Part shown: positions 1-64,000 of the stretch, piece after piece
How the letters are laid out: the number at the start of each line of letters is the position of its first letter
Numbering within the stretch: the stretch's first letter is position 1
Origin: Candidatus Omnitrophota bacterium
GTDB taxonomy: Bacteria > Omnitrophota > Omnitrophia > Omnitrophales > Aquincolibacteriaceae
Reading direction: 5' to 3'
NCBI GenBank assembly: GCA_903884815.1
Contig: CAISGE010000058.1
Coordinates: 6,583 to 70,582, forward strand
Length of the DNA: 64,000 nucleotides
Made by a program: the position numbers and the translations under genes
Notes under the pieces: model-generated
What the model saw: only the letters and a program-made list of their open reading frames with translations
The model's database searches: none
What the model was told of the DNA's origin: nothing

Positions 1-1
1 G

Positions 2-409
2 ATGGCGGTCTGGACACAGCAGTTCCAGGGCGTCGGGGCCTATTATTTTGATGATCAGCACAAAACAGCCCTTATCACGACCACCACTTACAATTTGAAC
101 AGCAAACGGTATTCCCAGGACCTCAAGCCCGGCCAAAGTATGACGCTGGAGTATGCTCTGAGCCATTACATGAATAGCCGTATTGAGGTCGGGGTGTGTG
201 GTTACGACCAGTGGCAGATCTCGTCCGATACCGGAACCGCCGCCAGGAACAAGAATGTCTTTTATCAGATCCACGCCATCGGTGGCCAGTTCACGGGTTG
301 GGTGATCAAAGAGAAGCTCAGCCTCACCGCCAAATGCTACTACGAATATTACGGCGTTGATCGTTTCAAGGGAATACTCGGGACGGCCAATTTGATCTAC
401 GTTTTCTAA
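2..409 (+). CDS. outer-membrane beta-barrel-type protein, C-terminal fragment (5' end outside window)
   Basis: ORF open from the window edge. Alternating hydrophobic/polar beta-strand-like pattern and a C-terminal ...YVF ending in Phe, typical of OM beta-barrels. Family not identified (a MetA/phenol-degradation-type transporter is a guess). Confidence 0.45.
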   Translation: MAVWTQQFQGVGAYYFDDQHKTALITTTTYNLNSKRYSQDLKPGQSMTLEYALSHYMNSRIEVGVCGYDQWQISSDTGTAARNKNVFYQIHAIGGQFTGWVIKEKLSLTAKCYYEYYGVDRFKGILGTANLIYVF

Positions 410-430
410 CTCATTTAGGAGCTTGAAATA

Positions 431-1297
431 ATGCAATCTCAGCGATGGATCACCTGGTTTTGTGTCCTGATGCTTACAGGCAGTCTGATGGCTCAGCCTG
501 TCGCTGCTTTTGTGGAGGAAGGAAAGGCTCTGCCTGCAGAAACTTTGGGGGGAAGAGGCATTCTTACTCAAGCCGAGAAAAATGAAGCGCTGATCAAGGC
601 CGCGCAAAACCCGATCGCGAATATGGTCAGCGTTCCTTTTCAGAATAATTTCGGCCTCGGATATGGCCCGGACGGGAAGATGCAATACGTCTGTAATATT
701 CAACCCGTCTATCCGATCGATTTGCCTCACAAGTGGACGCTCATTACCCGGAACATTCTTCCGGTGATCGCGCAGCCCTGGCCGCGAAATACCGGGGGAT
801 TGGGAGATCTCACAAGCTCCTTTTTCTTCACCCCGCCGCCTTTCGGGAATCTCATGGTGGGGTTGGGTCCTGTTTTTCAATTTCCCACCGCGACCGATCG
901 CACGCTGGGTCTTGAAAAATGGTCCGTGGGCCCCACGGGGGTTTTCGTCTACTCCCAGGGAAAGTGGCTGGTCGGTGCGCTCGTGAATAATCTCTGGTCT
1001 TATGCTGGGAACCGTAACCGCAGAGATGTCAACGATATGACCCTCCAGCCCTTCATCAATTACAATCTTCCGAAGGGATGGTTCCTTTTCACTTCTCCGA
1101 TCCTGACGGCGAATTGGGAAGCCAAAAAAGATGAGCGGTGGACGATCCCTGTTGGCGGCGGGCTCGGTAAACTCCTCCATTTTGGAAAGACGCCCGTAAA
1201 TATGAGCGTTCAGGGACTCTACAACATGGAACGGCCGCGGTATCAAGCCGATTGGACGATCCGGTACACGGTGCAATTCCTTTTCCCAAAGTCCTGA
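431..1297 (+). CDS. secreted/outer-membrane beta-barrel-like protein with N-terminal signal peptide
   Basis: 288-aa ORF. SD-like GGAG about 8 nt upstream. N-terminus MQSQRWITWFCVLMLTGSLMAQPVAA is a Sec signal. Gly/aromatic-rich with a C-terminal aromatic-rich strand (QFLFPKS). Confidence 0.6.
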   Translation: MQSQRWITWFCVLMLTGSLMAQPVAAFVEEGKALPAETLGGRGILTQAEKNEALIKAAQNPIANMVSVPFQNNFGLGYGPDGKMQYVCNIQPVYPIDLPHKWTLITRNILPVIAQPWPRNTGGLGDLTSSFFFTPPPFGNLMVGLGPVFQFPTATDRTLGLEKWSVGPTGVFVYSQGKWLVGALVNNLWSYAGNRNRRDVNDMTLQPFINYNLPKGWFLFTSPILTANWEAKKDERWTIPVGGGLGKLLHFGKTPVNMSVQGLYNMERPRYQADWTIRYTVQFLFPKS

Positions 1298-1353
1298 CGC
1301 GTCTGATAGAGTGTGTCAGAGAGAAGTCTTTTTTATCCTTAGAAGGGGAATTC

Positions 1354-1617
1354 ATGGCTCATCAAAATGTGCAGGACCCGCTTCACGGTGTGACGCTCGA
1401 AATGATCCTGAAAAGGATGGTCGATCAGGTGGGTTGGAAGAAGATGGCGGAGCATCTCCCGGTCCGTTGTTTTCTTTTTGATCCGACGATCACTTCGAGT
1501 CTCCGGTTTTTCCGGAAAACGCCGTGGGCCCGGGAAAAGCTGGAGCAAATGTATGTGAAGGTTTTCAAGAAACGCTACTGCCCGAAGCCTCCGAAGTCCG
1601 AACTTCCTCGCCCGTAA
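1354..1617 (+). CDS. small conserved protein, DUF2132/VF530-like
   Basis: The ORF track gives 1252..1617, but an internal ATG at 1354 is preceded by AGAAGGGGA (1341-1349). The product MAHQNVQDPLHGVTLEMILKRMVDQVGWKKMAEHLP...RKTPWAREK resembles the DUF2132 family. The upstream part of the ORF overlaps the end of the preceding gene. Confidence 0.5.
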   Translation: MAHQNVQDPLHGVTLEMILKRMVDQVGWKKMAEHLPVRCFLFDPTITSSLRFFRKTPWAREKLEQMYVKVFKKRYCPKPPKSELPRP

Positions 1618-1645
1618 CCCCTTCAACCTAGGTGGTTGAAAGGGG
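1618..1645 (+). terminator. imperfect hairpin directly after stop of 1354..1617 (no U-tract)
   Basis: CCCCTTCAACC (1618-1628) pairs with GGTTGAAAGGGG (1634-1645) with a one-base bulge. No T-run follows, so intrinsic-terminator status is weak. Confidence 0.25.
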
Positions 1646-1747
1646 CGATGCTCCAGTAATTTCTGCTCCATAAATCTATAAACTATCAATAAATAGCTAT
1701 GGATAACAATACATAGCAATCGAGCGATAATAAATACTGTCACACCC

Positions 1748-1776
1748 TTGAAATAAACAATTAAATCAAGCATATT
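1748..1776 (+). promoter_or_regulatory. candidate sigma70-like promoter for giant gene 1 (TTGAAA-17bp-CATATT; TATAGT 6 bp further)
   Basis: AT-rich 260-bp intergenic region. TTGAAA at 1748-1753, 17-bp spacer, CATATT at 1771-1776. The hexamers are weak. Confidence 0.2.
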
Positions 1777-1805
1777 TATAGTAGAAATCGAGGGTTCCAA
1801 AGAAT

Positions 1806-1885
1806 GGAGGCCTATGAAGTCGGGGGCCTCAATAGGGAGGTATGAAAGTTAATTTAGAAGGCTTATGAAGTCACAAAAACTATGA
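1806..1885 (+). promoter_or_regulatory. leader with three tandem SD-ATG-AAG mini-ORFs (12, 8 and 6 codons); last stop overlaps the giant start (CTATGATG)
   Basis: The motif GGAGG-N3-ATGAAGT occurs three times, at 1806-1820, 1836-1849 (GGGAGGTATGAAAGT) and 1857-1871. uORF1 is 1814..1852 (MKSGASIGRYES). uORF2 is 1842..1868 (MKVNLEGL), and its TGA overlaps the uORF3 ATG. uORF3 is 1865..1885 (MKSQKL), and its TGA at 1883-1885 overlaps the ATGATG of the giant ORF at 1882-1887. The giant start itself has no SD. Confidence 0.35.
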
Positions 1886-4800
1886 TGAAAAAAAGTATCA
1901 CCAAAATTCAATCGCATGGAGCGGTGACAAAAGCGATCGCGCTAGCGGTGGCGTTCGTCTTTACGTGTACGAGCGTGACGTGGGCGGATCCCGCGGCCGC
2001 GTCGAAGACGTCTCTTGTTGCGCCCGCTCCCGTCGGCGACTTGGCGCTTGATCTCGGGAAGGTTTCTTTGCCGGCAGAGATGGGAAAGATCGTCGAGACC
2101 TATCGCGGCACGGGAGACAAAACCGTCGTGCTCGTTCAGGACGCGCACTCGATCCCCGACGCGCAGCGCAGCATTCGTTCCGTTATCGAATTCTTTCAGA
2201 AGAGCTACGGTGTATCGACTGTTGGACTCGAAGGCGCGGCGAGTGAACTCGACGCTCAGATCTTCAAAAGTTTTCCGGACAAGGAACGTCTCGAAAGAAC
2301 TTTTGATCAGTACGCGGCGCGTGGTGAGTTGACCGGAGGATCGGCGGCCGCGATCTTTAGCAAGGCCCCGGCAGAGTATCACGGGATCGAAGACTGGAAG
2401 CTTTACGAGCAAGGGATTGCCCTTTATCTCGCCGCGACAAAAGCCGGGGAGGCGGCCGGGCAACAGCTCGCGGAAGAGGAGATGAAACTTGAGGGCGAAA
2501 AGGCGACGGTTTATTCCAAAGAACTTCTCGAAGTAGACCGCGCCTTGAGGGATTTTGAGGCAAACAAGATTGATCTTGCCGCGCTTCTCGTCAGCCTGAA
2601 CCGTTATCTGGCACCGACCGCCGGTTCCGAGCTTGCGGTTCTCACGGCAGAGGTCGATCGCGAGGGCGTTTCGGACATCCCCGTCGAGACCGAGATCAAG
2701 GAAATCGCGAACAAAGCGGAAGCGTTTCTGAAAGCGGATCCTTCGACGGCAGGCGACTTCAAAACTCTCAACGGAAAAGTCCAAGAGTTCCGGACTGCTC
2801 AGATCACGCCGCAGGCCTTTGCACTCTATCTCAAGGAAATCGTCAAGCGTCATGGCATCAAGGTTAAAGTCTCGGCCAAGCTTGCTCGCCTTGTCCAAGA
2901 CCAGAAGCTCCTCCGCGACATCGAAGGCACGAAGCTGTTTGGTGACCTGAAACGGTACGAGGATCAAGTTAAAGCATCTCTGATGCGACCCACGGACACA
3001 CCGGGTGTGGACAGGGTTGAAGCGATGCGTGAACTTGATCGCCGGAGCAGAGGGCTGGATCTGCTGAAACGTCTTGCGAAGTTGGAACTCAGTTTTGAGG
3101 ATTGGACGATTGTAAAAAGGTCAACGGTCAACGGTCAACGGTCAACGAACACTCCCGGTGTGGAATATCGGAGTGGCAACGGCAACACACCGGGAGTGGA
3201 TAGGGTTGAACAACTGTCGATCGATCCCATTCTGCTCAGCAGGCTTGAAGAGAACATCCAGTTCTACCGCGTGGCCGAACAGCGCGACGCCGCCTTCTTC
3301 AAAAATCTCTCGTCTCTGATGCAGAAGGATTTTCGCCGTACGCCTTACGCCTTACGCCAGACGCCGCGATCAGCTTTGCTGATTGCGGGCGGCTTCCACA
3401 CCGGCGGCATGACGCGCATTTTCAAGGAGCAGGGGATCTCTTATCTCCTGATCCAGCCCAAGATCGCCCAAATGCCCACCGAGCCCCTTTACCGCGAGCA
3501 CATGCAGGGCAAAGTTTCCTGGAGCAAATATTTCGAAGTCCGTGATGGCCAAGTTAATCTGTATGACGCGTTTGTCCGCGGGGCGAGAGACCAGCTGTTA
3601 GGGACCGTTGATCTCAAGAATCCTCTTTCCGCCGTACTCCCTACTCCGTACTCCGTACGCAAAGATTGGCGCGACCAGATCCTCCGCGACCTCGCGGCCG
3701 AGGGACGGATCACGGAAGCTTCGTCTTACACCCGCTTTATCGATGAGTTGTCGTCGTCCGCCGTACACCGTACTCCGTACGCCGAAGAGTGGCTCGCGAA
3801 CATTCGCAAGTTCGGCGAAGGGCTCAAACAGCTGAAATTGGGTGGCACCCTCACCGTCGCCAACATCCAACAGCTTGTCCGTTCTATCACAATTCCCGCG
3901 ATGGCCATTGGGGCGGAACTGAGTCCTGATTCGACGTCCCTACCACTGGTTCGTCCAGAGTCAGATTCCCGGAATTTGGCGCAATCGATTTCCGGAGATT
4001 GGAAGGATGAACCGGCCAAACCCGAATCCCGCGCGCCTGATGCCATCGTCCACAATGAAGGCGAGCGACGTGAATTGCGGGAAAAAAGAAAGCGAGAGAT
4101 CCTCGATTGTGATCTCATGAAAAATCTTCAGAGCCGTTATCCGCGTGTCATGTCCTTTGTGGCGGAATTCCTGGAGCCGGACCATATTCTTAAAGAAAGG
4201 ATCATGAACGAGATCGATGGTCTTGAGGATGCGGCGGTTCTGGCGGAAGTGAATAACGGCCTTAACCAGTTCCCAGAGACGAGAGGCGTGAACGAGTATG
4301 GGCTATACAATCCGGCGACGGTGGAAACCCTCTTTCTGACCTTAACCGCGGGAATTGAAGATATACCGCAAGTACTTGCATCGATCAGCGCGGTGGCAAG
4401 CAGTATGTCGATCGAGCGCATGAAACAGTCGAAGGATGAATCTTATGTAATAAAACGGATCGAACACTTTTATCTATTTTTTCACGCATTGGAGATTCTA
4501 TCCAAAACTCAGGGGAAAGCGCTTATCGATCGCTTTGAGAGAGCGCTCGCTGAAGCCCGCGCCGAATCCCGCACGCCAAAAGGGAAGGCGGTTGTGTCTG
4601 AGACGCCGTCGGACAAGGTCAGGGTCCCGGACGAGCCGTGGAAGAATTTTCCAAATTTCAGCAAGAACCTTCAGGCCGCGCTCCGGCAGATCTTTGAAGA
4701 AATAAATAACGCTTATGGGAACAAGATCTTGCTGGCCTCGATAACACCTGAGTGCTCTATCATGAAGGGAACCGCGATGCCCTATTCCGACGCGGACGGA

Positions 4801-7800
4801 TTGATCGTTATTCATGACTTTAAAACAAGCGAGGAATTGATCGAGGCTCAAAAGGTGCTGGAAAGGAAAATGACCCGCAATTTTATCAACGTGGCAGAAA
4901 AAGGCTTTGAAATGCCCTCGTGGATCAGCGTCGAAGAGATCAAAGCAGCGCGTAAGAAGCAGGCAGGAGCGCCGGAGCCTCACTTGGGTAAACAGATCTT
5001 GAGGAAGGCATCCTGGGCTGTTCATTATTTTTCCAGGGTTTATGAGGCGAAGGATACCATAGAGGCCCTCGCTATTCCTAAATTAGACAAGCCTGGTTCC
5101 CTGCCTCGTAATCAGAACAAATTGTTATACCGAGAAGACTTGTTTCGCCTCTGGCCCTCTCTGTCACCTGATTTGAAGAAATTGGTTTGGCAGATTCACA
5201 TGGCTTTAACGCCGCACGGTAATGTGGATAACGAACGGCCCGAGATAAGCGGGACTTATGAGCAGATCAAGGAACTGGAGAAGCTGGGCCTGCTTACTAT
5301 ACGGCGAGAAACTCCTTTTGAAAGGGACAGGAAGCCCGGAGAAAAGCCTTCTCGAATTAATGCCGTAGCGACATGGGTCCAAGTAACTCTTGACCTCAAG
5401 GAAGCGAACGGACAGAAAGGACTGTACCGCTCCGAATCCCGCACGCCAAAAGGGAAGGCGGTTGTGTCTGAGACGCCGGCGGCCCGCCCGGAAGCCGGCG
5501 GGCAAACGCACGCCATTCCTCCCGCCATGGCGGCGGCGAACACCGAGGATCTTGAGAAGCCGTTGGTGTTATCCGCCTCATTTAAAGTTGGGCCGGACGC
5601 GGATGAGGAGGGCTTGAGGAACATCTCAAGACAAGTCAATCGCGATCTCTTGCCTCAAGACCTGGAGATCCCTTCCGCCGGGCTCCGGCTTGAAAGGGAC
5701 CCACAGGATTTCCTGAATCTTGTCGAAGGCGATAATGCCGAGGAATCTTTGATCGTCGGCATTTTTATCCACAATGCTGTCGATGCGATCGCAGACTTGG
5801 CGGAGGCAGAGAAGCGGCCGATCGAAGGACGTATCACCCTGACCCTAAGCCGTCAGGGCAGGAACATTCTTGTCGAGCTTTCGGATAATGGAATTGGCAT
5901 TCCCCGGACAATTTTACGCCGGTTTTCAGAGGAGGGGCCGGTCACTACCAAGCCTCCGCCGCACACCGGAAAAAGACTTGGCGGGTTCGGGGTCGGGCGA
6001 GCGCAGATCTATGGCGTGGTCGCCGAACGTAAGGGCTCTGTGGAGATCGAGACGAGAACTTCGCGGGAAGGGGCCTGGAAAAAAGTGATCGATTACGGGA
6101 CCTATAGAGCCATGGGGCGGAATGGCGTGGGGTCACGGTTGCGTCCCTCCGGGCGTCAAACGGTCGGCACGACGATCCGCTGGATCATCCCGGCGAATCG
6201 CTCCGAAACCCGCGAGGTGACGACTTCTCCGGCGGTCACAGCCGAAGAGATCGAGGCGATAGATAGAGTCTCCGTCGCGATAAGGAGTCTTTTTCACGGC
6301 GCTAATAACCCCGTCGAAATTTCCGTTGACCTCGAGCATATCAAAATTATGCTTTTTTCTCTCGCCGGTATCCAGAACAGTGGTTACATAGCGAAATTCA
6401 TGGATAAGGTCATCGCAGGCCTGAAGACTCTAGGGGAGGAGTTTCGAGACGCGTCACGGGCCGGAACTTTAACCGCCGCAAACGCCCGTCAATATGGGAA
6501 AAGGCTTAGCGATCTTCTCGAGGAGATCAAACGCCGGGAAGCGAAACTGAAGATCATGCGAACGGAGTTGACCGGTACGCCTGAACGACAGCTTGCTGTG
6601 AAGAACAAGGCGACGGAGGAGGCGATCAACAAGAAGAGAGAGATATTCTCGGACATCTTTGAAAGCTTTGATCTGGTGATTGGAAAACTTCAGAGCCGCG
6701 TCGAGATCGCGACGGGCAGCACGGCATCCTACGCCTCTCAGGACGTGGCGCGAATCCTCGACGAGATTCGCGGCCAGTTCAAGAATGTGAAAGTGGAAAA
6801 CAAGCTGTCAGCTCCGGTCATGGTTCACGCCAACCCCTGGGCTCTGCACAGCGCTTTGTGGGTCATCATTGATAACGCTGTCTCATATTCAGAAGGGGAA
6901 GATGGGCAATACAAGACGGTCCAGGTCACGTTAGCCGAAGAAAACGGCAAGGCGAGGATCGATGTCAGGGATCTCGGAGCCGGCACAAATGATTTCAAGG
7001 ACATCGACTCGGTCACCCAAAGGCCACGGCCCTTTAACCGCGATTTCTCCAAACGTCCCGGCGGGACGGGGATCGGACTTACGGAGGCGTGGATCGTTCT
7101 GGTGAAAGCCATGGGCGGCACGATCGAGGTCCATTCCGTTCCCGGTGAGGGCACGACCTTCACGATCCGGTTGCCGATCCGTTCTGAGGGCAGGAACCGG
7201 AAGACCCCTGCGGCAGGAGGGGCCGAAAGCGTGCTGAAGGTGGACGGCTTGTTCGACACGAAGAAGATCCTTGAAATGGTGAACGCGGGCCTCTTGGATC
7301 ATATCAAAGTCTTTGTTTTTGATTACGACGGAACGCTGGCGCCTGACAGGAAACCCATGTCTTCTGAAATGGTGGAGGCCCTGCTGGCCCTTCTCGCTAC
7401 CGGCAGGAAAGTTATCATTCTGACCAACGCGGATTTTATAAGATTGAAAGTGAGTTTGGACGGTAGCGTTGCTAGGAACGGCAAAACGATACAGGCGAAT
7501 CTCAGGGCGGAGGATGAGCTCTGGGTGTATGGGGAACGTGGCGGAAGCGCGCGCCGGATGCGGCCCGCCGGGTATGAAAGTTTTCCCGATCACGCGATCG
7601 CCTATGCTCCCGGCGCGGTGGAGGCTATCACGGCGGCGTTCGAGTCCATCCGGGATAATTTTAAAGCAGACCCCGCGTTCGCTGGACAAGAATTGAAGCT
7701 CCAGGTATTCAATGATGTCGCCACGAATCCGTGGTGTTTTGTCCGGTTCAAGCTGATGGGCGACAGGGAAATACCCGAGAAAAAAATGATCCAGATCGGC

Positions 7801-10800
7801 GCATCTCTCAGGAAATTCCTTAAAGACCGCGGCATCAAACTGCCCAAGGGGACTGGGCCATTTGTTTTCAAAAAGCCTTACTCTTACCCGACCGAGATCG
7901 ACGGGATACAGTACGCGTCGGGTGTCTACCATATTGCATTCCTGCCGAGCGAAAAAAGAAAGGCCTTGAGAGAAAAGATCATTCCCTTGCATTGCGACGG
8001 GAAGGTCGAAGAGATGTTCTATGCCGGCGATGGCTTCTTCAAAGGTTCGGATAAGGAGGTCGAGGGAGTGAAAGATCTGACCAAGGCGAATGTGGAGGAT
8101 CCGGACGGGACCTTGGAGATCGCCAATGCCTTTCTGGCAAGATTTAACAACGTGTCCGCTGCGGCGGATGACAGCCGCGCGGAGACGCGGGAGGCGAGGT
8201 ATGCCGCTCTTCGCGAAGAGCGGGATCTGAATGTTTGGAGCGGGTTGTTTACCGGGTACCAGGACGCGTTCGCACGGGGCGAAAAAGGGACGACCCGGCC
8301 CGTTCTCAGTCCCTACGCTTTATCGCCTATGAAACTGGCCCGGAAAGTTTTAATTGAAGAGAGGACGCGGGGTGCCTTTGCAAGCCGGCTTGATTTCATC
8401 GAGAGATTTGCGCGGATGAAATTCGATGATTCGGAAATACACGGGCTGGATCCCGGTGCTGTGGCGGAATGGGCCATTTTGCACCTTAACCAGGCGTTTT
8501 TGAACCGTTACAGCGTTCTTCAGGAAGTGGATTCAGTTTCTCTGTCCTATGAAGAGTGGAGGACGTTGCTCGAGGAAATCCGTGCCAGCGAACCCGCGCT
8601 GTTCGAGTACCTGGATTTTGAGGGATACCTAGATAGCACGGTGGCCTTCCAGCCTTACACGGGCGAGAGTAATATTGAGGCTCAATTGAAAGATCCCCGG
8701 CATCCCGAAACGGCGATCATTGTAAAAATGATCGCCATGAAGTTATTCGGGGAAAACCCGCAGATGCTGGACGGGATGCATCTGACCAAGGGGACCCATA
8801 TCAGTCTTTCTTCCGGGCTGGTGGTAAGCGAAGAGGTCGACCGAAGCGGCGAGAGCGCCGCGGAATTGCTGGATGATTTCTTTACCGTCGAAGAATGGAC
8901 AAGTCATGCCTTGATGGATCCCGATTGGGGATATTACGGTTCGGGAAAAGTTGTATTCGGAAATCACTTCAATACGGCGCCCCAAACGCTAAGGCCCTAT
9001 TTCGGGAAATTGGTCGCCGAGCAGGCTTTTAAGATGTGGCGGGGTATGCGGGATGCCGGAACCATTCACAGGGGCGAATCCTTCCATGTGAGGGAGCCGG
9101 CAGCGGGCGACGGCCAATTGATGGAGGATTTCCTGCAACATGCCTTGGAGCGCTCGGCGGCAGACGCCGACTGGAAGGAATTTTATGAGGCGCTTCTTTA
9201 TGAAGCCATCGAGCCCAATCCCGTGACCGCTCAAGGGATCAGGGCCAGAAATCACGGTCTTGAGACGTCGGGAAAAATAAGGGTCTGGCAGGAGGATGCC
9301 TTTCAATTTTTTAACCGGGCCCGGACCAAACCCGTCAAAGGGGTCGTTATATCCAATGAATTTCTGGACAATATGCCGACCCATCAGATCAGGATCTCAA
9401 GATCCGGAAAAGTCGAGGTGGGCGTCGTGATGCCGCGTATTTCCAAAAGGGCACTTTCTTACTTTGCACGCCGCGGATTTTTAAATGACCAGCCCGGCAT
9501 ACGATTCATTCCGGATAGGGACGATCCCGATTATTTCCTCGTTTCGAAGGGCACTTTCCTGGTAATGCGCAAGCAGCTTGAAAAGCCCGAGAATTCTATT
9601 TTTAAAACGCTCCTGAGGGGCGAGATGGAACTCGCGCTGACCTATGTCGATGCGGCCGGTTTTCCGGAGCTTGAAAATTACGCCAAGATCAATGAAAAAG
9701 AGATCCATGAAGCGATGGAGCGGATGGAGGGTGAGGAGGATCACCTGACCGCGATGGTTTCGTTAAAAAATGTGGAGTACCTGGGCCTTGTGAAGGACTC
9801 GCTCAGCGCTGGATACGTCTTTACTCTTGACTATGGTTTTCCCGCGGATCTGGTATTCAGTCCCGCGATGCGGCAGATGGATATCTATCATGACCCGCGT
9901 CGGGAAATCAATTATTACTCAGATGTCGGCGATTTTGATATCACCTTCAAGCAAGATCTTTCATTTGTTATGCGTTCGGCGGAAGCGCTGAGTCTAAAAA
10001 CGAAGTTTTTGGGGAACGAAGGGGCTCTGACAGCCGGAACAGGGATCGATCTGGGGTCGTATGAAGCCCGGAAAACAATGTTTCGGGCGGGTTTTCAGCG
10101 GTTGAGAGACGCGTTCGGGCAAAACTCTAAAAGCAATCTCGCACAAAGCGGGTTTGATGCTGCGGACCGAGCATCTTTGGCGAGCCTCATCCAAGCGGTC
10201 GTGGAACAATTCCCTCTGGATGAACTCAGCGAGGCCGCGGCTAAAAAACAGTCCACGCTTGCAATCCTCAGGTCCTTCGCCCGGAAAGCTTTGACCGCGT
10301 CGGCGAGTGAGCACGACGCGCAAGCGGAGTCGGAGATCCAAATGATGATGGTGCCGCTGGTTGAAGGGCTTCAAAATTACATTCACGTAACGGATGCTCA
10401 GACGGAAGCTTTTTTGAAAGCTTCTCAGCGGGATGAAATGGGCGTGCCTTTTAGTGTTTTACTGGCGGTTCATCAGGTCCCGCATACCGATGATCATTAT
10501 GAATATCCAGAAGGATTCGAAGACCTGCGGTATCTGTTGTTAGGCGAAGGAGAGGCCTCCAGGTCCACTCCGGAAGCCGGCGGAGCCAGACCCTGGAACG
10601 CCATTCTTGATAAGTTGATCAGAAACATGAAGAACTCTCACAATGACTGTGTTCTGAAGGGTCGAGAGGCTCTCATTAATAAGCTTGAAGCTGACGAGCG
10701 CGATCGCGGCGCATTTTCCCAGGCCGATTTCGCGAATCGTCTGTTGCCCATCCTTTCGGAACATGTGAGCGGTGTTGAAACGCATGAACTTTTAGGCTGG

Positions 10801-13800
10801 TTTCACCGGGCACTATTTCCGCCGGCCTCCGGAGAACGCCGCTCCGAGACGCACTCGAAGTCTGCTTCTGAGCCTGGCTCGCGAGCCGGGCACTCGACCG
10901 CGGTCACGCTTTCGGAGGTGCTTGCGGCTCCGGACGCCGCGATGAAATTCCAGATCCCGGATATTAAAAATCCCGGAAGGATGATCGAACTGGAGCGGAT
11001 TGTTCCGAAAGAGGACGAGCCGGTCGCGAAGCGCGAGGGATTACTGGCGGGTACTCGGCTCCTTTCTTTCAACGTGGCGGGTCTCAAGGATTCCATTCTG
11101 ACCCTGAAGTATTCCGAAGCGGATAACGTCGTTGAAGTTCTGTATATCAGCGTCCGGGGAGGGCAAGACCGAGGACTCGCCCAGTCGGTCTATCAATGGA
11201 TCGCGCGGACAGCGCCTCCCGGGCACAGGATCCTGATTTCCCCATTCAACGAACCGGCCCAGCTTGTCTTTTTGCGTTCCGTAGAGCTTGCGGGGATCGA
11301 GCTGGTGATCGACCGGAGGACATTGAATGATCGTGACATTATTGAAGCGCTGAATGTTCCTGCGGATCAAAATCAAATGGATTCTCTGGATTATCTCCGG
11401 TTGGTCCTGACGCATCCGCGACTCGAGCGGACTTTTGTGGAGGGTAGGACCCCAGACGGTGTGACCGGGATCATATTCAGGCAAAGACCCTCGGAAACTG
11501 TAAAAGCCGGGGAAGGAGATTGGTTGGCGCTTGGTCCTGGAGAAAGAACAGCGCAGGAACTCAGGATCAAGGTGCGGGGAATGCGGCCCGGCGGAAGCGT
11601 GGTCGAGGAAGCCACCGCCATCTTCAGACCCGCCGGCTATTTTGAGATCGTAGATCAGCGCGGGGACGAGATTCTTTCCGGCCGTTTATCCGTGGTTCCC
11701 GTCACGAAGATCTCCGGCAACCCCGTCCGCTCGGAGACGCGCTTGGATGAAATAGACGACTATGTACCTGAGCCCTTTGATGTCACGGTATCCGGGGTGG
11801 CGACGGCCGGGCAATTGCTCCATTTGCGGCCCATCAAGGGCTTGCGCCCGATCCTGAAAGCTTTCCCCCATGCCCGTGGGCGTTTGACGTTGCTTGACTC
11901 AAGCGACGGTACGGCGACCACAGCCGACGTGCGAAGTATCATGAGTATTCTTTTGATGACCGTCCAGCCGGGAGTGAAGATTCTGGTCGAAACGGGCGGG
12001 GAGAATGCTCAAGGCTTCTTTGATGCGATCATATCGTGGATCGAGGCAAATGATGAGAAGAGTCTACCGGTAATGATCGGGCAAAGTGCAGATATCCTGG
12101 CACTCTCGGGAGTCAAGTATGCTGCCCAGGATCCGGAAGAGCTTGCCGCAGTAAGCGCTGAGAAGATCCGGAAACTGGCCGGTGATTCTGCAAAAAATTC
12201 CGAAGGCGAGGTGCCTAACGCCTCGGTGGTTCTAAGATGGAAGAATCCCGTCTCCAGAAAAAAGGATATTCAGTTGGCAGTGGCCCCTTCCTGGATCGGG
12301 CATCTTCTTTCGCATCCCGATCTGGCGGCCGCGGCGGGGATGGCCATGACAGGAAAACCGGGAGGGCCGGATCTCAAATTGCACGGTTATTACCGCCTGC
12401 TCGTGGATTTTGACGGACACAAAAAGCTTGTTTCCATCACGATCCTTCCGGACGTAGGTGTGTTCGATGAATCTAAAAAACCGGGCGCGCCGCAGAAGGA
12501 AAGGGTGAAGGCCGAGAAGCAGTTCCGGGATGATGTGATCCTCCTTGCGCGTTTCTGCGCGAAGATGACGGAGGCCTATGGGCTGACGGAACGAGAAAAA
12601 GACGCGATCCAAGTGGACATTCTGGGTTTCGACGAATGGGCGGCGGCGCTCCGGGCGAAAGAAAGGGGAACCCCGATATCGGACGAAGATAGGGAAGAGG
12701 GCGGGGCGATTACGTTAAGTCAACTCAAGGCCCTGGCCGCCTGGCCGCTAGAAAATCCGTGGCATATCGAGAATTTCGGCGACCGCTCCGAAGTCCGCGC
12801 CCCTGAAGTATTACCGAGCGTGGCTTCCATTTATGAGCGTTTGCCGGCCGCCATCAATGAGCTTCTGGGTGAGGCGGGCCTCTCTGAGACGGAATTGGCC
12901 GCCGCTCGAAATATGACGGAACTCCTGACGGATATTTATAAGGATATGGGGCTTGCGGGTGAGGAGTTCTACCACAACATGGCCCACAACCTGGAAGTGA
13001 CTTATCTGAGTCTTTTGGCCGCCGCGGGGAGGCCGGAGGGCCCCAATGCCTGGGACGCCAAGATCCTTTTTGTGTCGTCCATGCTACATGATTTCCATGT
13101 GCGGAAACCCCATATGAATCCGCCGGTGGTCGAACAGACACTCCGACAACTGAAGCCTGTATTTCATAACGAACCGGCCGTGGGTCTTGAGGCGGCGGAT
13201 GTCCCTGTTTACGAAGCCTTGTTTACCACCGAACGCCAGGCTGCGCTCAAAGCGGCTCTGGCAGGAGTTCTTGGAGATGTTCCGCTGCTCGAGGCAGTGC
13301 CGGCGATCGAGGCGATCATCCGCCGATCCGACTTTGATCCCAGCCCCGTGGAATCGGAAAATATTTCGGCCCGGTTCCTTCAGGCGCTATACAAGATCCC
13401 GGCGGGTTCTCAGCAGAGGCATGTGGTGAACCTGGCCTGGCTGATGCAGATGATCGACTATGCCGGGTTCTATTGTCTTCTCGATCAGGAAGCGGTCCTT
13501 CAGAAGGTCATTCCCGGACTGGCTAACGAAAAGGGAGCCGATAAGGCCAGCGCAGAAGGAACTTATCGCTATTTTCTAAAACTCAAGCTTGCTTCCGGTG
13601 ATAATGAGGGTGATACGGCGCTTGCGATCGTCCGTCTTCTTCCCGAGGTTTTTAGGCGAAATCTTTTATCGAGTTTCGCATCGTTTGCTGCCCTGAGCAA
13701 GGCGTCTGATAGCTGGAAGGCAAAGGAGCCGGAAGTCTGTGCGAAATTGGGAGTTGAGATGTATGAAACCCGGATTCCGGAATATCGCGTTTGGGTCCGA

Positions 13801-16800
13801 TTGATCGAAGCGGAGATCCGGGAGAGTCCTCTCGAGATGTGGGAGGGCATGAAGGAAAGCTTCGTGAGTGGAATCTATGAGGGTCGTAGGGTGTTACCGG
13901 ATGACCTGGTTTCTTTTCTAAAAGCGTTCGCGGAATCCCATTTAAAACTTCTGACGTCTGCTGCGGCACCCGGCGGAGAATCCCAAGTGCCGGAATCTTC
14001 GGAAAAGGGAAACATCCTCAAAAACATCCGCGCCATCCGCGACCATCTTTGGAAATTCTTTGATTCAGGGCAATATCCTGATCCCGAAATCCATAGAACG
14101 ATCCTTAAGCTGAATGCAATCCTTCGATCAGAATCGCGCACCCCTCCCGAAGGGAAGGCGCCCGGTAAGACGGTCTGGGACCGGGTCAAGACCGTGTTTG
14201 TCTGGGCTATGTGGATCACGGGCGGAGTCCTCTGTCTCGGAATTCCCTTGGCGGGGATCATTCTCTACCACTGGGATAAGGGGCTTTCGGGAGTACCGAT
14301 GGGGTTGTATCTCGGGGGCGCCTGTCTCGCCATAGGGGATTCGTTTTTCTTTGAGAGAATCGTGGAACGGTGGCAGAAGAGGATCACGTCCTATTTCGAG
14401 ACGCGCCTGATGCACTGGATGAGGCAGCATGAGCCCTCTTTGTGGTACTTGATCCTGAGTTATAAAACAGACGACGCGAAAGATCGTCTCCTGAAGATCT
14501 ACCGGGATAGGTTTTTCCGAAAATCCTCTTTTGAGAAATACATGAATGCCGTGAACAAAGTTCTGGAGTCGATACGTGCGGTCCATCCGGATTTGTGGGT
14601 CGACGTCCTGGCCTTGCTGAACGGGGGATTGCTTTACGATGAGTATGGCCGCGGGGAAAAGGACATGGGGATTGTTCGCGATCTCGTGACGGATGACATC
14701 TTGTTTGGCGATCTTAAGCCAAAGCCTGAGGCGCCGGAGGTTGTCGAGTTTATTGCTTCGGGTCTTTCAAGGGATTTTGGGCGCATAAAATTCGGCGATG
14801 ACCCTTTCTCGAGCACCGACCATGAGAAATTCATCTCTCTCTTTAACCGTCTCCCCAAGCACTTTGGGATCAGGGTTCTGCGGTTTGGGAAAAACAAATA
14901 TGCTCTGGGGGTCAGCCTCATTGAGGCGCACGGTCCCGAATACCGTTGGCCTCTGATAAAGCAATGGGGGAAAATCTTCATTAACCGGACGGCACTCGCC
15001 ACCTCTCTCGTCGAGACGCCAAGTGTGAAGCCCACGGCCATTTCCAGGGAGAGAGAAAGATTTTCCCCTGACCGTTTGCCCGAGTCCGTAAAGTTGAAAG
15101 AAGGAAACACGAGGCTGGTCTACTTAGCGTTTCCTTATCCGGATGAAGGGAACTATCCTTCCCCGGACGCTCAAGGGCCGCTTTATCCGCGCGGTCTACG
15201 AGGGCGGCCTTCGGAGAACATTTCGGACCATATTTTCTTTGAGCTAGGGGACGGGAAAATTCTCCCGAAATATAGCACGGACGATGAGGCGCCGGCTTAT
15301 GCCGTCGTGATCGATCTCCCCGCGGACCTGGCAAAACAGGCCCTTCTGATGGAAGCCCACGATGTGCCGGCGCCGGACGCAAAAGGTCAATTAACATTCG
15401 ATCCCGCTTTCGCGAATTTGGCGTTTTTGTTTTCCGAGAAGAGCAAACCGAACATCATCGGAGTGATCGACCGCGCGACGCTTGAATTCATACCCAATGA
15501 GAGTCGCTCGGAAGCGCGTCCCGGTGTTGTTCGTGATCCTCAACAGGTTGTTGCTTATGTTAATGAAATCTTGAAGCGTTTTCCGGATTCTCTGGCTTCA
15601 GAATGGAAGGCTCGTTTAGAAGGATTCAGAACATTCAGCCCCGCTCCGGGGCGCTATGAGGGAATGGTTGCTGAGTTGAAAGAATTCACAGTAGCGCTCA
15701 ATGATAGCGTCATGAAGGCGCGCGGGTCAGCAGGCTTTCAAGCGGTTCTTCCCGTCGTGATCGATCTGGACGGTTTTGTGAGCGCGCTTCCTCGCTCTGA
15801 GATGCACAGTTCTACTTCTGGTTCCGGGAATCAGAGGTTGGATGCCTACGAGACGAAGGGCGGAAGGACCACCGTCGCGAAGAAACTTTTGAAGGTCGGG
15901 CTCTGGGCGGGGCTCCCGCCCGTGATTGCCGCGGTGATCGTTAATTTTGCGGCTCTTTTCTATCTGAAACACCACGAGGAGCGTGTTTATCCCGGGGACG
16001 GTTTTGAGCTGGGTGTTTATCCCTACGCTCAAGTTGACGGTAAGAATATTTTCTACGTTTCCAACGGGCCGCTCTACGGAGAGAGCACGAAAATAAAAGG
16101 GGAGCGTTTCAATATCGGCCTCGTCCGCTCCATGGGGAAAACAATCAATATCTACAACCCGAACGCTTCTGGCAGCGCACAGCAAAAAGCCATCTTTCTG
16201 AAAAACAAATCGGGCGAGATCCGCATTATTGCCGCGGCTGATTTTTCTGCCGAGAAATACCCCTTAGAAGATTGGCCGGATGCGTTCCAGGCAGGTCCCC
16301 TGGCCGTCATTGACGGAAAGATCAATGAGAGTATTTATTCCTGGAATGAATCTCATGACGGACGCAAGGTTTTTATCGGCGTGGACGCCACCCAAAGAAA
16401 TTTGTTCGTGCTTGAGCTCTATGGGAATGATGCCGCCGGCTATACAGCTCCCGGGACGAAAGAATTTAAGATGAAAGTCGAAAGATTTGTCCACGGTCAC
16501 GCGATCCTCGACGGCATGTGGACCGATGGCGGCACCATGGGTAAAGAACCGGGCCAAAGGAAGCCTGTCACAGTCCTTGGCGGAAAGCTCATCCCTCAAG
16601 CGGGTCCTCGCAACGAGAGACGCTTGAATCCTATTGATTCAAGCAATTCCAAACGGACATGGATCCTGGGTTCGGTCATTGCGGCTCTGGCGATTGGAAT
16701 GCTGATCGTTAAGGTCGTGGAGCCTTCTTCCTCTGAGAAAGAAGCGGAACTTCGCAGGAACGGGGAGCACAGTCAAACAATCGTGCCGGCCCCTTTGGAA

Positions 16801-19800
16801 GGCGGACCTCAGGTGACTCGGAGAGCGCCGAGACAGGTGAACGTCCCCTATGATGACGCGACTTTGCAGGAGATCAAAAAAGTCAAAAAAGACGTCGCTT
16901 CGCAGTTCGGCATGACGGTTGACGGCTATCCCAGGCCGTTCAAAAAATTTCTCGACGAATATCTGGGGAGCCGGTATCTCGCGAATCCCAAGGATCCACT
17001 CCTCCTCACGAAGGACCTCCCGACTTTGTGCGAGCATGCGTTGAAGAATCACCCGCAGCTGATATGGGAACCTGGAAATCGTCCTCTCCCGAGAGCAGGC
17101 GAGATCGTTATCGAAGAAAACATTTCAGAGTTAGAGCCCCTTCGCCTTTCGAACGGAGACATCATACAGACCGCTATCCCCACGATCTACCTCAACTACA
17201 AGGAAATCATGCCATTGGAAAATGTCCCGGAGCCCGGGGGTCCACGCTCTGAGATGCGGCGGAAGCGGGAGACTCTGACTTCCGCGTCGAATCCCGAGGA
17301 GATCGTCGCCGGAGGACGCGTTGCGTCGCGCCGGGAATTTCAAAAAGCCATTGAAGGATCAGCGCGAACAAAGATTGTAGGCCCTCAATGGATGCGCTAC
17401 CGGAAACTTGAAAATGCGGCGGACGCTTCACGGTTTTTGAAAAACGGCAAAGTTGATATCCTGGAAACGAAACAGTGGGGAGGACCCTATATTTCTTCCC
17501 CCAGCCCCGGATTCCTTCATCCTATTTTCGCGGATGTCCGCGAGAAGACCCATTTGGTGGTTGAGTTGACGCCGTCTGCTGTGGAGAAAGCGGGCTATGT
17601 GGGAGCTCCGGGGGCCTCCGGAGAATTTTTCCTGAGAGATGTGGAGCGTGCCTGGATCGTCAAGGATGAGGAGAGTGGCCGGATCCGCTATCAGGAGGTC
17701 CGGCTCGTGGGCGATAGGATGCTGGCCCGGGCCATCCGTTACTGGATACAGAACTGGAAAGAAAAAATTACGGAGATCCTGGACTCGTGGCGGAAGGTCC
17801 TTGGGGAGGATGAAATGAACGCCCTGTTTGAAAAACTCAAGGCCGAGGGGGGGATTCCTAAAGGTATCACGATCGATGCGAAAGCGGATGCGGCGGGAGG
17901 GGTGCTGATCGATATCCGTCGTAGAACCACACGGGATCGGCCTGTGACCCTGCTTCGGTTTAAACCGCAGTGGATCGCGGATCCGGAGGACAAGGATATG
18001 CAGATCCAGGTCCCCGGTCAGCGGATCACGAGGATCTTCGCGGGTGGCGGGAAGCTTTACGTGGAATATTTAAGTTCAAGGGAGCTTTTCCCGGAACGGC
18101 GCTACAGGGTCGTGGATCTTAAAGATCCTCGTGAGATGAAATCGGAAGATCTGAGCCAGGCAGAACTTGGCGCGAAATCTCCGGAGATCCTGAAAATCTT
18201 CAGGCCTTCGCGTCAGGGATTCAAGAAAATCTATTCTGAAAGTAAGAAGCACCAACTCTGGGTGGAAGCGGTCCTTGGGTTGGGTGCTGTGGGCGCCTTG
18301 TTCGACCGGTTCCTGACCCCGGAAACCGTCAACGCTGTTGTTCTGTGGGCCAAGCCGGTCTTTTATGATCTTTATAACAAAACCAGCAGGGATCCTGTCT
18401 ATTTTTGGATGGGGGCCTACCTTGCATTCGCGATCGGTGGTCTTGCGTACCACGCCGGTCTCTTTGGCGTGATTTTTGAATATATTCGTCTGCCATTTGG
18501 ATTGATGGCCATGGGGATCAGATTTGTCGCGGCAGGCGGAGCGTACCTGCTTGAGACCATCACCTATGTCACCCCAATTCCGGATAGCCTCTACGATCTC
18601 GGGTTCATGAACCGTTCTCCGGACGCGGGGGATATTGAAAAACTGAGATCGACCGAGTCAATGTCCGGTAATCCTGCGGGAATACTGGGAATTAAGACAG
18701 GTGGGGAGCGCTCCGAGACGCGCTTGCAAGCCAATCTTGCGATCTCGGATGTCGAGGCCTCCCAACTTGCTCGTGAGGTCAGCAATATCCTCGGGCAAGG
18801 AACAACCCTGCTCAGAAAAGAAACCATTAAAATCAACGATCAATCCTTTGACGTGGAAGCGACCGAGGAGATGATGCCTTTAAATAATGAGGAAATATAT
18901 AAGCAGCCTGTCTATGCAAACAGAATTACCCGGATCGGTTCTTTCGTGTTTGTGATTCCGCCGCATGGTGAGACCCGAGAGGAAATCGAGCAACAGTTTG
19001 CAAAGCTGCGCAAGAGTTCGGATCTGTTCCGGAATTATGAGGGGAATGTTCTGGTCGTGGAGGGCACAGCGTTCGATTACGCGGACGAGCACATGATTCA
19101 TCCGCAGACGCGTTTTGCGATCGCTCTTATGCTGAGTGAGGCGAAGGCGTTACGGGGCGAGGTGTTTGAAGATTACGGCACGGGTCCCGGGATTCTTTCG
19201 CGGGTGGCGTTCCGTCTGGGTGCCAGAAAAGGGATCATGTATGAAAAGGAACGCGGCGCGCTTAAACTGGCGCGAGCACATCTCAACGCTGAAGGGCTGA
19301 GGGAGGATACGGATTTTTTCATCGTGCGGCAGGATCTTTTGAGCACGCAAAACGCCGGTTCTTTATTAAAACGCCTTGGGAGGCTCTTCGGTTTCGGCCT
19401 TCAGAGGGATGCCGAACTGCGGGACGCACAAAACGAAGCCAGCATCGCGCTGATCAATATCGGACCTGAGTACGGGGAAGTGAATTATCAGGCAGACAGC
19501 CTGGCCTCAAGTCATCCCGGGGAGAGGCTTCTCATCAACACGGGCTATCTGCTCGCCGAACCCGCCGATGTGGCGATGCAGAAACAGCAGATAGAGAATG
19601 CGACCCTTTTGCTAAAGAAGGACGGTTGGAAGGTGGATCGGGTTGAGTTGCCGGAAGGCTATGCCGCATTGGTGGCTCGGCGCCAGTCTCAAAATCAGCG
19701 AAACGAAATGCGAGCGGAGAAGTATGCAGTGAAGATACCCGGAGCTGGAAACGGCCGGACCACGGAGGTCTGGTTGGATGGCGAGTTGGCTTTGGCATTG

Positions 19801-22800
19801 AGGAATATGCCGGCGGGAACGTCGGTCACTCTTTGGGGAAGTGCCGCCGTTGCGATGCTTCTGGCGCAACGGGGCCCGTTAGCGGCTCATCGATTAGGGG
19901 ATTTTATCGGAGATGTGGATCTCGTTATCCATCACGGGGATGAATCAGCGATCCGGTCTGCTTTCCTGCGTGCGGGGGAACAGGCTCAAGAGAAGCCTCT
20001 CTCCGTAAGTATCCATGAACCATCACTGCTCGATAAATTGCATAACACAATGCATTTTACAGCTTACGATTTGCCTCTTCGCATCACTGTGGGAGAAGAT
20101 CGTCAGCTTACGATCGAATTTGACACCCAGCCTGCAACGGCGACGGGGCAGGAATCTCGGGAACGTGATATTTCTGCGTATCTCGAAGATCTGCTCAATA
20201 AGAGATTAGTGACACCGTGGCCCGCTATGAGCATCGAGGATGCTATCCGGGGTGTGCGCGCGATGCTCGTGTTCGGTCTCATGCCTGATAAAGTCGAGCT
20301 CCAGAAGATAAAGGACGTATTGACGGTCGAGGAACCATGGATTGGAAAATCTGCTTTTCTCCGGGACCTTGATCGGGCGGGGAGCGACGGGTTGGCACTT
20401 TTGAAGGATCAGGGATTGCTGGATACCCGTCTCAAAGAGTGGCTTATCGGCCGCTCCCCCACAGAGTTCCCCGAGAAGCGAAACGAAATGAGGGTGGTTG
20501 AAGCAGCGCAGATCGAGAATTTACTCCGGGAAGAGAGACATCCGTTTGAGTATTACATTGAAGACCCGGTGCTGGCTTATCCGATCGACGAAGCGCCCGC
20601 CTGGATCCTCGATCATCTGAAGCTAGCGAATATGTTGGTCTTTCCGCAGACCCAAGGTGCACCTTTCACGAATCCCGCAGGCGAAAGCCTGGCCGGATTC
20701 TATGTGATGCTGAAGTTCCGCAACGGCGATATCAATCCGTATCTCGTGGGGCATGATTATTTTGAAAGGGAATATTCGGGGGAAGAAGATCCCGTGAAGC
20801 GTGAGAACTTTATCGACGACAACGGTTTGAAGACGGGCGGGCTGGATTTTGGGGAAAAAACGCCGCTTTTCCAGAAACGGCATCCCGTGAAACTATTCAA
20901 GATGTCGGAACTCCCTAATTACCCGGTTTGGGAGAACATAAGCATTCGACATCCCAATGGCGTCCTTCAGGAAAAACCGGCCGGGGAAGACGCCTATATT
21001 TTGCAAGATATGGATGGAAAGATCGAAATGACACCGGGGGACATTCCCTCCGGTTACCAGTCCCTTAAGCTGATCAATCAGGACCGGTTGGCTCTCGAGG
21101 GATTCACCGTGGGGAAACCGCTGACAGATATGGCGATCCAGGGGGTTAAATCCTTGGGTCAGGGAGGATCCTCACGGGTCTATCCCATGAAGGGAATGCC
21201 CGGATTCGTTTTGAGGCTTCCGCTCCCGGGGCTGAGTGTTTCCGAAATAAATCAGGCGGAGGAGGAACTTTTTACTCAAGCGAAATTAATGGAGCTATTC
21301 AACAAGGACGGCGGGATCGAGACGCTGTCGGCTTTGGATAAAATGGGAACAATGGACAATGGGACACTCTACATGGTGCGTTCGGGGCCATGGAAGGCGT
21401 ATACGATGGAGAGTGGCGAAGCGGAGAAGATCCCTCCCGTTGAGAAAGTCCGGATCCTCAGGCTGATGCTGGAAACGCTTGCGTGGGTCCACCGCCATGG
21501 TTTCCATGGAGATATCAAACCTGAAAATATCCTTGTCGAGGAAGGGACCCTGGAGCCCAAGTTGAACGATTTTTCGGCCGTTCGGGCTACGAATATCCAT
21601 GACCCGGGGAGCTATCGCATTGTCGGAGAAACCGCCGGCTATTCGCCTACGGATATTTTGGGGCCTGTTTATGAGGACTTGCCGATAAATCCCGCCTGGG
21701 ATATTCACGCATTTGCGCGGACGATCCTGGCGATATTGAGTGCCCCCCCGGAGGCCGACACGGGATATAGCCGTATTGAAAATGTGATCTGGCGTATGAA
21801 AAAGTACGGCAATTACAAACTTTTCGAAGCGGATCTCCTGGGAGATCTGCTCGGTGAGACACTGCCCGGGATCGGATTAAGCCCCGTGTGGGATCAATTT
21901 CTCATGTCGACGATCGCATGGAGGTTTGTTTCCTCCGCAAGGTCGCAAAGGCAAACCGTTCCCAAGGCTCAATGGCAGGGGGTTCTGAATCAGGCATTGT
22001 CGATCAGGATGCGCCCCGAGGATTATCAGCCCTACCGGGCGAGGCTGGATGGGGAGACTCAGGCGCTTGTCGACAAACTACTGCGCGGTGAAACCATGAC
22101 CGACAGGGAGATCGTTCATATAAACCGCAGGGTTTTAGAGCTCTCTTCTCCGGACCAGATCGCGAAGGCCCCAAAACCAGAGGTGGACGGGAATGTGGAT
22201 CTCTTCCTAGAAAAGATCCCGCAGGCCCAGAAGGAGGCCCTGAGGCCGCTGATCCAATTGGCGCTGACGCGGGGTTACGAGGTTCTTCCCGAAGGCTACT
22301 CCGCGCAGAAATTCCTTGAGGAATTTGATGCGGCGACAAAGGTGCTTTTCCCGGATGGAGCGCCCTTCGTCCACGGGCTCAGGCAACGCGCCGAGATCCG
22401 TTCCCCCGAACAGATCCCGGAATTAGTGCGGGGCCAGGCCCCAACAACTTCTGGAATTAAAGAGGGTGAAAACCGCGCCGAAACGCGGACGAGCTCTGTA
22501 ATGTCGAGGCGCAATTTTTTGAAAGGGGCAGTAGTAGCCGCTTCTGTAGCTGCTCTTCCAACCCCAGGTTTGGCTTTTAGTAGTTCTCCGGCTCAAACCA
22601 CGGCCAAAGTTATAGTGCCTATTTTGCCGGAGAACGGATTTTACGATGATGAAGGGTTTTCCTTTGTTGATATTTATGATATGGATCGAAGTGCCGATTC
22701 TGCCCAGGATCGTGAGAAACTGTACGCTCCGCGACTTTATGCCTATAAAAATGGGGAAGCCTATCGAGTTCTTGAGAGTGGCGAAAGAGTCCGGTCGGAT

Positions 22801-25800
22801 TTTTGGACGGAAAATATTAAAAATAGAGGTCGCTTTACCTCTCTGCCGATTTTAATTCCGCAACATATCAAAGAAGCCGGCCTGTTTCCAAGTAAGGCTG
22901 AGACAGACGATGAGGATTGGTTGCTCGCGCAAGTGCGGGATCATACCCGCTGGGCCGCCGGTGCGGTTTATTCTCTTTTGCGCAGCGCATCGCCAAGGAT
23001 AATGGAAAGTCTCACGGATCTCATGGCGGCTGAAGACCCGTCGCCGAAGCTTGCTATCGCCCGCGAATTAGGGCGAACGGATTGGTGGCGGTCGGATGCC
23101 GGGGAGTTCTCCGACCGTTCCCGTATAGTTGGTCTCAGGTCGCAGAGGTTCACGGACGCATATATCGATTACGTCAAACATCATGGCCGGGGGAAAGACA
23201 TCTATGGTCACGATGCTGTTGAGTATTTTTCTCGGTACCTCAGGAACCGTTTTAAATACACTCAGGCGGGGTCACGTTATGTGATAGGTCCCCGTTCCCA
23301 TTTTTACGCAACGAGCCAACCCGGTCTTACGCCTACCAACATCAAGGCCCTTATGGATATCATATTTAAACAAAAATTCTATGAGATCATTCCGGCCCTG
23401 TACTTCAACGACGTTGGCGGGTTTCTGGGAGAGTTTTCGACGAAGGAGAATTCGGCTCCCTTGGACACGAAAGCAAGACCTGAAGGAATTCAGCGCGAAT
23501 ACGGCGTTGCCCCCGAAGAATGGGAGGTATGGTTTTTGAGAGGGACATATGAGGGGTGTCATTGGATGAGAAACAATGGTGCCAAGGAATGGGAACAGGA
23601 GTGGTCGCGAGTGCATGATAACGTGTATTTTGATGAGCGGTCTGACCGGAATCGGGATGACGTAATCAGGCTGGTGAAAAATCCGGATAAATCCATGGAA
23701 GTCAGGGAACTCGCGCTTGAGCTAACCGTGATGAGCGGAAGTGTCCCCTCCTTTGATCTTTTGGATGATATCCTTTCGGGCCGGCAGTGCCCCGAACTTC
23801 AAGATACGTCCCGCCGGCTCAATCAGATTTACGCTTTCCGCAGGCCCGGCGTCACTGACCACGTCCTATTCTCTGTTGCTAATAATCATTGGGTCCAGGG
23901 GATCCTTGCGGTGGGCGGCGGCGCGGCTGTGTATTTTATCGGGCGCAAGATATGGCGGGATTTGTCGGACAGGGGTTCGGGATATCCGAGGACCCGAACC
24001 ATCTGGGACCGCCCCCCTTTCTCTGAGCGGCTCCGGCGATGGGCTGAGAATTTGTGGATAGACGCTCGAAATAAGGTTGCTGACCTGTGGAATAAGGCGG
24101 TCGGAGTTGCTGAAATAATTAATCAGAAGTTCTTGAAAATGAAACTGCAGGCGTTCGCTTTTTGGCTGCAGCCTAAAATGTTTGCAAGAGAACGTGGCGT
24201 ACCTGCTTTGATCGGGATGGCGGCCTACGGAATTTTTGCCGTTAGAAATCGGATCGCTGAGTTTAACCGGTCTGTAAGTCATGTTTTTTACCGTTTCGCT
24301 ATTTCCGGATGGGTGAACCGGAGGGTAAACATATTCTTTGATCGGAATCAACCCGTCCAAGAGCAGATCCAAGGGGCCTTTAACCGGTTTGCCGGAACAT
24401 TAGGCGAGCATCCAGAACCCACCTTTATCCGCGTGACCCTTCCCGAACTTAAAGAGAGAAAAAAGTTTAGGCGCGGATTTGAGCAGAATTCGCTGGATGT
24501 CGCAAAGATCCTGATGCGAAGTTTTAAATATTTTGAGAAAGATTATATCGCCTTGTTGAAGCGTAGCCCCGAAGTGATCGAGTTTGTTTTTCTGGATGAT
24601 CCGAGTAGTCCCGCAGGATGGGTTCAGATGGACGCTTCGGCCGTTCATATCAATCTGCATGGTTTGGATGTTGCAAAATGGGGTACCGATATCGAGAAGG
24701 TCAGCGGGACCCTGAGGCATGAGATTTTCCACAAACTTGATTTTCATCATCGCGTTTTCACACAGCCTGAATGGTTTCAAGCCGTGCGTGAAGCCGGTTT
24801 CGACGGTTTTTTTGACGGCGACAAGTACCTTCCTCTTGATGAAATAGAAAGGAGCACGGGATTCGTGCCTGCCGCTTCAGACACAGAAATGCCGGGCATT
24901 CTCCAGGGTGACGGCACGGTTGATCTATTTCAGGTGGTTGATGCCGATGGCAACACCGTCCAGCGCGGTTGGCGGGACTTTGTCGATCATGTTTATGCCC
25001 GGATGCGCAAAGCGAATTATCGGTCTTGGGTGCATCAGGGCGCTGACGGGGAAAAACGTGTTTATACGAATCTGATGACTTATCTGATGGAATCATTCTT
25101 GTTTCCTCAAGAAATGAAAACTTGGGAAAAACGCGTGGAGGAGGAGGGTTTCAAGGTTCACGTGACGTTCTCCGAGCCGGAAGCCTATCGTTTTTTTACC
25201 CCGCATGAATATTTGGCTGAATTTGCCATGGCCTATTTTGAGAAAGGTGCAGACCGCAAAAAGATCGTCCAGGAATGGGCCGGCGGAGCTTACTTGGATC
25301 GATTACTTCAAAAAATCATGAGCGAGAAAGCGGGTATTACGCTCGCGTCAGATCGCCGGACAGAGGCGCAGATTTCAGAGAAGGCCGTGACCTCAGAAAA
25401 GAGCCCCGCTCAGGGAATGCCCGGGGAGCTCCTCGCTGTAGGTCGTCCCGAGATCCGTTCCCCCGGTCAATTCCCGGAATTAGTGCGGGTCCGGGCCCCA
25501 ATAACTTCTGGAATTAAAGAGGGTGAAAAACGCGCCGAGACGCGGAGCGGGAATGCAGGGAACCCGGTGACGGAAGAGGCAATCCCGGCGGAGGCTTTTA
25601 AAAAGCTTCACGAGTTGATCGATGATCCAAAAGTGACGGGCCAGTATCGCGTCCGGCACAAGTTCCTGGACGGTGAGAGCGTTCTCGGCTCGGGACACAT
25701 GTTCCCCGTATTTATGCATCGTTATTCGGATGAAGAGACCATCAAAACCGCCTGTCTCCGGGTGGGGAGTCTGCTAGTCGTTTCAGACGAATATTTGAAT

Positions 25801-28800
25801 GTGGAGCCGGTGAATGAAGAGCTCGATAGACTGAAGCACGAATATCCTTCACTGCGCGTTCTGAGAGTGGAGGGCGAGATTGCATTCAGTATGTTTTTAA
25901 AGCCGCTTTTGGGCGCAATGTTGACGCAGGATTTCAAGGGAAAGGTGGTCGAGGATATCGGGACTGGAAACGGCGTTCTCATGCAGGCCTCCTCGGCGCT
26001 TGGCGCGTCGGGGACGGTGGGGATCGATACGGATCTGGAATCTCTTGAGAAGGCGGATGCAGATTTGAAACGGGCAGGGAAGAAGGGCATTCTTCTCAGA
26101 AAAGATCAGTGGAAAACGGACCCTCCGGGTCTGAATGAAGGCCTGGATTATGTCTTAGTGGAGGCGGATCTTGCGGACTGGTTCGCTCCCGAGAACGCCA
26201 AAGCCCGAACGCGTATCCTGGGAGGGAAGGAGGCCGATATCCGATTGTCGAATTTCGGTTCCTGGCCTGATTACGCGACGCTGGAGGACGTGCTTCGGGG
26301 GGCTTCGGCAGCGCACGACACGCTTGTCGCGGATTCGACTTCGAGAAATATTCCTGTCGTGATGTTGGGAGGATATCGTTTGGGATTTTCCGGCTTTGAC
26401 GTCAATGGTAAGGAGGTGGATAGAACCGCCGGATCTCCCCTCGCGACATTCTCTGAAAAAGGATGGAAGACAGCGTTGTTCGCTTCCGGCAATCTTCAAG
26501 CCATCCTTGCGACCCGGTCTCGCTCGGAGACGCGGGGGGAACTGAAGTTCGATCCAAAGATCGCTAGTAGTGTTTCGCCTCTGCTTGGCATGATGACGGG
26601 ACAAATGCCGGTCTGGTATTTCCTGATGGCGCTTGGGATCGATCCGGCAGCAGTGACGAGAGAAGATCTTCTTTCTTTGGGTGGCGGCGCCTCGGCAATC
26701 AGGCTAGCGCAGAAGCCGATGCTGGGTTTGTCCGTCCCGGAGCTGCAGTCTGCGGTACTCGATACTCTCAGACAGCTGACGAGTCATGACGAAGGGATCT
26801 TCGAAGCCCAAAGTCCACCGTATCTCAGGATCGAAAATGGAAGTCCTGTCGCGATCGTGTGGCCTGTGAGTGAGGGGACCGTGACTTATCCCTTTGAAAA
26901 ATTCACAGAAGCGCTTCAGAACGGGAGTTTCCCGACCGTTTATTCGCCCTCTGAAAAAACCTCTTCTTATGTGAAGATCGCAGTCCGCCAAGGGGTGGTT
27001 CAATCGGGCGTAGCGAAGATCTTGGGGATCGACGTGGCCGGGAAGGTTGCTGCGGATGTGGGTTGCGGATCAGGAGTGGTCAGTGTGGAGATGCTGAAGA
27101 AAGGAGCCGCTTCAGTCAGAGCCCTGGATATCAGTCTTCTCAAGATGATGAATACGCTGATGTCGGTGGCCCTCGACAAGGAGACGGCCCCGCTTCTTGA
27201 CCGCCTGAGACTTTTCCTGAATGAAATGCCTGCCGCGGATTTTTATGCTTTTAACGCGCCCACTCTGGGCGGAGAGACGCAAACGACGAGGGCCCTTTCA
27301 GAATCGATTAAAGCGGGCGAACCCGCCAATTGGGGGATAAGCGACAAGGTGCTAAAAGAAAAGATCCTGGATCAAGCATTTCAAAAGGCGAATCCGGGAG
27401 CGAAGTTCCTGCTGAGGATCTTTTTCAGGCGCCATTATGTTCCTGGCATTGAAGTGGAAGGCTTGGATATATTGGATGTCGACGAACTGCCGTCACTCGA
27501 GAAGCTTGTCGCGGATTCGGGGTGGAAGATCCCCAAGGGCCAGCCGGTGATCGCCGACGATCGCGAGGGACGCAGGTTTACCGCGCAGGCAACTTTTCTT
27601 CTCGACCGCTCCGAGATGCGAAAGATGGTCGTGTCTGAAAAATTTGCCGTAATGCTTCCGGGCTTGGAGGACAGGCACTATGCCTTCCAGATAGAGCGAA
27701 TGCCGCACTCGATCGGCAAATATCAAGAGGCGCCGGAATCATTCATTGTCCGTTTGTACGAAGGGGACCAGGAGAACTCATATGCGGGTATCTCCTTTAT
27801 GGCTTTTCCGTACCAAAAAGTGCTTTATCTGGAGAACTATGGTCCGGACTTTCCGGTTCTGGGAAAGGGGGCGCCCCGGTTAGGTCCCGGGCGCGCTTTG
27901 CTCGCGGAGATCCTGAAACGACTTCCCGAATACGATGGGTTCGATCTTATTGCCAATGGCTCACCGAAAATACGGGAGTCCTTCGCCAAATTCGGCAAAG
28001 GGTTGAATTTTAAGATGAAAGGGGAAATTACGGACGCTTACCGGGAAGAGCTCATCGCACGGGCCGGCTGGTTGCCGAAGAATACGAAAAGAGTGCTCAT
28101 GCATATCTCGACTGGGGAACTGATCCAGTCGGGATATTTAACGCCGGATCAGTTCGACAAATATTTACGTATCGCGTCTCACATGAACATGGTCGCGAAA
28201 ATCTCGCTCAAAGATCTAGAGTCTGACCGTTTGGAGGGCAGCACTGAGACGCGGGCGGAAAAGAGGGACTATTATGAGGTCCTGGGTGTTGCTAGAGACG
28301 CATCCTACGGTCAAATTAAGAAGGCGTACCGGAAAAAGGCTCCGAAGGTTCACCCGGACACGAATCCCAATGACCCGAAGGCCGAGGAAAAATTCAAGGA
28401 ACTCGGGGAGGCGTACGAGGTTTTATCGGATTCCGATAAACGTGCGGCCTATGATCGCTATGGTCATAGTGCCTTTACAGCGGGAGGTGTCACCAGGAGA
28501 GCGGACCCCTACGCGGAATTTAATGCCGCAATGCAAAAAGCTGAAGCAGAGGCAAGAGCCGAACGCGAACGTCAAGCTCAACAAGCTTACGCGAAAGCCA
28601 TTGACGCGTTATTGGGTCTGGCGATCGTCGACGGGATGGATTTTGACGCGGCTCTAAAAGAGTTAAGGCGACTGGAAGGAGTTTTCGGGAAAGCTTCTGA
28701 GCAATGGAGCGCAAAGGACCTTCAGCCGCCTCAGGCTATGGAACAGCTTGCCAAAAAACGCGAGGCGGTGCTTCAGGCTCAGCGGAAAGCGCAGCGGGAT

Positions 28801-30921
28801 CTTGCCGACGCGCAAGCGGCACAAATGCGTGCGGCGATTGGGAGTGCCTCCAACCCGCGTGAGGCGCTCGCATCTCTAACAGTGCTGAATCCCGCCGGAA
28901 ACAAGAAGCTTGGAGAATTTCAGATACAAGGACCCGCGGCAGATGTCTACGGGGAATTGTTTGAACAAGCCAAGAAAGCCGCAGATGCCTATGAAGAACA
29001 AGTGGAGGGAGAACTTAGGAGCCTTACGCAACAAGTAGAGGTGATAGGAAAAGGGATTTCTCCTGAGATGACGCTAGCCCAACTATCCGAAGCAGAAGCC
29101 ACCCTCCAACCTTTTAAAGCCAGGGCTGCGGAAATTTCTCGCGGGAGTGGAGATGCCCATGCAAAGATGGAAGAAGCACTTAAGCGCGTCAGATTTGTTA
29201 TCCACGACCGGATGGTCCCTTTGCTTAAGGTGGAGCTTGACGCATTGCAAGGGAAAATCAAGGCCGTTGGTTTTGTCGCCCGCGAAGGTATCTACGCGGT
29301 GATTGATGGCTTGGAGAGTGACGCCAGGGCCCTTGAAGAGATGCTTGGCGGTGATAAATATCATTTAGACAAGATATGGTTTGCCGGCGCACACGTTGAT
29401 ATCGGAGAGTTGCGAGTGGCTTTACTCCGCGGTGAACTTGAGGCGCTGCAACAGAAAATAAAAAATGTTGGCTTTGAGCCCAAGGAAGAAGTGTATACAG
29501 CGCTTGATGGGCTGGAGACGGACGTTCGAACTTTTGAAGAGAAGGCTCAAGCGGTTCTTAAGAGTAACGAATATTATTTGGGAAAGATCTGGTTTGCCGG
29601 CGCGCAAGTGGATCTTAAGAACACACGAGTAAATCTGCTGCGCAGAGAGCTCGAAGTATTGCAGGGGAAAATCAATGCTGTGGGGTATGAGCCCACGGAA
29701 GGAGCGTATGCCGCGCTGGGTGCTCTGGGGGATGATATTCGTGCACTCGAAGAGAGGGCTCAAAGGGTCCTTAAGAATGATACTATTTATCTGAGCAAGA
29801 TTTGGTTCGCCGGTGCGCAAGTCGATCTTAGGAAACGACAAGTTTATCTCTTGGGAAAAGAACTGGAAGCCATCAAGGACCGGGTTTCGAATGGCGATCC
29901 CGGAGTGCTTGAAGAATCGGTGACGGAACTTGAAGCGAAAGCGAACCGGGTGCTTCAAGAAAATCAGTTCTATTTCGGGAAAATTCCGTTTGCAGATGTT
30001 CGTTTTCATATCAAGCAAAGGCGTGAACGGGTGACACCGGAGGACGATCGCCCCCGTCGCGGCGAACTTCGCGTGTCTGATGCCGTGCTCGTCGGGGGGG
30101 CGCTCAAACCGGGAGGGAACCGGGAGATCCCTGAGGCGGTGGCGGTGAAGATCACGACGAAAAGCATCGAGGAGCTGGAGGCTTTCATTTCATCCGTTGC
30201 AAAAGCGGCGGAAGCGGAGGCTCTGGCGATGGGCGCGGCGGAAGCCTTGCCGAGTCAGGAGATGGCCGATGCATTCAAGCAGCATGGCGATAGCGTGGAC
30301 GCAAAATTCCGGGATCTCTTTAAGGCCTACGTTCAGAAACCGCACGCGACCGGTGACGGGACTTTATCGATCGGGTTAGTGATGGACCCGGATGGAAATG
30401 ACTTGTTCTTTAAAGCCTTGGTGGCGGCGCTTGCTGAGTCTCAGTGCCCGGTTGAGTTGCTGGGCCTTGCCGATGCGCTCAATAGTCCGGAATTCCAGCC
30501 ATTGATCAAGCAAAAGCAGATCAAGCTGCGTCCTCTTCACCCCCAGGATTTCAGAAAACCCATCGGGATCCGGGGGGGGAGTGAGGCCCCTGTCGCGCTG
30601 GGTGCCTCATTCCAGAATGTTCCGATGAACGAAATGTTCCACAAGGTATCGCTGGACCTTGGAGATGGCTCCATAGATGCGTTGACGAGCGCGCATTCGA
30701 AGAAGCTTTTCGCCTACGCGCCGGTTTTGATAGGCTTGTTTGTCCAGGAGGATGCGTATCAGGAGCAGAAGCCGGAGAATAAAGCCGCTTATCTCCAGCA
30801 CCGGCTGGAAGAGGTTCTCGGAATACCCATCAGAATAGACACGAACAACGGTGCTTTTTCCATCGTCGCCTCCGAGGTCCAGGCCTATATCGCCCAACTC
30901 GCCGTTGGCACTGCTGCCTAA
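1882..30921 (+). CDS. giant modular membrane-associated multi-domain protein (9,679 aa) with N-terminal Sec signal peptide
   Basis: Uninterrupted 29,040-bp ORF, which chance cannot produce. N-terminal signal [37 protein letters not shown]. Multiple recognisable catalytic motifs and TM segments are detailed in the sub-features below. Antisense ORFs on the minus strand are treated as shadows. Confidence 0.85.
3119..3146 (+). repeat. heptanucleotide SSR (GGTCAAC)x4, in-frame inside giant gene 1
   Basis: Four perfect tandem copies of GGTCAAC encode VNGQRSTN. A change of one unit would frameshift the 29-kb ORF. Confidence 0.8.
3335..3362 (+). repeat. 7-nt periodic repeat CCNTACG x4 (ccgtacg ccttacg ccttacg ccagacg)
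   Basis: Read directly from the sequence. The 7-nt period is independent of codon periodicity. Related GTACNCC x3 tracts lie at 3634-3654 and 3763-3783. Confidence 0.7.
4562..4608 (+). repeat. 47-bp perfect direct repeat, copy 1 (encodes [15 protein letters not shown])
   Basis: ccgaatcccgcacgccaaaagggaaggcggttgtgtctgagacgccg is identical at 4562-4608 and 5432-5478, 870 bp apart, within coding sequence. Confidence 0.85.
5432..5478 (+). repeat. 47-bp perfect direct repeat, copy 2
   Basis: Identical to 4562-4608. Confidence 0.85.
5700..6080 (+). other. GHKL/HATPase_c-type ATPase domain #1 within giant gene 1
   Basis: N-box IHNAVDA, G1 box [10 protein letters not shown]2 box GGFGVGRAQ. Confidence 0.6.
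6780..7190 (+). other. histidine-kinase-like HATPase_c domain #2 (no recognisable H-box upstream)
   Basis: IIDNAVSY (N box), DLGAG (G1), GGTGIGL (G2), [11 protein letters not shown] (G3). Preceded by a coiled-coil segment, but no SHELRTP-type phosphoacceptor motif was seen. Confidence 0.6.
7290..8000 (+). other. HAD-superfamily phosphatase domain, trehalose-6-phosphate-phosphatase-like
   Basis: Motif [14 protein letters not shown] (DxDGT) followed by KVIILTN (motif II Thr). FxDYDGTL is the T6PP signature. Confidence 0.55.
8700..9900 (+). other. DUF185/NDUFAF7-like SAM-dependent methyltransferase domain (tentative)
   Basis: GNHFNTAPQ...FGKLVAEQ...EPAAGDGQL...[14 protein letters not shown] resembles the family's SNEFFDALP motif. 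Confidence 0.4.
12960..13110 (+). other. HD-type phosphohydrolase motif region (tentative)
   Basis: [10 protein letters not shown] ... [13 protein letters not shown] gives an H...HD pattern. Confidence 0.35.
16000..16570 (+). other. NAGPA/phosphodiester-glycosidase-like domain (tentative)
   Basis: Segment [24 protein letters not shown]...[14 protein letters not shown]...[30 protein letters not shown]...[14 protein letters not shown] resembles the NAGPA family. Confidence 0.35.
19160..19330 (+). other. class I SAM methyltransferase motif I region
   Basis: [38 protein letters not shown] (DxGxGxG motif). Similar cores lie at 25951-25983 ([11 protein letters not shown]) and 27052-27081 ([10 protein letters not shown]). 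Confidence 0.5.
21100..21780 (+). other. Ser/Thr protein-kinase-like catalytic domain (possibly atypical)
   Basis: Gly-rich loop [10 protein letters not shown], catalytic loop [19 protein letters not shown] in place of DFG, and [10 protein letters not shown] as a subdomain-IX-like stretch. Confidence 0.55.
22390..22493 (+). repeat. about 100-bp linker repeat, copy 1 ([32 protein letters not shown])
   Basis: About 90% identical to 25448-25551 ([32 protein letters not shown]). Both end in the RAETR linker motif. Confidence 0.75.
22501..22581 (+). other. internal twin-arginine (Tat) signal-peptide-like segment at residue 6874 of giant gene 1
   Basis: In-frame [27 protein letters not shown]. 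The Tat consensus S/T-R-R-x-F-L-K is matched exactly and is followed by a hydrophobic core and an A-x-A-like site. Confidence 0.6.
24700..24760 (+). other. HExxH zinc-metallopeptidase-like motif
   Basis: [15 protein letters not shown]. Confidence 0.3.
25448..25551 (+). repeat. about 100-bp linker repeat, copy 2
   Basis: See 22390-22493. Confidence 0.75.
28267..28464 (+). other. DnaJ-type J-domain embedded near residue 8,800 of giant gene 1
   Basis: [66 protein letters not shown] contains the HPD tripeptide and is near-collinear with the E. coli DnaJ J-domain. Confidence 0.85.
29215..30010 (+). repeat. tandem 210-bp (70-aa) coiled-coil repeat array, about 3.8 units
   Basis: The unit Y-x-x-KIWFAGA(Q/H)VD-x5-LLRxELEALQxKIxxVGxEPxEGxYxALxxLxxDxRxLEExAQxVLK recurs with the KIWFAGA motif at 29383, 29593 and 29803. 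A degenerate KIPFADV follows at 29980. Confidence 0.8.
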
Positions 30922-30953
30922 TTATCATTAATTTCTTGATTGGAAATTAGCGT

Positions 30954-30997
30954 CGCCCTTGTCGGACATTAATGGAATGAAATAAACGACAAGGGCG
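30954..30997 (+). terminator. 11-bp stem / 22-nt loop hairpin 33 bp after the stop of giant gene 1
   Basis: CGCCCTTGTCG (30954-30964) pairs with CGACAAGGGCG (30987-30997). The large loop is atypical for an intrinsic terminator. Confidence 0.25.
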
Positions 30998-31013
30998 CAT
31001 AGCCTCCCCCTAG

Positions 31014-31046
31014 CGACCATTTCAACTGCGCTAGATGAAATGGTCG
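31014..31046 (+). terminator. perfect 10-bp stem hairpin between the giant genes
   Basis: CGACCATTTC (31014-31023), 13-nt loop, GAAATGGTCG (31037-31046). The nearest T6 run is about 28 nt downstream, so this may be a terminator or a regulatory structure. Confidence 0.3.
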
Positions 31047-31248
31047 AATGCATCTCTCAGATGGCCCATTTTTTAGTAAATCTAAAAAATATCTGCAACT
31101 CATTCCACCGTAATTACTTATGGTGTCCATCGAATTTGACACCTATGGGAAGTTATGTTACCTTTATAATGAACATTAAATAAGTGTTTAGTTCTGTCTC
31201 TCGTATAGAGAGAATTAAAATACCAGCCCAAAGGAAGTTACCGTTTAA

Positions 31249-34200
31249 ATGACGCAGTCCGAACTGTTTTCACAATTCTGGAAGCGCTCTGTCTCTCTGG
31301 GCGTTGCTCTGTCTTTTCTCGTGACAAGTGTGATCACGAATCCCGGTGTGGGCTATGGACAAACCGCGGGTATCGACTTTGCGAGAATCTTTTCAGCGCC
31401 AGTTGACCGGATGGCGGGACTTGCCGGATTGCCGGCGGAGATCGGCTCGGTTGTTGAAACATCAATTCGACAGACCCTAGACCACAGACCACAGACCACA
31501 GAAAAAAATGCAAGCCCTGCGGACCGTGGACCGCGGACTGAGGACTCGCTTGTCATTCTCCTCCAGGACGCTCACGCGAATCCAACCGCTCAGGAGAATA
31601 TTCGGCAGATCCTCCGCTATCTTTCCGGAAAATACAAAAATATGACCGTCGCTGTTGAAGGTTCCTCCGGCCAACTGCGCCCCGATTATTTCGATGTCAT
31701 CAAAAACCATCCCAAGGCCGGCGAGGCGATCCTTCGCGACCTCAGCGCCAAAGGCGAGATCACCGGAGCTGAGCTTTTTGCCTTTGAAGAGGCAAAAAAG
31801 TACGCAGTACGGGGTACGGCGTACGGCGAAAACGAGTCAGGTGGAAGGCTTACGGAGTATGGCGTGAAAGATTTAAACCCCGTACGCGGTACGCCTTCCG
31901 CCGTACGCGTCATGGGCGTTGAAAACACCGCGCTCTACCGCGAAGACTTGGAATTATTCCGTTCGGTTCAGAAAGATTTTCCTTCGATCACGAAGGCCCT
32001 CTTGCCCGTCCACGCGGCGCTGGATCAGGAAGCCTCCCGTGTTCTTTCACCCGAGCTGCGGGATTTCCTGAAGGAACGCGAGCGCCGGAAGAATGGCAAA
32101 TTCACAGCCTCTCAAACCGCCGGGGATCCTAATATCGCGGCCTATTCCAACTATCTCGCGAAACAGTCGAACAAGGTCCTGGCGATTGATCTTTCCGATG
32201 CCTTTGAGCAGTTGCGCTATCCGAATCTCATGCGCCTTCTCGCTCTCCAGAAGGATAAAGAAATCACGGATCCGGAGGCCGTCACCGCCGCGTGGGAAAA
32301 ATTCATGATCGATCTCGGCAATAAGATCTCCCAGGAAAAGGAATTTCTTTCGGCGCTGCGCTACTTTGCGGTCACGAACGGGCTTGTTCAGTCAAAGCGT
32401 CCGGCGGGGGAACTTCCGTTCCTCTATTCCAAAGAACTTCTTCCAAGAAAACTGCTTGAGTATCTCTATCACCTGAAGACCTCGGCCGGAATCCGGATGG
32501 AGGACTATCCGGTGGTTTTGAAGTCCTTCCGTTCGCTGATCCTGCGCTGCGAGATCGATGCCGCGGGCCTTTTTGAGGAAATGGATTCGCTTGAAGGCCT
32601 GATCACAGCCAAGCTCGCGGTAAGCGACGCGGAGAAAGCGCTCGTCAAACGTTTCGCGTTCCTTGAAAGACTTGAGAAAGCACTCCGACTCGAACTCGAT
32701 CGCAAAGAATACCGCGCTCTTGTGGCGGAGAAGGCATCCCTCCAGGAATTCACCAAGGCTTCGGACTTGCTTGCTGCGTCGCTTGACCGCGCGCTGAAAT
32801 TTTATGAACTTGCCGAGAAGCGCGACAGCGTGTTGCTCGAAAATGCCCTTGAGCTCGAAGCGGAAGGCGTACGTCGTACGGCGGATGACGGAAAATCAGG
32901 CTTGGCGCCTTCCGCCCTACACCTTCCGCTTTCCGAGGTGATTGTTCTTATCACCGGCGGCTTTCACACGGACGGGATCAAGGCGATCCTGGAGGAAAAG
33001 GGGATCCAGCACGCGGTCGTGATGCCGCGGATCACGTCGACCGATCACGGGGAGGCGTATCTTAAGACCATGAACGGCTCTAATTCCGACCTCTCAGCTT
33101 ATTTTAATGTCGCGAACCCGTTCCGGACAAAGCAGCAGGCCATTATTTTTAAAGGCATCATCGAAAACGCCGCTCCGTCTCTTGTTCAAGACGAAAATCT
33201 TTCCGTCTCGCAGGCCGCGAACCTTGTCCAGGACGCACTTACGAATCACCCGCTGCTCGCGAACGCCCTTCGCGCTGAATTTGCTCCCGTCATCCTGAGC
33301 GGAGCGAAGGATCTCAGCCGAGATTCTTCGGCTGGCGAGCCTCAGAATGACGAGTTGATCCATACGCTCATCATCACACCCGTTCAATTCCGTCCAACGC
33401 TGTCCGGCAATTCCGCCATTCCCGCGGAGCTCCTTTTCAGTCCCGATTATGAATCGACGGTGAGCACGGCGCCTTTTTCCGCCGCTGAAGTTACGATGAT
33501 GCCAGCGGGGAATATTGTCCGGCCGGTGGCGCTGTCATCCAAAAAAGTTTCGTTGAAATCGACCCGCGCCGAGACGCGGTCTTTTAAAAAAGCCGATCGC
33601 TCTGAGAAGCGGGATGAGCCATGGTTCCGGGCCAAGCGGCCTCTCAGAGACGGTGCCATTGCCGCGGCGATGATCGGGGCTTCCATCCTTTTGGTCCTCG
33701 CGCATCCCGGCTGGTATTTTGTCGTGCGCAACGGTCTGGGGCAGCTCGTCGGCCACCTGGCTTCGAGCCTTTTGGATAAAAAGTTCAACTTGCAGCGCTA
33801 CTTCCGGGCGGCCGCGTTCGGCGCGGGGTGGGCCCTGATCATTCCTCTTTACGCTTTCTGGATCCCCACGCTTCGGATCGCGCCGGTGGCGGGAGCGCAG
33901 CTGGATCTTTTCGGTTTCGCGCAGATTGGTGTCCTGGCCGGTTTCACGATCCTTGGAGAGATCTTCCTTCCGGCCCGGGATGGTGAGGGGACTTTGGGGC
34001 GGTTCTGGAGGACACTGAAATTCCAGACGAAGAACATCATTTACGCGGAAGGGGGATTTTTCATCAAGCAGATCACCTATTGGACGGCGCTCTCGGGGCT
34101 CTACTACGCTTCGGTCATTTCATTTCCCGCATTTTCACAGCTTATTGTGATCGCCGCCATGATCTTTGCGCTCCCGCAAGCCCTTGAATCCGTCCTTACA

Positions 34201-37200
34201 GATCAGGTCAAAATCGGTGAGGTTCCGGCACGCGGGAAATGGCAGGGCTTATTCCTGAAATACTGGCCGTGGTTCCCTGCTGTGTTCGTTCTGATGTCCG
34301 GCCTCTTCAACATTATTCCGCTAACGTCGGCGGTATTTCTTTTCGGTTCGGCCGTGGTCAGCCATCACCTCGCGAAGCTCGTGGTAGTTTTGAAAGAAAA
34401 AGTTTTCCCGCACGACGAAGAACCCGTGCTTGGCGCGGGAAACCCTGCCGTGGCGCCGGAGGGGATGAACCTCCATTACGATGCTTCAAAAAAAGTCTGG
34501 AAGGGATCCGAGATCACATGGCCGTCCGATGCCGGAAAGGCCTTGAGAGTCCATGGCTTGTCTTGGAAGAGAGATCGGGAGGATCCCATCCAGAAAGTGA
34601 TCGCAGGGCTTCCCCCTGTCAATTATTGGGATCCTGTTTCCGGAGAAATCCAAACGGAAGAAGCCGCGATCTTTTTCCGGCGCTACAGGACTCGTGCCAC
34701 GTGGGTGGTTCCTGAAGAGGAGCGTGAAGCCGCGTTTCGCCTGGCGGCCCTGTCCGGCGAGGAATTCCGGAGAGATGCCGTGGTCCGGGCGGCGATCAGC
34801 TCTTTTAGGGCTTACCTTCCTGTTCGAGGCGTGAACGAGCTGGATCGATTGCTCGCGGATCTTCAAGATCCAGCCAAAGTCCGGGAGGTTCTGACGGCCC
34901 CCTTTATGGCCGAGGACATGACGCGGCAACTTCTTTTTCAGGCCCAGAAGTTTGGCTTAGGTCCGATCAAGAGTGAAGCGAAAAACCTTAAGAAGTACGT
35001 CCTGGCTCGCCTTGTCCTCCAGGAAATCCTCCACCGGTTGAGTTTGTCGGATGATCTTTTACCTGACGCGAGTTCGTTACGTAGGTCAGGTTTAAACCTG
35101 ACCTACAATCCGGAACAGGATGAACAGCGGTCATATATAGAAGCCCGGCGCGAGAGCTGCCTGGCGGATCTGCACGAATTGGCCCACGACCTGATGCTGC
35201 ATTCCGGGACATTTACTTTTGCGGCTCGTGTGAATGTCTCAGGCATCGAAGCCGATTACGGTCCGGCGCTCGCGGAGGAGCTTCGTTCGAAAATTAATTT
35301 AATTGATGATCTGGAAATTCCGGCGGAACCGCTTACAGCGGAAATGTTACAGACGGCCCAGGAATCCTACAGGACGTTTTTGGTTACGCTGGGTGAGATG
35401 CGAGAGATCATGGTCCGGCATCAGCGCTCGACAGGCCCGGACGCGCCGGCGGAAAGTTTCTCTTATCAAAATCTCATGGACTCCTTGACGCATTATGAGA
35501 GCCTCATTCAGGAGGCTATGTTTCCGGCCATCGATCATTGGCTCGAGAATCTGCGAACCCAAGAGGCCTCGCAGGCGGCAGCGAAGCGGAATTCCGAAGT
35601 GAAACGCCTTCAGTTGCTTCCGGGGTTTTTGGCTCCGGGTGCTTCTTCGTCCGCGGCGCAGGGGGGCAAAAGGGCGGAAACGCGGAGGAAACCGAAAGAC
35701 GGGTTGCGGGGACCGAAGGAAAATTTAAACTCCGGTATCGTTAGGAGATTGCCCGTATGGGTTGTGGGTTCTCTGTTCGGCGCGATGGAGGGGTTGTACT
35801 GGTTGCTCAACCAAGCCATCTTCAACCTGTATGCATTCATTCAACTTCCCTATGAGGACTACACGGCGACTATCGCTTATCTGGTTGGGCCCGTGATCGA
35901 AGAGATCAAGGACCGGCTCATTCTTTTTAAATACGGTTTCATGCCGCGTATGAGTTCTACTGCGGCGGTACTCTCCAGTTCGGCAGTTTTTTCGGTACTT
36001 CATGTTTTGACATACTGGGCCGAGGATCCGATCCTGTTCGCGCCCCGGTTGATCGCATCTTTTGTTGCCGGCGTTTCTCTGGCGGCCAGTTACCGGATAT
36101 CGGGGACCCTGCTCGTCCCGATCGCGCTTCACATGATCCACAATGCCAAGGTAGATGCCTCAAATCCATTGCTCTGGGTCTGGGACGCTCTGTTTATGAT
36201 GATCTCGGTGTTTTATGTCTTTCGCGAGGCCTTCACACCGGCGCTTCAAAAACAGCTCGTCTCTCCGAAGGTTCCCACCTGGCGCAAATTGCTGGTGATC
36301 CGTTTACTGGGCGCCACTGAAACGAAGGAGGCTGAGACAGCGCTCGAGAATTTTATTGCTGCGAAGCCGTCTCCTTCCCCTGATTTATCAAAGGCCGCGC
36401 GCCGCGCGATAGATCAAATGAATCCGCGAAGCCTTCAAGCGAGTGAGAAGAAAAATCCCGTCGGTCGCGCCGAGACGCGCATTCGAGGAGTGATCGAGGG
36501 GATTCAGGCGATGGGGGATGTTCGCGCTCTCGCGTACCTGTCCTCCGCGATCGAAGGGGTGCAGACTTTAAATGATATTCAAGATCCCGAAGTCATGGAC
36601 GCATTAAAAAATGCATTCCAAACCGGTGAAATTGGTGAGATCGAAAATCAAGTTCAAAAAGTGCGGTGGTGGAAAATAGGTACGAAGAATTCATTTTGGA
36701 AATGTGCGCGGACTATTCGCGACAAATTGAACGAACTCCTTAATCCGCAATGGAGTCGTTTTATGCTCGCGGTGGATCAAATCGATCGTAAAGATGTATG
36801 CCAGCTTGTTTATAAGATCATGTCCGGAACGGATGAACCTTCTTTTTCATCGGCAGAACAGGCCTTGTTAGAAAGTCATCACGCGATCATAGATGTTTTT
36901 AGAGATTATCCCCGCCTGGCCCGTCTACTTGGGAATCTTCCTCCGGGTCTGATCATTCCTGAGGCATTGTCCCGCCGATTAAACGAGGTTTTTAACCGCT
37001 TGCGGTCAAAGGAATTGGAGTTCAACTTTCAAAGAATGCGGGCGACTTTTGACGCGATGCTGGCGGCCGGGAGAGTGATTGATGGTATTGATCGTGAACC
37101 GACGCTTGGTTTTGTAATAAGGATCGTTCGGGGTGAAGTGAATGCCGGGGATATTTTGAGTCATAATGAAAGGGAATCCCTGGCCGAGATCGAAATGCTA

Positions 37201-40200
37201 ACCGGAGCGGCAGGACTTGCCGAGGTCATCGCGGCCATTGGGACCGATCCGACCCTCATTCAAAAAGTCGAAATGCGGCGTTCTCTGTTAAGAATGAACC
37301 AAGAAATCGATAGAACGATGAGAGAACTTCAGACGAAATTCGAACATGCAACGGGTCCAGAGCAAGAAAGGCTTCGTCTGCTCTTGGAAGTGGCAGCTAA
37401 ATTAGGTGAAAACAAGCGGCAATTCTTAGAAGAACTTGGGGAGGGGAAAACAAATCAATTCCGTACCGAGATGCGGTCAACGTTGAAATTTCTTGTGGCA
37501 AGTGCCGTGGACGGGATGATCTGGGTCGGAACTTTGATTAGTTTCAAGAGACATTATGAAGCGGGGGTTTCTAATCCTCCGGCGGTCGCGACGGCTCCGT
37601 CGTTTCGTCCGGCTTCCTTCGATGATCCTATTTATGTGGTGCCGTCAGAGAAAGCGCTGCGGTCCAAGGACATTCTCACTCAGTTCATCGGCGATCCGCG
37701 GGGAGTCGCGAGGATCCGGGAAATGGATGAGATCGTCCGCCGGGAATTCGCCAAGGAAGCCGGTTCGCTCGACGCGTACATCCAATTTGCAAAAAGCGGA
37801 GAGGAGCGTCCGCTTGTCGTCCAGCAGGCGCTGTGGCTTGCTTCCAAGATGGACCCGGTTTGGCTCAAGTGGCTTAAGGAAAGAAATACCTCGATCTATT
37901 CGACCGACACGCCTGATTATGGCTACACGCGGGGGAGCCGGTTCTCTGGATATTTCGGGGAACCCCGCATTCGTGTTTCCAATGAGATCAAGTCTCCGAC
38001 GCAACTCGCCATTGTTCTTGCCGGTCACGAGGGCAAGCACGCGAACCGTTTGCCGCGTGATCTTCGCGGGGCGATATGGAACTCGCACATCATGCTGGAG
38101 AACCTCTTTCGAATCACAAAGCTGAATACGGAAGAAGTCGCGGCTTTCAATAGCGCGCGGATCTTCACGAACGCTCTCCTGAATGTAACACCGGAACCGC
38201 CTAATATCGGTTTTAACGACGCGAGTAAGCTCACCTACAGTTATCGTGATGCCGGTTGGGCTTTTGCTTTGGACGGGATCATTACAGTGGGTTGGTATGC
38301 TGTGGGTCTGACGTTCTGGGGTATCGGGTTAAGGAGTATGATCCGCAAAGATCGCCAGCGAGCGGAATGGAAGAAGTACGGCCGTTATGGCCCGAGGCCT
38401 GGGCAGACGCACACTCGGTCCGGATACGGCCGTGCCGAAAATCGGAATACGGCAGGCTCGGTAGACGGACCCGTCGATTGGACTCCCGGGTTGAATCTGG
38501 CGATCCTGGAATATTTCGGGCCCCGATGGTTGCCCGTCGAAAATAGAACAAGTGAAAACCTGAAAAATCGGCAGCGGATTGCGAGATTGATCATAGCCAC
38601 ATCGCTCAACAAGCGGGACTATCTGACAGACGATTTTGAATTTGTGGCGCCCCGGGAAGTGGTGGTCGCTGAAATGGAAGGTTTCCTTGATCACATGCAT
38701 GCCAACATGCGCCCCCTCATTGCCGGGTTGGAAGACCAGTACGGCGCTATTGCTGACGAGCTTGAACGCATCGTCACCGCCTCGCGCCCCGATGTGCGGG
38801 ATCCTGAACATGCGGGCTTCTTGCTGAGATCTCCCGGAGAATTCGATCTGCCCGCTCGCGTGGAGACACTGACGGATGCTGCTACGGGTGCACGAGAACC
38901 TGAAGTTGGCATTTCCGGGACAAGCGAAAATACCGGAAACGACCGTGCCGAAACGCCGAAGACGGAGGAAGAGCGGATCGATTTCCAGGATCTCGGCAAT
39001 GTTCTCACCGCGTTTTTTTCTCCAGAGCGCGTGGAGGGGTATTTTGACAGATACGACATCATTCGCATTATTTCAGCTTTTGTCATGTCGTTGGGGTCTT
39101 TTTACTATATGGATAAGTCGAATATTGCGGCCGTGGTTGCCATGGCGACTTTGTGGAATGTGCTGATCCTCATCCGGTCGATCATTACCGAAAGTGTGCC
39201 CCCTTTGTTGAAGAAAAAGGGCTGGTCGTTCTCTCAGATGCGCTGGGCTAAGTTTACCGCGCAGATGTTCTCTAGCGACATTTCGATCATAACGCTTGTC
39301 TTTTCGATGTTCGTCAACAATCACATCCTGAGCTTTTTTGACATGGCGAAGACGTCCCCGGGCGGGCTTGTAGTGTCGGGTTTTGTGATCGGAACGATGA
39401 ACGGCCTTCACGATGCTTTCTTCCGGGTCATACAGGGAGACTCCCGGCGCACGGTCATTCTGGATTTCTTCAGGGACTATGTGATGTACACGGTCCCTAT
39501 GCTGTTCGTCAATATTTTGCCGTTCCTGTCCAAACCGTTTTTTTACTCGGTATTTGCAAAAGTGATCGGGGAGACATGGGCCGGAATGGCAGAATGGCAA
39601 TCCGAGAGTTACTTGCCGGTAGTGGCAGGCGCGACGATGGAGGAGATGAGAAAAATGTTGCGGCAATTGCCTCGATGGAGATGGGATGACGGAGATAAGC
39701 CTCCCTGCCAGAGATCACTTACGCTAGAGGACACCACGATGATCGTGCGTGTGTCGAATAAAGATGAAGAAGGCTGGGCGATCCAGTTCAGAAAAATCGC
39801 GGAGGAAGGGAACGAGATGCTGACCCTTACATGGAGACCGAACGAGGGGCTGAGGGTTGGGAGAAAAATAGTCGAAGGACTTGATCCTTCGAAGAATCCG
39901 CTTGCCAGTTTTTCTTACGGAGATGACCCTGAAAAACCTCGAAACCTACGCCTCGTGTTCAGTAATGGGCAAGGCTTCACAATCTCTCAAGTCTCATCGG
40001 CTCCAAGGGAATCGGGTCCGGCGGGCTTTATTCTCGAAAACTTTCTCCTGTCCGAGGTGCAGCTCGCCGTAGAGAGAGCTGAAGTCCGTGACGGGGTCGG
40101 ATCAGGGGCGGAGATCGACCGGACCGGGATGAGGCTCACCCCCAGAACGCTTCTCGCTTCGAACGGATTGATGTCGGCAGTCGCGAAACATCTCGCCGCG

Positions 40201-43200
40201 CTCCCGGAGACGGACTTGAACGGAATTCTGAAAACGCAAGGAGTGAAGTTCCCCACAGGCGTGAGGGGAAGGCTTCTGGACACCTTTCAAGAGAGCGGCT
40301 TCAAGCAGGCTTTGCTTGGGGAATTCAGCCGAACGATGATGGCCGGCGGCGTGGTCCTTGTCGAGGCGGATGCCGGCTCTCTTCGAAGGCTCACAAAAAA
40401 TGACAAGGAATTCGAGCTGGTGTGGACCGGCGAGGACGGGAAGATCCATGTCCTTGAGCGCTTCTATGAATACCTGAATCAGATCACGAATGAGAAGGAA
40501 CGGATCAGTGTCGCCGCCGCGCTTTTCGCACGTCAGATCGCCGCAAGACTTTTTCTCCGGATCCTCAGCCAGGAGGACCCGCAAGCAAACACGAACCCCG
40601 TTCTGGCTCCCAAAATTCTCCTGAGTGCCCGTGCTGTTGAAGATTTCGTCTTTAACTCCGCGCCCCAAAAACTCGAAGAGTCGCAGGTCGATCTCCGCGC
40701 CCGCGGCTTCATACACCAGCAGATGTGGGAACGCCATGAACCCATGGCTCGCCATGCCGCGCCTCGTATCGATTGGGGCCCTAATGAACGCCGCATGAAA
40801 GGCCTTCTCAACCGGTTGGAGCTCATGCGCGACAAGTTGGTCACGGCCGGTAAAGTGACTCCTGCCGATCGCAAGGAAATAGACGATATAGACGCCTCTT
40901 TCACGCTGACTTTGAGCAAAAAGACGGCAGATGAGATTGCCCGGAAGGTCAGGGCCGCGACCGCCGTTGAAATTGAGGCGCAGCGCGAAAGACTGTTGCG
41001 GGCCTACGGCGTGATGCAAGGCCGGATCGTTGCGGCAGCCAAAAATCTCGAGGAGAGAATCATCTCGGAGAAGGCCTACCAGGAAACGACTTCCAAGGCG
41101 AACGCTCAGGCGAACGGGATCCTGAACCGGTTGATCAAGGCGGATCTCGCTCTGATCCGCGCCCAGCTTGAAATGAGAGTCTCCTTCCGTAACAGCCTGA
41201 ATGATCTTATCAATCACTTCGAAGAGAAGGTTCATGAACTCCAGTGGCGGAGCGTTCACGATCAGGCCCAGAACGAGATCAAAGAGGTTTTTGTCCGGGG
41301 CGCCGCAAGCGATGATTATTTGAAAGTCCGGATGCTGAAGGATGTGATCGATCGCCAGAGAAGGACGGGCGTGACCGAGCATAAGGAGTCACGGTGGAAT
41401 CACGAGGAGACATATTATCTGGCGACGATCAAGCAGCTCGTGGTCGCGCTCGCGGATGAAGAGGCGGCGGTTACGGTCAATCCCAAGGCGAGGCGCGCTT
41501 GGCTGCTCAGCTATCTCAGGATGAGAAAGGTCGATTTCGGCGGGAAAGCCGATGACGCGGTCATGCTGGATGACATTGCCGCGGCGATCTATTTGCGGCA
41601 GGACATCGCGGACGCCGTGATGAATAAAGTCGGGAAGTGGGCGCATTCCAGGCCTGCCGCCGGGCTTGATGATGCGGCGCTCAGGGAACGGGAGCTCATC
41701 GCCGAGCTGATCCCGGAGCCTGATGACGTGAGGCCGGTCGAGAGACTGAAGCGTATCCGCTATGCGAATCTGTTTAATTTCCTGCGGTCCCGCGATCATG
41801 TGCTTGAGACCTACGACCGCGAGGAGCGTAACGCGTGGCAGGCGATCGGTTTCTGGAATGACATCGCGTATCAGCTCAGAAACGCAAAAAGCGATGCGAT
41901 GACGGCCTCGCGTCTCCGGAATATCCGCTGGGACCTGGCGCCGATCGAGGAGTGGGTGGCGCACGCCCGCGTGGATGAGAAAACAAGGATCCGGGAACTT
42001 GTGGCGAAGGCGCGGGACAATGTCAAATTGGGGCAGTTCGACATCGTTCTTGACGCCGCCGCAGAAGCCCAGACGATACTCCAGAACGACTTTATTGAAA
42101 GGATTCGCCGGATGAGCCGGTATGTGGGCCAGCACAAGCAGTCCATCATGGCGGAGCTGGATACCGGCATGAAGCTGATCCGCTCCGGGATCCGCGAGAA
42201 TAGGCGTCGTGATTTCGGAAAGGCCTTGACCCGTTTCAGGAATTTTAAGGCACGGTATCTTGATGGCGCTAAGTCCACGAGCGAAGAGCCAGGCTATATC
42301 CGGGCGAAGAAGAATCTTACGATGGCGATCGCGGAGCTCGCGGCGGCTCATCAACTCAATTACGTTCCTGCCGAGGACCGTTTGCTCATCATTCTGAAAT
42401 GCCTCTATCGCGTTTGGTACGGCGTCGAGCATAAATACGAAACCATTCCTGAAATGGGCCCCGAAGCCGACGAGATCGAAGCCGAAGTCACTGCCCGCGC
42501 TCGCCAGGACCTCGCCCTCCGCGCCGAGATGCGGAAGGTGGAATTTCTTGGAGCCGATCATCCGATCGTTCGTGATCTGTCCGCGGCGACAACCGGGGCG
42601 GAGGTCAGAAAGATTTTGCCGCGGCTTATTCCCGAAGCTGCGGAGAGAAAGGCTTATTTGGCGTTTCGCGTGATCTCTCGGAATGCGGAAAAAGATGAGG
42701 CCCTTGAAGCCTTGGGGTTCTGGACGGACGTGAGCCGGTCGGACGCCATCGATGCTTTCGAGGCATCAATCCCTCAGAAGTTGGGGAAGCCGGGGAGCAT
42801 CAAAGGGATCGTTTGCTATCCTGGAAACAGGACTGTTGCGATCGAATTCCGGAATGGCGACAGCGTTGTGCTCGGCGTGAAATCCGGTTTTTATGGATCC
42901 ACAAAATTCGAGAACAACATAAGGGGGAACCCTTCCGCTTCGGATATTGCCGCGTTTCCGAAAATTCTACAGGGATATCTCCAAAATGGAAATTTGACGG
43001 TGCGGGGGGTGAAAGCGGATCTCCCTTTGGAGTATCTCTTGCCGACCACTATCCAGGTTGAAAAACTTGCCCAAAGCCTGCCTGATCTAGAGGGAGTTGT
43101 TGTAAGCGACTCGGCGTATCAGCAATATAAAGAGGTGCAGCAAAAAGCGGCAGCGGCAAAAGAGGCGAAACGGGTAAGAGATGCGATTCAGGCTGAAAGC

Positions 43201-46200
43201 GCTAAAGCTGCCGAGAAGGTGAAACTTAAAGACGCCGAGGAAAAGAGACTGGCCAAGGTGGCTCTCGAACAAGCCCAACGCGCAAAATGGAAAACGTGGA
43301 TCGCGCGATGGTCCCTGAGGGTGGGGGTTTCCGTCGGACTCGGGATCGGATGCCTGGTCGGTTACAAGATTCTGGATCTTTTGAAGTTGGACCGGCAGTC
43401 ACGCGCGGCGAGAATCATCAAACAGGACGTGACATCGCTTGATACCGATCTCGTGGAATATTTCGGGTACTATCCCTCCTTGGAAATCCCTTTCCAAAAA
43501 AATCTCGCCCGGTACGAAGAAGCGCTTTCGCACGCGAGTCTCAGTCAGGCGGAGGCGATGGAAAAGGCGACGGGGGATTACGATCTCGCGGCCGCCCTTG
43601 CCGGGATCGAAAAACAGCAGCAGGCCCTCGCGGCAATCCCGAGCGACGTCTTTGACTGGCGGGCGGGATACAGGCAGTACTTGAACCTTGTCTATGATCT
43701 CGCGACAAAAGATATCGAGCGCCGGTGGAAGGCAGCGGTAAAAGCCGGGATTCTTGCGGAGGCGGATCACCGTTCTCTTTCGGTATCGCTCCGCGAGTTG
43801 GTGAAAAATTCGATACAAGCTGAGATCGGAATCGCGGAGTCTCAAAAACTTCCGGTCAGGCCGATCGCCTTCATGGCCGGGCTCTTGCAACGTCCGCACC
43901 CGATCGTGGAACAGTTGCAACATTTGAAGCTGAAGAATGACCGGCCCGAAAAGGATCTGACGGTGATCGCGAGCGCGAGTGTGACGCTGCCTTATTCGCT
44001 TTACGCAAGAATGGTCAAGTATGCGGTCCATCAGGGCGGGACGGCGGCCGTATTTTTGGACGCGACACCTTTTCCGGGAAAGCCGGAGATCCTGACGATG
44101 ATCAACCCCGGCGGGAATACCATCGACGGGAAAATCACCGGCGGGAATATCACCGTTTGGTATCGCGGAAAGCCGGTGGGCAGTGCGCAAGCCAGCCGCA
44201 GGAATTTTGATATCGAGGGTCAGAAGATCCATCTCCTGAGCGCGGAGGGACAACCCGTCCGCACGATCGATGTGAGCAAATTCCCCGGCCTTCCCCGCAA
44301 CGAGTTGCGGGTGGCGGTTCCGGCGCAGGCGTCGGGGCGTATATGGAGATTGGGAATGGCGGATGTTCGCTCGCTTCCCGGAGCAAAAACCGTCGATCGG
44401 CTCAAGAATCTGGAGGATACAGAGGCCCGTAGTCTTTACACGAATTTGCCCGAGATGTTGCTTTCGGATGACGGGAAACTTGAGATCGCCGAAGAAAGCT
44501 TCAATCGGGGAATGGAAATCCTCCAGGAAAAGATCCGCCGTCTTAATGCGACGATCAAACTTATCGAGCGTAACGAGCCGGGTTCCGATTTGAAAGATAT
44601 TCTGGGAACCCATAGGGATGCGTTGGTGGAACTGGACAAAATCCTACAGAAAGACCCTCAAGCGATCGTGCAGCGCATGGCGAACGAGAATATCCGGTTC
44701 TCGGTGGTGTTTCTCGAGGAAGGCATTCTCAAGGATGGCCGGCGCGTTAACTATGGCAGTGAGATCGTGCTCGGGAAGCTTCGTAAGGGGTTGGCGATGG
44801 CGCAAACCATGCTGGCGCAGGCAATCGAGGGGTTGGAGCTGAACGCCTTTGTTGAAAAAGTTTTAGGGCTTCCCCGTCGTGAGCAGAGCGATTTTATGGC
44901 GAAAAGCGATGAGCTGAAGCGTTTGGATGAGGACGTGGCCGAGACTGTTAAAGCGGCGATCATCCAGGTCTCGATGTTCCGTAAGAACGTTTCGGATGCC
45001 GAAGAGTTTGACGCTGTCATGAAGGAGATCCTTGTGAAGATCCAGACGGAGGGAACTCCTGAGGATAGCGAGGCGGACGGTCACGCGAAATTCCTGGATT
45101 ACATGCTGTTCCCGGAGCAAGTGCCATCGCCGGAGCAGTATTTGGCTGAGCGGCGGGCGCACGGAAAACTTCTGAAGGCCGTTGTTCTTGTGGGCGAAGG
45201 TCTTAATGCTACGGGGCACTTGGCGATCGTGATCGGAAGCGACAACGAACCGCCCATTTTAGTTTCTATCACTCCGGAAAACATGAAGGAAGTCAAAAAA
45301 GCGATCGCCGAGAGTGGCGCCGGAGGTCAGGTCCCGATCCTCATCCGGCCTGCGGAGGCCGGTTCAGAGCGGAGCGTCAAAGAGGAAGGCGCTGCCGGCG
45401 TGGCCATCGAATTGATCGTCAATCCCTCGGCGGATGAGCTTGCGGAATACCGGCGGCAGGAGTGGATCCAGTCGCTTTGGCCCAAAGCCCTGGCCCGTTT
45501 CTCGCGCGGGATTACCCATTCGGTGAAGCTTAACATGCTGCCCGGTCAGGAGTCTGATCCCGACCATGATGTGGGGCTTTACCGGACCGAGATCATGACG
45601 GCCGAGAGGCTTCAGATCTATTTCGATCTTTTCAAGATCAAAACGGCGGAATTGAACGATCCTAAGGGGGGACGCGACGTGGGAGCGAACCTGAAAGATG
45701 CTCTTTGGCGCCGGCTTTATGAGGATATGGAAGATGAAATGCGGCATATTGCGGAGGATCCGACGCTTGCCGGTAAAAGATTTCGGATGAGGCCCGAGGA
45801 CCGTCGCAGTGACAAGAACTCGGAATATTATGTTGAAATGGAGATGAACGGGATCCCGAACGACGCGGAAGGGCAGGACCATTACCGGACACCGCTCGGA
45901 CGCATCGAGCTTACTTTCCGCCTGATGGCGACTTTGACAGCCGAGGCTATGGCGGCAAAATCCGGGAAGCCACATGCCAAATTCGAAGTGATCTATCCCG
46001 GCGTACGCGGGCCCGAAGACCTCGACTTCATTGAGAACGAGATCCTTCCGGAGGCGAGAAAGTTCGCCGCGCAACGGGTCGCGGAACTTTCGGGGGAGAC
46101 TGTTGAGGCGTCCGCTCGGGCGATCGCAGCCGCCGAGGCAAACATCCGTTTTGGGATGATGATCGAGCTTTCCGAAGCTGCTGTGGAGAATAGGCAGGCG

Positions 46201-49200
46201 CTGTTGACGCGCCCAGGATATTTGGATTTCAGTGTCGGGTCAAACGATCTTGAGACGAGCCTTGCGGATAAAGCTTCACAGGCCAAAGGGGGGCCGAGGA
46301 TCACTCGCGATAGCCCGGAGATCAGTCAAGCGAAAGGTATCATCGGAGAAGATATGCGGGAGATCGTGACCGGTTGGGCGAGTGATATTGACCGTATGAA
46401 CCGTGAGGCAGCGCCGGGACAGGAGAAAACGCTTTCGATCTGCGGGGAGAAAGCGGCAGACAAGGAAGGACGCAACTTCTTCGGGCCTTTTTTCAACGAC
46501 CTTGTACAGCGCTTTCCGCGTGCGAATCTTTCCCGAAGTATGTCCGTGGGGAGCATTCCTTACACTGCCACGCTTGAAAATTTGCTTCGTATGCCGCAGT
46601 ACTCCGGCATCGGCTCCGTTTATAGCCAGCCCCGTCAGACCGAATTGCCTCTCGAGACTGGGGCGACGGAAGAAGCTCCGGAGGTCGAAGCCGGACGCGA
46701 GGTGGAGGCTCTCATGCAGAACCTCAGGCCCGTAATGCTCGTTCTGGAGCAGTACCAGTCCCGCTACGAACGTGAGGGTTTTTACGATGCCTTGCATCTG
46801 CTCAAGATCAATATGAGGGACGGCATCGGGGGGCTAGCCGAATTTCAATATCTGGACCGGATGCTTACGGCTGTTTCGAAAGAGGACAAGAAGCCTTCCG
46901 CCGACGAGCTCTATGTGGATCCCGACCAGAGGATGAACGCTGCCGGCCTCCGAACGCTTCTTAAAAAACTCAAAACGCACGTCAAGTCCGGTTCGATCAG
47001 CGCGGAGGATATCGATTTGCTTGAGGAGGCATTTAAATTTATGACGTCCCTCCAGGAGTCTTTTGAGACGGCGAGCAAGAAGGACCCCGAACTTTTTGGC
47101 CACTCACTCAATTTGCACAACATGGAAGAGTTCCTGAAAGTTTATCCTTTGGCTTCGGGCGATCCGACGCGCCAAGCCTACGATCTCATATCCCAATATC
47201 AGGCCTACGCGGAGAAAGTTTTCACTATCACGGCTCGCTTCCTTTTCACGGTGAGTCAGGAAAAATTCCCCCCAGAGATCGCGAGCGAAAAAGATCTCGG
47301 GGTAGCGATGTCCGATCAGAGTGGGAAAGTATTTTTCATGGAGCAGGAACGGAAGGGGATCAGTTTTTATTTGGGGGAAGGTTTTGTCTATGGCATCGGC
47401 CGGTATCTGGAGGTGAAGAATGCCCGGGCGTGGCTTGAGGCGAACCCGGAGCGGCTCCTGGAGATCTTCCGTGTTGCGGCGCAGCGCGGCCTGAGGATCT
47501 CGCAGTCGACACAGCAGGCGATCGAGGGTTTTCTGGCGTCCCAGGGGCCCATCGTTCCTGACGAGGTTCAGCGTGCCTGGATGAAGGATTTTGATCATAT
47601 CCTGAAATCCCCCGGGAATGCGGAGTATGCGTTGATCCGCATGGCGCGATTGGGAGTGCTATCAACCCTTTTTCCGGAATCCGTGGCGAGCCGGGGCGTG
47701 CGGGCACGTGAGGGAAACCATTTTGATCTTTTTTCGGATGCGCTTCGCAATTGGGAAATGCTCGGGGCGTTACCCTCTCAAAAAAACCCTGTTTACAGTC
47801 TTGCCCAGGAGACCCTTCACCAAGAGGGGACGAGTCCTACTGGGTTGAGCGATCTTCGACTGGCATTTTTCCTTCCCAGTCTTACGAGGGGATGGGATCT
47901 GAATTCGTCGCCTGCAAGCAGACTTGCGTTGGTTCGTAGCGTCCTGCGTCCCTACGCGAATGCCACTGAAATGAAGCTTAAGGATTTTGTGGGCTGGACG
48001 GCGCGTCTTGTGCGGCTGCTCGATAAACAAGCCTCTCTACTTCAGCATGATTTTCTGACGGATGCTGAGGTTTCCAGGGCGTTGGAGCATCTGACGAAAG
48101 GGATGGAACGCTCCGACATGGAGCTTCTGCGGCAGATCTATCTTATGGCGTTTGTCGCCCGGGCGGGACTGCCCGATTCGGTTGACCGCGGCATGGGCGA
48201 ACGACAGGGACTCGATTCGCCGCTGGCTGATCTCGACACAATGTCTCTCGCCGCGCAGCTCTTGATCGCGGAGGAGCCCGTCAGAGCAGCGGCTTCCGCG
48301 CGCATCGCGGAGGCCGAAGCGGTTGCGCGTCAACAAATGCGGGATGTTGCGGTGGAGAGTGGTTCTGCGCGGCTGCAGGCTTTTGAGCGGATCCGGTCGG
48401 GAGTGCTGAGTGATCTTGCCAATACCGGGGCCATGAGTCGAACCCTGAATGCTTATCTCAAAGTGAACAGGGTGTTGCCGGATTTTCGTAAAAAAGCCGT
48501 GGAGAATGTCGATCTCAAGATCAAGAAGAAGCTTGGCGTCCTTGCGGACGGGACCTTGGATCGTGATGTTGCAACGGCTTTTTTTGATCGCTACGCGCAG
48601 CGAGTCTCGAAATATTATGTCGCGTCCGTGGATGAAGCGACCGTGATCCAGGACCTTTTGATGCTCGCGCATCTTGAATCGGTGCATGAGGAGGAAGGCC
48701 TTGAGCCCGCGGTAAGTTTCCGGGCGTTGCCGCATCACCATCAGCAGGCTTTCGAGATTACTTTCGGATTTCCGATGGCCTCCCCGAGCGCTCTGGCGGT
48801 TTTTCTCGGCATTTTGGCGAACCGGGGTTTTTCCATTACCAACGGACGGCTTTATCCATCGGGGGACGAGAACGCGCCTGTGATAATGAAGTTTTCGGGT
48901 GTTTTCGAACAGGGGCATGTGGACGCCCAGGCCATGCGCATGCAGATCGCCACGGATGTCCAGTCGATCCTGGAGCCGGAAACATTGCCGAAGAAGCGGG
49001 CCACCTTCTTCGGTCGCGCCCGCGACATACTATCCGTATTCTTTCTCGGGGAGAGGAAAAATCGTTTTAATCGTCTGGCCGATCGGTTCCCGGAAGGGTT
49101 CACGGTCCAGAGCTTGAAAGCTGAATGGGAGAAAGCGGAGACACAAGTCGAACGGCTTCCCCGGGACCCCTCCAAGAATTTCACCACGTTTGTGATCTCG

Positions 49201-52200
49201 ACCGATATGCGGCGAGGTCCATTTTACCTGGTGGCCACGCTCCTGGCGAATACCCGGGTTTTGGTCACGGGCTTTGAATATGACACCATGAACGGGAGGC
49301 GCTCGCGTCTGAGATTGGATCTGACGCATAGCGGCCTGCCTCTCCGCCAAGACATGGAAGAAGGCATTGAGCAGGATCTTAAACGCTATCTGGGAATGGA
49401 ATTTGTCCGCGTGAAGGGGGATGAGATTGTCCCGGTAAAACGCTCCGAAGGGCGGTTGGAGTTTTGGTCCTTTGGGGATTATGAGAAGGCGTTAAAGGGG
49501 ATCCCGGTTGCGAACCGAAAAGCATTCGACGATTTTCATAATGAAGTGACCAGATTTCTTGGATCGCATGGGGAATATGTGACTCAGGCGAATCTGAATC
49601 GCGTGATCGGGATCGTCCGGGACCCAGATCAACCCGAAATTGTCCGCTATACCGCCGCCAGGCTTCTGCGCCATTTTCCGAAGTTTGATTCGTCACTCGT
49701 CAATGAAAAGAATCGAAAGAATGCCTCCGGGCTTTTGAGTGATCGCGATTCCTTAGGTCTGGCAGGCAGTAGTTATCGCTTTGAAATGGAATTTAATGCT
49801 TTTCTGCTTCAGTCCGGGGGAACCATTGACGGGGGATGGCTGCTAGGAGGCGGCGTTTCGGCGCCATCGGCGCCCGTTTCTAATACTGCAAGCCTTCCCG
49901 GAAAGCGCACTGAGATGCGAAAAGACTTCGATCAGGCGGCTTTGGATGAATTCCTGAGTGCGTTGAACTATACGCTTACCGGCAATATTCGGCTTAGAAA
50001 ACGTGCGACGGTGAGCTCCTCCATTGTTGTTTCTCCGTCCACTCTGCGGTTTCCAAACCCTGCTGAAGTTAATATGACCGTCAGCATTAAAGAATCCGGC
50101 GAGGGCGCGATCCTTCCTCAGGCGGAGAAGGAATATTTCAGGGACTATTTGAATTCAACCTTCCGCCGTTCCTATGTGGAGGCCTTCGCGTTAGATGGAT
50201 ATGCTCAGTACACATTGTCCTCTTATGATCTCTCGGAAACGGATCAGTCCGTTCAGGTGAAGATTAAATTTCAGCTTCGCGCCGGTCCAGTTCATGAGCC
50301 TCGTACTGATTCGGGGGAGGCCGATGTCCTGCGTTTCGAGGCGCGAGCAGCGACAATGGATGCATTGAAAGACATGCTTCACGAACCCGAAAGGATGCCG
50401 GGGTGGAATTGGGTGGGCCGTGGCAAGGTCCAGCGCTTCATTAAAGTGGGCCCCTCGGTGGGGATCGTCCGTGTGACGGAAGACTCCTGGGGAATCGATA
50501 TCAGCGAGCCGGCGCGTGGCGCTGACCGGTTGACGATTACCTGGAGTGAAGAGGAAGGGTTGTGTGTCGGGCGTCAAGAGATCAAAGGCTTTCGTGGCAA
50601 AGGGAAAAGCCCGCTCGTGAGCTTCTCGTACGCAGAAAACGACACGTACCCACAGGACTTCAGTATTGCATTCACGCCGGAAGTTTACACCAAGGACACC
50701 GAAGGGCTTCTCCCGGAGGATAACCACGCGTCCACCACCCGGGGAGTGGGGCCTATGGGTTACACCTTTAAAGGCCGATCCGAGCACCGGCATTTTCCGG
50801 AAGCCGTGGCCGTTGATGACGAAAAAGCCGCAGAGATCGCGGCTGTGGTGGCGACGTATTTTCCTCCTGAGCTTCCTAAAGTCAAGGTCCTCACAAAACA
50901 GAACGCGAGTCAGTATCTGAGATACTTTTCAACGCTGGTCATTCGGATCAGGTCTTCAGGCATTCTGGATGCCTTGCCCGACCAGATATGGGTAAAAGAC
51001 ACGGGCGATTTGCTGCCGCGAATGATCGAGAAAAAGACCTGGTTTAACCGGCATGAGTTCGGGAATTTCGCGACAGTGGTCGGCGCAGTTAGTAGCGCTG
51101 AGACGGATTATCCGAGCGTCGCGGAATACCTGGCGGAGGTCGAGCTGAAGAAAAAAAGACCGGAAGAGATCCGTAAGGCCCGTGATAGTTACGATCTCGG
51201 GAGGATCCGGAATGCGGATGAGGTGCTGGGTATTTTTGCGGAGCTGTGCCGGGACCATTTTGACTTGTTCGAAGATAAGTGGAAGGAAACGAAAGCGGAC
51301 GGTAGTCTTAAATATGAAGCTACGGAGGACTCGCCGATCCCTTATCAATGGATCGTTCCGTACATGGTCCACAGATCTTTTGGCAAGGGGGGGAGGGAAA
51401 TCCGGGAAGCGGTCTTCAGAGAAGCGGTCAGGCGTACTGAAAAAATCTGGCCTCAGGTTCGAAAGTACACCCAGAAGATCTTTACCGAGATCCAGGCTGA
51501 ATGGGACGATGCCGTGCTCCGGCTGGATTTGCCTGCAGCTGCGCCAGTCGAGACGGCGCCAGTGCAACCTGTGCCGGAACTCGTCCAGGGCGATCTTTTC
51601 CGTGGAGAGCTTCGCGGCTCGACCGCGCAGGTCAAGACAGCGCTTGAAAAGTTATTTGATCGGAGCGAGAAACGGAACCTCGTTCCGGAGTGGGTGCCCC
51701 AAGAAAATATTCAGGCGATCGAAGGTGCGGCGGCTGAAGCGGATCATTTTTATTCTGTCCCGGGCCTCGAGGTTTTGATGGAGCCGGACCGGCGCTTCGC
51801 GGCGCGGCTATGGATCGCAGATCGGCTGATCAAGGCTTTCGAGACGCAGCAACCCAAGCCGGGCACGATCGAGAATGCGGCGCTGCGAACCGTGATCGAT
51901 TCCTTGAAGCGCTTTCAGCTGACGGGGACGGCGGATTCTGTTCTGGAAACAAAAGGAATCCACGTGTCACTGCCGGTCCTTATGCCGGAACAGTATCAAG
52001 AACTGGCGGAACTCGCGCCTGTCTTTCTCGCGTTTGCCGTTTCACTTAACGCGAAACTTTATTTGAATGTGAAAGGCCAGGATCCGGAAAAACTAAAAAC
52101 CTTATTTCTTTCCGCGGCGACCCGGAACGGTATTGAGGCAAAGGCGTTTCTTGAGATTGTGGCGGTCCGGGGTTCTCAAGCTTTTACGTCCGCAAAGGAG

Positions 52201-52464
52201 GGAAGGAAGAGGGACGCATTACTTGCAAGTCAGGTGGGGGACCTTCCCGAACAGGACAAGGAGGCAACGCTTTGGTTTAATAGTACGGAAGCTTCCCGGG
52301 ATATGAAGGTGCTAGCCGCGGAGATCACGGAAGCGCTCTATGCGGCGCTGGATCCGAAGATCCCAAGGAATAAACCGACAAATATCGCGGAGCATTTCGG
52401 AGAACTTACAACAGCGATCATGAATGCCATCCAGGCTTCTCTCAAGATACTCGTGGCTGCGTAA
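31249..52464 (+). CDS. giant modular membrane-associated multi-domain protein (7,071 aa), paralogous N-terminus to giant gene 1
   Basis: Uninterrupted 21,216-bp ORF. AGGAAG 11 nt upstream of the ATG. N-terminal hydrophobic signal-like segment RSVSLGVALSFLVTSVITNPGVGYG. TM clusters at about 33640-34380 and about 43300-43370. Confidence 0.85.
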   Translation: MTQSELFSQFWKRSVSLGVALSFLVTSVITNPGVGYGQTAGIDFARIFSAPVDRMAGLAGLPAEIGSVVETSIRQTLDHRPQTTEKNASPADRGPRTEDSLVILLQDAHANPTAQENIRQILRYLSGKYKNMTVAVEGSSGQLRPDYFDVIKNHPKAGEAILRDLSAKGEITGAELFAFEEAKKYAVRGTAYGENESGGRLTEYGVKDLNPVRGTPSAVRVMGVENTALYREDLELFRSVQKDFPSITKALLPVHAALDQEASRVLSPELRDFLKERERRKNGKFTASQTAGDPNIAAYSNYLAKQSNKVLAIDLSDAFEQLRYPNLMRLLALQKDKEITDPEAVTAAWEKFMIDLGNKISQEKEFLSALRYFAVTNGLVQSKRPAGELPFLYSKELLPRKLLEYLYHLKTSAGIRMEDYPVVLKSFRSLILRCEIDAAGLFEEMDSLEGLITAKLAVSDAEKALVKRFAFLERLEKALRLELDRKEYRALVAEKASLQEFTKASDLLAASLDRALKFYELAEKRDSVLLENALELEAEGVRRTADDGKSGLAPSALHLPLSEVIVLITGGFHTDGIKAILEEKGIQHAVVMPRITSTDHGEAYLKTMNGSNSDLSAYFNVANPFRTKQQAIIFKGIIENAAPSLVQDENLSVSQAANLVQDALTNHPLLANALRAEFAPVILSGAKDLSRDSSAGEPQNDELIHTLIITPVQFRPTLSGNSAIPAELLFSPDYESTVSTAPFSAAEVTMMPAGNIVRPVALSSKKVSLKSTRAETRSFKKADRSEKRDEPWFRAKRPLRDGAIAAAMIGASILLVLAHPGWYFVVRNGLGQLVGHLASSLLDKKFNLQRYFRAAAFGAGWALIIPLYAFWIPTLRIAPVAGAQLDLFGFAQIGVLAGFTILGEIFLPARDGEGTLGRFWRTLKFQTKNIIYAEGGFFIKQITYWTALSGLYYASVISFPAFSQLIVIAAMIFALPQALESVLTDQVKIGEVPARGKWQGLFLKYWPWFPAVFVLMSGLFNIIPLTSAVFLFGSAVVSHHLAKLVVVLKEKVFPHDEEPVLGAGNPAVAPEGMNLHYDASKKVWKGSEITWPSDAGKALRVHGLSWKRDREDPIQKVIAGLPPVNYWDPVSGEIQTEEAAIFFRRYRTRATWVVPEEEREAAFRLAALSGEEFRRDAVVRAAISSFRAYLPVRGVNELDRLLADLQDPAKVREVLTAPFMAEDMTRQLLFQAQKFGLGPIKSEAKNLKKYVLARLVLQEILHRLSLSDDLLPDASSLRRSGLNLTYNPEQDEQRSYIEARRESCLADLHELAHDLMLHSGTFTFAARVNVSGIEADYGPALAEELRSKINLIDDLEIPAEPLTAEMLQTAQESYRTFLVTLGEMREIMVRHQRSTGPDAPAESFSYQNLMDSLTHYESLIQEAMFPAIDHWLENLRTQEASQAAAKRNSEVKRLQLLPGFLAPGASSSAAQGGKRAETRRKPKDGLRGPKENLNSGIVRRLPVWVVGSLFGAMEGLYWLLNQAIFNLYAFIQLPYEDYTATIAYLVGPVIEEIKDRLILFKYGFMPRMSSTAAVLSSSAVFSVLHVLTYWAEDPILFAPRLIASFVAGVSLAASYRISGTLLVPIALHMIHNAKVDASNPLLWVWDALFMMISVFYVFREAFTPALQKQLVSPKVPTWRKLLVIRLLGATETKEAETALENFIAAKPSPSPDLSKAARRAIDQMNPRSLQASEKKNPVGRAETRIRGVIEGIQAMGDVRALAYLSSAIEGVQTLNDIQDPEVMDALKNAFQTGEIGEIENQVQKVRWWKIGTKNSFWKCARTIRDKLNELLNPQWSRFMLAVDQIDRKDVCQLVYKIMSGTDEPSFSSAEQALLESHHAIIDVFRDYPRLARLLGNLPPGLIIPEALSRRLNEVFNRLRSKELEFNFQRMRATFDAMLAAGRVIDGIDREPTLGFVIRIVRGEVNAGDILSHNERESLAEIEMLTGAAGLAEVIAAIGTDPTLIQKVEMRRSLLRMNQEIDRTMRELQTKFEHATGPEQERLRLLLEVAAKLGENKRQFLEELGEGKTNQFRTEMRSTLKFLVASAVDGMIWVGTLISFKRHYEAGVSNPPAVATAPSFRPASFDDPIYVVPSEKALRSKDILTQFIGDPRGVARIREMDEIVRREFAKEAGSLDAYIQFAKSGEERPLVVQQALWLASKMDPVWLKWLKERNTSIYSTDTPDYGYTRGSRFSGYFGEPRIRVSNEIKSPTQLAIVLAGHEGKHANRLPRDLRGAIWNSHIMLENLFRITKLNTEEVAAFNSARIFTNALLNVTPEPPNIGFNDASKLTYSYRDAGWAFALDGIITVGWYAVGLTFWGIGLRSMIRKDRQRAEWKKYGRYGPRPGQTHTRSGYGRAENRNTAGSVDGPVDWTPGLNLAILEYFGPRWLPVENRTSENLKNRQRIARLIIATSLNKRDYLTDDFEFVAPREVVVAEMEGFLDHMHANMRPLIAGLEDQYGAIADELERIVTASRPDVRDPEHAGFLLRSPGEFDLPARVETLTDAATGAREPEVGISGTSENTGNDRAETPKTEEERIDFQDLGNVLTAFFSPERVEGYFDRYDIIRIISAFVMSLGSFYYMDKSNIAAVVAMATLWNVLILIRSIITESVPPLLKKKGWSFSQMRWAKFTAQMFSSDISIITLVFSMFVNNHILSFFDMAKTSPGGLVVSGFVIGTMNGLHDAFFRVIQGDSRRTVILDFFRDYVMYTVPMLFVNILPFLSKPFFYSVFAKVIGETWAGMAEWQSESYLPVVAGATMEEMRKMLRQLPRWRWDDGDKPPCQRSLTLEDTTMIVRVSNKDEEGWAIQFRKIAEEGNEMLTLTWRPNEGLRVGRKIVEGLDPSKNPLASFSYGDDPEKPRNLRLVFSNGQGFTISQVSSAPRESGPAGFILENFLLSEVQLAVERAEVRDGVGSGAEIDRTGMRLTPRTLLASNGLMSAVAKHLAALPETDLNGILKTQGVKFPTGVRGRLLDTFQESGFKQALLGEFSRTMMAGGVVLVEADAGSLRRLTKNDKEFELVWTGEDGKIHVLERFYEYLNQITNEKERISVAAALFARQIAARLFLRILSQEDPQANTNPVLAPKILLSARAVEDFVFNSAPQKLEESQVDLRARGFIHQQMWERHEPMARHAAPRIDWGPNERRMKGLLNRLELMRDKLVTAGKVTPADRKEIDDIDASFTLTLSKKTADEIARKVRAATAVEIEAQRERLLRAYGVMQGRIVAAAKNLEERIISEKAYQETTSKANAQANGILNRLIKADLALIRAQLEMRVSFRNSLNDLINHFEEKVHELQWRSVHDQAQNEIKEVFVRGAASDDYLKVRMLKDVIDRQRRTGVTEHKESRWNHEETYYLATIKQLVVALADEEAAVTVNPKARRAWLLSYLRMRKVDFGGKADDAVMLDDIAAAIYLRQDIADAVMNKVGKWAHSRPAAGLDDAALRERELIAELIPEPDDVRPVERLKRIRYANLFNFLRSRDHVLETYDREERNAWQAIGFWNDIAYQLRNAKSDAMTASRLRNIRWDLAPIEEWVAHARVDEKTRIRELVAKARDNVKLGQFDIVLDAAAEAQTILQNDFIERIRRMSRYVGQHKQSIMAELDTGMKLIRSGIRENRRRDFGKALTRFRNFKARYLDGAKSTSEEPGYIRAKKNLTMAIAELAAAHQLNYVPAEDRLLIILKCLYRVWYGVEHKYETIPEMGPEADEIEAEVTARARQDLALRAEMRKVEFLGADHPIVRDLSAATTGAEVRKILPRLIPEAAERKAYLAFRVISRNAEKDEALEALGFWTDVSRSDAIDAFEASIPQKLGKPGSIKGIVCYPGNRTVAIEFRNGDSVVLGVKSGFYGSTKFENNIRGNPSASDIAAFPKILQGYLQNGNLTVRGVKADLPLEYLLPTTIQVEKLAQSLPDLEGVVVSDSAYQQYKEVQQKAAAAKEAKRVRDAIQAESAKAAEKVKLKDAEEKRLAKVALEQAQRAKWKTWIARWSLRVGVSVGLGIGCLVGYKILDLLKLDRQSRAARIIKQDVTSLDTDLVEYFGYYPSLEIPFQKNLARYEEALSHASLSQAEAMEKATGDYDLAAALAGIEKQQQALAAIPSDVFDWRAGYRQYLNLVYDLATKDIERRWKAAVKAGILAEADHRSLSVSLRELVKNSIQAEIGIAESQKLPVRPIAFMAGLLQRPHPIVEQLQHLKLKNDRPEKDLTVIASASVTLPYSLYARMVKYAVHQGGTAAVFLDATPFPGKPEILTMINPGGNTIDGKITGGNITVWYRGKPVGSAQASRRNFDIEGQKIHLLSAEGQPVRTIDVSKFPGLPRNELRVAVPAQASGRIWRLGMADVRSLPGAKTVDRLKNLEDTEARSLYTNLPEMLLSDDGKLEIAEESFNRGMEILQEKIRRLNATIKLIERNEPGSDLKDILGTHRDALVELDKILQKDPQAIVQRMANENIRFSVVFLEEGILKDGRRVNYGSEIVLGKLRKGLAMAQTMLAQAIEGLELNAFVEKVLGLPRREQSDFMAKSDELKRLDEDVAETVKAAIIQVSMFRKNVSDAEEFDAVMKEILVKIQTEGTPEDSEADGHAKFLDYMLFPEQVPSPEQYLAERRAHGKLLKAVVLVGEGLNATGHLAIVIGSDNEPPILVSITPENMKEVKKAIAESGAGGQVPILIRPAEAGSERSVKEEGAAGVAIELIVNPSADELAEYRRQEWIQSLWPKALARFSRGITHSVKLNMLPGQESDPDHDVGLYRTEIMTAERLQIYFDLFKIKTAELNDPKGGRDVGANLKDALWRRLYEDMEDEMRHIAEDPTLAGKRFRMRPEDRRSDKNSEYYVEMEMNGIPNDAEGQDHYRTPLGRIELTFRLMATLTAEAMAAKSGKPHAKFEVIYPGVRGPEDLDFIENEILPEARKFAAQRVAELSGETVEASARAIAAAEANIRFGMMIELSEAAVENRQALLTRPGYLDFSVGSNDLETSLADKASQAKGGPRITRDSPEISQAKGIIGEDMREIVTGWASDIDRMNREAAPGQEKTLSICGEKAADKEGRNFFGPFFNDLVQRFPRANLSRSMSVGSIPYTATLENLLRMPQYSGIGSVYSQPRQTELPLETGATEEAPEVEAGREVEALMQNLRPVMLVLEQYQSRYEREGFYDALHLLKINMRDGIGGLAEFQYLDRMLTAVSKEDKKPSADELYVDPDQRMNAAGLRTLLKKLKTHVKSGSISAEDIDLLEEAFKFMTSLQESFETASKKDPELFGHSLNLHNMEEFLKVYPLASGDPTRQAYDLISQYQAYAEKVFTITARFLFTVSQEKFPPEIASEKDLGVAMSDQSGKVFFMEQERKGISFYLGEGFVYGIGRYLEVKNARAWLEANPERLLEIFRVAAQRGLRISQSTQQAIEGFLASQGPIVPDEVQRAWMKDFDHILKSPGNAEYALIRMARLGVLSTLFPESVASRGVRAREGNHFDLFSDALRNWEMLGALPSQKNPVYSLAQETLHQEGTSPTGLSDLRLAFFLPSLTRGWDLNSSPASRLALVRSVLRPYANATEMKLKDFVGWTARLVRLLDKQASLLQHDFLTDAEVSRALEHLTKGMERSDMELLRQIYLMAFVARAGLPDSVDRGMGERQGLDSPLADLDTMSLAAQLLIAEEPVRAAASARIAEAEAVARQQMRDVAVESGSARLQAFERIRSGVLSDLANTGAMSRTLNAYLKVNRVLPDFRKKAVENVDLKIKKKLGVLADGTLDRDVATAFFDRYAQRVSKYYVASVDEATVIQDLLMLAHLESVHEEEGLEPAVSFRALPHHHQQAFEITFGFPMASPSALAVFLGILANRGFSITNGRLYPSGDENAPVIMKFSGVFEQGHVDAQAMRMQIATDVQSILEPETLPKKRATFFGRARDILSVFFLGERKNRFNRLADRFPEGFTVQSLKAEWEKAETQVERLPRDPSKNFTTFVISTDMRRGPFYLVATLLANTRVLVTGFEYDTMNGRRSRLRLDLTHSGLPLRQDMEEGIEQDLKRYLGMEFVRVKGDEIVPVKRSEGRLEFWSFGDYEKALKGIPVANRKAFDDFHNEVTRFLGSHGEYVTQANLNRVIGIVRDPDQPEIVRYTAARLLRHFPKFDSSLVNEKNRKNASGLLSDRDSLGLAGSSYRFEMEFNAFLLQSGGTIDGGWLLGGGVSAPSAPVSNTASLPGKRTEMRKDFDQAALDEFLSALNYTLTGNIRLRKRATVSSSIVVSPSTLRFPNPAEVNMTVSIKESGEGAILPQAEKEYFRDYLNSTFRRSYVEAFALDGYAQYTLSSYDLSETDQSVQVKIKFQLRAGPVHEPRTDSGEADVLRFEARAATMDALKDMLHEPERMPGWNWVGRGKVQRFIKVGPSVGIVRVTEDSWGIDISEPARGADRLTITWSEEEGLCVGRQEIKGFRGKGKSPLVSFSYAENDTYPQDFSIAFTPEVYTKDTEGLLPEDNHASTTRGVGPMGYTFKGRSEHRHFPEAVAVDDEKAAEIAAVVATYFPPELPKVKVLTKQNASQYLRYFSTLVIRIRSSGILDALPDQIWVKDTGDLLPRMIEKKTWFNRHEFGNFATVVGAVSSAETDYPSVAEYLAEVELKKKRPEEIRKARDSYDLGRIRNADEVLGIFAELCRDHFDLFEDKWKETKADGSLKYEATEDSPIPYQWIVPYMVHRSFGKGGREIREAVFREAVRRTEKIWPQVRKYTQKIFTEIQAEWDDAVLRLDLPAAAPVETAPVQPVPELVQGDLFRGELRGSTAQVKTALEKLFDRSEKRNLVPEWVPQENIQAIEGAAAEADHFYSVPGLEVLMEPDRRFAARLWIADRLIKAFETQQPKPGTIENAALRTVIDSLKRFQLTGTADSVLETKGIHVSLPVLMPEQYQELAELAPVFLAFAVSLNAKLYLNVKGQDPEKLKTLFLSAATRNGIEAKAFLEIVAVRGSQAFTSAKEGRKRDALLASQVGDLPEQDKEATLWFNSTEASRDMKVLAAEITEALYAALDPKIPRNKPTNIAEHFGELTTAIMNAIQASLKILVAA
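31480..31508 (+). repeat. heptanucleotide SSR (GACCACA)x3 (plus one degenerate copy upstream) immediately followed by an A7 homopolymer, in-frame in giant gene 2
   Basis: gaccaca at 31480-31486, 31487-31493 and 31494-31500, then g-aaaaaaa at 31501-31508. A degenerate GACCCTA lies at 31473-31479. Related GTACGGN x3 at 31807-31827 and GTACGCS-period-7 x4 at 31882-31909. Confidence 0.8.
35740..36240 (+). other. CPBP (CAAX protease/Abi) intramembrane metalloprotease domain embedded in giant gene 2
   Basis: Motif 1 PVIEEIKDRLILF (EExxxR), motif 2 FSVLHVLTY (FxxxH), motif 3 ALHMIHNA (HxxxN), all in a hydrophobic multi-TM context. Confidence 0.6.
45150..46300 (+). other. PEP-utilising enzyme-like module (phosphohistidine domain plus PEP-binding TIM barrel; PtsI/PPDK/PEP-synthase family)
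   Basis: NATGHLAIVIGS resembles the GGxTSHAAIxAR phosphohistidine motif. HDVGLYRTEIM resembles GLFRTEFL. FSVGSNDLETSLA resembles SIGTNDLTQY. The order matches PtsI. Confidence 0.55.
47560..48900 (+). other. GlnD-like HD/ACT-like segment (tentative)
   Basis: Placed only on weak motif resemblance: an HFDLFSDALRNW stretch and a C-terminal segment with an ACT-like character. No nucleotidyltransferase signature (G...GRGE..P.SD.D) was seen. Confidence 0.25.
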
Positions 52465-52611
52465 TCGCTAAACCCTTCAATCTCGTCCTTGTTGTTTAAT
52501 TCAGATTCAGGATGACCCAAAAAGCAGCTCGCTGATGTCCAGTTTAAAAAAGTTCGAATAATCTAGCGTCGGGTAAAAGGGCTAAGCTTTATACTTATTC
52601 ATGGTTTCCGC

Positions 52612-52639
52612 TTGGAATTTTTGCTGGAATCGGTATAAT
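52612..52639 (+). promoter_or_regulatory. candidate sigma70-like promoter (TTGGAA-16bp-TATAAT) about 170 bp upstream of tRNA-Glu
   Basis: TTGGAA at 52612-52617, 16-bp spacer, TATAAT at 52634-52639. The downstream leader contains several perfect short hairpins. Confidence 0.35.
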
Positions 52640-52805
52640 CCTCGCCTCGTGCTGGAACGAACGTCAAAGTTCGTTCTGGACACGTACCTGCGCATTAGGC
52701 GAAGGTACCACAGTTTTCGTGTCCCCATCGCACTTGCGCTTGTTGCGCAAGTACGGCTCTTCAGGAAATAGGACTTTCCTGTACGAAGGGGATAAAACAA
52801 AATAC

Positions 52806-52883
52806 GTCCCCATCGTCTAGGTTGGTCTAGGACACCAGGTTTTCATCCTGGTAACAGGGGTTCAAATCCCCTTGGGGACGCCA
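52806..52883 (+). tRNA. tRNA-Glu (anticodon UUC), CCA encoded
   Basis: Cloverleaf read by eye: acceptor GTCCCCA/TGGGGAC, anticodon stem CCAGG/CCTGG with loop TTTTCAT (anticodon TTC), T-arm AGGGG-TTCAAAT-CCCCT, discriminator G, CCA. Nearly collinear with E. coli tRNA-Glu. Confidence 0.9.
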
Positions 52884-54360
52884 ATCTTGATTCTGGAGCC
52901 GTCGCTTCTTGTAACACCTTGAAGAATATACAAGTTGCGGCGGTTCCAAATCTTCCTTCCAAAAACGGCAATCCCGCAGGAAATAGAACCTTCTGAAACC
53001 GCTGTTTCTGATCCAGATTCATTTCCATCCAGATGCGAGCGGGGTTCGACGCAAGATATCGCGCGAAGTTAAACGCTCCTTCAACATCCAAGGCCTCTAA
53101 TTTTGCTTGGTGGGCCTCTCCCTCAGCGATTGCTATCTCCTCGGCCAGTTTATCCCTTTGCTCGTCATAAGTTGCCTTAGAGATGCGTTTTTCGTAAATA
53201 AACGCCTCTTCCAGCTTATCTTTACGCCCTCTTAGTTCGTCCACGCATCTTTGCATGGATTTGCTTTGTGCCGTAGCCGCAGCTTCCTGATCGTGCCATT
53301 TATCCAAGACAATGGCTTTTAAAAGATTCAAATACTCAGGTACGGGAATTAGCTGTTCAAGGTGGCTGATAAACTCCTTTTCCAACGCGCCTTTGCTTAC
53401 GTTTATGGCCTTGCATCGGCTGTTAGGACAACGGTAATAGGGGTATTTCTTGGTGCGTCCTTTTGACCAGCTTGCCGTCAAAGGCCGGGAGCATGTTCCA
53501 CATTGCACAAATTGACGAAGGGGGAAGTCGGGATGATTCCTCTGATAAGGGGTTATGGTGTGTTTTTTTCCAGCGAGAACATCTTGGACTTTGTAAAAAA
53601 GAGCTTTTTCGATGATTGGTTCGTAATGACCCTCTTCGGGTTGATCGGTGAGCTTGGTCTTCATAATTCCCGTATAAAGAGAATTTTTTAGTATGTCTTC
53701 AAAAGTTTGGAGGCTGATTTTGTTACCCTTGCGCGTTCGCAAGCCAAGGTCATGAATCATCCTGAGAACTTGAGGACGGGCATAAAGGGCTGTCGCATAA
53801 AGTTCAAATGCTTTTTTAATCAATGGGGCGCGTTCAGGGTCCGGGATGATGTTGCCCTGTCCTTTGGGGGCCTGATTTCGCAAATACCCTAAAGGTGCTT
53901 GAAAGGTCCATCGGCCATGTCCTAGGGCCGCTTTCATGCCCGTTTTCGTTCTCTCGGCCTTAACATCGTTATCGAACTGCGCGAAGGCAGCAAGCATGTT
54001 CTCTGTCAGCTTACCGGTAGAAGAATCCCCGGTTTGTTCAGTAGCCGAACGGAGTGAAATTCCAATGGTTTTTAAAAAGACCGACATAGCGGCATGATCG
54101 TAGCTGTTTCGTGCAAAGCGGCTTATTTGATAAACAACGAGGAACTGAATTTTCCCCTTGTTCTGTCGGCAATAAGTGAGCATTTTTTGAAATTCCGGTC
54201 GAGCGGTAGTTTTTGCAGACTCGCCTTCGTCTATGAAAATTTGGTCTGCTTCAATGCCATGGTGTTGGCAATATGCGAGACAGGCTTTTCGTTGGGTGGG
54301 AAGGCTTTCAGTAAGAACTTGTTCTTTTGTGCTTACTCGGCAATAAATGATAGCTCGCAT
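52843..54360 (-). CDS. large serine recombinase (serine integrase); 3' end overlaps tRNA-Glu
   Basis: N-terminus MRAIIYCRVSTKEQ with catalytic Ser, resolvase-like catalytic domain, recombinase domain, Cys-rich zinc ribbon (CGTCSRPL...YYRCPNSRC) and coiled-coil C-terminus. 505 aa. Confidence 0.85.
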   Translation of the reverse strand: MRAIIYCRVSTKEQVLTESLPTQRKACLAYCQHHGIEADQIFIDEGESAKTTARPEFQKMLTYCRQNKGKIQFLVVYQISRFARNSYDHAAMSVFLKTIGISLRSATEQTGDSSTGKLTENMLAAFAQFDNDVKAERTKTGMKAALGHGRWTFQAPLGYLRNQAPKGQGNIIPDPERAPLIKKAFELYATALYARPQVLRMIHDLGLRTRKGNKISLQTFEDILKNSLYTGIMKTKLTDQPEEGHYEPIIEKALFYKVQDVLAGKKHTITPYQRNHPDFPLRQFVQCGTCSRPLTASWSKGRTKKYPYYRCPNSRCKAINVSKGALEKEFISHLEQLIPVPEYLNLLKAIVLDKWHDQEAAATAQSKSMQRCVDELRGRKDKLEEAFIYEKRISKATYDEQRDKLAEEIAIAEGEAHQAKLEALDVEGAFNFARYLASNPARIWMEMNLDQKQRFQKVLFPAGLPFLEGRFGTAATCIFFKVLQEATAPESRLASPRGFEPLLPG

Positions 54361-54365
54361 CGTTT

Positions 54366-54641
54366 TTATTCCCTCTTGCGCGAATGGTGAAAAGCCTGAG
54401 CTTCTGCCTCGCTTCTTGGCAGCCCTGCATCGAACTCCATTATTGCAGCTCTTTCACTTTCCGCATTCGTTAATTTTTCGGTCTTCGTGGAAGCGGAAAC
54501 GGGCATAAAGCCTTTTTGACGATATATCGCGTTACTGATATCGGCAAGCCCATTGAGCTGATCGCGGAGCAATTCTAAATCCGAATCTGAAAGATTGCAA
54601 CTTGGGCCGACGATTTTACGGCATTGAGATACCGATAGCAT
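54366..54641 (-). CDS. small hypothetical protein directly upstream of the recombinase gene (possible accessory/directionality factor, speculative)
   Basis: 91-aa ORF on the same strand, ending 6 bp before the recombinase start. No recognisable motif. Confidence 0.35.
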   Translation of the reverse strand: MLSVSQCRKIVGPSCNLSDSDLELLRDQLNGLADISNAIYRQKGFMPVSASTKTEKLTNAESERAAIMEFDAGLPRSEAEAQAFHHSRKRE

Positions 54642-55090
54642 AGCAGCCTCGACCTATGCGCATAGAAGCAGGGAGAGGGTGCTCGCGTCGGACCGCCTTG
54701 AGGTTGGCAAAATAAAACATCAAGTGATTCCCCCTAGCGCGTTTGCTGCCCGGAAATAAAAAACCCCGGAACAGATATGTTCAACCACATATCTATCCAG
54801 GGCCACGCAAGGGGTAATCCCAAGTGAGGGTGTCCCAGAAAGGGCGTTTTAGATTCACTCCCGGGCCCTTGCCAAAGGGGTGTCCGAGGGGCTTTCCGCA
54901 CTGGGTACTTACCGACGATAAACCCAGCACTTAATTCCTACAATTTCAGAATATCATCATTTAGATTTTGGATGCAAGATATTTTTTAGCCGATTATTTT
55001 TAACCGATTATTCTAAGTTAATCCAGGTGGTTTTTTTGTTTTTGCAGAGTTAAACTGCGTAAGTGGTGACTGTGAAAATAGGAGGGGGTT

Positions 55091-55264
55091 ATGGGGATAA
55101 AAGTGTTAAAAAATATTGCTCGTGAATATAAGTCAAAGCTAAGGCAAAGCAGGAGGGAAGCGATTCAAGCGCAGACTTCCCAGGGGAATAAAGTGACTTC
55201 TTCTCTCGTTGTTGAACTGAGAAAATCCGCCAGGGAATATAAGAAGAAACTACGAGGAATCTAA
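55091..55264 (+). CDS. 57-aa basic protein with internal duplicated motif (below the ORF-track cutoff)
   Basis: Strong SD AGGAGGGGG at 55079-55087, 3 nt before the ATG at 55091. Translation is MGIKVLKNIAREYKSKLRQSRREAIQAQTSQGNKVTSSLVVELRKSAREYKKKLRGI, and the IAREYKSKLR / SAREYKKKLR motif is repeated. Confidence 0.45.
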   Translation: MGIKVLKNIAREYKSKLRQSRREAIQAQTSQGNKVTSSLVVELRKSAREYKKKLRGI

Positions 55265-55298
55265 GGGGAAAAGATGATGAGCGGATTCAGAGAGAAAA

Positions 55299-55787
55299 AT
55301 GAAAGCTGATCTTCTGCCGGCGATTATGAAACAATTTCAACTTAGACAGGATTCCATCCACGGCATAGAGCATTGGAGGCGTGTTGGGGGACTGGGACTT
55401 ATGCTTGCGGAGAAAACGGGGGCGGATAGGAATGTCATCAGCCTGTTTGCGTATCTTCACGATTCTAAGCGTGAGAATGAATTTGTGGACCTAGAGCATG
55501 GTGCGAGAGCAGCCGAGTTCGTGACGGAACTTTATAAGACGGGGAAAATGTCTATTTCCGAAAAGCAGTTGGAACAGCTTACCTATGCCTGTCGTTATCA
55601 TAGCGATCTGAACGCCAAGTCAGACGATATTACGGTTATGACCTGTTGGGATGCCGATAGGCTCGATCTCTGGCGGGTTGGGGAAACCCCCGATCCGGCA
55701 CGGCTCAATACAGATGCCGCGAAAGTACCAGCCATGATCGAATATAGCGGGCAGATGACGAAAGATTTTTTAAAAGGCGATCGTTAA
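55299..55787 (+). CDS. HD-domain phosphohydrolase-like protein
   Basis: HGIEHWRRVG...FAYLHDSKRE gives an H...HD metal-binding pattern. 162 aa. Confidence 0.55.
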   Translation: MKADLLPAIMKQFQLRQDSIHGIEHWRRVGGLGLMLAEKTGADRNVISLFAYLHDSKRENEFVDLEHGARAAEFVTELYKTGKMSISEKQLEQLTYACRYHSDLNAKSDDITVMTCWDADRLDLWRVGETPDPARLNTDAAKVPAMIEYSGQMTKDFLKGDR

Positions 55788-55796
55788 AGGCGAGAA

Positions 55797-56018
55797 TTAA
55801 ATCTTTTCTGTTTCCCGAAGCAGTTGCGAGAGGGGCGTTTTTAAGGCTTTTGCAATTTTAGAACATACTTCTATTCCTGCCGCCACTTTTCCGGATTCAA
55901 TAGAGCTGACATAGGTCCGATGGATCTCCGCAAGCTCAGCAAATCTCTCCTGGGATAGACCAAGTTTCTGCCTTCTTCGTCTCACCACCACTCCAAAATG
56001 CCGCTTGATGTCCGTCAT
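55797..56018 (-). CDS. XRE/Cro-CI family helix-turn-helix transcriptional regulator
   Basis: LGLSQERFAELAEIHRTYVSSIESGK is a classic HTH_3 pattern. 73 aa. Divergent from the gene at 56106. Confidence 0.75.
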   Translation of the reverse strand: MTDIKRHFGVVVRRRRQKLGLSQERFAELAEIHRTYVSSIESGKVAAGIEVCSKIAKALKTPLSQLLRETEKI

Positions 56019-56080
56019 CCATACCCTCGCTTTTGTAAGGGTATGGTGCTATCATGCAGACGATATATCTACAGACGATA
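56019..56080. promoter_or_regulatory. divergent intergenic operator-like region: 9-bp perfect inverted repeat plus CAGACGATA direct repeats
   Basis: CCATACCCT (56019-56027) pairs with AGGGTATGG (56038-46), abutting the XRE start codon. CAGACGATA occurs at 56057-56065 and 56072-56080. Confidence 0.4.
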
Positions 56081-56105
56081 GTCTACAAATAAATAAAGGA
56101 TACTT

Positions 56106-56969
56106 ATGGGAACGGTTATCTCATTAGTCGCGTTATTTTTTCTCATCGTAATGTTTCTTCCCCATCTCTCCCGTAAAGCGAATCCAAAGTTGAGGATTAT
56201 TCTCATAGTTATAATCATGATGTGGGCTACGTTTTGGATCGACAATCAAAATCAGTTGCCTTTTAGAGATCCTTTTGTGGTGGGGAAGGAATTTGTTTGC
56301 GGCTTAATCATTCAAGATAAAACAGCGATGGAAGCCGTCTCGTCAAATAAGGAATTGAACCGAAAAGTTGCGGCGTTAATTCCGAACGATTATAACAATC
56401 TTCGTGACGAGATAATAAAAGGTTCTGGAAGTGATGTTTTTCGCGAAGTTTCCAGAATGGATTATCTAGAGCCTCGTGATCGTTCCGGCCGTCTCGAACT
56501 CATTTCGTTTGCTAAATACGCCCAGTTTGATGATTCCCGGTGGGAAACGCCGTTCATTATTTGCACGTACGCTTACGGCGTAAACGAAGATGATAACAAC
56601 CGTTTCTTTTATTACACATTGCTCTTGCGATCAATATACTCACCTACTCTTTGGGAGAAATCCAGGCAATGGATTCATAAAATTCCTTTTATTGGAGATA
56701 GGCTTTGTGCGTATCCAGATAGCAAGCCCAAATGGATCGTAGAAGGCTTTTACACAAAAGATAACTATATGGCGTTTGCTCTAGATCAAATCAAAACAAT
56801 TGACGAGATCACTAATCTGCCTGACAAGCAAAAAAACGGATACTTTGAAAAAGTTTCTAAGCTCGCTTCCATCGATTTAAGCAGCATAATGAAATTCTCC
56901 GGAGTGGAACTTTTAGAGAAGCAAAATCAAGAAGCGAGGGAAATATCAACAACGGTGAATCAAAATTAA
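56106..56969 (+). CDS. hypothetical membrane-anchored protein
   Basis: RBS AAGGA 6 nt upstream. Two N-terminal hydrophobic helices (VISLVALFFLIVMFL, IILIVIIMMWATFWI). 287 aa, AT-rich codon usage. Confidence 0.5.
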   Translation: MGTVISLVALFFLIVMFLPHLSRKANPKLRIILIVIIMMWATFWIDNQNQLPFRDPFVVGKEFVCGLIIQDKTAMEAVSSNKELNRKVAALIPNDYNNLRDEIIKGSGSDVFREVSRMDYLEPRDRSGRLELISFAKYAQFDDSRWETPFIICTYAYGVNEDDNNRFFYYTLLLRSIYSPTLWEKSRQWIHKIPFIGDRLCAYPDSKPKWIVEGFYTKDNYMAFALDQIKTIDEITNLPDKQKNGYFEKVSKLASIDLSSIMKFSGVELLEKQNQEAREISTTVNQN

Positions 56970-57151
56970 ACCATCTGCAGCTCAAAAGTATCTGTGGAGC
57001 AATTAAAACAATCCGTGGAGTTTTAACGGTTTTATGATACCGTCCATTTCTGGCGGGGAAAATAATTTCCGCAATGAGTTTACCGTTTCAACAGGAGCAT
57101 AACAAATGCTTGGCCCAATGCTAAACGTGTAATCTTTAAAGAGAAAAGACC

Positions 57152-58279
57152 ATGAAGAAAAAATGCGCCGTATTATTTTTGATACTTCTGCTTCCGTTGA
57201 ATGCCTATGCTGAAGACAAAGAAATCGTTACCCGAACTGGGCAGTCCACAGGTTTATATGTTCATGAAAATAATCCGATACAGCAATATCAAAGCACAAT
57301 GAGGATGACGAATCAAACGCCGGGAGTTAGCGTGGACCCGTATATGGCAAGTACTGGTGGGCGAAATCTTCAAACGATCGGAAGTGGTATGCAAAATTCT
57401 TTTTTCCAATTATCAAATAAGTTGGCCGCCAGAGATCTTGCTGCGGCCGCAAGTGACTTTCAGCTGCGATTAAGCAATATCCAAACTAGTGCTACGCTAG
57501 ACAAGGATTGTTCCGAATTGGCTTTGATCAAATATCAGGGGGAGATTGAACGGGCTGTTTCCGACTCTTCTCGCCTTGTTGGTCGCTCGGGGGATAGAAG
57601 GCGGTTTACAAATCAAGCAAAGACAAACGCAACGATTTTAAGAAACGAAATACTCATCGAATTTTCTCGAAAAAGAAAAGACGCGGGGCTGCCAGAATTT
57701 GATAGTTCGTTCATAGAAAAAGTTATTGCTGGAACGGTAACTAATCCTGGTAATTCTTCCGTCCCGTTTGAAGGAGAAGTGTATTTCAAAAAAGGTGAAG
57801 TTGATAAAGCTCTCTCTTATTGCAACAAGGCCATTGAAACAAACAAGGAAGATGCGCGAGCTTACTCTCTGCGAGGATTTATCTATCTTACTAAAGGCGA
57901 TTTAGATGGGGCCATGTCTGACAGCAGCAAGGCCATATCAATAAATCCTATATTCTCGGGAGGCTATAATACGCGAGGGGCGGCCTATTTTGAGAAGGGG
58001 GTTTTCGACAAAGCGATTTCGGATTACAAGACAGCTATAGAGCTCGATCCTTTGGCTACTATTGTTTACTGCAACCGAGGATTAGCTTATTACCGCTTAG
58101 GACAGTATGAGGAAGCACTTGATGATTATATGGTTTTTTATGTTACCGGAAAATTGTCCAAGGAAGATTGCCGTGGAGCTTATGATGACTTTGTGAAATA
58201 TGCTCCAAACAAGGCTCCGACAGACACAATGGATATAAGAAGTCAAATACTTGGACTTTTAAAAGAAAAGATGGGATGA
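57152..58279 (+). CDS. secreted TPR-repeat protein
   Basis: Signal peptide MKKKCAVLFLILLLPLNAYA. At least four TPR-like units in the C-terminal half (AYSLRGFIYLTKGDLDGAMSDSSKAISINP, NTRGAAYFEKGVFDKAISDYKTAIELDP, YCNRGLAYYRLGQYEEALDDY). Confidence 0.65.
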   Translation: MKKKCAVLFLILLLPLNAYAEDKEIVTRTGQSTGLYVHENNPIQQYQSTMRMTNQTPGVSVDPYMASTGGRNLQTIGSGMQNSFFQLSNKLAARDLAAAASDFQLRLSNIQTSATLDKDCSELALIKYQGEIERAVSDSSRLVGRSGDRRRFTNQAKTNATILRNEILIEFSRKRKDAGLPEFDSSFIEKVIAGTVTNPGNSSVPFEGEVYFKKGEVDKALSYCNKAIETNKEDARAYSLRGFIYLTKGDLDGAMSDSSKAISINPIFSGGYNTRGAAYFEKGVFDKAISDYKTAIELDPLATIVYCNRGLAYYRLGQYEEALDDYMVFYVTGKLSKEDCRGAYDDFVKYAPNKAPTDTMDIRSQILGLLKEKMG

Positions 58280-58310
58280 CGCGGCAGAGAAAAACAGAAA
58301 GGGTTAAACC

Positions 58311-58529
58311 GTGAAAATTATGCACCGTTCTATCCTTATAGGGCTTGTCGTAGTCGCGATGTTTTTTTCTTGGAAAATGGAAAACGTAAGAGCTGGGTGG
58401 AGTGATGAGTCAGAGCGAGCGTATCAAACGCAGGAAGTAACGAGTGCAATTCGAGATCAAACAATGCAACAGCTTAATATCGCCAACGACCAGGCCGTCC
58501 AAGAAAGATTAGAGCAAAACCGAAGATGA
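58311..58529 (+). CDS. small membrane protein
   Basis: 72 aa with an N-terminal TM helix ILIGLVVVAMFFSW. Weakly supported. Confidence 0.3.
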   Translation: MKIMHRSILIGLVVVAMFFSWKMENVRAGWSDESERAYQTQEVTSAIRDQTMQQLNIANDQAVQERLEQNRR

Positions 58530-58671
58530 TATTGAAAAGAAAACAGAGAGGATAAAGGATCAAAGTGTTTGATGGTCCTGCTGGATGCGCGGGCTAACGC
58601 CACAGCGTGTGGAGATGCTGATAATGGGCGGAAAACGTAGCTGCCTTATTTTGGTTTACTGAAAAAGGAGG

Positions 58672-58878
58672 ATGAGAATAAAAAAGTTTTTTTCAGTGCT
58701 GCTAATGCTTGTTCTTTTTACCACCCCGGCTTTTGCATATCATGATTTCGAGACCGTTAGTGATGCCCAGGATCGGCACCAAGCGGAGCATTACGAGCAG
58801 AGACAAGCGAACGGTGGCAATGAACCTTTGGGTGGATATTCCGATAAGCTCGGCGATTCGTCTGGTCGCAGCAATTAA
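58672..58878 (+). CDS. small secreted peptide, paralog A (signal peptide plus 45-aa mature region)
   Basis: AAGGAGG immediately upstream. Signal peptide ...LLMLVLFTTPAFA. The mature part YHDFETVSDAQDRHQAEHYEQRQANGGNEPLGGYSDKLGDSSGRSN is near-identical to paralog B. Confidence 0.6.
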   Translation: MRIKKFFSVLLMLVLFTTPAFAYHDFETVSDAQDRHQAEHYEQRQANGGNEPLGGYSDKLGDSSGRSN

Positions 58879-58922
58879 AATATGATGGATGTTGTCAGAC
58901 AATCTACGAATAAGAGGTATCG

Positions 58923-59396
58923 ATGTCGCAATCGCAAAGCAAGCCGCTACGAACTAACTACTTAAAGCGATTATGGCTGACAATGTCTTGGAACGTTGTG
59001 TGGTATGCCGTTTATGCTTTATGGATATTATTTCATTATGTAATTCCTACTGCGATTAGTGTATTTCATAATTTGGGATGGATTTATAAATACTCCACAT
59101 GGGAAATCTTTATTTCTCCCGCGGCGTATATTTTTCTTTCTTTATCTATCGGTTCAATTTTCTTTCCAATCCAATGTCTTTTTCTAATACCAGGTTATTT
59201 TGATAAAACAGTCGAACAACTATTTCGCAGAAGATATTTATGGACGCTACTCACATTCATTGGCTTGCCTGTGGCAATGGCGGTCATCGGGTTTATTCTT
59301 TGGGGATCTTGTCCGTTAGATGTCGACAAAGATTCTTTTATCCATCTTAGATTCATCCCATTTTTCCCCTGGCCAAGTGAGCCTTTCTTTACATGA
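58923..59396 (+). CDS. hypothetical polytopic membrane protein
   Basis: 157 aa with about 4 hydrophobic helices, rich in W/Y/F. Confidence 0.45.
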   Translation: MSQSQSKPLRTNYLKRLWLTMSWNVVWYAVYALWILFHYVIPTAISVFHNLGWIYKYSTWEIFISPAAYIFLSLSIGSIFFPIQCLFLIPGYFDKTVEQLFRRRYLWTLLTFIGLPVAMAVIGFILWGSCPLDVDKDSFIHLRFIPFFPWPSEPFFT

Positions 59397-59405
59397 TGTG
59401 ATTTT

Positions 59406-59798
59406 ATGCATGACGAGATAATGCAGGAAAAATGGCCGGAGTTTGAAAAACAATTTAAGCAATATGCGGAGTTTGGACCATTTTTAGCAAAGGTTGGCTA
59501 TTCCGAAACGATGGCTGAGGCGCGTAAACGCTTGCGGAAGATCGTTAGGGAATCCCGCGGCAAAAACTTTGCCGAAGAATCGAAGCGGTTAGTTTTTAGG
59601 GAGTTTGCCATATTCCTCCTTATGCTTTACCGCATCCAAGTGACCCACAAGGAAGCATGTGAGTGTTCGGTATGCTTCAATTTTCGTCGTCTGTTCAGTC
59701 TCTTTTTCAGGAAATCCAAGCGAGGACTCAGTTTTTTCTTCGATACGGGTAAGCACTTTGACGGAGACGTTGGCTTTCGTTTAACAGATGTTGTATAA
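59406..59798 (+). CDS. hypothetical protein
   Basis: 130-aa ORF starting 10 bp after the previous stop. No motif recognised. Confidence 0.35.
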   Translation: MHDEIMQEKWPEFEKQFKQYAEFGPFLAKVGYSETMAEARKRLRKIVRESRGKNFAEESKRLVFREFAIFLLMLYRIQVTHKEACECSVCFNFRRLFSLFFRKSKRGLSFFFDTGKHFDGDVGFRLTDVV

Positions 59799-59837
59799 GC
59801 TGTTGGAATAGCCCATAGAGAGAGCGATAAAAAATGA

Positions 59838-60386
59838 TTGCGGAAAAGCATTATGTGGACGCCCGTTAGGCTATCGATTTTGATCCTTTTCATATTTTCT
59901 GCGGCCAACGTAGGGTTTGCAGACGAGGATGCTAAATCAAAAGCTGTTGCAAAAAATGTTGCAACCGATATTGAGAGGCAAATCGATGAGATGACCCAAA
60001 GAGGGAACGAGAGAAAAATGTACTATCATAAAAAAATTCAGGAGTCTTTAGAAAATTCTGCAAAAGAGATCTCGATGCCGGGATGGCGTCGTCAATGGAT
60101 GTTAGAAAATGAAGCAAGAGATCAGCAGGAGTACGCCAAAATTGATGCAATCTCTGAACAAAAAATCAAAGATGGGAAAAAACAAATATTGGATCTTCCC
60201 GAAGACGTTTGGCGCAAAGAATACATCTCGGCTACCGAAGACGCAAAGGGGGGAGTCATTCTTTTTTATGAAACTATTTTGGACGGCCTAGTCCAAGATG
60301 GTTATATAACAACGACGGAATCTGCGGATAGAAAAAGTAGAGCCGCTAGGGAATGGCCGGAAGCTCGTGCGGCGTATGGGCGATAA
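59838..60386 (+). CDS. hypothetical secreted protein
   Basis: Signal-like N-terminus MRKSIMWTPVRLSILILFIFSAANVGFA. 182 aa. Confidence 0.45.
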   Translation: MRKSIMWTPVRLSILILFIFSAANVGFADEDAKSKAVAKNVATDIERQIDEMTQRGNERKMYYHKKIQESLENSAKEISMPGWRRQWMLENEARDQQEYAKIDAISEQKIKDGKKQILDLPEDVWRKEYISATEDAKGGVILFYETILDGLVQDGYITTTESADRKSRAAREWPEARAAYGR

Positions 60387-60491
60387 TATTTCTGGTGATC
60401 TTGCGCAAGAGAGTCAAACTATCCCAAAAGATTTATTTAAAGGCTCTTTTCTGAGTGCTGATGAAGTGAGTTTGAAAACAAGGAGGACATT

Positions 60492-60692
60492 ATGAAAAAG
60501 GTTCTATTTGTAGTAGTTGCTATGTTGGTTATATCAACCCCAGTTTTTGCATATCACGATTTCGAGACCGTTAGTGATGCCCAGGATCGGCACCAAGCGG
60601 AGCAATATGAGCAGAGGCAAGCGAACGGTGGGAATGAGCCTTTAGGTGGATATTCCGATAGGCTCGGCGATTCGTCTGGTCGTACCAATTAA
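60492..60692 (+). CDS. small secreted peptide, paralog B
   Basis: AAGGAGG 5 nt upstream. Signal MKKVLFVVVAMLVISTPVFA. The mature region is about 93% identical in nucleotides to paralog A. Confidence 0.65.
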   Translation: MKKVLFVVVAMLVISTPVFAYHDFETVSDAQDRHQAEQYEQRQANGGNEPLGGYSDRLGDSSGRTN

Positions 60693-60717
60693 AAGTTAGC
60701 TGAAATTATTTCAGCCA

Positions 60718-61116
60718 ATGACGAAAGACAAGCCTAATATCCTTATTGATGCCGAATGGGATGGTCTCGGAGAATATTTGTCCGAATTTCTAACGGATAA
60801 TGATTTTAAAGTAACTGTGATAGAGGCGAATTTTGACAGCGAAAAAATTATTTCAGAATTATCCAGAGGAACCTATGCCGTAGTCATATTGACCGAGAAT
60901 TGTTCCCCGTCTAAGCGATGGCCAGATGCAGCAAAACAACTTTTAGATGCAGTGTCGGAAGTTAAGAGGAAATGCCCGAAGGTTTATTGTGTGGTTATGG
61001 GTGGGCAACATGATATAGATTTCGTGATCGGACTTGAAAGGCGAGGGATTGACGATTTTTTTCCATTGCCATTCAAAACCGAATATCTTCTCAGTCGGAT
61101 CGAAAAAGCCATTTAA
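60718..61116 (+). CDS. receiver (CheY)-like domain protein lacking the canonical phospho-acceptor Asp (pseudo-receiver, tentative)
   Basis: A (beta-alpha)5-like hydrophobic pattern (NILIDAEWDG ... YAVVILTENCS ... KVYCVVMGG). The expected Asp position reads TEN. Confidence 0.3.
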   Translation: MTKDKPNILIDAEWDGLGEYLSEFLTDNDFKVTVIEANFDSEKIISELSRGTYAVVILTENCSPSKRWPDAAKQLLDAVSEVKRKCPKVYCVVMGGQHDIDFVIGLERRGIDDFFPLPFKTEYLLSRIEKAI

Positions 61117-61134
61117 TTACTCGGAGAGAGAAAA

Positions 61135-61449
61135 ATGAAACCGGTGAAGCTCCAGTTCCTACAAGAAGCGGGGCTGTACGAAGTACCGGACGACCTCCTG
61201 GAAAAGTATTGCCAGGACAACAATCTGGAGGAGGGGGAAGTGTACGAGTTCCTTCCGAACCCCGAGACCGGCCTACCGATGATTTTGGGGAATCGCCCGA
61301 GCCCATCGTTCCACAAGAAGTTAGACCAACTCCTGCAAGAAGCGACGTCCCTCGAGGAACTAAGAGCGATAAAAGACTCGCAGGAAAGGACTCTCGAAGG
61401 ATTGGAAGTTCTGCTGTCTCTAAGGTCGGATATACTAGCGATGGCATAA
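61135..61449 (+). CDS. hypothetical protein
   Basis: 104 aa. GGAGAGAG upstream. Confidence 0.35.
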   Translation: MKPVKLQFLQEAGLYEVPDDLLEKYCQDNNLEEGEVYEFLPNPETGLPMILGNRPSPSFHKKLDQLLQEATSLEELRAIKDSQERTLEGLEVLLSLRSDILAMA

Positions 61450-61466
61450 TTGCATTATCGCAAACT

Positions 61467-61994
61467 CTAGTTGCTCTGTCCGGCTAATTCTCTTTCCCTT
61501 TCTTCCATAGCTCTGAAAACCCTAAGAAACGAGATTTCCTCGCCGATTGATTTCCCAAAGACTTTCTGAAACATTTCGTCGATTTTGTGAGCAGCTGTTT
61601 TGAACCCCATCCCACGGATAAAGTCTTTAAATGATACCTCGTTTGAAGCACCTGCCAGGTCCAATAAGAATTGGTTTGCCTTTAAAGAGGCACTTTCATT
61701 CTTGGCTTTTTGGGAGAGGATGATAATTCGATCAATTGCATATTGGGCTTCCTCCCGGGCTCGATTTAATGCTCCCGTGATTTTGTTTTGAGCTTCTTGC
61801 TGCTGAATTGCGGCAAAGTCCCTGTAGGCAGATTCCAATCTTCCGCCCTCCATAAACAAGTTTCTAACATAAGCTTCACTATATCCGGTAGCATCAGCGA
61901 TGTCTTTGGAAGTTTTACCCAAATATCGCATTTCAATAGCTTGGCGTCTTTTTTCATTCAAGGTCTTTGGTTTAGATGTTGTCTTTTGTTGCAA
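61467..61994 (-). CDS. HTH-containing protein (sigma-70 region-4-like / phage terminase small-subunit-like)
   Basis: LNEKRRQAIEMRYLGKTSKDIADATGYSEAYVRNLF is a region-4/LuxR-type HTH. 175 aa. Confidence 0.45.
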   Translation of the reverse strand: MQQKTTSKPKTLNEKRRQAIEMRYLGKTSKDIADATGYSEAYVRNLFMEGGRLESAYRDFAAIQQQEAQNKITGALNRAREEAQYAIDRIIILSQKAKNESASLKANQFLLDLAGASNEVSFKDFIRGMGFKTAAHKIDEMFQKVFGKSIGEEISFLRVFRAMEERERELAGQSN

Positions 61995-62017
61995 TTTGTC
62001 ACTTCCTCGGATTCAGG

Positions 62018-62359
62018 TCATCCGACGTCAAAATGCAAAGGTTTGCCGTCGATTATTATTGGCCCCATCTGGGTGTAGGTAGGTTCGCTTTGGACTACTT
62101 TCTGTGTCACTTTGCCGTCTACCCGATCTAAAATCTCTTTGATCGCTGAAACCTCGCCATTCAGGCCGCTCCAAACCAATCGCAATATAAGAGCTTTTTT
62201 CCCCGGCATCGTTAACTTCAATCCCGACTCGGGATCGCTAATACTAAAGTCTCCTTCCAAGACCTTTCTGAGGAGGGGGCCAAGATAAGGACCTTTTTGA
62301 GTATGGTCTTTACGATTCACTGGAAAGCGTGTTCTTTTCGGCGGTGCCGGCGTTGGCAT
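62018..62359 (-). CDS. hypothetical protein
   Basis: 113-aa ORF co-oriented with 61467..61994, 23 bp apart. Confidence 0.35.
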   Translation of the reverse strand: MPTPAPPKRTRFPVNRKDHTQKGPYLGPLLRKVLEGDFSISDPESGLKLTMPGKKALILRLVWSGLNGEVSAIKEILDRVDGKVTQKVVQSEPTYTQMGPIIIDGKPLHFDVG

Positions 62360-62644
62360 ATTCCCCCCTCAAATCAGCCTCAAATCTATTTCGTTTCGTT
62401 TTAAAACGTCTTTTAAAGCCCAAAGGCTTCATAATGGTCGTTACTAGCCCATGAGCCAGACACTCCTTGCTCCATGAACTCTAAGACCCTCGCACCCACA
62501 TTTCATGATTCTAATACCGTTGGGGAGTATATTTCATAGACGAAAAGCCGCTTTTGGGTAGAATACAGCCCGTTATACATTGCAAGCGTCCCTTAGAAGC
62601 TCGACTTCGCGCAACCATTGATATAATTGGTTCCAATCATTTTG

Positions 62645-62664
62645 GCTTAGGGACGCCAATTTTC
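62645..62664 (+). repeat. attR-like imperfect copy of the tRNA-Glu 3' end
   Basis: CTTAGGGACGCCAATTTTCA versus the tRNA 3' end CTTGGGGACGCCAATCTTGA. Confidence 0.4.
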
Positions 62665-62881
62665 AAGCCGGGAAATAAATCCGGCTTGAAAATTGCTATT
62701 AACGCCGGGGATTTGAGACCGACCCGAACGACACGGGTTCAAGTGAGGGCGGCCGGCTTTGGAGGAACACGCTGACAGGCGTGCGGGGGAAAAGAAATCT
62801 CCTCCAGTAAACAGGGTCGAGCGCCAGATTGAATGATGTGCCAACCGCCGAAGGTTTTAATCTTCGAATTCAGGAGGGATT

Positions 62882-63403
62882 ATGAACCATCAAACTGAAA
62901 TCACACCGCGTTTGGGCCGTATTTTGGCCTGCCCGAAATGCCACGGAAATTTGATTGCTGAACTTTCCGGTAGCGTTGAAGTGGGTGTTTGTTCGGAGGG
63001 TTGTGGGACCTGGGTGGATATCCACCAGGAAAAAGCATTCTGGGATCTGAAGCCCGAAGTTTTTACGGTAGATGAGATGCTTCAGTTCCGTAAAAATTAC
63101 GAAGGGTTGGGTCCTCAAGGGCCGCTTCGCTATATTAATTGTCCGGTCTGCAAACAGTTGATGAACCGAAAAGTGTGGGGGAGCTATTCGGGCGTTTTCA
63201 TTGACCGTTGCCAGGCCCACGGGACGTGGTATGGCAAAGAGGAAGTTGAGAAGATCCGGGAATATATTCAAAAAGGCGGCGTGGAGTTTGAAAAGTTCTG
63301 TCTCGCGGACTCCGGAATGAGCGCCCTCGGCTTAAAGTTGAGTCAGCTTGAAACGCGGCTGGAGCATAAAATCAATAGCCTGCAAATGAGAGCTCGTTTC
63401 TAA
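62882..63403 (+). CDS. zinc-ribbon protein with two CxxC...C(x)nC modules (zf-TFIIB-like)
   Basis: ACPKCHGNL...VCSEGCGTW and NCPVCKQLM...DRCQAHGTW. GGAGGGA RBS 4 nt upstream. 173 aa. Confidence 0.6.
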   Translation: MNHQTEITPRLGRILACPKCHGNLIAELSGSVEVGVCSEGCGTWVDIHQEKAFWDLKPEVFTVDEMLQFRKNYEGLGPQGPLRYINCPVCKQLMNRKVWGSYSGVFIDRCQAHGTWYGKEEVEKIREYIQKGGVEFEKFCLADSGMSALGLKLSQLETRLEHKINSLQMRARF

Positions 63404-63421
63404 TTAAAACAGAGGTGTTCT

Positions 63422-63823
63422 GTGAAGTGTAAAGTTATCCCGATAGCGATCCTTGTCCTGATGGTTGGAGCCTTTTCCGGTTGCGCGAAGACGGCGGATC
63501 CGAAGCGGCCGCTTGAGAAGATCCAAAGTGAGGTCGTGTCCATGCCCATGGCGACTCTTGAGTCGAACGCGCAACTTTACGCGGTGGCGATCCGCGTTGA
63601 GAAGGCCAAGATCACGAATATCCAGGAACAGATGAGGAAAATGCCCGTGCAGCAGCTCTTCAGCGATAAAAAGATGACTCGTGAGATCGCGGCGATCGGT
63701 CAGCGGGCCGAGGCCCTCTTTGATCGCTATCAGATCTATGTGAAGGCTTTTCAGGAAAAAGGCGGAGATCTCAGCAAGGTTCAGATAGAAACCGGACAAA
63801 CACCTACGGGAGAATCCAAATGA
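63422..63823 (+). CDS. lipoprotein
   Basis: Lipobox MVGAFSG-C after a hydrophobic signal ([23 protein letters not shown]). Its stop TGA overlaps the next ATG (ATGA). Confidence 0.6.
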
Positions 63824-64000
63824 AGATCTTGGAAGAATTCAAAGCATTTGTGATGCGCGGCAATGTGATCGATATGGCGGTCGGTGTGATCATCGGCGGT
63901 GCGTTCGGCAAGATCGTGTCATCCATGACCGCGGACATTATTATGCCGCCGATCGGACTTTTGCTCGGCAAAGTGGACTTTAGCAGCCTGTATATCAATA
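63820..64000 (+). CDS. mscL: large-conductance mechanosensitive channel MscL, N-terminal part (3' end beyond window)
   Basis: [54 protein letters not shown] is near-identical in pattern to E. coli MscL TM1 ([46 protein letters not shown]). Confidence 0.85.

Follow-up and report, generated by a model that had tools for sequence, protein, structure and literature searches.

Chained mini-ORFs precede the Shine–Dalgarno-less start of a 29-kb giant gene and may pass ribosomes to it

We analysed the leader of a giant gene in a 64-kb stretch of DNA (hereafter the window, meaning the whole of that stretch) and found that an unbroken chain of ATGA stop/start overlaps runs through three short upstream ORFs (uORFs) into the giant ORF, in the order uORF0, uORF2, uORF3 and giant ORF. 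The giant start itself carries no Shine–Dalgarno (SD) motif. Our tentative reading is that this leader is translated and passes ribosomes by termination-reinitiation to the SD-less giant start. The narrower proposal, that the 13-, 8- and 6-codon mini-ORFs form a dedicated multi-step relay that hands the ribosome on to the SD-less start from one SD with proper spacing and thereby sets or gates low initiation, is one that we regard as doubtful. The leader and the start of the gene comprise the following features:

1748..1782, + strand: a pair of sigma-70-like promoter matches that overlap (TTGAAA-17-CATATT at 1748-1776 and TAAACA-17-TATAGT at 1754-1782)
1790..1794, + strand: SD-like GAGGG (SD0), preceding the uORF0 ATG by 9 nt; duplex ΔG −6.4 kcal/mol, spacer 9
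1804..1845, + strand: uORF0, 13 codons (MEAYEVGGLNREV); TGA at 1843-1845
1806..1810, + strand: SD-like GGAGG (SD1), inside uORF0 and preceding the uORF1 ATG by 3 nt; ΔG −9.3, spacer 2 from the last paired base
1814..1852, + strand: uORF1, 12 codons (MKSGASIGRYES); TAA at 1850-1852
1835..1840, + strand: SD-like GGGAGG (SD2), preceding the uORF2 ATG by 1 nt; ΔG −11.4, spacer 0
1842..1868, + strand: uORF2, 8 codons (MKVNLEGL); TGA at 1866-1868
1857..1861, + strand: weak SD-like GAAGG, preceding the uORF3 ATG by 3 nt and the giant start by 20 nt; ΔG −3.8, spacer 2
1865..1885, + strand: uORF3, 6 codons (MKSQKL); TGA at 1883-1885
1871..1900, + strand: A-rich stretch at the giant start (TCACAAAAACTATGATGAAAAAAAGTATCA), without an SD and largely unpaired by prediction
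1882..30921, + strand: giant ORF encoding 9,679 aa; the N-terminus resembles a signal peptide

An earlier, sequence-only reading of this DNA had described uORFs of 12, 8 and 6 codons, all of which we recovered (uORF1, uORF2 and uORF3); uORF0, the fourth mini-ORF of the leader, had been overlooked. The same reading had the stops and starts of its three uORFs overlapping one after the other. This is correct for uORF2/uORF3 and for uORF3/giant ORF, both of which overlap as ATGA (1865–1868 and 1882–1885), but not for uORF1/uORF2, which share an 11-nt out-of-frame overlap; uORF1 is a side branch outside the chain. It is the stop of uORF0 that overlaps the uORF2 ATG (ATGA, 1842–1845), and three consecutive ATGA junctions therefore reach the giant start. 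Furthermore, the giant gene opens with ATGATG (1882–1887), and the uORF3 stop also overlaps its second ATG (1885) as TGATG (1883–1887). Overlaps of 4 nt (ATGA) or 1 nt (TGATG) between co-directional ORFs serve as the criterion for coupling, and the presence of both canonical geometries at this one start argues for the relay. Each ATGA step shifts the frame by −1, and the original frame is regained after three steps; uORF0 shares its frame with the giant ORF. Read-through or frameshifting from uORF0 into the giant ORF was rejected as an explanation because stops at 1843 and 1855 intervene. Successive start codons are separated by 10, 28, 23 and 17 nt.

Five independent public assemblies have the giant gene called from the same start, 1882, and the homologs of the giant protein, the nearest of which come from Candidatus Omnitrophota, likewise have a signal-peptide-like N-terminus. 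That this start lacks an SD of its own, as the sequence-only reading had stated, was borne out. With a generic anti-SD, the duplex ΔG was −0.9 kcal/mol, compared with −5.5 to −11.1 kcal/mol at most other genes of the window. Of the 17 window ORF starts compared, 13 reached a ΔG of −3.6 or lower, which speaks for the relay, as does the finding that all four upstream ATGs are preceded by an SD-like motif (ΔG −3.8 to −11.4) while the giant start has none. SD spacing points the other way. GAGGG, 9 nt from the uORF0 ATG, is the only SD of the stack with ordinary spacing; at uORF1, uORF2 and uORF3 the last paired base lies 2, 0 and 2 nt from the ATG, in each case less than the minimum of 3 found among 17 gene-sized ORF starts in the window. 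Coding DNA of the window likewise contains clusters of 3–4 SD-like motifs with an ATG per 80 nt, which again counts against the relay.

The mini-ORF pattern, known from one strain, is statistically unusual. All figures given here for the chain, the repeat and the SD–ATG motifs are post hoc, having been chosen after the pattern was seen. A chain of at least three ATGA junctions arose in 0 of 20,000 and in 19 of 300,000 dinucleotide shuffles of 1785–1881, and in 3 of 20,000 shuffles of the longer interval 1618–1881. Given four upstream ATGs, the chain appeared in 3 of 1,756 shuffles (0.17%), and the probability of four SD-preceded ATGs within 97 nt was about 2e-4 relative to shuffles. In 225 kb of real sequence, comprising the window and homologous loci, only one of 1,009 ATGA sites has such a chain, namely the one described here. 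The per-gene chance is about 6e-5, so that occasional occurrence will be expected when many windows are scanned; this counts against the relay.

Upstream of the stack, a third promoter-like match lies at 1703–1731. The three sites come from a consensus scan only (0.8 expected), and their −10 hexamers end at 1731, 1776 and 1782; every promoter-like site is thus 5′ of the mini-ORF stack, in agreement with the relay. From the two overlapping matches we infer a transcription start near 1783–1790, which would place all four mini-ORFs on the transcript. If transcription began near 1789, SD0 would sit at the extreme 5′ end of the RNA, a point against the relay. A promoter inside the stack that would give a leaderless transcript was sought and rejected, no acceptable −35/−10 match being found 3′ of 1782.

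On this basis, the relay can be formulated in four steps, all of which are derived from the geometry of the leader. A ribosome would bind the GAGGG that precedes ATG 1804 by 9 nt and translate the 13 codons of uORF0. It would terminate at TGA 1843–1845 and restart at the overlapping ATG 1842, where the neighbouring GGGAGG may hold it. Translation of the 8-codon uORF2 would then end at 1866–1868, with a restart at ATG 1865, and translation of the 6-codon uORF3 would end at 1883–1885, with a restart at the giant ATG 1882 or 1885. uORF1 would compete as a side branch and draw ribosomes away. No hand-over would be fully efficient, and the initiation rate on the 29-kb message would therefore be low and relay-dependent. 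That any of the uORFs is translated, and that the giant gene depends on them, is putative.

Several known systems share parts of this arrangement. In the gene V coupling system, a start without a usable SD relies on a ribosome that terminates immediately upstream. The giant start resembles it in having no usable SD, with a putative dependence on upstream termination, but the upstream ORF there, gene V, is a real gene and there is a single coupling step, whereas here mini-ORFs and several steps would be involved. The mgtCBR leader has two uORFs and thus, like ours, more than one. A parallel in layout is found in Sinorhizobium meliloti, in which ATGA-overlapping, SD-preceded uORFs raise main-ORF expression by coupling, as validated by start-codon mutation (Dietz et al. 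2026, bioRxiv 10.64898/2026.05.12.723736). Both cases combine an SD and ATG in the leader, a short uORF and an ATGA overlap of its stop with the main start. In S. meliloti, there is one uORF per leader, studied with reporters and Ribo-seq, and the positive effect is lost when the uORF start is mutated; here, three ATGA-chained uORFs and a side branch precede an SD-less main start, the SD spacings in the stack are unusually short, and the coupling is putative. A coupling role in which a short uORF delivers the ribosome has also been proposed (PMC12548453). Overlapping gene pairs (Huber et al. 2019, PMC6728339; reviewed in PMC12548453) use the same 4-nt ATGA and 1-nt TGATG overlaps, both of which are present at 1882–1887. 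Such pairs consist of normal genes, often encoding subunits of one complex, in contrast to the upstream partners here, which have 6–13 codons and no plausible protein product. In the papers searched, we found no chained uORF relay of more than one step; the arrangement here looks like a multi-step form of the known hand-over from a single leader ORF.

The alternative that survives best is an incidental stack, in which duplication of a 14-mer, AGGCYTATGAAGTC, within a purine-rich leader created the SD-like motifs with their ATGs, the ATGA chain is coincidental, and the A-rich, SD-independent start works alone. We consider this possible, though on balance rather unlikely. The two copies of the 14-mer are:

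1808..1821, + strand: direct repeat AGGCYTATGAAGTC, copy 1
1859..1872, + strand: direct repeat AGGCYTATGAAGTC, copy 2, at a distance of 51 nt from copy 1

Of the four start contexts, two are therefore copies of one 14-mer and not independent events, and SD-like motifs with an ATG cluster elsewhere in the window as well, as noted above. In the predicted ensemble, the mean unpaired probability of 1867–1896, around the giant start, was 0.63. An A-rich, mostly unpaired start region of this kind could permit initiation without an SD or coupling, which supports an incidental origin and weakens the relay. Against coincidence stand the rarity of chains with at least three junctions, both in shuffles and among real ATGA sites, and the persistence of this rarity once four upstream ATGs are given. 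Moreover, the 4/4 upstream ATGs with an SD-like motif compare with 0/10 in the leader of the neighbouring giant gene (31249), which has 10 upstream ATGs and no coupling chain.

Comparison with homologous leaders also bears on this question. Genome, metagenome and viral collections yielded only distant homologs with 26–41% identity, and a protein search added L006 (52%) and others. The stack was missing in all 12 homologous giant-gene leaders (26–52% protein identity), which speaks against the relay. Five of the 12 have an SD-less start and no coupled SD-bearing uORF, so that the giant-gene family does not generally require a relay. The closest homolog, L006, has no out-of-frame upstream ATG within 130 nt, and a MAFFT alignment of its leader with ours gave no credible similarity. 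These observations fit an incidental stack. A search of viral contigs for an exact leader 23-mer returned no match. Through the upstream VF530 gene (83% identity), we found a closer relative, with a neighbouring gene layout and a spacer of about 266 nt; VF530 genes of 83% and 75% identity are carried by contigs listed under ERZ1426822 (8,991 bp), ERZ1426847 and cluster P0021. The only further copies of our leader lie on six contigs (L005 and L015–L019) of different assembly or sample origin, in a clonal population also assembled from samples such as ERZ27313066, ERZ27313089 and ERZ18624736. These contigs were 100% identical to the window, a point against the relay, and thus offer no variation among strains that could be used for a polymorphism test; this invariance gives no sign of purifying selection, as an incidental stack would have it.

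A different role for the same motifs is distinctly unlikely in our view: ribosomes at the close upstream sites, especially at ATG 1865 (17 nt before the giant ATG), would occlude the giant start or drain into dead-end mini-ORFs. We attach equally little probability to the purpose that such a throttle might serve, namely keeping synthesis of a very costly protein low. The starts at 1804/1814 and at 1865/1882 each fall within one ribosome footprint, and uORF1 and uORF2 have strong SD motifs. Reporter data from S. meliloti have led to the proposal that a close upstream ribosome-binding site (RBS) can occlude the main one (10.64898/2026.05.12.723736). The giant start, however, has no RBS to occlude, and a weak start by itself would already mean low expression. 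In addition, the short SD spacing makes efficient de novo binding less likely at uORF1, uORF2 and uORF3, and the stack is not conserved among homologs.

The motifs have also been read at the level of DNA. According to the sequence-only reading, a 15-mer, GGAGG-N3-ATGAAGT (GGAGGNNNATGAAGT), occurs three times and might be an operator. We found one exact copy (1806–1820) and one near copy with a single mismatch (GAAGG, 1857–1871), but no third: the middle site, GGGAGG-T-ATGAAAGT (1835–1849), has a 1-nt instead of a 3-nt spacer and an extra A, and matches the 15-mer only with indels. The actual repeat is the 14-mer AGGCYTATGAAGTC in two copies, which arises in 3 to 18 of 1,000 shuffles and is in this sense improbable by chance. 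Its 51-bp period corresponds to about five helical turns, so that both copies face the same side of the helix, the AT-rich spacer holds other short direct repeats, and a gene of the VF530 DNA-binding family lies immediately upstream (1354–1617). An operator function of the repeat is nevertheless unlikely, and we rate as very improbable the specific reading in which its copies are sites for a regulator such as this VF530-family protein. There are two copies rather than three, the 14-mer is not palindromic, both copies lie 3′ of every predicted promoter, and a search for the repeat elsewhere, which the sequence-only reading had suggested, returned no further copy in the 64 kb or in any homologous locus. 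A spacing of 51 bp is also atypical for direct-repeat binders, and an SD, an ATG and a Lys codon already account for 11 of the 14 positions.

The remaining alternative, an RNA switch, involves one further element:

1825..1830, + strand: GGCCTC, anti-SD-like; can pair with GAGGCC (1807-1812) or GAGGT (1837-1841), an inverted repeat

That this CCUC-like element pairs by turns with SD1 or SD2, a factor or ribosome on one uORF selecting the open site, is the least credible of these readings: alternative pairings of 5–6 bp exist and the predicted ensemble has SD0, SD1 and SD2 mostly paired, but the fold of 1785–1920 did not exceed shuffles in stability (z = −0.47; 61 of 200 fold at least as well), an Rfam scan of 1550–2000 at permissive E-values gave chance-level hits only (best E = 3.1–4.2, 9–15 bits compared with gathering scores of 40–382), and there is neither a terminator nor a hairpin over the main start. 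In the same ensemble, the mean unpaired probability of GGCCTC was 0.14, and the accessibility profiles are not decisive.

The sequence-only reading had linked termination-reinitiation with ribosome loading or attenuation. For termination-reinitiation, the layout is in place and is stronger than had been noted, with a three-step ATGA chain into an SD-less ATGATG start. Attenuation is not supported: the uORF peptides, including MKSQKL, contain no trpL-type run of regulatory codons, the fold of the leader is unremarkable, as given above, and no intrinsic terminator with antiterminator was found between the uORFs and the giant start. Indeed, terminator-like sites were detected at 1642–1654, 1939–1954 and 1999–2011, with none in 1800–1881. 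Nor did we find an SD-sequestering hairpin of the arrest type (ermCL/SecM/TnaC); the giant gene has no SD and its start region is predicted to be mostly unpaired. Short SD-preceded ORFs in a 5′ leader are a feature shared with the trpL and hisL attenuators and with the ermCL, tnaC and toiL arrest leaders (PMC12121999). Our leader differs in having no regulatory-codon run, no recognisable arrest motif, no terminator/antiterminator and no sequestered main SD, and the attenuator/arrest-peptide class of mechanism does not fit.

The giant-gene papers that we examined make no mention of Shine–Dalgarno sequences, ribosome binding, promoters or leaders. If the relay is false, the lesson would be that starts in the giant-gene family are often SD-less and that chance stacks of SD motifs and ATGs should not be over-read. 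If it is true, an Omnitrophota giant gene would for the first time have a regulatory element assigned to it, and the relay would be a case of serial termination-reinitiation via non-coding mini-ORFs, going beyond the coupling by a single uORF that was recently validated in rhizobia. The gating would then apply to one of the largest bacterial proteins. More generally, this leader bears on how bacteria start, pace and protect the translation of 20–100-kb messages.

Giant ORF 1 is preceded by an AT-rich spacer of 264 nt (GC 0.32–0.38), which separates it from a gene for a VF530-family DNA-binding protein and holds a stack of four mini-ORFs (uORF0–uORF3), each behind a Shine–Dalgarno (SD)-like motif. 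Its start codon at 1882 comes first after an in-frame stop, agrees with the choice of the gene callers in five public assemblies and opens a signal-peptide-like N-terminus, a feature shared by all homologs. Homologs of the first 500 residues came from Candidatus Omnitrophota MAGs (26–52% identity).

Features of the leader and its setting (dG, duplex energy with a generic anti-SD sequence; spacers counted to the last paired base)
1354–1617, VF530-family gene directly upstream of the leader (Pfam PF09905, E = 1e-28)
1804–1845, + strand, uORF0, 13 codons, GAGGG 9 nt upstream; dG −6.4 kcal/mol, spacer 9 nt
1814–1852, + strand, uORF1, 12 codons, peptide MKSGASIGRYES; dG −9.3 kcal/mol, spacer 2 nt
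1842–1868, + strand, uORF2, 8 codons, peptide MKVNLEGL; dG −11.4 kcal/mol, spacer 0 nt
1865–1885, + strand, uORF3, 6 codons, peptide MKSQKL; dG −3.8 kcal/mol, spacer 2 nt
1882–30921, + strand, giant ORF 1, 9,679 aa; dG −0.9 kcal/mol, no usable spacer
31249–52464, giant ORF 2, 7,071 aa

An earlier sequence-only reading had described three uORFs of 12, 8 and 6 codons with overlapping stops and starts, and both observations hold: uORF1–uORF3 are present, and the uORF2/uORF3 and uORF3/giant junctions are both ATGA. The ATGATG at the head of the giant gene places its second ATG in TGATG geometry with the uORF3 stop as well. The TGA of uORF0, which had been overlooked, overlaps the uORF2 ATG, and therefore three ATGA junctions link uORF0 without a break through uORF2 and uORF3 to the giant ORF, with uORF1 as a branch outside this chain. 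The pattern is real and tighter than first described.

As the same reading had stated, the giant ORF lacks an SD (−0.9 kcal/mol, compared with −5.5 to −11.1 kcal/mol at most of the 17 gene-sized ORF starts compared within the window, where spacers are 3 to 13 nt). Of the four mini-ORFs, only uORF0 shows the usual geometry of de novo initiation; the sites of uORF1, uORF2 and uORF3 look better suited to retaining a ribosome already on the message. All promoter-like sites found by a consensus scan lie upstream of the stack, with −10 hexamers whose last bases are 1731, 1776 and 1782. In the leader of giant gene 2, none of ten upstream ATGs has an SD.

Judged by sequence, this geometry matches translational coupling of uORFs to a main ORF. 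Experiments in Sinorhizobium meliloti established this mechanism for uORFs with ATGA overlaps (10.64898/2026.05.12.723736), and it has been proposed to supply downstream genes with ribosomes (PMC12548453; Huber et al. 2019, PMC6728339). We tentatively read the leader as a serial termination–reinitiation relay, giving this somewhat less than an even chance: ribosomes would start at uORF0 and eventually reinitiate at the SD-less giant start, whose initiation rate would be low and relay-dependent.

We find it somewhat less likely that the stack is incidental, a product of a small duplication and the base composition of the leader, with the A-rich start initiating independently of an SD. Dinucleotide shuffling of 1785–1881 with the giant start fixed gave a chain of at least three junctions 19 times in 300,000 and, among the shuffles with four upstream ATGs, 3 times in 1,756. 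In natural sequence (225 kb; window and homologous loci, both strands), one of 1,009 ATGA sites has such a chain, namely the one in this leader. All tests were picked post hoc, with the pattern already seen, for a finding that stems from a scan of many windows. The start contexts are not independent, since two of them are copies of one repeat, and coding DNA also has clusters of three to four SD-like motifs with ATG per 80 nt.

None of the 12 homologous giant-gene loci compared (L001–L004, L006–L008, L010–L014) has a stack of SD-preceded mini-ORFs, which counts against a necessary function. L011 has one ATGA-coupled uORF without an SD, and L002 two SD-preceded uORFs ending 17 and 31 nt short of the start. 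Seven homologs have a recognisable SD; none of the five SD-less ones (L004, L006, L011, L012, L014) has a coupled SD-bearing uORF, and in L006, the closest relative (52% identity), the 130 nt before the start are free of out-of-frame ATGs. The leader is base-identical in six contigs of other assemblies or samples, so polymorphism is uninformative; a spacer of ~266 nt is retained in a relative whose VF530 gene is 83% identical. The earlier proposal that termination–reinitiation loads the giant ORF is favoured by the coupling geometry, including the longer chain, and weakened by the missing conservation. That the stack acts as a decoy or occlusion throttle seems improbable to us.

In L007 (1023–1247 / 1237) and L013 (861–1511 / 1501), an HTH_17-domain gene overlaps the giant-homolog start by 11 nt; by this arrangement, these homologs appear to be coupled to an actual regulator gene upstream, not to mini-ORFs. 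The exact VF530 protein occurs on 32 contigs; five of them, fetched from other samples (L015–L019), show 100% identity with the window across 2,664 bp, which suggests a widespread clonal population.

A triply repeated motif, also suggested as an operator, was overstated: GGAGGNNNATGAAGT has one exact copy and one with one mismatch, and the middle site reads GGGAGG-T-ATGAAAGT. The actual direct repeat is the 14-mer AGGCYTATGAAGTC (1808–1821 and 1859–1872), recovered in 3 to 18 of 1,000 shuffles, with no further copy in the window and, among the fetched loci, present only in contigs identical to it; we regard a DNA operator formed by the two 14-mers as very unlikely. Upstream of the stack, the AT-rich spacer contains TAGCAATCGAG / TAGAAATCGAG (1714–1724 and 1782–1792), and TAGCAATCGAT lies at about 2897–2907 of L006, upstream of the closest homolog despite different neighbouring genes; the motif could be a site that these giant genes share for a promoter or regulator. 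More short direct repeats occur at 1649–1678 and 1686–1721 (tandem 15-mer TGCTCCAGTAATTTC / TGCTCCATAAATCTA; also TCAATAAATAGCTATG / ACAATACATAGCAATC).

A CCUC-like element (1825–1830) could pair with the SD of uORF1 (1806–1810) or uORF2 (1835–1840), but we give an SD/anti-SD RNA switch hardly any credence: the leader matches no Rfam family and folds no more stably than shuffles (z = −0.47). Attenuation, raised in the sequence-only reading, and arrest-peptide mechanisms in their classical forms fail because there is no terminator between the uORFs and the giant start and no run of regulatory codons in the uORF peptides.

A hairpin right behind the VF530 stop codon (CCCCTTCAACC / GGTTGAAAGGG, 1618–1644, no clear T-run) may be a terminator or RNA-stability element between that gene and the leader. 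A long inverted repeat read by eye ~30 nt past the giant gene 1 stop (CGCCCTTGTCG ... CGACAAGGGCG, about 30950–30995) is probably a terminator, which suggests separate transcription units for the two giant genes. Giant protein 1 contains 17 copies of the pentapeptide [RK][SNA]E[TMAVSG]R (residue shuffles predict 0.5, with no more than 3 in any of 500) and giant protein 2 six (0.4 expected); most copies read RSETR, RAETR, RNEMR, RSEMR or RSESR, and they lie ~250–1,200 aa apart. The motif may mark repeated linkers or processing sites, in which case the giants would be polyprotein-like.

The giant-gene papers we searched contained no discussion of gene leaders (Shine–Dalgarno, ribosome binding, promoter, start codon). 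The leader of giant ORF 1 would represent, at best, a new multi-step form of known uORF coupling.

Follow-up and report, generated by a model that had tools for sequence, protein, structure and literature searches.

Giant Omnitrophota genes with a conserved head and pentapeptide-punctuated modules: possible phase-variable polyproteins

Two Giant Genes and the Class to Which They Belong

The window analyzed here, a stretch of 64,000 nucleotides from a Candidatus Omnitrophota bacterium, carries two giant genes on the + strand, to which all coordinates below refer: ORF1 (1882..30921, 9,679 aa), composed of a head, about 22 modules and a conserved tail module, and ORF2 (31249..52464, 7,071 aa), composed of a head and about 15 modules and ending in ...LKILVAA. 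The coordinates and lengths given in the initial annotation are exact, and both ORFs are indeed stop-free, the sole stop of each being the terminal one. The paralogous N-terminal domain that it had noticed was recovered by BLASTP (ORF1 aa 17-553 versus ORF2 aa 13-621, 24% identity, E = 1.7e-23), and similarity between the two proteins is restricted to the N-terminal ~600 aa. Pfam tiling and a hydropathy scan also agree with its description of continuous mosaics of unrelated catalytic modules and transmembrane (TM) segments; the scan, which is a heuristic and not DeepTMHMM, identified at least five TM-like hydrophobic segments in ORF1 (the N-terminal one and at least four internal ones) and at least eight in ORF2. 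Neither internal repeats nor Pfam families matching RTX-type proteins were found in ORF1 or ORF2. Promoter and terminator scans at both ORF starts were uninformative, the flanks hold varied housekeeping genes with no conserved neighboring protease or secretion gene, and no recombinase is conserved near the giant genes.

The initial annotation knew of no family with this architecture, which proved wrong: giant multi-enzyme membrane-associated proteins have already been described in Omnitrophota, and the kind of protein that ORF1 and ORF2 represent is therefore known. They belong with the multi-enzyme “Archaeovorins” (West-Roberts et al., 2023, bioRxiv 10.1101/2023.11.21.568195) and with the “multi-enzyme” giant class, for which a co-occurrence “Module 1” of methyltransferase, HATPase_c and HAD was reported (Nielsen and Lui, 2026, bioRxiv 10.64898/2026.06.07.730766). 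It was right, on the other hand, that ORFs of this kind derive from metagenomic lineages and lack a functional description. The giant genes of these tiny bacteria, for which an episymbiotic or predatory lifestyle has been reported, encode up to 147,155 aa and rank with the largest known from any organism. Like the described giants, ORF1 and ORF2 join numerous unrelated enzyme domains in a non-repetitive series, among them methyltransferases, HATPase_c, HAD and PPDK/PEP-utilizing-like domains with none dominant by copy number, and they share an N-terminal signal, scattered TM helices and an N-terminal region suspected to be a peptidase. They are smaller than the cut-offs of at least 30 kaa (West-Roberts et al., 2023) and at least 10 kaa (Nielsen and Lui, 2026), which are operational and not biological, and they differ from the described giants in having no SecA_DEAD, glycosyltransferase, glycoside hydrolase, NUDIX, HEAT or dockerin matches; divergent SecA_DEAD, glycosyltransferase, glycoside hydrolase, NUDIX and C39/S8 peptidase domains gave no Pfam match at E ≤ 0.5 in any segment. 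The head is also of another type, Tiki/TraB/ChaN/EreA-like here versus C39 or S8 in the described giants. Term searches of the two preprint texts found neither a punctuation motif nor short-repeat phase variation. The giant class is already known; the head family, the punctuation motif and the heptanucleotide arrays are, as far as these term searches reach, features absent from the two texts, and the C-terminal signature is a further feature described here. Every named homologue comes from a Candidatus Omnitrophota/Omnitrophica MAG, as do nearly all of the titled loci (among 78), the remaining titled loci being labeled “uncultured bacterium” and, in one case, “uncultured Planctomycetales.”

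The Conserved Head

The ORF1 head (aa 1-733, 1882..4080) begins with a hydrophobic segment (aa 14-32, 1921..1977), a signal peptide or signal anchor followed by TWA/DP, and is closed by the motif site RRELR (aa 729, 4066..4080). Its paralogue in ORF2 (aa 1-777, 31249..33579), assigned by the BLASTP match and an alignment, has the equivalent segment at aa ~15-30 and is closed by a double site, RAETR/RSEKR (aa 773-788, 33565..33612), with a TM-like segment 10 aa downstream. The family to which these heads belong comprises at least 9,173 protein clusters. According to the predicted structure, the ORF1 head is a signal peptide joined to a Tiki/TraB/ChaN/EreA-like hydrolase fold, with an alpha/beta core (aa ~60-172 and ~455-562) divided by a helical insertion of ~320 aa; residues 672 through 720, the last in the model, are disordered, and the first motif site lies a little farther on. 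The alpha/beta fold is common to the Tiki/TraB/PrgY/ChaN/erythromycin-esterase superfamily, from which the head differs by the insertion. Invariant head residues (ORF1 numbering) are QDAH86-89, E117, E149, R468 and GGFH503-506, and H89, E117, R468 and H506 are invariant in 112 heads; judging from the signature of the superfamily, the latter four may correspond to its His/Glu/Arg/His catalytic or metal-binding residues. No Pfam or NCBIfam model reached threshold on the head, PDB profile searches with it returned nothing relevant, and sub-threshold profile matches were obtained in 2 of 12 head cores, to Erythro_esteras (E = 0.003) and ChaN (E = 0.012).

Modules and Motif Sites Along the Two Proteins

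Past its head, ORF1 is punctuated by RAESR (aa 893, 4558..4572) and RSESR (aa 1183, 5428..5442), after which two GHKL (HATPase_c) modules (5443..7194; 35.6 and 58.6 bits, over the cut-off) occupy one inter-motif segment each, on either side of RSETR (aa 1440, 6199..6213). RSEGR (aa 1767, 7180..7194) separates them from a HAD-like module (7195..8190), for which the annotated phosphatase is visible as a DxDGT motif, the Hydrolase_6 match being weak (E = 7e-4) and under the cut-off. RAETR (aa 2099, 8176..8190) forms the boundary with the Methyltransf_28 module, a segment of 1,184 aa (8191..11742; 81 bits), and RSETR (aa 3283, 11728..11742) precedes an HPr module (24.8 bits). There follow RSEVR (aa 3635, 12784..12798), RSESR (aa 4082, 14125..14139; TM-like segment 18 aa downstream), RSEAR (aa 4542, 15505..15519), RNERR (aa 4910, 16609..16623; TM-like segment 13 aa downstream), RSEMR (aa 5122, 17245..17259), RSETR (aa 5610, 18709..18723) and two RNEMR sites (aa 5940, 19699..19713; aa 6200, 20479..20493), the second of which precedes the protein-kinase-like module (20494..22401), where the Pkinase match is borderline at 32.9 bits against a cut-off of 31.7. 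A double site with a 29-aa spacer, RAEIR...RAETR (aa 6836-6869, 22387..22488), is followed by a Tat signal, MSRRNFLKG, which begins four residues (TSSV) past the second site and occupies residues 5-24 of its inter-motif segment; this Tat module, for which no homologues were found among 5.8 billion proteins, is closed by a second copy of the double site, RPEIR...RAETR (aa 7855-7888, 25444..25545). RSETR (aa 8214, 26521..26535) stands between two methyltransferase modules, and RSEMR (aa 8576, 27607..27621) follows. At RAEKR (aa 8791, 28252..28266) the J-domain profile starts from the very next residue (DYYEVLGV), profile positions 1-63 corresponding to segment residues 1-63, and opens a J-domain and coiled-coil module (28267..30072; 94.7 bits). 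RGELR (aa 9393, 30058..30072) opens the tail module of 282 aa (30073..30918), which ends in ...VGTAA.

In ORF2, RAETR stands at both ends (aa 1475, 35671..35685; aa 1740, 36466..36480) of the 265-aa CPBP/Rce1-like intramembrane protease module (35686..36480; 46.8 bits). Beyond it lie RTEMR (aa 2072, 37462..37476; TM-like segment 4 aa downstream), RAENR (aa 2395, 38431..38445), RAEVR (aa 2943, 40075..40089), RAEMR (aa 3758, 42520..42534) and RNELR (aa 4350, 44296..44310), followed by a PEP-utilizing-like and GlnD nucleotidyltransferase-like region (44311..49455), in which an internal RPEDR (aa 4848) is probably a chance match. The GSNDL signature of the PEP-utilizing module can be recognized there, its PEP-utilizers_C match being weak (E = 0.006) and under the cut-off. 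The remaining sites are RSEGR (aa 6065, 49441..49455), RTEMR (aa 6220, 49906..49920), RFEAR (aa 6362, 50332..50346), RSEHR (aa 6510, 50776..50790) and a double site, RGELR/RSEKR (aa 6785-6809, 51601..51675), which opens the last module.

The domain list of the initial annotation was thus largely recovered, with GHKL ATPases, J-domain, CPBP protease and SAM methyltransferases (besides Methyltransf_28, three PrmA-like Rossmann matches of 21-25 bits, around the cut-off) standing, and the kinase, HAD and PEP-utilizing assignments holding at the level given above. Beyond that list, HPr, GlnD_UR_UTase (28 bits), the internal Tat signal and an NAGPA-like match were found, and NCBIfam returned nothing on ten unannotated segments. 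Each inter-motif segment contains at most one enzyme family; the exception is an ORF2 segment bounded by a site that is probably fortuitous. As judged from sequence comparison, the cargo is almost wholly different between relatives that share the head: homology to other giants covers 99% of head residues versus 14% of body residues, a pattern more in keeping with a carrier of exchangeable cargo than with a single integrated machine. The “self-contained signaling or modification machine” proposed earlier is neither supported nor contradicted, and the anatomy points elsewhere, to separate protein-sized units delimited by a conserved pentapeptide.

The Punctuation Motif and the C-Terminal Signature

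The pentapeptide that divides the body into these protein-sized modules is R-[S/A]-E-x-R. Scored as RxExR, it occurs 23 times in ORF1 and 17 times in ORF2 versus 3.5 and 3.2 times in shuffles, 327 times in 67 homologous giants versus 71 ± 8 expected, and 1,089 times in 144 independent family representatives versus 177 expected, an enrichment of 4.5-6 fold; in these representatives the first site lies at a median of aa 676, just past the head. Flanking ORFs shorter than 1,500 aa contain 47 sites versus 35 expected, and KxExK, RxDxR and other related patterns are not enriched, so that a general proteome or compositional bias was rejected as the source. Inter-motif spacing has medians of 358 and 307 aa. 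A number of segments reach great lengths (about 1,200 aa), and some matches, ORF2 aa 485 and 4848, are probably fortuitous. The sites are placed at module boundaries: TM-like segments begin within 20 aa after a motif in 14% of cases versus 4% at random placement, and homology blocks between giants begin no more than 20 aa from the end of a motif in 44% versus 8% at random. Pro, Ser, Gly and Ala abound in the flanks, and the alternatives are A, P and T at position x2 and L, V, A, M and T at position x4.

At the nucleotide level the motif has the consensus c-CGY-TCC-GAR-nnG-CGg, and conservation around it ends at 16 nt. Synonymous bias is evident at R1 (CGY 83% versus 41%) and S2 (TCN 96% versus 60%), as well as at the preceding codon and the x4 codon, whereas the E3 and R5 codons follow background usage and all six Arg codons and all TCN codons are present at the motif. 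A hairpin (CCGY...GCGG) was rejected since there is no covariation (172 pairs observed versus 170 expected), and an internal translation start at the x4 codon was rejected since x4 includes ACG, GCG, TCG and many non-start Leu codons and no Shine-Dalgarno-like signal lies upstream.

The giants also share a C-terminal signature, ...[K/Q]-[A/S]-A. The C-terminus is AA or SA in 118 of 144 family representatives, and in 27 of 40 ORFs of at least 1,000 aa versus 13 of 600 ordinary ORFs; RxExR falls within the last 12 residues in 25 of 133. The tail module of ORF1 has homologues at the extreme C-terminus of other head-bearing giants, and its structural model was of low confidence (pLDDT 58) with no significant Foldseek match. 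A C-terminal module common to ORF1 and ORF2 was rejected, as neither BLASTP nor phmmer detected similarity and only the last residues match the common signature. No tmRNA gene, whose tag was to be compared with the ...AA C-terminus, was found in the window or in 60 loci.

Heptanucleotide Arrays in the Heads

Each head contains four period-7 tandem arrays. Those in ORF1 are (GGTCAAC) x4.1 at 3119..3147, a period-7/14 array (CGCCTTA) at 3334..3366, and CCGTACT x3.9 (3632..3658) and CCGTACA x3.4 (3761..3784), the last two in low-pLDDT loops; those in ORF2 are ACAGACC x4.7 (31470..31502), a x4.3 array (31517..31546), GTACGGC x3.1 (31807..31828) and CCGTACG x4.1 (31880..31908), with an additional period-8 array at 31407..31435. 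Across the family, the density of period-7 arrays is 4.5 per 10 kb within heads versus about 0.4-0.5 elsewhere, and their units are not conserved. The GGTCAAC array has four copies in the window and three in an independent ENA contig (L079) that is 99.9% identical over 11.7 kb, in which the missing unit throws ORF1 out of frame near codon 476. With 3-5 copies the arrays are short, and this is the single polymorphism seen; a search of JGI metagenomes for further GGTCAAC copy-number variants gave no matches.

A Polyprotein Reading and Its Alternatives

We see even prospects for a reading in which ORF1 and ORF2, adjacent members of a very large family restricted to Omnitrophota, are phase-variable punctuated polyproteins, with a conserved head, fast-changing exchangeable cargo, and the motif as processing site. 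Each giant would start with a Sec-type signal or anchor and the conserved ~650-aa head, continue with 15-23 protein-sized cargo modules, each bearing at most one recognizable enzyme or its own signal anchor or Tat signal, and close with the ...[K/Q]-[A/S]-A tail. Such a precursor would be cut at R-[S/A]-E-x-R into individual proteins, possibly by its own head, and the cuts would free the N-termini needed by the Tat signal and the signal anchors, while heptanucleotide slippage in the 5' head region could make expression switchable. Fast turnover of the cargo together with conservation of the head suggests that the head acts as carrier or processor for exchangeable cargo, and this cargo may act at or in a host cell, given the lifestyle reported for the phylum. 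The ORFs, their phylum, the head fold, the enrichment and placement of the motif, the C-terminal signature, the repeat enrichment and one natural copy-number variant are observed; proteolysis at the motif, a protease role for the head, phase variation and a role in host interaction are what we infer. The stronger proposal of a universal cleavage code (R-S-E-x-R, with a C-terminus of the ...R-A-E-V-R-K-A-A type), combined with processing by the Tiki/TraB-like head, dozens of independently targeted products and heptanucleotide switching, is more doubtful and is offered tentatively.

Several points count against cleavage. N-terminal export would place the ATP- and SAM-dependent modules outside the cytoplasm unless they were released or delivered elsewhere; the synonymous-site bias of the motif is not predicted by a purely protein-level signal; and, as to cleavage by the head, the same fold is also found in non-proteases (esterases, a haem binder) and sequence support for the superfamily is weak. 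We know of no protease with specificity for R-[S/A]-E-x-R. It is on the whole unlikely, in our view, that the giants instead stay uncut, as multi-enzyme proteins that thread through the membrane or are anchored in it, with the motif as a structural or interaction element of linkers, for instance a hinge, a membrane-proximal charged patch or a place where a chaperone, translocon or partner docks. The position of the motif in flexible Pro/Ser/Gly-rich linkers would suit such proteins, as would the fact that no protease has been identified, and proteomics of the Kizina type is reported to detect the V. archaeovorus giant. However, linkers need no R..E..R register, with small and hydrophobic residues in positions 2 and 4, that stays invariant over thousands of divergent proteins. 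An internal Tat signal and internal signal anchors just past the motif are difficult to exploit unless an N-terminus is free, and the motif also occurs near the extreme C-terminus, where no module follows to be linked. As for peptide evidence, trypsin cuts at both Arg residues of the motif, so that tryptic data are blind to natural cuts after Arg.

The motif might otherwise be a nucleotide-level seam, used for or left by in-frame exchange of cassettes between paralogous giants, with the peptide as a by-product. Synonymous-site bias of the kind seen (R1, S2, x4 and the codon ahead of the motif) would be expected of a seam, and so would the extreme cargo turnover against conserved heads, homology blocks starting at motifs, and the several paralogous giants found per genome, often in tandem. 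We nevertheless hold this improbable: E3 and R5 show background codon usage and the full range of Arg and TCN codons is used, the alternatives at x2 and x4 look like selection on amino acids, 16 nt of conservation is short for recombination with no covariation or flanking signal, and no conserved recombinase lies nearby. That the continuous ORFs are artefacts of assembly or annotation, or decaying pseudogenes, the real genes being of ordinary size, is hardly credible. The frameshift of ORF1 in one independent contig and the interruption of some homologous heads in MAGs might be read in that direction, but stop-free stretches of 29 kb and 21 kb are impossible by chance, the conserved head stays in frame in the window's reading, and thousands of relatives of 2-8 kaa carry the same head, motif and C-terminal signature. 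The independent contig itself, apart from the missing repeat unit, continues the ORF, which is split into 476 aa and more than 5,331 aa and not into ordinary-sized genes.

The polyprotein reading has precedents. MARTX toxins of Vibrio and relatives are very large secreted proteins whose strain-variable, unrelated effector modules are freed by their own protease at short inter-module sites. The likeness, a conserved carrier with shuffled cargo, is one of functional analogy only: MARTX toxins are characterized by glycine-rich RTX repeats, type I secretion and a cysteine protease domain that is activated by InsP6 and cuts after Leu, whereas ORF1 and ORF2 have no repeats, no matching Pfam families and no adjacent ABC/MFP genes. 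Other precedents are viral polyproteins, RgpA/Kgp/HagA of Porphyromonas gingivalis, which are processed at Arg/Lys, and the P97/P102 adhesins of Mycoplasma hyopneumoniae, which are cut at S/T-X-F|X-D/E. Known systems and the giants have in common short conserved junction motifs between protein-sized units, and one ORF yields several products in the former; cuts at Arg residues or at defined motifs thus have precedents in bacterial surface proteins. These bacterial examples, however, yield a handful of domains of one functional system, versus 15-23 unrelated enzymes here, where cleavage is a proposal.

Cleavage of the giants was proposed earlier, with no information on the cleavage points (West-Roberts et al., 2023), and the motif may show, for the first time, where Omnitrophota giants are cut. 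It tells where to cut the proteins in silico, which peptides to seek and which residues to mutate. If cleavage is real, it would represent a general bacterial polyprotein strategy and change how “giant proteins” are counted, annotated and interpreted, and the repeat arrays would equip these very costly genes with a switch at the level of the population; one gene would then amount to an operon-sized, phase-variable, exchangeable array of effector cassettes for host or prey interaction.

Phase variation of the giants would proceed by slipped-strand frameshifting, as in contingency loci with short-sequence repeats. The giant genes share with such loci 5' tandem repeats whose unit length three does not divide, in a gene for a surface or secreted protein, and a natural copy-number frameshift; they differ in that the arrays are short (3-5 units) and several per gene. 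Heptanucleotide repeats also occur as the STRR of cyanobacteria, which are mostly intergenic with conserved units, whereas the units of the giant-gene arrays differ from gene to gene. Interrupted heads at three further loci are suggestive rather than clean evidence: L035 contains Ns, L046 stops after a proline/C-rich run, and in L062 an in-frame stop lies within an array-bearing insertion.

Two giant genes of a known Omnitrophota class

ORF1 (1882..30921, + strand; 9,679 aa) and ORF2 (31249..52464, + strand; 7,071 aa) each contain a sole stop codon at their end, and the coordinates of the initial annotation, which had called them as two consecutive same-strand giant ORFs, proved exact. The paralogous N-terminus proposed for the pair was recovered by BLASTP (ORF1 aa 17-553 against ORF2 aa 13-621; 24% identity, E 1.7e-23). 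Apart from this N-terminal domain, here called the head, BLASTP found no similarity between the two proteins, and self-comparison found no internal repeats in either. Pfam tiling confirmed most of the domains that had been read from the sequence, namely two HATPase_c, Methyltransf_28 and three PrmA-like methyltransferases, DnaJ (94.7 bits) and an Rce1-like/CPBP protease (46.8 bits). Among the others, Pkinase was borderline (32.9 bits; cut-off 31.7), and the HAD and PEP-utilizers_C matches were weak and below the cut-offs, although DxDGT and GSNDL signatures are visible. Tiling also added HPr, GlnD_UR_UTase, NAGPA-like and internal Tat signal matches to that list. Most of ORF1 and ORF2 has no Pfam or NCBIfam match. 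A search of 5.8 billion proteins detected no homologue of the module carrying the Tat signal (22489-25458, 990 aa), and most cargo modules are orphans like it.

The architecture had been thought to lack any characterised family, but giant multi-enzyme, TM-rich Omnitrophota proteins have already been described. West-Roberts et al. (2023; bioRxiv 10.1101/2023.11.21.568195) reported 'Archaeovorins' that contain methyltransferase, peptidase and pyruvate-phosphate-dikinase domains, and Nielsen and Lui (2026; bioRxiv 10.64898/2026.06.07.730766), in a study of 916 long proteins, defined both a 'multi-enzyme' class and a module of co-occurring methyltransferase, HATPase_c, GNAT, HAD and HD domains. 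ORF1 and ORF2 are new, smaller members of this known class; their head differs from those of the giants described earlier, and they are without the SecA_DEAD, glycosyltransferase/hydrolase and NUDIX content that defines Archaeovorins. Homologues of the head all come from Candidatus Omnitrophota MAGs. A scan of one genome per species gave 78 loci; those record titles that name a phylum name Omnitrophota, with one exception ('uncultured Planctomycetales'), and several paralogues per genome are common.

Four features of the family are new, statistically robust and family-wide: an RSExR punctuation, a Tiki/TraB-like head family, a [K/Q][A/S]A C-terminus and head-specific heptamer arrays. None of them turned up when the texts of the two preprints were searched for polyprotein, linker, junction motif, phase variation and heptanucleotide repeats, which returned a general cleavage proposal only, and a full-text literature search for the pentapeptides gave nothing relevant.

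A pentapeptide that delimits exchangeable modules

The motif was first spotted as recurring RSETR, RAETR and RSEMR while the translations were being read. As RxExR it occurs 23 times in ORF1 and 17 times in ORF2, against 3.5±1.9 and 3.2±1.7 in shuffles, and 327 times in 67 homologous giant ORFs (172,874 aa; 71±8 expected). An independent set of 144 family representatives (475,829 aa) contains 1,089 against 177. Eight other ORFs of at least 1,500 aa are also rich in it (59 vs 11), and 296 ordinary flanking ORFs have 47 vs 35, many of these within fragments of other large ORFs. The control patterns KxExK, RxDxR, RxExK and ExRxE were enriched less or not at all (three at 0.7-0.8, ExRxE at 1.6). 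Across the 144 representatives the density is 2.66 per kaa in bodies and 0.66 per kaa in heads, and the first motif falls at median residue 676, immediately past the head. The consensus is R-[S 70%/A 20%]-E-[L/V/A/M/T]-R, with Thr preferred at position 4 in the lineage of the window, Pro/Ser/Ala/Gly-rich sequence upstream, and Ser/Thr followed by acidic residues downstream.

Motifs are spaced at medians of 358 aa and 307 aa in the two data sets, and double sites under 50 aa apart form a secondary peak. Between motifs, nearly every segment of both ORFs holds at most one enzyme family recognisable by Pfam; only one ORF2 segment, with GlnD matches and weak PEP-utilising ones, departs from this, and its upstream boundary is probably a chance motif match. 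The DnaJ profile begins at residue 1 after RAEKR, the Tat signal (MSRRNFLKG...) spans residues 5-24 in the segment following RAETR, and the CPBP protease stands alone in a 265-aa segment with RAETR at either side. TM-like segments start within 20 residues past 14% of motifs, compared with 4% for randomly placed ones, and the sequence after a motif looks like a protein N-terminus. Homologues in other family members cover 99% of head residues but only 14% of body residues, and 44% of body homology blocks start within 20 residues of a motif end (8% at random). Thus, the motif marks the limits of evolutionary units, with a conserved head and rapidly exchanged cargo.

Two repeated junctions were also seen in ORF1. 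Near-identical 29-aa double-motif spacers (22387-22488 and 25444-25545) bracket the 990-aa Tat-signal module, and one 15-residue peptide follows each of two motifs (4558-4605 and 5428-5475), encoded by identical DNA at both; both pairs look like recent local junction duplications.

Possible roles of the motif

The giants may be polyprotein precursors whose modules are freed at R-[S/A]-E-x-R; this is the reading that we prefer, although we regard it as evenly poised between right and wrong. The precursor would be cut at the motif into individual modules, plausibly by the conserved head hydrolase, and release would provide the free N-termini that the internal Tat signal and signal anchors require. 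The conserved part of the family would then be a carrier or processor and the exchangeable part its cargo, and expression of the giant genes might be gated by heptamer slippage. We infer cleavage from the motif, protease activity from the head, and host interaction from cargo turnover. Processing by N-terminal peptidase domains was suggested earlier for other giants; the polyprotein reading agrees with that suggestion and would supply the cleavage site missing from it.

The main alternative, somewhat doubtful in our judgement, is that the giant stays uncleaved and the motif serves as a linker or interaction element. It is unlikely, though less so than an artefact or pseudogene (very unlikely), that the motif is a nucleotide-level seam for in-frame cassette exchange. 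Such a seam would fit the synonymous-codon bias of the motif, with consensus c-CGY-TCC-GAR-nnG-CGg (sites 6199-6213 and 11728-11742, for example): R1 is encoded by CGY in 83% of motifs vs 41% of non-motif Arg-Ser dipeptides and Ser by TCN in 96% vs 60%, the preceding codon ends in C in 139 cases vs 81 expected, and the x4 codon ends in G for Val, Ala, Thr and Ser. However, codon usage at E3 and R5 equals background, base-pair covariation is absent, and there is no conservation beyond the 16 nt.

For polyprotein precursors, the nearest functional analogies would include MARTX toxins, in which a conserved carrier bears a shuffled effector array and processes itself between modules; RTX repeats, a cysteine protease domain and type I secretion, which define MARTX toxins, were looked for in the giant pair and not found. 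Motif-defined polyprotein processing is also known from viruses, P. gingivalis gingipains and M. hyopneumoniae adhesins, which may likewise be counted among the nearest analogies.

The head domain

An exhaustive profile search retrieved 9,173 cluster representatives of the head (5,522 at E <= 1e-30), N-terminal without exception, in proteins of 0.5-8 kaa. Essentially invariant over 112 heads are Q86-D-A-H89, E117-G118, E149, R468 and G503-G-F-H506, an arrangement that we take to be the Tiki/TraB signature. Superfamily matches at the sequence level were sub-threshold (Erythro_esteras, E 0.003; ChaN, E 0.012), and PDB profile searches matched no superfamily member. The head can reasonably be regarded as a hydrolase, with protease one possibility among several in the Tiki/TraB superfamily.

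Heptanucleotide arrays

An independent contig (ENA ERZ27313066 k141_396203) is 99.9% identical to positions 1619-13319 of the window, and carries three copies of GGTCAAC (1501-1522 of that contig) where the window has four (3119-3147), with only 3 other mismatches in 11.7 kb. Because one unit is missing, ORF1 is frameshifted there at about codon 476. In that assembly ORF1 is split into 476 aa and > 5,331 aa.

Tandem Repeats Finder identified four period-7 arrays in the ORF1 head (3119-3784), and four plus one period-8 array in the ORF2 head (31407-31908). The other ~46 kb of both genes contain no array of at least three units bar one in-frame 15-nt array. At least three of the four ORF1 head arrays lie in or beside low-confidence loops of the structure model. 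At 67 homologous loci, period-7 arrays number 4.5 per 10 kb in heads, 0.43 in bodies and 0.5 outside; in head-bearing giants they are limited to the first ~2.1 kb of the ORF, where they are about 10-fold enriched, and 25 of the 67 heads have at least one, with unrelated unit sequences. A constant period with variable sequence, a 5' location and a one-unit polymorphism are hallmarks of slipped-strand contingency loci, here in short arrays and with one polymorphism. Among short repeats in other parts of these genomes, period 7 dominates too.

Some homologous heads in MAGs are interrupted: L062 (5411-5570) by an in-frame stop inside an insertion bearing heptamer arrays, L046 (~11600) by a stop after a proline/C-rich run, and L035 (~9990), where Ns are present. 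The interruptions may reflect either off-phase alleles or problems of assembly.

C-terminus and genomic context

The proteins end in AA or SA in 118 of 144 representatives, most of the remainder probably being cut by contig ends; ORF1 ends in ...AVGTAA (30901-30918, +) and ORF2 in ...KILVAA (52444-52461, +). Among locus ORFs of at least 1,000 aa ending at a stop, 27/40 have an [A/S]A end, vs 13/600 ORFs of 150-999 aa. The last ~20 residues give the logo ...[L/I]xxE[Y/M/F][R/L/Q/K]Axx[A/R/E][V/I]x[K/Q][A/S]A, and 25 of 133 have RxExR within the last twelve residues, 3 or 5 residues before the C-terminus (e.g., ...ARAEVRKAA). The conserved [K/Q]-[A/S]-A tail could be a secretion, PDZ-recognition or degron-like signal. 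Several other family members end in a module homologous to the last module of ORF1 (282 aa), in an alignment that begins at the motif; a low-confidence structure model of this module had no significant Foldseek match.

No conserved neighbouring gene of head-bearing giants was found. Same-strand tandem giants recur at five loci (L007, L031, L052, L066 and L069, within the first ~9.8 kb of each), where another motif-rich giant ORF ends just upstream of the head. The ORF1-ORF2 spacer contains an 11-12 bp inverted repeat (CGCCCTTGTCG ... CGACAAGGGCG, ~30950-30998) with a ~22-nt loop and no T-run, which the terminator scan did not flag. Upstream of ORF1, two + strand ORFs (2-409 and 431-1297, the latter without a Pfam match) may encode outer-membrane beta-barrel proteins, to judge by a signal peptide or an aromatic C-terminus (…LIYVF; …QFLFPKS).

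A tRNA-Glu(ttc) gene (52806-52883), which lies about 340 nt past the ORF2 stop, overlaps a large serine recombinase gene (52843-54360, - strand; Resolvase, Recombinase and Zn_ribbon_recom) at the 3' end of the latter. From 52806 to the window end (64000) GC is 0.41-0.49, down from about 0.55 in the giants. The overlap and the GC fall indicate that a mobile element or prophage has probably integrated at the tRNA beside ORF2; no evidence of a functional link with the giant pair was seen. In several other genomes the head of the giant gene is preceded, at 200-1,300 nt, by a tRNA gene (L008, 9706-9779; L039, 9270-9346; L045, 9409-9484; L053, 9305-9377; L051, 8391-8746).

Follow-up and report, generated by a model that had tools for sequence, protein, structure and literature searches.

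Organization of the locus

The stretch of DNA analysed here, a window of 64 kb, carries two giant open reading frames (ORFs) with heptanucleotide tracts close to their 5' ends, the features of which are collected in Table 1. The giant genes of this phylum, Omnitrophota, rank with the longest genes known, and their regulation is, to our knowledge, not understood. Two papers on these genes make no mention of repeats, frameshifts or phase variation. The named source of the homologues of giant ORF 1 is likewise Candidatus Omnitrophota.

Table 1. Features of the two giant genes and their heptanucleotide tracts (positions refer to the window).
Feature	Position	Strand	Basis
Giant ORF 1 (9,679 aa), the gene that T1-T4 could switch off	1882..30921	+	ORF list
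Conserved N-terminal domain, ~640 aa, hosting T1-T4 in variable loops	1882..3800	+	alignment, model
T1: (GGTCAAC)x4.1, 100% perfect; encodes 10 residues; polymorphic	3119..3147	+	TRF; perfect 29-nt period-7 run
Hairpin adjoining T1: perfect 13-bp inverted repeat 3150-3162 / 3186-3198	3142..3210	+	repeat search, RNA fold
TGATG: stop of the x3 allele overlapping the original-frame ATG (Met480)	3317..3321	+	sequence, L001 gene calls, computed product
T2: CGCCGTA/CGCCTTA-type, ~4 units (TRF 3.6, 94%), interrupted; encodes 11 residues	3334..3366	+	TRF, fuzzy scan
T3: CCGTACT-type, ~4 units (TRF 3632-3658, x3.9, 90%), interrupted; encodes 10 residues, disordered loop	3630..3661	+	TRF, fuzzy scan, model
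T4: CCGTACA/CCGTACT-type, ~3.4 units (TRF 3761-3784, 88%); encodes AVHRTPYA, disordered loop	3755..3786	+	TRF, fuzzy scan, model
Giant ORF 2 (7,071 aa), paralogous N-terminal domain with its own heptamer cluster	31249..52464	+	ORF list, alignment
T5: (ACAGACC)x4.7, perfect over 31479-31502	31470..31507	+	TRF, perfect-run and fuzzy scans
T6: GCGGACC/GTGGACC-type, ~4 units	31519..31546	+	TRF, fuzzy scan
T7: GTACGGN array, reverse-complement orientation of the CCGTACG family	31799..31831	+	TRF, repeat search, fuzzy scan
Strong hairpin, 3' arm = T8 (CCGTACG-type, 31880-31908)	31832..31910	+	inverted-repeat search, fold
Second hairpin of gene 2, GTACG / CCTTCCGC arms, loop just 5' of GGFH	32857..32932	+	inverted-repeat search, fold

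The N-termini of both giant genes are paralogous, sharing 24% identity (E 8e-26), and the domain they belong to combines a signal-peptide-like start with the motifs QDAH and EG, both invariant, and GGFH, which is nearly so. The product of giant ORF 1 is probably a secreted or membrane protein. A Pfam search with both N-terminal regions returned no family, and a PDB sequence profile and a Foldseek search against the PDB gave nothing significant; erythromycin-esterase-like entries came up at E >1 only. In the family alignment, the tracts coincide with gap-rich loops. Furthermore, an AF2 model of the domain (pLDDT 78.9) falls below a pLDDT of 50 at residues 419-442, 578-587 and 626-633, which are the peptides encoded by T1, T3 and T4.

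Between 3119 and 3786, near the beginning of the 9,679-aa ORF, four period-7 tracts were detected, which lie 1.2-1.9 kb into a gene of 29 kb. An earlier note on this DNA had described a heptanucleotide cluster at this place and read it as a possible phase-variation switch, and we found all four of its tracts within 1-5 nt of the positions it gave. T1 is the sole perfect four-unit array among them, and T2, which has a perfect core at 3339-3358, lies immediately before the GGFH strand. The same note had stressed that every tract holds a number of units preserving the reading frame; the frame is indeed kept, but this is true of any tract inside an open ORF and as such uninformative. As 7 is not a multiple of 3, a change by one unit shifts the frame, and the computed products measure 476 aa upon loss and 442 aa upon gain of one T1 unit, 497 or 556 aa for T2 and 648 or 623 aa for T3. 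The claim that loss of a unit truncates the 9,679-aa protein was thus borne out for T1, whose 476-aa product was not only computed but also called in an independent assembly (see below). The hairpin adjoining T1 is closed by pairing of the last T1 unit with GTTGA and reaches -33.2 kcal/mol in an RNA fold (z = -2.46), while the repeat search identified 3185-3210 as a 92% copy of 2996-3021.

Giant gene 2 contains a second heptamer cluster, missed by the first reading, which comprises four tracts (T5-T8) at the 5' end of the ORF. In the alignment, T5 lies in the loop that follows 'VETS', as an insertion that gene 1 lacks, and its computed products are 129 aa upon loss and 99 aa upon gain of one unit. 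T7 and T8 form an inverted pair of 27 nt, with a fold of 31795-31912 yielding -51.1 kcal/mol (z = -3.41), and the second hairpin of this gene folds with -33.2 kcal/mol (z = -2.68). A search with the gene 2 N-terminus did not find close or truncated relatives. Gene 2 also holds a separate hairpin element at 33288-33353 that is not composed of heptamers. The Rfam search of the whole window returned only a tRNA and no match for the tracts.

Period and level of the pattern

To describe the period specificity in numbers, a fuzzy scan with a minimum of 15 matches out of 18 at lag p was applied to the whole window for p = 4-12. It returned seven segments at p = 7 and zero at every other period from 4 to 12. 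All seven are located within ~0.7-2 kb of the start of one or the other giant ORF, with none in the remaining ~46 kb of these ORFs, and the gene 1 tracts are far beyond chance. The CCGTACG-type unit is read in a different codon phase in T2 than in T3 and T4 and occurs reverse-complemented in gene 2, and the pattern is therefore one of the DNA level, in agreement with the earlier note. A peptide repeat at the protein level was ruled out by these differing frames and orientations and by the relatives, which carry different units at equivalent loops. Programmed -1 ribosomal frameshifting was discarded as GGTCAAC and CCGTACG are not slippery heptamers of the form X XXY YYZ and the ON allele consists of a single uninterrupted ORF rather than two overlapping ones, and the target of a diversity-generating retroelement was discarded for want of an adenine-specific pattern and for its wrong position.

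Repeat-number alleles

Alleles differing by one unit on near-identical backgrounds, with the predicted coding consequence, exist both for gene 1 and for a paralogue. An independent ENA assembly (L001) matches the window at 1619-13319 with 99.9% identity and three SNPs in 11.7 kb, and the sole indel between the two is the loss of one GGTCAAC unit, giving three units of T1 instead of four. Across five assemblies, T1 has four units in the window and in L002-L004 and three in L001 only, and T2-T4 show no variation, being identical in all of them. For the gene in L001, a protein of 476 aa (P0001) was called, which equals the computed three-unit product except for one I/L change caused by a SNP, and is made up of 412 native residues followed by 64 out of frame. 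Downstream of T1 there is no further disabling mutation, the ORF being open over the 10 kb retrieved, and the contig carries a private SNP besides its three-unit tract. The gene caller begins the downstream ORF (>5,331 aa) at the Met480 ATG, which overlaps the stop codon in TGATG; translation may re-initiate here in the three-unit allele.

The paralogue, here called gene X, is a giant gene from the same samples, which shares 34% identity with gene 1 at the N-terminus. Assemblies from three samples (L168, L169 and L170) show 0 SNPs over 6.3-8.8 kb; the only differences among them are 7-nt indels, confined to two perfect tracts, tract A (AGTACGG, 4.3 or 3.3 units) and tract B (GTACGGA, 3.9 or 2.9 units), one of which occupies the T1-equivalent loop. 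Depending on the allele, the first ORF has 460, 280 or at least 794 aa. For the OFF alleles, downstream ORFs of 9,158 and 9,302 aa were called, which are open over the first ~4 kb, the part that was retrieved. In each assembly the other four-unit tracts are intact, and the affected tract differs by sample. The computed OFF products of both genes match the deposited proteins P0001, P0021 and P0023, and the ON form is P0024.

All unit-number alleles seen are single steps of -1, with no +1 allele and no reversal among the assemblies compared, and all three -1 alleles were read from contigs assembled by MEGAHIT (k141). In an exact sequence look-up against ~15 billion proteins, none of nine predicted products (-1/+1 of T1, T2, T3 and T5, and T1 -2) was present, and P0001 alone was found there. 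A scan of JGI metagenome contigs for the two sides of T1 separated by a gap of variable length gave 0 matches, and the lineage is therefore without presence in that collection. P0014 (402 aa), which resembled a further OFF allele, was rejected, as it ends at an unrelated disruption beside the contig end and not at a heptamer tract. In L046, the frame is broken by a scaffold gap (NN).

Heptamer arrays in related loci

The comparison was extended to 132 non-redundant related loci amounting to 1.25 Mb, in which 158 period-7 segments were counted versus at most six for each other period from 4 to 15, except for the period-14 harmonic (84). Their density is 0.50 per kb inside the N-terminal domain and 0.035 per kb outside, a 14-fold enrichment relative to the upstream DNA and to the kilobases that come next in these giant ORFs. 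The coding N-terminal domain accounts for 123 of the 158 tracts, and some are intergenic. The tracts cluster at the T1-T4 loops, with the T3-equivalent loop as the commonest site family-wide; in L073 this loop bears a full CCGTACG / GTACGGC hairpin, and in gene X and L079 the T2 unit family is found at the T2-equivalent loop. A complementary partner within 160 nt was present for 46% of the tracts versus 4% in the control, and the hairpin stems of the relatives measure ~18-25 bp with up to 22 contiguous pairs. Perfect arrays have at most four units throughout the 1.25 Mb, and most arrays are decayed. The tracts comprise 151 different canonical units; a single-linkage grouping of units at one mismatch was discarded, as it chained 149 of 165 tracts into one group. 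Tract presence depends on the lineage, with one genome having ten paralogues and zero tracts.

Among the 132 diverse loci, no frameshift was found at a heptamer tract, the one in L061 being located at a poly-C run instead. Near-identical pairs among 160 related loci were mostly duplicate deposits of one contig, and the few real pairs were without tract differences. The tracts are no peculiarity of gene 1: T1-T4 belong to a far broader and apparently undescribed class of period-7 arrays in Omnitrophota, lineage-wide, with half of its members in inverted pairs and some of them intergenic. The presence of heptamer tracts may owe as much to a mutational process specific for 7 nt as to selection for switching.

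Comparison with known repeat systems

Classical contingency families include the Neisseria opa genes with their CTCTT coding repeats and the tetranucleotide loci of Haemophilus. Like these, the Omnitrophota genes form a putatively surface-directed paralogue family in which each gene has its own non-triplet 5' coding repeat and independent on/off states. Their repeat numbers are far lower, however, and in other genomes the majority of the family has decayed tracts or none.

The closest match in unit length is neuO, the phage CUS-3 O-acetyltransferase gene of E. coli K1, which undergoes phase variation via 5'-AAGACTC-3' in its 5' coding region; the array ranges from 3 to 53 repeats, most commonly 20, and 66% of genomes are OFF (PMC13001214). 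Both systems have a translated 7-nt unit in the 5' coding region, in which slippage by one unit would toggle the frame, and in both, near-identical strains or assemblies include ON as well as OFF alleles; neuO thereby offers a precedent for the switch considered here. Whereas the neuO repeats form a single long array in a repeat region at the N-terminus, the Omnitrophota genes, 21-29 kb long and from an uncultured phylum, each have several arrays of 3-4 units, mostly interrupted, in internal loops of a folded domain.

Heptameric repeats of unknown origin and function have been described as STRR in Nostoc, Anabaena and Calothrix (PMC2670836) and in other bacteria, including GGGNATC of Xanthomonas (PMC4692102). 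They share with the Omnitrophota arrays the over-representation of period 7 alone, the short arrays preferring ~4 units, the inverted, hairpin-forming pairs seen at times and the several unit families per genome. In contrast to these mainly intergenic repeats, which are under-represented in coding DNA, the Omnitrophota arrays lie in frame within ORFs, are enriched 14-fold in one domain and have a demonstrated frameshifting consequence; they are also not based on G-tracts, unlike the G-rich, quadruplex-forming repeats of Xanthomonas and Nostoc. Small REP/MITE-like hairpin elements, which can insert into genes in frame, resemble the arrays as hairpin-forming insertions of ~60-120 nt at variable loops, but the latter have a 7-nt periodicity and many unit types, and lone arms such as T2-T4 are common. 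For the heptamer arrays, in which inverted arms are common and the canonical units number 151, neither defined ends nor target-site duplications were identified.

Proposed mechanism and alternative explanations

The tracts are specific for period 7 and located in loops, and the explanation we prefer for them, and on balance regard as probable, is that T1-T4 are loop-encoded heptamer arrays of which T1 serves as an on/off site through slippage by one unit, with T2-T4 stabilised or decaying. Short heptanucleotide arrays of this kind are pervasive in some Omnitrophota lineages; T1-T4 occupy four insertion-tolerant, mostly disordered loops and are translated in frame as loop peptides. Slipped-strand mispairing, the presumable cause of the one-unit alleles, would then add or remove a 7-nt unit and shift the frame. 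In the three-unit allele of T1, translation would stop at residue 476 and leave ~27 kb of the gene untranslated, the transcription of which may be reduced by polarity. T1 behaves as a heritable on/off site, as the three-unit allele truncates the protein while the rest of the gene is undamaged over the 10 kb retrieved, and the change may in principle be revertible. Sister tracts in gene X behave likewise, resulting in on/off combinations that differ between samples, and T2-T4 would be copies that do not switch at present. Such switching may be useful, e.g. in that the cell is spared the cost of a 30-kb gene or varies its surface, and would then amount to adaptive, reversible phase variation, or it may be a tolerated side effect of the heptamer process.

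Of the switch proposed in the earlier note, the part concerning T1 stands, together with the one-unit alleles of gene X; T2-T4, being interrupted and invariant in the five assemblies, lend it no support. The differences in repeat number to be looked for in population data were accordingly encountered at T1 and at tracts A and B of gene X. In keeping with a contingency locus, there is a non-triplet repeat in the 5' coding region, its number varies at T1 and in gene X, and full-length as well as truncated states occur in nature. The layout is not the "classic" one, however, as it has arrays of 3-4 units, perfect ones never exceeding four in 1.25 Mb, where a long uninterrupted array with a high switching rate would be expected. 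The absence of the other predicted products from the exact sequence look-up and of frameshifts at heptamer tracts among the 132 loci also weighs against the switch.

Among other explanations, an unlikely one that nevertheless deserves serious weight is that the arrays are by-products only. A lineage-specific process, e.g. polymerase slippage in a 7-nt register combined with template switching, or the spread of a small hairpin element, would generate 7-nt arrays and inverted copies, of which only in-frame copies would survive in tolerant loops. Unit losses would then be ordinary knock-outs, deleterious or neutral in dispensable giant genes, with no maintained switch. This would account for the many unit types, the frequency of inverted pairs (46% versus 4% in the control) and the intergenic arrays, for perfect arrays that stop at four units and are mostly decayed, for a presence that varies by genome and for relatives without OFF alleles at heptamer tracts (132 loci). 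That heptameric repeats are over-represented in bacteria, favour ~4 units and at times form inverted pairs has moreover been described without a switching role (PMC4692102), and the STRR, hairpin-forming "7 bp repeats", have no function known for them (PMC2670836). Insertion tolerance alone, however, explains the concentration at the 5' end poorly, given the 14-fold enrichment in the first ~2 kb and the lack of tracts in the other ~46 kb of the giant ORFs of the window, and the OFF alleles are found at consensus frequency in samples, with the rest of the gene intact.

A role of nucleic-acid structure, in which inverted-array hairpins in the 5' part of an mRNA of 20-30 kb (or in DNA) make the transcript more stable, cause ribosomes to pause while the product is targeted for secretion or serve as binding sites for a protein that recognises the repeats, and changes in unit number are incidental, appears improbable to us. 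T2, T3 and T4 lack a partner and fold with z-scores of -0.55 to +1.7 versus shuffled sequences, 151 canonical units make a single binding protein unlikely, the Rfam search gave no match, and the 7-nt period is left unexplained. What speaks for structure are the hairpins beside T1 and in gene 2 (z = -2.5, -3.4 and -2.7), the long stems of the relatives, with about half of the tracts having an inverted partner, and the role in transcript stability suggested for STRR hairpins (PMC2670836). Very improbable is an assembly artefact, by which the differences in unit number would be spurious and the tracts stable, translated low-complexity loops, even though all three -1 alleles stem from MEGAHIT k141 contigs and only deletions were seen. 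With 22-31 nt, the tracts are shorter than most assembler k-mers, so reads would be expected to span them; the private SNP marks the contig with three T1 units as a distinct haplotype, and other four-unit tracts remain intact in each assembly, with different tracts being hit in different samples.

Implications

If arrays of four units switch giant genes, "fragmented" or "truncated" giant genes in MAGs may reflect OFF states of biological origin and not errors, and populations may be mosaics expressing different giant proteins. The function of STRR-type repeats and the question of why their period is 7 would at the same time gain a system with a readable consequence. Beyond the preferred reading of T1, a rather speculative extension is a combinatorial on/off system in some Omnitrophota, in which arrays drawn from a limited set of units, often as hairpins, would be preferentially placed in the 5' domains of the 20-30-kb paralogues and held there at four units, the shortest length able to slip, so that cell lineages express different subsets of the giant surface proteins. 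This would mean bet-hedging over very costly genes with supposed roles in attachment or predation, and possibly a dedicated generator of 7-nt repeats shared with the cyanobacterial STRRs. On the practical side, gene callers split giant ORFs at heptamer tracts, as seen for P0001, P0021 and P0023.

Heptamer arrays in the window

Tandem Repeats Finder recovered all four heptamer tracts (T1–T4) that an earlier note, read from the sequence only, had described as a possible phase-variation switch in the 5' region of the giant gene 1, together with a second cluster at the 5' end of the adjacent giant gene 2 that had escaped mention. Scanning all 64 kb for matches at lag p returned seven segments at p=7 and none at the remaining p values between 4 and 12. 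These seven lie within the first 0.7–2 kb of both giant ORFs, and none was detected in the other ~46 kb of the two. The heptamer pattern is thus genuine, far from random and restricted to period 7. The earlier view that the pattern resides at the DNA level was borne out, as the codon phase of the CCGTACG-type unit differs among T2, T3 and T4 and gene 2 carries this unit in both orientations, which rules out a conserved peptide motif as the cause.

Features of the window and, where named, of related loci
Feature	Position	Strand	Remarks
Gene 1	1882-30921	+	giant ORF, 9,679 aa (ORF list)
Gene 2	31249-52464	+	giant ORF, 7,071 aa (ORF list)
T1	3119-3147	+	GGTCAAC x4.1, perfect (Tandem Repeats Finder)
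T2	3334-3358/3366	+	Tandem Repeats Finder
T3	3632-3658	+	Tandem Repeats Finder
T4	3761-3784	+	Tandem Repeats Finder
Second heptamer cluster (T5–T8)	31470-31502, 31519-31546, 31807-31828, 31880-31908	+	gene 2 5' end (Tandem Repeats Finder)
ACAC(A/T)CC(G/C)GG(T/A)GTGGA copies	2992-3021, 3145-3164, 3181-3210		encode TPGV(D/E)
In-frame hairpin insertion	33288-33353	+	within gene 2
tRNA gene	52806-52880	+	directly downstream of gene 2
ORF overlapped by the tRNA gene	52843-54360	-	overlap at its 5' end
Intergenic array of L168	L168 2307-2332		CGTTGAG x3.7
Frame change of L061	L061 7605-7660		C12 run
End of domain copy in L165	L165 7130-7281		P0014

RNA folding placed one hairpin next to T1 (z=-2.5), and gene 2 forms two strong ones (z=-3.4 and -2.7); an inverted-repeat search combined with folding found no structure for T2–T4 taken alone. 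Of the three ACAC(A/T)CC(G/C)GG(T/A)GTGGA copies, two stand on either side of the spacer that follows T1, and one of this pair is the inverted arm; judged from these copies, the T1 loop seems to have grown through local direct and inverted duplication.

The N-terminal domain housing the tracts

The two giant proteins share a paralogous N-terminus of ~620 residues (24% identity, E 8e-26), with alignment gaps coinciding with the heptamer tracts. A protein search with the first 673 residues of gene 1 returned relatives exclusively from Candidatus Omnitrophota metagenome-assembled genomes, and domain paralogues are numerous per genome, with at least 10 in one assembly. In a 14-sequence alignment (A1) the QDAH and EG motifs are invariant and GGFH is near-invariant, separated by variable loops, four of which house T1–T4. 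In the AlphaFold model of the domain (mean pLDDT 78.9), the internal segments of low confidence are residues 419–442, 578–587 and 626–633, corresponding to the T1-region, T3 and T4 peptides, while T2 falls between helix 456–486 and strand 496–503. Pfam, Rfam and PDB searches with the domain (window 1882–3800) gave no match, and the best fold hits, erythromycin esterase EreC, BcR135 and HopBA1, were all far below significance. In P0012/L084, a 10-residue tandem peptide repeat, SRAGLNKQDD x2–3, is inserted in another loop (A1 columns 354–397), which shows this domain to host inserted repeats of other types as well.

Natural unit-number alleles of T1

The best database match, the 476-aa protein P0001, follows gene 1 through ...KRSTVNGQR and then diverges. 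Its contig, L001 (ENA ERZ27313066), differs from window 1619–13319 by three SNPs and a single indel that removes exactly one GGTCAAC unit. Three further assemblies found via the neighbouring 288-aa gene (L002–L004) carry four units like the window; they are mutually identical and depart from the window at two positions, and L001 has their sequence except for one SNP of its own and the 7-nt deletion. The unit-number heterogeneity that the earlier note suggested looking for in population data is thus present at T1, and the truncation it predicted from a one-unit change is matched by P0001, as the computed product of the x3 allele comprises 476 aa, 412 native residues followed by a 64-residue out-of-frame tail. 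Switching had been proposed for each tract; only T1 varies, and all five assemblies agree at T2–T4. Neither the remaining predicted one-unit products of T1, T2, T3 and T5 nor the T1 two-unit deletion product turned up in the protein collection. The stop of the x3 allele, a TGA at 3317–3319, overlaps an original-frame ATG at which the gene caller starts the remaining ORF of L001 (>5,331 aa), and no further defects were found in this ORF. In the record of L003 (ENA ERZ27313089 k141_216006, a 56.6-kb contig), gene 1 encodes 9,567 aa compared to 9,679 aa in the window, with an identical start; going by these records, an additional difference must lie past the 11 kb compared.

One-unit losses in a second giant gene

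Using the tract-rich relative L076 as query revealed a cluster of proteins of 258, 280, 460 and 794 aa sharing one N-terminus, the products of a paralogous giant gene, gene X, seen in L168 (ERZ27245625), L169 (ERZ27313066) and L170 (ERZ18626558). The population of the window is also present in the first two of these samples. Over 6.3–8.8 kb the three loci show no SNPs, their sole differences being 7-nt indels in two perfect heptamer tracts. Tract A (AGTACGG) has x4.3 units in L168 and L170 and x3.3 in L169, yielding the 280-aa product; tract B (GTACGGA) has x3.9 in L169 and L170 and x2.9 in L168, yielding the 460-aa product. L170 keeps the reading frame open across both tracts, and downstream of the frameshifted (OFF) alleles come called ORFs of 9,158 and 9,302 aa, the first ~4 kb of which, the part retrieved, is open. 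Gene X shares 34% identity with the gene 1 N-terminus, holds tract B in the loop equivalent to that of T1, and has the unit families GTACGGA/CCGTACA, TCAACGA and CAGACCA in common with the window. L168 also contains an intergenic heptamer array between murJ-like and uvrC-like genes, whose unit, once reverse-complemented, nearly matches the T1 unit family.

Altogether, three independent one-unit losses are seen across two genes, each out of a perfect 4-unit array and on a near-SNP-free background, which, as far as sequence comparison can tell, is the signature of repeat hypermutability. Sample ERZ27313066 has gene 1 OFF and gene X OFF at tract A, ERZ27245625 has gene 1 ON and gene X OFF at tract B, and the BUCK21 samples (ERZ18624736, ERZ18626558) have both genes ON. 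Every -1 allele was drawn from MEGAHIT assemblies.

Distribution among relatives and origin of the arrays

Domain-alignment scans of genome and metagenome collections yielded 160 loci, 132 of them non-redundant, with all named records belonging to Omnitrophota. These 132 loci (1.25 Mb) contain 158 period-7 arrays and 84 at the period-14 harmonic, compared to at most 6 for each other period from 4 to 15. The domain has 0.50 period-7 arrays per kb vs 0.035 per kb outside it, and tracts cluster at query residues ~60–110, 210–320, 420–510 and 540–630, the tract loops of the window. A reverse-complement partner lies within 160 nt of 46% of tracts vs 4% in the control; such pairs form stems of ~18–25 bp with up to 22 contiguous pairs, translated in frame. 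Perfect arrays reach a maximum of 4 units, and the 151 canonical unit types include some shared across genomes.

The best-supported account has two layers: these lineages would produce and retain tandem arrays of 7-nt units, frequently accompanied by an inverted copy, and a perfect 4-unit array in the 5' domain of a giant gene would then serve as a slip-strand on/off site, the same principle as in the neuO heptanucleotide switch (PMC13001214). We infer the reversibility, rates and benefit of unit-number switching. A purely mutational origin of the arrays stays plausible, because most are short and decayed, because their presence is lineage-specific (one genome with 10 paralogues has no tracts, others 0.6–0.7 per kb), and because OFF alleles are lacking in relatives, with no frameshift at a heptamer tract among the related loci. 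Insertion tolerance alone does not easily account for the 14-fold concentration of arrays in the first 2 kb of these genes; if early truncation were useful, such a concentration would be expected.

The two-layer account has precedents in its parts. Cyanobacterial STRRs, "usually 7 bp repeats" that form hairpins and whose function is unknown (PMC2670836), are alike in their 7-nt arrays and hairpin-forming inverted copies, and bacterial heptameric repeats (PMC4692102) are alike in over-representation, four-unit preference and occasional inverted pairs, but are intergenic. Two papers on Omnitrophota giant genes make no mention of tandem repeats, heptanucleotides, phase variation or frameshifts. 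Phase variation by heptanucleotides is already known, and so are heptameric repeats. As far as our searches show, their combination is undescribed: several minimal arrays, often hairpin-paired, that concentrate in a single domain of a giant-gene family with multiple paralogues and have on/off alleles in nature.

Further observations

L061 changes frame at a C12 run in the T3-equivalent loop (product P0009, 562 aa), either through a homopolymer switch or through a sequencing error; the degenerate heptamers AATTCAC AATCCAC GCCCCAC GACCCAC follow the run. One other apparent frame break among the related loci is explained by an NN gap. The domain copy of L165 stops at 402 aa. Past the conserved QEFQTS its sequence gives way to one containing direct repeats of 11 nt (AAAAGTGGACA), and 72 nt beyond the stop codon the contig ends. 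An insertion-element boundary, and not a repeat switch, may account for this ending.

The distinct hairpin insertion of gene 2 has terminal inverted repeats GTCATCCTGAG...CTCAGAATGAC and encodes the peptide VILSGAKDLSRDSSAGEPQNDE, which is resembled by peptides in loops of L074, L076 and P0007 (AVILSPKGEESQKRDPS..PQDD, CHSERSEESRDPS). Gene 1 has 14 copies and gene 2 has 7 copies of the motif R-[S/A/T]-E-[T/M/A/V/S]-R (RSETR, RAETR, RSEMR and similar), with ~0.4 expected by shuffling; the copies lie a few hundred to ~1,200 residues apart and may represent polyprotein processing sites or boundaries between modules. The tRNA gene downstream of gene 2 overlaps the 5' end of a minus-strand ORF, the listed start of which is therefore probably too far upstream.

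Follow-up and report, generated by a model that had tools for sequence, protein, structure and literature searches.

Several described systems resemble parts of the two giant genes, g1 and g2, that lie in the window analysed here (the whole stretch of 64,000 nucleotides from a Candidatus Omnitrophota genome). The MARTX toxins of Vibrio are likewise very large bacterial proteins with an array of unrelated effector-type modules, the set of which varies between strains. A protease of the same chain cleaves their array in the linkers between modules, as we infer for g1 and g2, and one MARTX effector, RRSP, shares a TIKI-type fold with the N-terminal domain (N-domain) described below. MARTX toxins are cleaved at a Leu-X bond, whereas the site here would be R-S-E-x-R. 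Further differences are that no RTX-type repeats or C80 cysteine protease domain were found in g1 and g2, that the candidate protease is N-terminal and of a His/Glu type, and that the modules are many more and include membrane and TAT-exported proteins. The window showed no type I secretion genes beside the giant ORFs.

Viral polyproteins of the picorna-, poty- and flavivirus type also contain whole proteins in one ORF, with a conserved peptide at the junctions. There, a protease of the same chain reads the junction and the site variant co-varies with the lineage, as it presumably does here. The present genes differ by their location on a bacterial chromosome, a very variable cargo, an unrelated fold of the protease, and cleavage that is still putative. 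Gingipain/adhesin precursors of Porphyromonas (RgpA, Kgp, HagA) yield separate functional pieces through cleavage behind Arg or Lys in the linkers between domains, but these have few related domains, a cysteine protease and no strict pentapeptide, and belong to another phylum and scale.

The giant genes already described in Omnitrophota (Archaeovorin and dockerin types; the 'multi-enzyme' class) share with g1 and g2 the phylum, the very long ORFs and the paucity of annotated domains. The Pfam content of g1 and g2 (methyltransferase, HATPase_c) is in line with the 'signal-transduction/regulatory' module set in the 2026 catalogue, but neither contains dockerin, TSP3, C39 peptidase or SecA domains. 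In the published papers on these genes the cleavage points are stated as unknown, and polyprotein, cleavage, linker and motif are not mentioned. If the motif reported here marks the cut sites of a polyprotein, it would supply these points.

Architecture of the two giant genes

Both g1 and g2 start with a signal-peptide-like segment and have the following overall organization.

1882..30921 (+): giant ORF g1, 9679 aa; signal-like N-terminus, conserved N-domain, ~22 modules with R-x-E-x-R junctions between them, conserved C-terminal module
1882..4065 (+): g1 N-terminal region; hydrophobic signal/anchor (aa 14-32), then ~650-aa domain
30073..30918 (+): g1 C-terminal module, ~282 aa, ends ...AVGTAA; weak conservation across the family
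31249..52464 (+): giant ORF g2, 7071 aa; architecture as g1, cargo including an Rce1-like CPBP module and a GlnD-like nucleotidyltransferase module
31249..33564 (+): g2 N-terminal region with QDAH motif at aa 105; homologue of the g1 region, 24% identical over ~600 aa
51676..52461 (+): g2 C-terminal module, ~262 aa, ends ...KILVAA

The modules resemble ordinary whole proteins, such as a histidine kinase, methyltransferases, DnaJ, a TAT-exported protein, membrane proteins and a CPBP protease. The cysteine content of the giant proteins is 0.12%, as compared to 1.0% in ordinary ORFs. This near absence of cysteine suggests that either the whole chain or what is released from it is destined for export, possibly serving as an array of effectors.

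A junction motif at module edges

The pattern [RK][SAT]E[TM]R, as first written, occurs at 15 sites in g1 and g2, and at 17 if Asn is permitted at position 2, while 0.2 are expected from composition (2000 amino-acid shuffles: mean 0.20, maximum 3). The sequence-only reading had claimed at least 20 sites. Its count was too high, while the enrichment was confirmed and every site it listed is present within 10 nt of the position given. In each giant protein, RAETR and RSETR outnumber all other pentapeptides. The true consensus, R-[S/A]-E-x-R, is wider than the initial pattern; its broader form, R-[SATN]-E-x-R, matches at 33 sites versus ~1.65 expected. This form has zero matches in the rest of the window outside the giant ORFs, and the motif is confined to the coding frame, the five other frames yielding 0-2 matches each. 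The motif is real and far above chance. The sites and variant junctions are listed below, starting with g1.

4066..4080 (+): RRELR (aa 729), variant junction at end of N-domain
4558..4572 (+): RAESR (aa 893), in duplicated linker (see 5428)
5428..5442 (+): RSESR (aa 1183)
6199..6213 (+): RSETR (aa 1440), start of histidine-kinase module
7180..7194 (+): RSEGR (aa 1767), right after the final residue of the HATPase_c match (aa 1654-1767)
8176..8190 (+): RAETR (aa 2099)
11728..11742 (+): RSETR (aa 3283), ahead of module with weak HPr match
12784..12798 (+): RSEVR (aa 3635)
14125..14139 (+): RSESR (aa 4082), hydrophobic helix begins 23 aa on
15505..15519 (+): RSEAR (aa 4542)
16609..16623 (+): RNERR (aa 4910), hydrophobic helix begins 13 aa on
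17245..17259 (+): RSEMR (aa 5122)
18709..18723 (+): RSETR (aa 5610)
19699..19713 (+): RNEMR (aa 5940)
20479..20493 (+): RNEMR (aa 6200), ahead of module with weak protein-kinase match
22387..22401 (+): RAEIR (aa 6836), first of double junction in duplicated 29-aa linker
22474..22488 (+): RAETR (aa 6865), TAT signal begins 5 aa on
25444..25458 (+): RPEIR (aa 7855), variant; paralogue of the 22387 linker
25531..25545 (+): RAETR (aa 7884), low-confidence segment, 11-15 aa ahead of the first helix of the methyltransferase model
26521..26535 (+): RSETR (aa 8214), 3 aa past the last strand of PrmA-like methyltransferase module
27607..27621 (+): RSEMR (aa 8576)
28252..28266 (+): RAEKR (aa 8791), DnaJ J-domain (DYYEVLGV...) from the very next residue
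30058..30072 (+): RGELR (aa 9393), variant ahead of C-terminal module; aligned to RSEVR of related locus L005

The corresponding sites in g2 are:

33565..33579 (+): RAETR (aa 773), first junction past the N-domain
33598..33612 (+): RSEKR (aa 784), hydrophobic helix of multi-pass membrane module begins 13 aa on
35671..35685 (+): RAETR (aa 1475), start of CPBP/Rce1-like module
36466..36480 (+): RAETR (aa 1740), end of CPBP module
37462..37476 (+): RTEMR (aa 2072), hydrophobic segment begins 2 aa on
38431..38445 (+): RAENR (aa 2395)
40075..40089 (+): RAEVR (aa 2943)
42520..42534 (+): RAEMR (aa 3758)
44296..44310 (+): RNELR (aa 4350)
49441..49455 (+): RSEGR (aa 6065)
49906..49920 (+): RTEMR (aa 6220)
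50776..50790 (+): RSEHR (aa 6510)
51661..51675 (+): RSEKR (aa 6805), ahead of C-terminal module

None of the Pfam domain matches in g1 and g2 contains a motif site, while several adjoin one, and the edges of BLAST matches between family members cluster at motif sites. The location between domains and the role of a protein-level linker, both proposed earlier, are supported. Hydrophobic anchors begin 2-23 aa after four of the sites in the window. Among seven matches to [STN]RRxF[LIVM] in the family, six fall 1-17 aa after a motif, mostly with a hydrophobic stretch next. In one related locus, L058, Met directly follows five of the ten sites (e.g., RAEIR followed by MAMARRQFLK).

The AlphaFold model of g1 aa 7860-8240 is a confident two-domain methyltransferase (pTM 0.77), with both flanking motifs located just outside the fold in segments with pLDDT <50. 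Stand-alone PrmA-like enzymes match this module. In the alignment with other giant proteins, RSETR aligns in five rows with another motif, specific to the family in question; such a motif follows a few residues later in three further rows, and one protein ends at the aligned position. Other giant-protein families use different short motifs at the same module boundary; the motif therefore belongs to the host protein and not to a mobile module.

Conservation in the family and codon usage

The N-domain has 233 relatives in genomes of Omnitrophota, and the counts below are based on the 80 loci kept. The motif recurs in these related giant genes, which come from dozens of genomes and in which the sequence-only reading had proposed to look for it, and its background frequency is low: ORFs with the conserved N-terminal domain contain 342 sites in 185 k aa (1.85 per 1000 aa), as opposed to 0.037 per 1000 aa in ordinary neighbouring ORFs at the same loci (n=325). 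Almost all stray sites occur in neighbouring ORFs of >900 aa, mostly with the C-terminal -[AS]A of the family. R1, E3 and R5 hardly vary at all; at position 2, Ser accounts for 72% and Ala for 23% of sites; position 4 is occupied by Val, Leu, Met, Ala or Thr, with Thr/Met being a trait of this genome. The flanks are rich in Pro, Ser, Thr, Gly and Glu, and the median distance between sites is 320 aa. Module content is nearly unrelated from one member to another. Position-4 identity is 0.285 between different proteins of one genome and 0.296 within one protein, versus 0.146 (maximum 0.27) in permuted controls, and the reader of the motif appears to co-vary with the genome.

The codons are less uniform than the near-invariance described earlier. 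The first Arg is CGC at 22 of the 33 sites, and CGG predominates for the last Arg; GAG encodes Glu at 19 of 33, no different from background, and ACG encodes Thr in 9 of 10 cases. A bias beyond synonymous shuffles is nevertheless present: CGY for the first Arg at 25 of 33 sites versus 13.0 ± 2.8 (reached by 0 of 1000 shuffles), G as third base of codon 4 at 22 versus 16.3 (10 of 1000), and CGG for the last Arg at 15 versus 9.0 (16 of 1000). Family-wide, CGY accounts for ~80% of first Arg codons (40% in the background) and TCN for 98% of Ser codons (67%), AGY being all but absent. Codon 4 is G-rich at its third base (e.g., GTG 73% versus 30%), with Leu codons unbiased. The bias is equal across genomes of low, medium and high GC, and neighbouring residues do not account for it. 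The conserved bases, however, are first and second codon positions; third positions hold 0.2-0.4 bits only, with no departure from background codon usage at Glu, and synonymous codons vary inside one protein while the peptide stays constant. Selection acts mainly at the protein level; the DNA- or codon-level bias on top of it is real but far weaker than claimed earlier. A purely proteolytic model does not account for the CGY and TCN preferences.

The N-terminal domain and interpretation of the motif

The N-domain has the predicted fold of the TIKI/TraB/PrgY/erythromycin-esterase/ChaN/RRSP group. Members of this superfamily possess an acid-x-His, a Glu 28 residues later and a further His. The conserved set of the N-domain is Asp-x-His, Glu and His, and D87, H89, E117, R468 and H506 (g1 numbering) are invariant. 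The His-to-Glu spacing of 28 aa is that of Bcr135 (H85/E113) and RRSP (H3902/E3930), in which the 2His/2Glu set is catalytic (PMC6254334). The N-domain differs from the superfamily in having Asp in place of the first Glu, a helical insertion of ~280 aa that splits the core, and no sequence-level match among Pfam models and PDB chains. TIKI and RRSP are site-specific endopeptidases, and the N-domain is a candidate for such activity; the superfamily also holds esterases and non-enzymes, which counts against a protease. Based on the predicted fold, the N-domain is a better candidate protease than the CPBP module. The latter, earlier suggested as the processing enzyme, is not supported in this role, being one variable cargo module of g2 that lacks conservation in the family. 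The N-domain may sit outside the cytoplasm, because both proteins begin with a signal-peptide-like segment, whereas many modules look cytoplasmic and one has a TAT signal, a topology that counts against processing.

Among the functions proposed earlier, polyprotein processing fits best, and we consider it probable that the giant ORFs encode polyproteins, that R-[S/A]-E-x-R is their cleavage site and that the N-domain is the most likely protease. Each ORF would be a chain of protein-sized modules on short disordered linkers, every one holding a strict R-[S/A]-E-[aliphatic or small]-R that a dedicated endopeptidase recognizes and cuts, most likely directly after the second Arg. This enzyme would most likely be the ~650-aa N-domain present in every family member. 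Cleavage would free the modules to act or be targeted alone, for example through the TAT signal or membrane anchor that a module carries. Such internal TAT signals, like the leftover Met residues, could also be non-functional relics of recent gene fusion.

A strict motif proves only that something reads it, and R-S-E-x-R might instead be an uncut linker element, serving as a structural hinge between modules strung like beads or as the place where a partner protein, a chaperone or an export machine docks. This reading, which we regard as unlikely, has in its favour that the giant proteins of Omnitrophota are taken in the literature as multi-enzymes that may remain whole and anchored in the membrane. 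However, TAT signals and N-terminal anchors right after the motif need a free N-terminus; an intact chain that combined enzymes of cytoplasmic type with a signal at its N-terminus and further TAT signals inside would make no topological sense; and the near-unrelated module content of family members argues against one assembled machine. The codon bias and the coincidence of module edges with the sites could also point to a DNA or RNA element (a recombination joint or cassette boundary for shuffling modules, or a signal in RNA processing or translation) that yields the peptide only incidentally. This is improbable given the restriction to the coding frame, the weakly conserved third positions and the unrelated flanks. 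Rfam families have no match inside the giant genes, and a possible 3-bp stem (CGY...GCG) is only a weak trend in the codon table. The recombination joints suggested earlier agree with the module edges but not with the other motifs that the same module has elsewhere, and recent spread of a DNA cassette conflicts with the free variation of synonymous positions and the unrelated flanks.

Separation of modules by the ribosome, through stop-carry-on or termination and re-initiation without a stop codon, would accommodate the tRNA-type bias of the first two codons (CGY over CGR/AGR; TCN over AGY) and the frequent Met, Val or Leu at position 4, G-ending except for Leu. It is nonetheless very improbable: it is without bacterial precedent, position 4 is occupied by Ala, Thr, Ser or Ile in ~40% of cases, Leu codons are unbiased, the context has no ribosome-binding-site likeness, and strict Arg, Glu and Arg better suit recognition by a protease. 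Scarcely credible is modification of Thr or Ser between the Arg residues, such as phosphorylation by an embedded kinase, as envisaged by the sequence-only reading. A weak protein-kinase match in g1 and the frequent Ser at position 2 speak for it, but the range of residues at the sites has largely disproved it: at position 4, Thr is a peculiarity of this genome, others having Leu, Val, Met or Ala there, and position 2 is often Ala (in some proteins at all ten listed sites, e.g., L058). The kinase module is, moreover, not conserved in the family.

Giant open reading frames and their junction motif

The window contains two giant ORFs, g1 and g2, with the following features:

1882-30921, + strand: g1, 9679 aa
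1882-2000, + strand: N-terminus of g1, hydrophobic signal-peptide-like or anchor-like segment (aa 14-32), followed by TWA-DP
30073-30918, + strand: C-terminal module of g1, weakly conserved
31249-52464, + strand: g2, 7071 aa, head to tail with g1
31249-31370, + strand: N-terminus of g2, hydrophobic signal-peptide-like or anchor-like segment
51676-52461, + strand: C-terminal module of g2, weakly conserved

Few domains were recognised by Pfam in these ORFs. Matches in g1 included HATPase_c, Methyltransf_28, a TAT signal, two PrmA-like or class I methyltransferases, and DnaJ, with weak matches to HPr and a protein kinase. Those in g2 were an Rce1-like CPBP protease and a GlnD-type nucleotidyltransferase. 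According to self-BLAST, similarity between g1 and g2 is limited to the first ~600 aa (24% identity), and neither ORF contains internal repeats beyond this shared N-terminal domain; the motif described below is therefore not part of a longer repeat. The first 730 aa of g1 matched exclusively partial proteins, and the named ones belonged to Candidatus Omnitrophota or unclassified bacteria. A gene flanking the giant ORFs matched freshwater-lake metagenome scaffolds.

A sequence-only reading of the window had reported at least 20 sites of the form [RK]-[SAT]-E-[TM]-R. All sites listed there were found, none displaced by more than 10 nt, but the count was too high: 15 sites match the pattern as written and 17 if Asn is allowed at position 2. 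The latter number is nevertheless far above chance, since 2000 trials with shuffled residues averaged 0.20 sites and never exceeded 3. RAETR and RSETR outnumber all other pentapeptides in both g1 and g2. The broader motif R-[S/A/T/N]-E-x-R occurs at 33 sites in the two ORFs, compared to ~1.65 expected. It is a feature of the coding frame: the other five frames contain 0-2 matches each, and the rest of the window contains none.

Relatives were sought with an alignment of the N-terminal domain (A1) in a species-representative genome collection, which yielded 233 of them. Eighty loci were retained, all from Omnitrophota MAGs or unclassified "uncultured bacterium" MAGs, one of which was labelled Planctomycetales. 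Giant genes with this domain are often present in several copies per genome. In these homologous giant genes, where the earlier reading had proposed to look for the motif, the ORFs with the N-terminal domain contain 342 sites in 185 k aa (1.85 per 1000 aa), while 325 ordinary ORFs of the same loci contain 4 in 109 k aa (0.037 per 1000 aa). The remaining motifs reside nearly all in neighbouring ORFs of >900 aa, most of which end in the C-terminal signature of the family. The consensus of 372 sites is [A/S/P/G]-R-[S 72%, A 23%]-E-[V, L, M, A, T]-R-[S/A/T/M], with R1, E3, and R5 essentially invariant and with Pro, Ser, Thr, Gly, and acidic residues enriched in the flanks. The median distance between sites is 320 aa, roughly the length of an average protein in bacteria. 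The motif is real; its occurrence is strongly non-random, and its conservation extends across a phylum.

Complete members of the family share one order of parts: a signal-like N-terminus, the N-terminal domain of ~650 aa, the first junction (~550-750 aa downstream of the QDAH motif), cargo modules that are highly variable between members, the last junction, and the C-terminal module. The latter comprises ~260-320 aa, always ends in -[A/S]-A, and was detected in L005, L009, L011, L015, L020, L024, L025, and other loci. In three proteins, the tail before the stop codon consists of the junction motif with three added residues, R[A/S]EVR[K/Q]AA. No relatives of this module were revealed in a set of 5.8 billion proteins, either with the module alone or with a 12-sequence alignment, and no Pfam or PDB homologues were found.

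Cysteine accounts for 0.12% of residues in the family versus 1.0% in the 325 ordinary ORFs, and for 0.17% in g1 and g2 versus 1.5% in the other ORFs of the window. All other residues in the family are within ~35% of their ordinary frequency. Avoidance of cysteine is typical of proteins that are exported unfolded or act outside the cell. The scarcity of cysteine fits, but does not prove, the reading of these proteins as exported effector arrays.

Modules between the junctions

The position of the motif relative to domain boundaries agrees with the earlier reading: module edges are marked both in the window and across the family. In g1, the histidine-kinase ATPase domain ends immediately before RSEGR, the J-domain (DYYEVLGV) starts immediately after RAEKR, and a TAT signal begins five residues after RAETR at aa 6865. 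Hydrophobic, anchor-like helices start 2-23 residues past four sites in the window. Across the family, six of seven TAT-like RRxF motifs are located 1-17 residues after a junction motif, most of them followed by a hydrophobic stretch typical of signal peptides. In L058, Met directly follows 5 of 10 sites, as in RAEIR followed by MAMARRQFLK. BLAST matches between the cargo of different members are few, and their ends cluster at motif sites. Of the match ends, 59% fall no more than 30 aa from a site, compared to 13% for random sites, and of the 38 matches only 6 run across a site, compared to 15.7 expected.

AlphaFold modelling of g1 aa 7860-8240 from 13 sequences (pTM 0.77) predicts with confidence a two-domain PrmA-like methyltransferase. 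In this model, RAETR falls in the low-confidence N-terminal tail, and RSETR is located three residues past the last strand, so that a stand-alone PrmA-like fold sits between two motif sites. A short conserved peptide is found at every junction between independently folding units. As judged from this fold and from the TAT signals, anchors, J-domain, and Met residues directly after sites, the units correspond to entire proteins that carry N-terminal targeting features of their own.

In a full HMMER scan of 1.84 billion representative proteins with the methyltransferase module region (g1 aa 7884-8795, window 25531-28266), only 38 relatives were detected. Most of these reside inside other giant proteins of 1.2-8 k aa, which suggests that the module pool is largely private to giant proteins. 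Six matches (P0012, P0023, P0027, P0031, P0039, and P0044) belong to the R-S-E-x-R family. Other hosts possess junction peptides of their own. P0017, with no Cys in 5295 aa, carries G-A-R-L-A at 17 sites versus 0.13 expected. [A/G/S]-S-S-P-[V/L/I] is present in seven proteins (P0015, P0018, P0020, P0026, P0030, P0032, and P0038; for example, 15 versus 0.16 and 12 versus 0.15 expected), and D-x-A-M-[T/S] in two (P0019 and P0021; 8 versus 0.10 expected). These alternative peptides are enriched 20- to >100-fold and spaced ~300-350 aa apart, their carriers are low in Cys, and TAT signals follow some of the sites. The N-terminal domain of the giant proteins with SSPV-type peptides has no Pfam match. 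In an alignment of the module, most proteins have the family-specific element within ~3-12 residues past the last conserved strand; in P0032 the distance is greater.

Elements aligned at the end of the methyltransferase module
g1: RSETR
SSPV-type proteins: SSSPI, SSPM or SSPV
P0017: GARLV
P0019, P0021: DRAMT or DEAMT
P0029: its own C-terminus, ...RKAA

Since one and the same module ends in different, family-specific elements, the junction peptide is a property of the host system rather than of the module.

Two pairs of duplicated linkers were also observed in g1. The first is a double-junction linker at 22387-22488 and 25444-25545, in which two junctions are 29 aa apart; it begins with R[A/P]EIR-SP[E/G]Q[I/F] and, after a further 15 residues, ends with [N/K]-RAETR. 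The second pair, at 4558-4610 and 5428-5480, begins with R[A/S], followed by 16 residues. A similar linker is tandemly repeated in L015.

Selection on the motif and its possible reader

The earlier claim of near-invariant codons proved too strong, as the first Arg is CGC at 22 of 33 window sites and GAG versus GAA is at background, but synonymous shuffles confirmed a real bias. The first Arg is CGY at 25 of 33 sites (13.0 ± 2.8 expected), a number reached by none of 1000 shuffles. The third base of codon 4 is G at 22 sites versus 16.3 (10 of 1000 shuffles), and the last Arg, mostly CGG over the 33 sites, shows this codon 15 times versus 9.0 (16 of 1000 shuffles). In the family, CGY makes up ~78% of first-Arg codons (40% in the background), TCN 98% of Ser codons (67%), with AGY almost absent, and GTG 73% of Val codons (30%); codon 4 ends in G except at Leu, and the last Arg leans towards CGG. 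The bias is equal in low-, mid-, and high-GC genomes, and neighbouring residues are not its cause. The Ser bias could result from interchange of Ser, Ala, and Thr, which all have NCN codons; such interchange cannot explain the CGY bias.

The conserved bases are those at first and second codon positions. Within single proteins the peptide is uniform, such as RSELR in L021, L051, and L070, RAEVR in L019, and RAExR in L058, whereas the sites differ in their synonymous codons and have unrelated flanks. Selection acts mainly on the protein. Agreement at position 4 is 0.285 between proteins of one genome and 0.296 within one protein; both values exceed those from label permutations (0.146, maximum 0.27). 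Paralogous giant genes share their preference, namely Met in JBAYGD and JAHFHB and Leu in CAYSSX and JAFGHI; Thr or Met is preferred in the window. Position 4 is set at the genome level, which is the pattern expected from a shared, co-evolving reader.

We infer cleavage, and with it a scissile bond, an enzyme, and a compartment, from these observations: the motif probably represents the proteolytic processing sites of a bacterial polyprotein. The main rival is a docking or linker element in a chain that stays uncut. Cytoplasm-type cargo and an internal TAT signal are, however, difficult to square with the signal-like N-terminal segments if the chain remains intact. An element acting at the DNA or RNA level, ribosomal separation of the modules, and phosphorylation sites are weak alternatives to processing, although the codon bias leaves a small opening. 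No RNA family was detected by Rfam inside g1 or g2. A 3-bp RNA hairpin (CGY...GCG) was dropped due to its short stem and a weak trend. The idea that codon 4 is an internal start codon or the remnant of one (ATG, GTG, TTG) was also rejected, because this position holds Ala, Thr, Ser, or Ile at ~40% of sites and Leu codons show no bias.

The CPBP protease encoded in g2, earlier suggested as a processing enzyme, is non-conserved cargo and thus a poor candidate. The N-terminal domain has no Pfam match to TraB, Ere, or ChaN models at E <= 1 and no sequence match in PDB; the fold search alone was informative. Its predicted fold has an alpha/beta core with a parallel beta-sheet as in the structures of Ere, ChaN, TraB, and RRSP, which belong to the TIKI/TraB/erythromycin-esterase superfamily. 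Residues D87, H89, E117, R468, and H506 are invariant in a 12-sequence alignment. The His-to-Glu distance of 28 residues equals those in Bcr135 (H85/E113) and RRSP (H3902/E3930), a comparison made by spacing, with Asp in place of the first Glu of the catalytic Glu-x-His set. RRSP is a site-specific endopeptidase with a catalytic 2His/2Glu set (PMC6254334). This TIKI-fold domain is a possible, still doubtful, candidate for the protease of the polyprotein. A candidate enzyme in the same chain and a site preference at the genome level were both seen, each separately.

Known systems, significance and genomic surroundings

Unlike MARTX toxins, g1 and g2 have no glycine-rich RTX-type repeat regions at both ends (Pfam, self-BLAST) and no Pfam match to a C80 cysteine protease domain; cysteine is almost absent. 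They also differ from the Archaeovorin/dockerin-type giant proteins of Omnitrophota, as dockerin, TSP3 repeats, C39 or S8 peptidase, and SecA-like domains were not among their Pfam matches. Publications on giant genes of Omnitrophota consider cleavage possible, with unknown cleavage points, and describe the roles of these ORFs as poorly understood. Polyproteins, cleavage, linkers, or motifs are not mentioned in a 2026 catalogue of 916 long proteins, and our non-exhaustive literature search, which covered the motif strings as well as polyproteins of bacteria or Omnitrophota, retrieved nothing relevant.

We tentatively suggest that a new class of gene products may be represented here: giant, nearly cysteine-free polyproteins composed of dozens of unrelated whole proteins (fused operons or effector arrays), each family with a strict junction peptide and a cognate protease, in this case the N-terminal TIKI-fold domain. 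Omnitrophota are characterised by giant genes. A strict junction peptide that recurs across the phylum offers concrete candidate cleavage points together with a candidate protease. It also provides a rule for cutting giant ORFs in silico into protein-sized units for annotation. If the processing reading is true, the junction peptides give the true products of giant proteins, which published work calls not possible. Confirmed cleavage would imply virus-like polyprotein expression in bacteria on a large scale, with a bearing on gene counting, stoichiometric co-expression, and effector delivery by predatory or parasitic nanobacteria. The pairs of protease and site are possibly useful as tools.

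The region directly past g2 starts with two features:

52806-52883, + strand: tRNA-Glu
52843-54360, - strand: large serine recombinase

Downstream of g2 and up to position 64000, GC content is 0.42-0.47 compared to 0.52-0.56, and HTH, TPR, and small unknown genes are present. The segment 52806-64000 looks like an integrated mobile element adjoining the tRNA gene.
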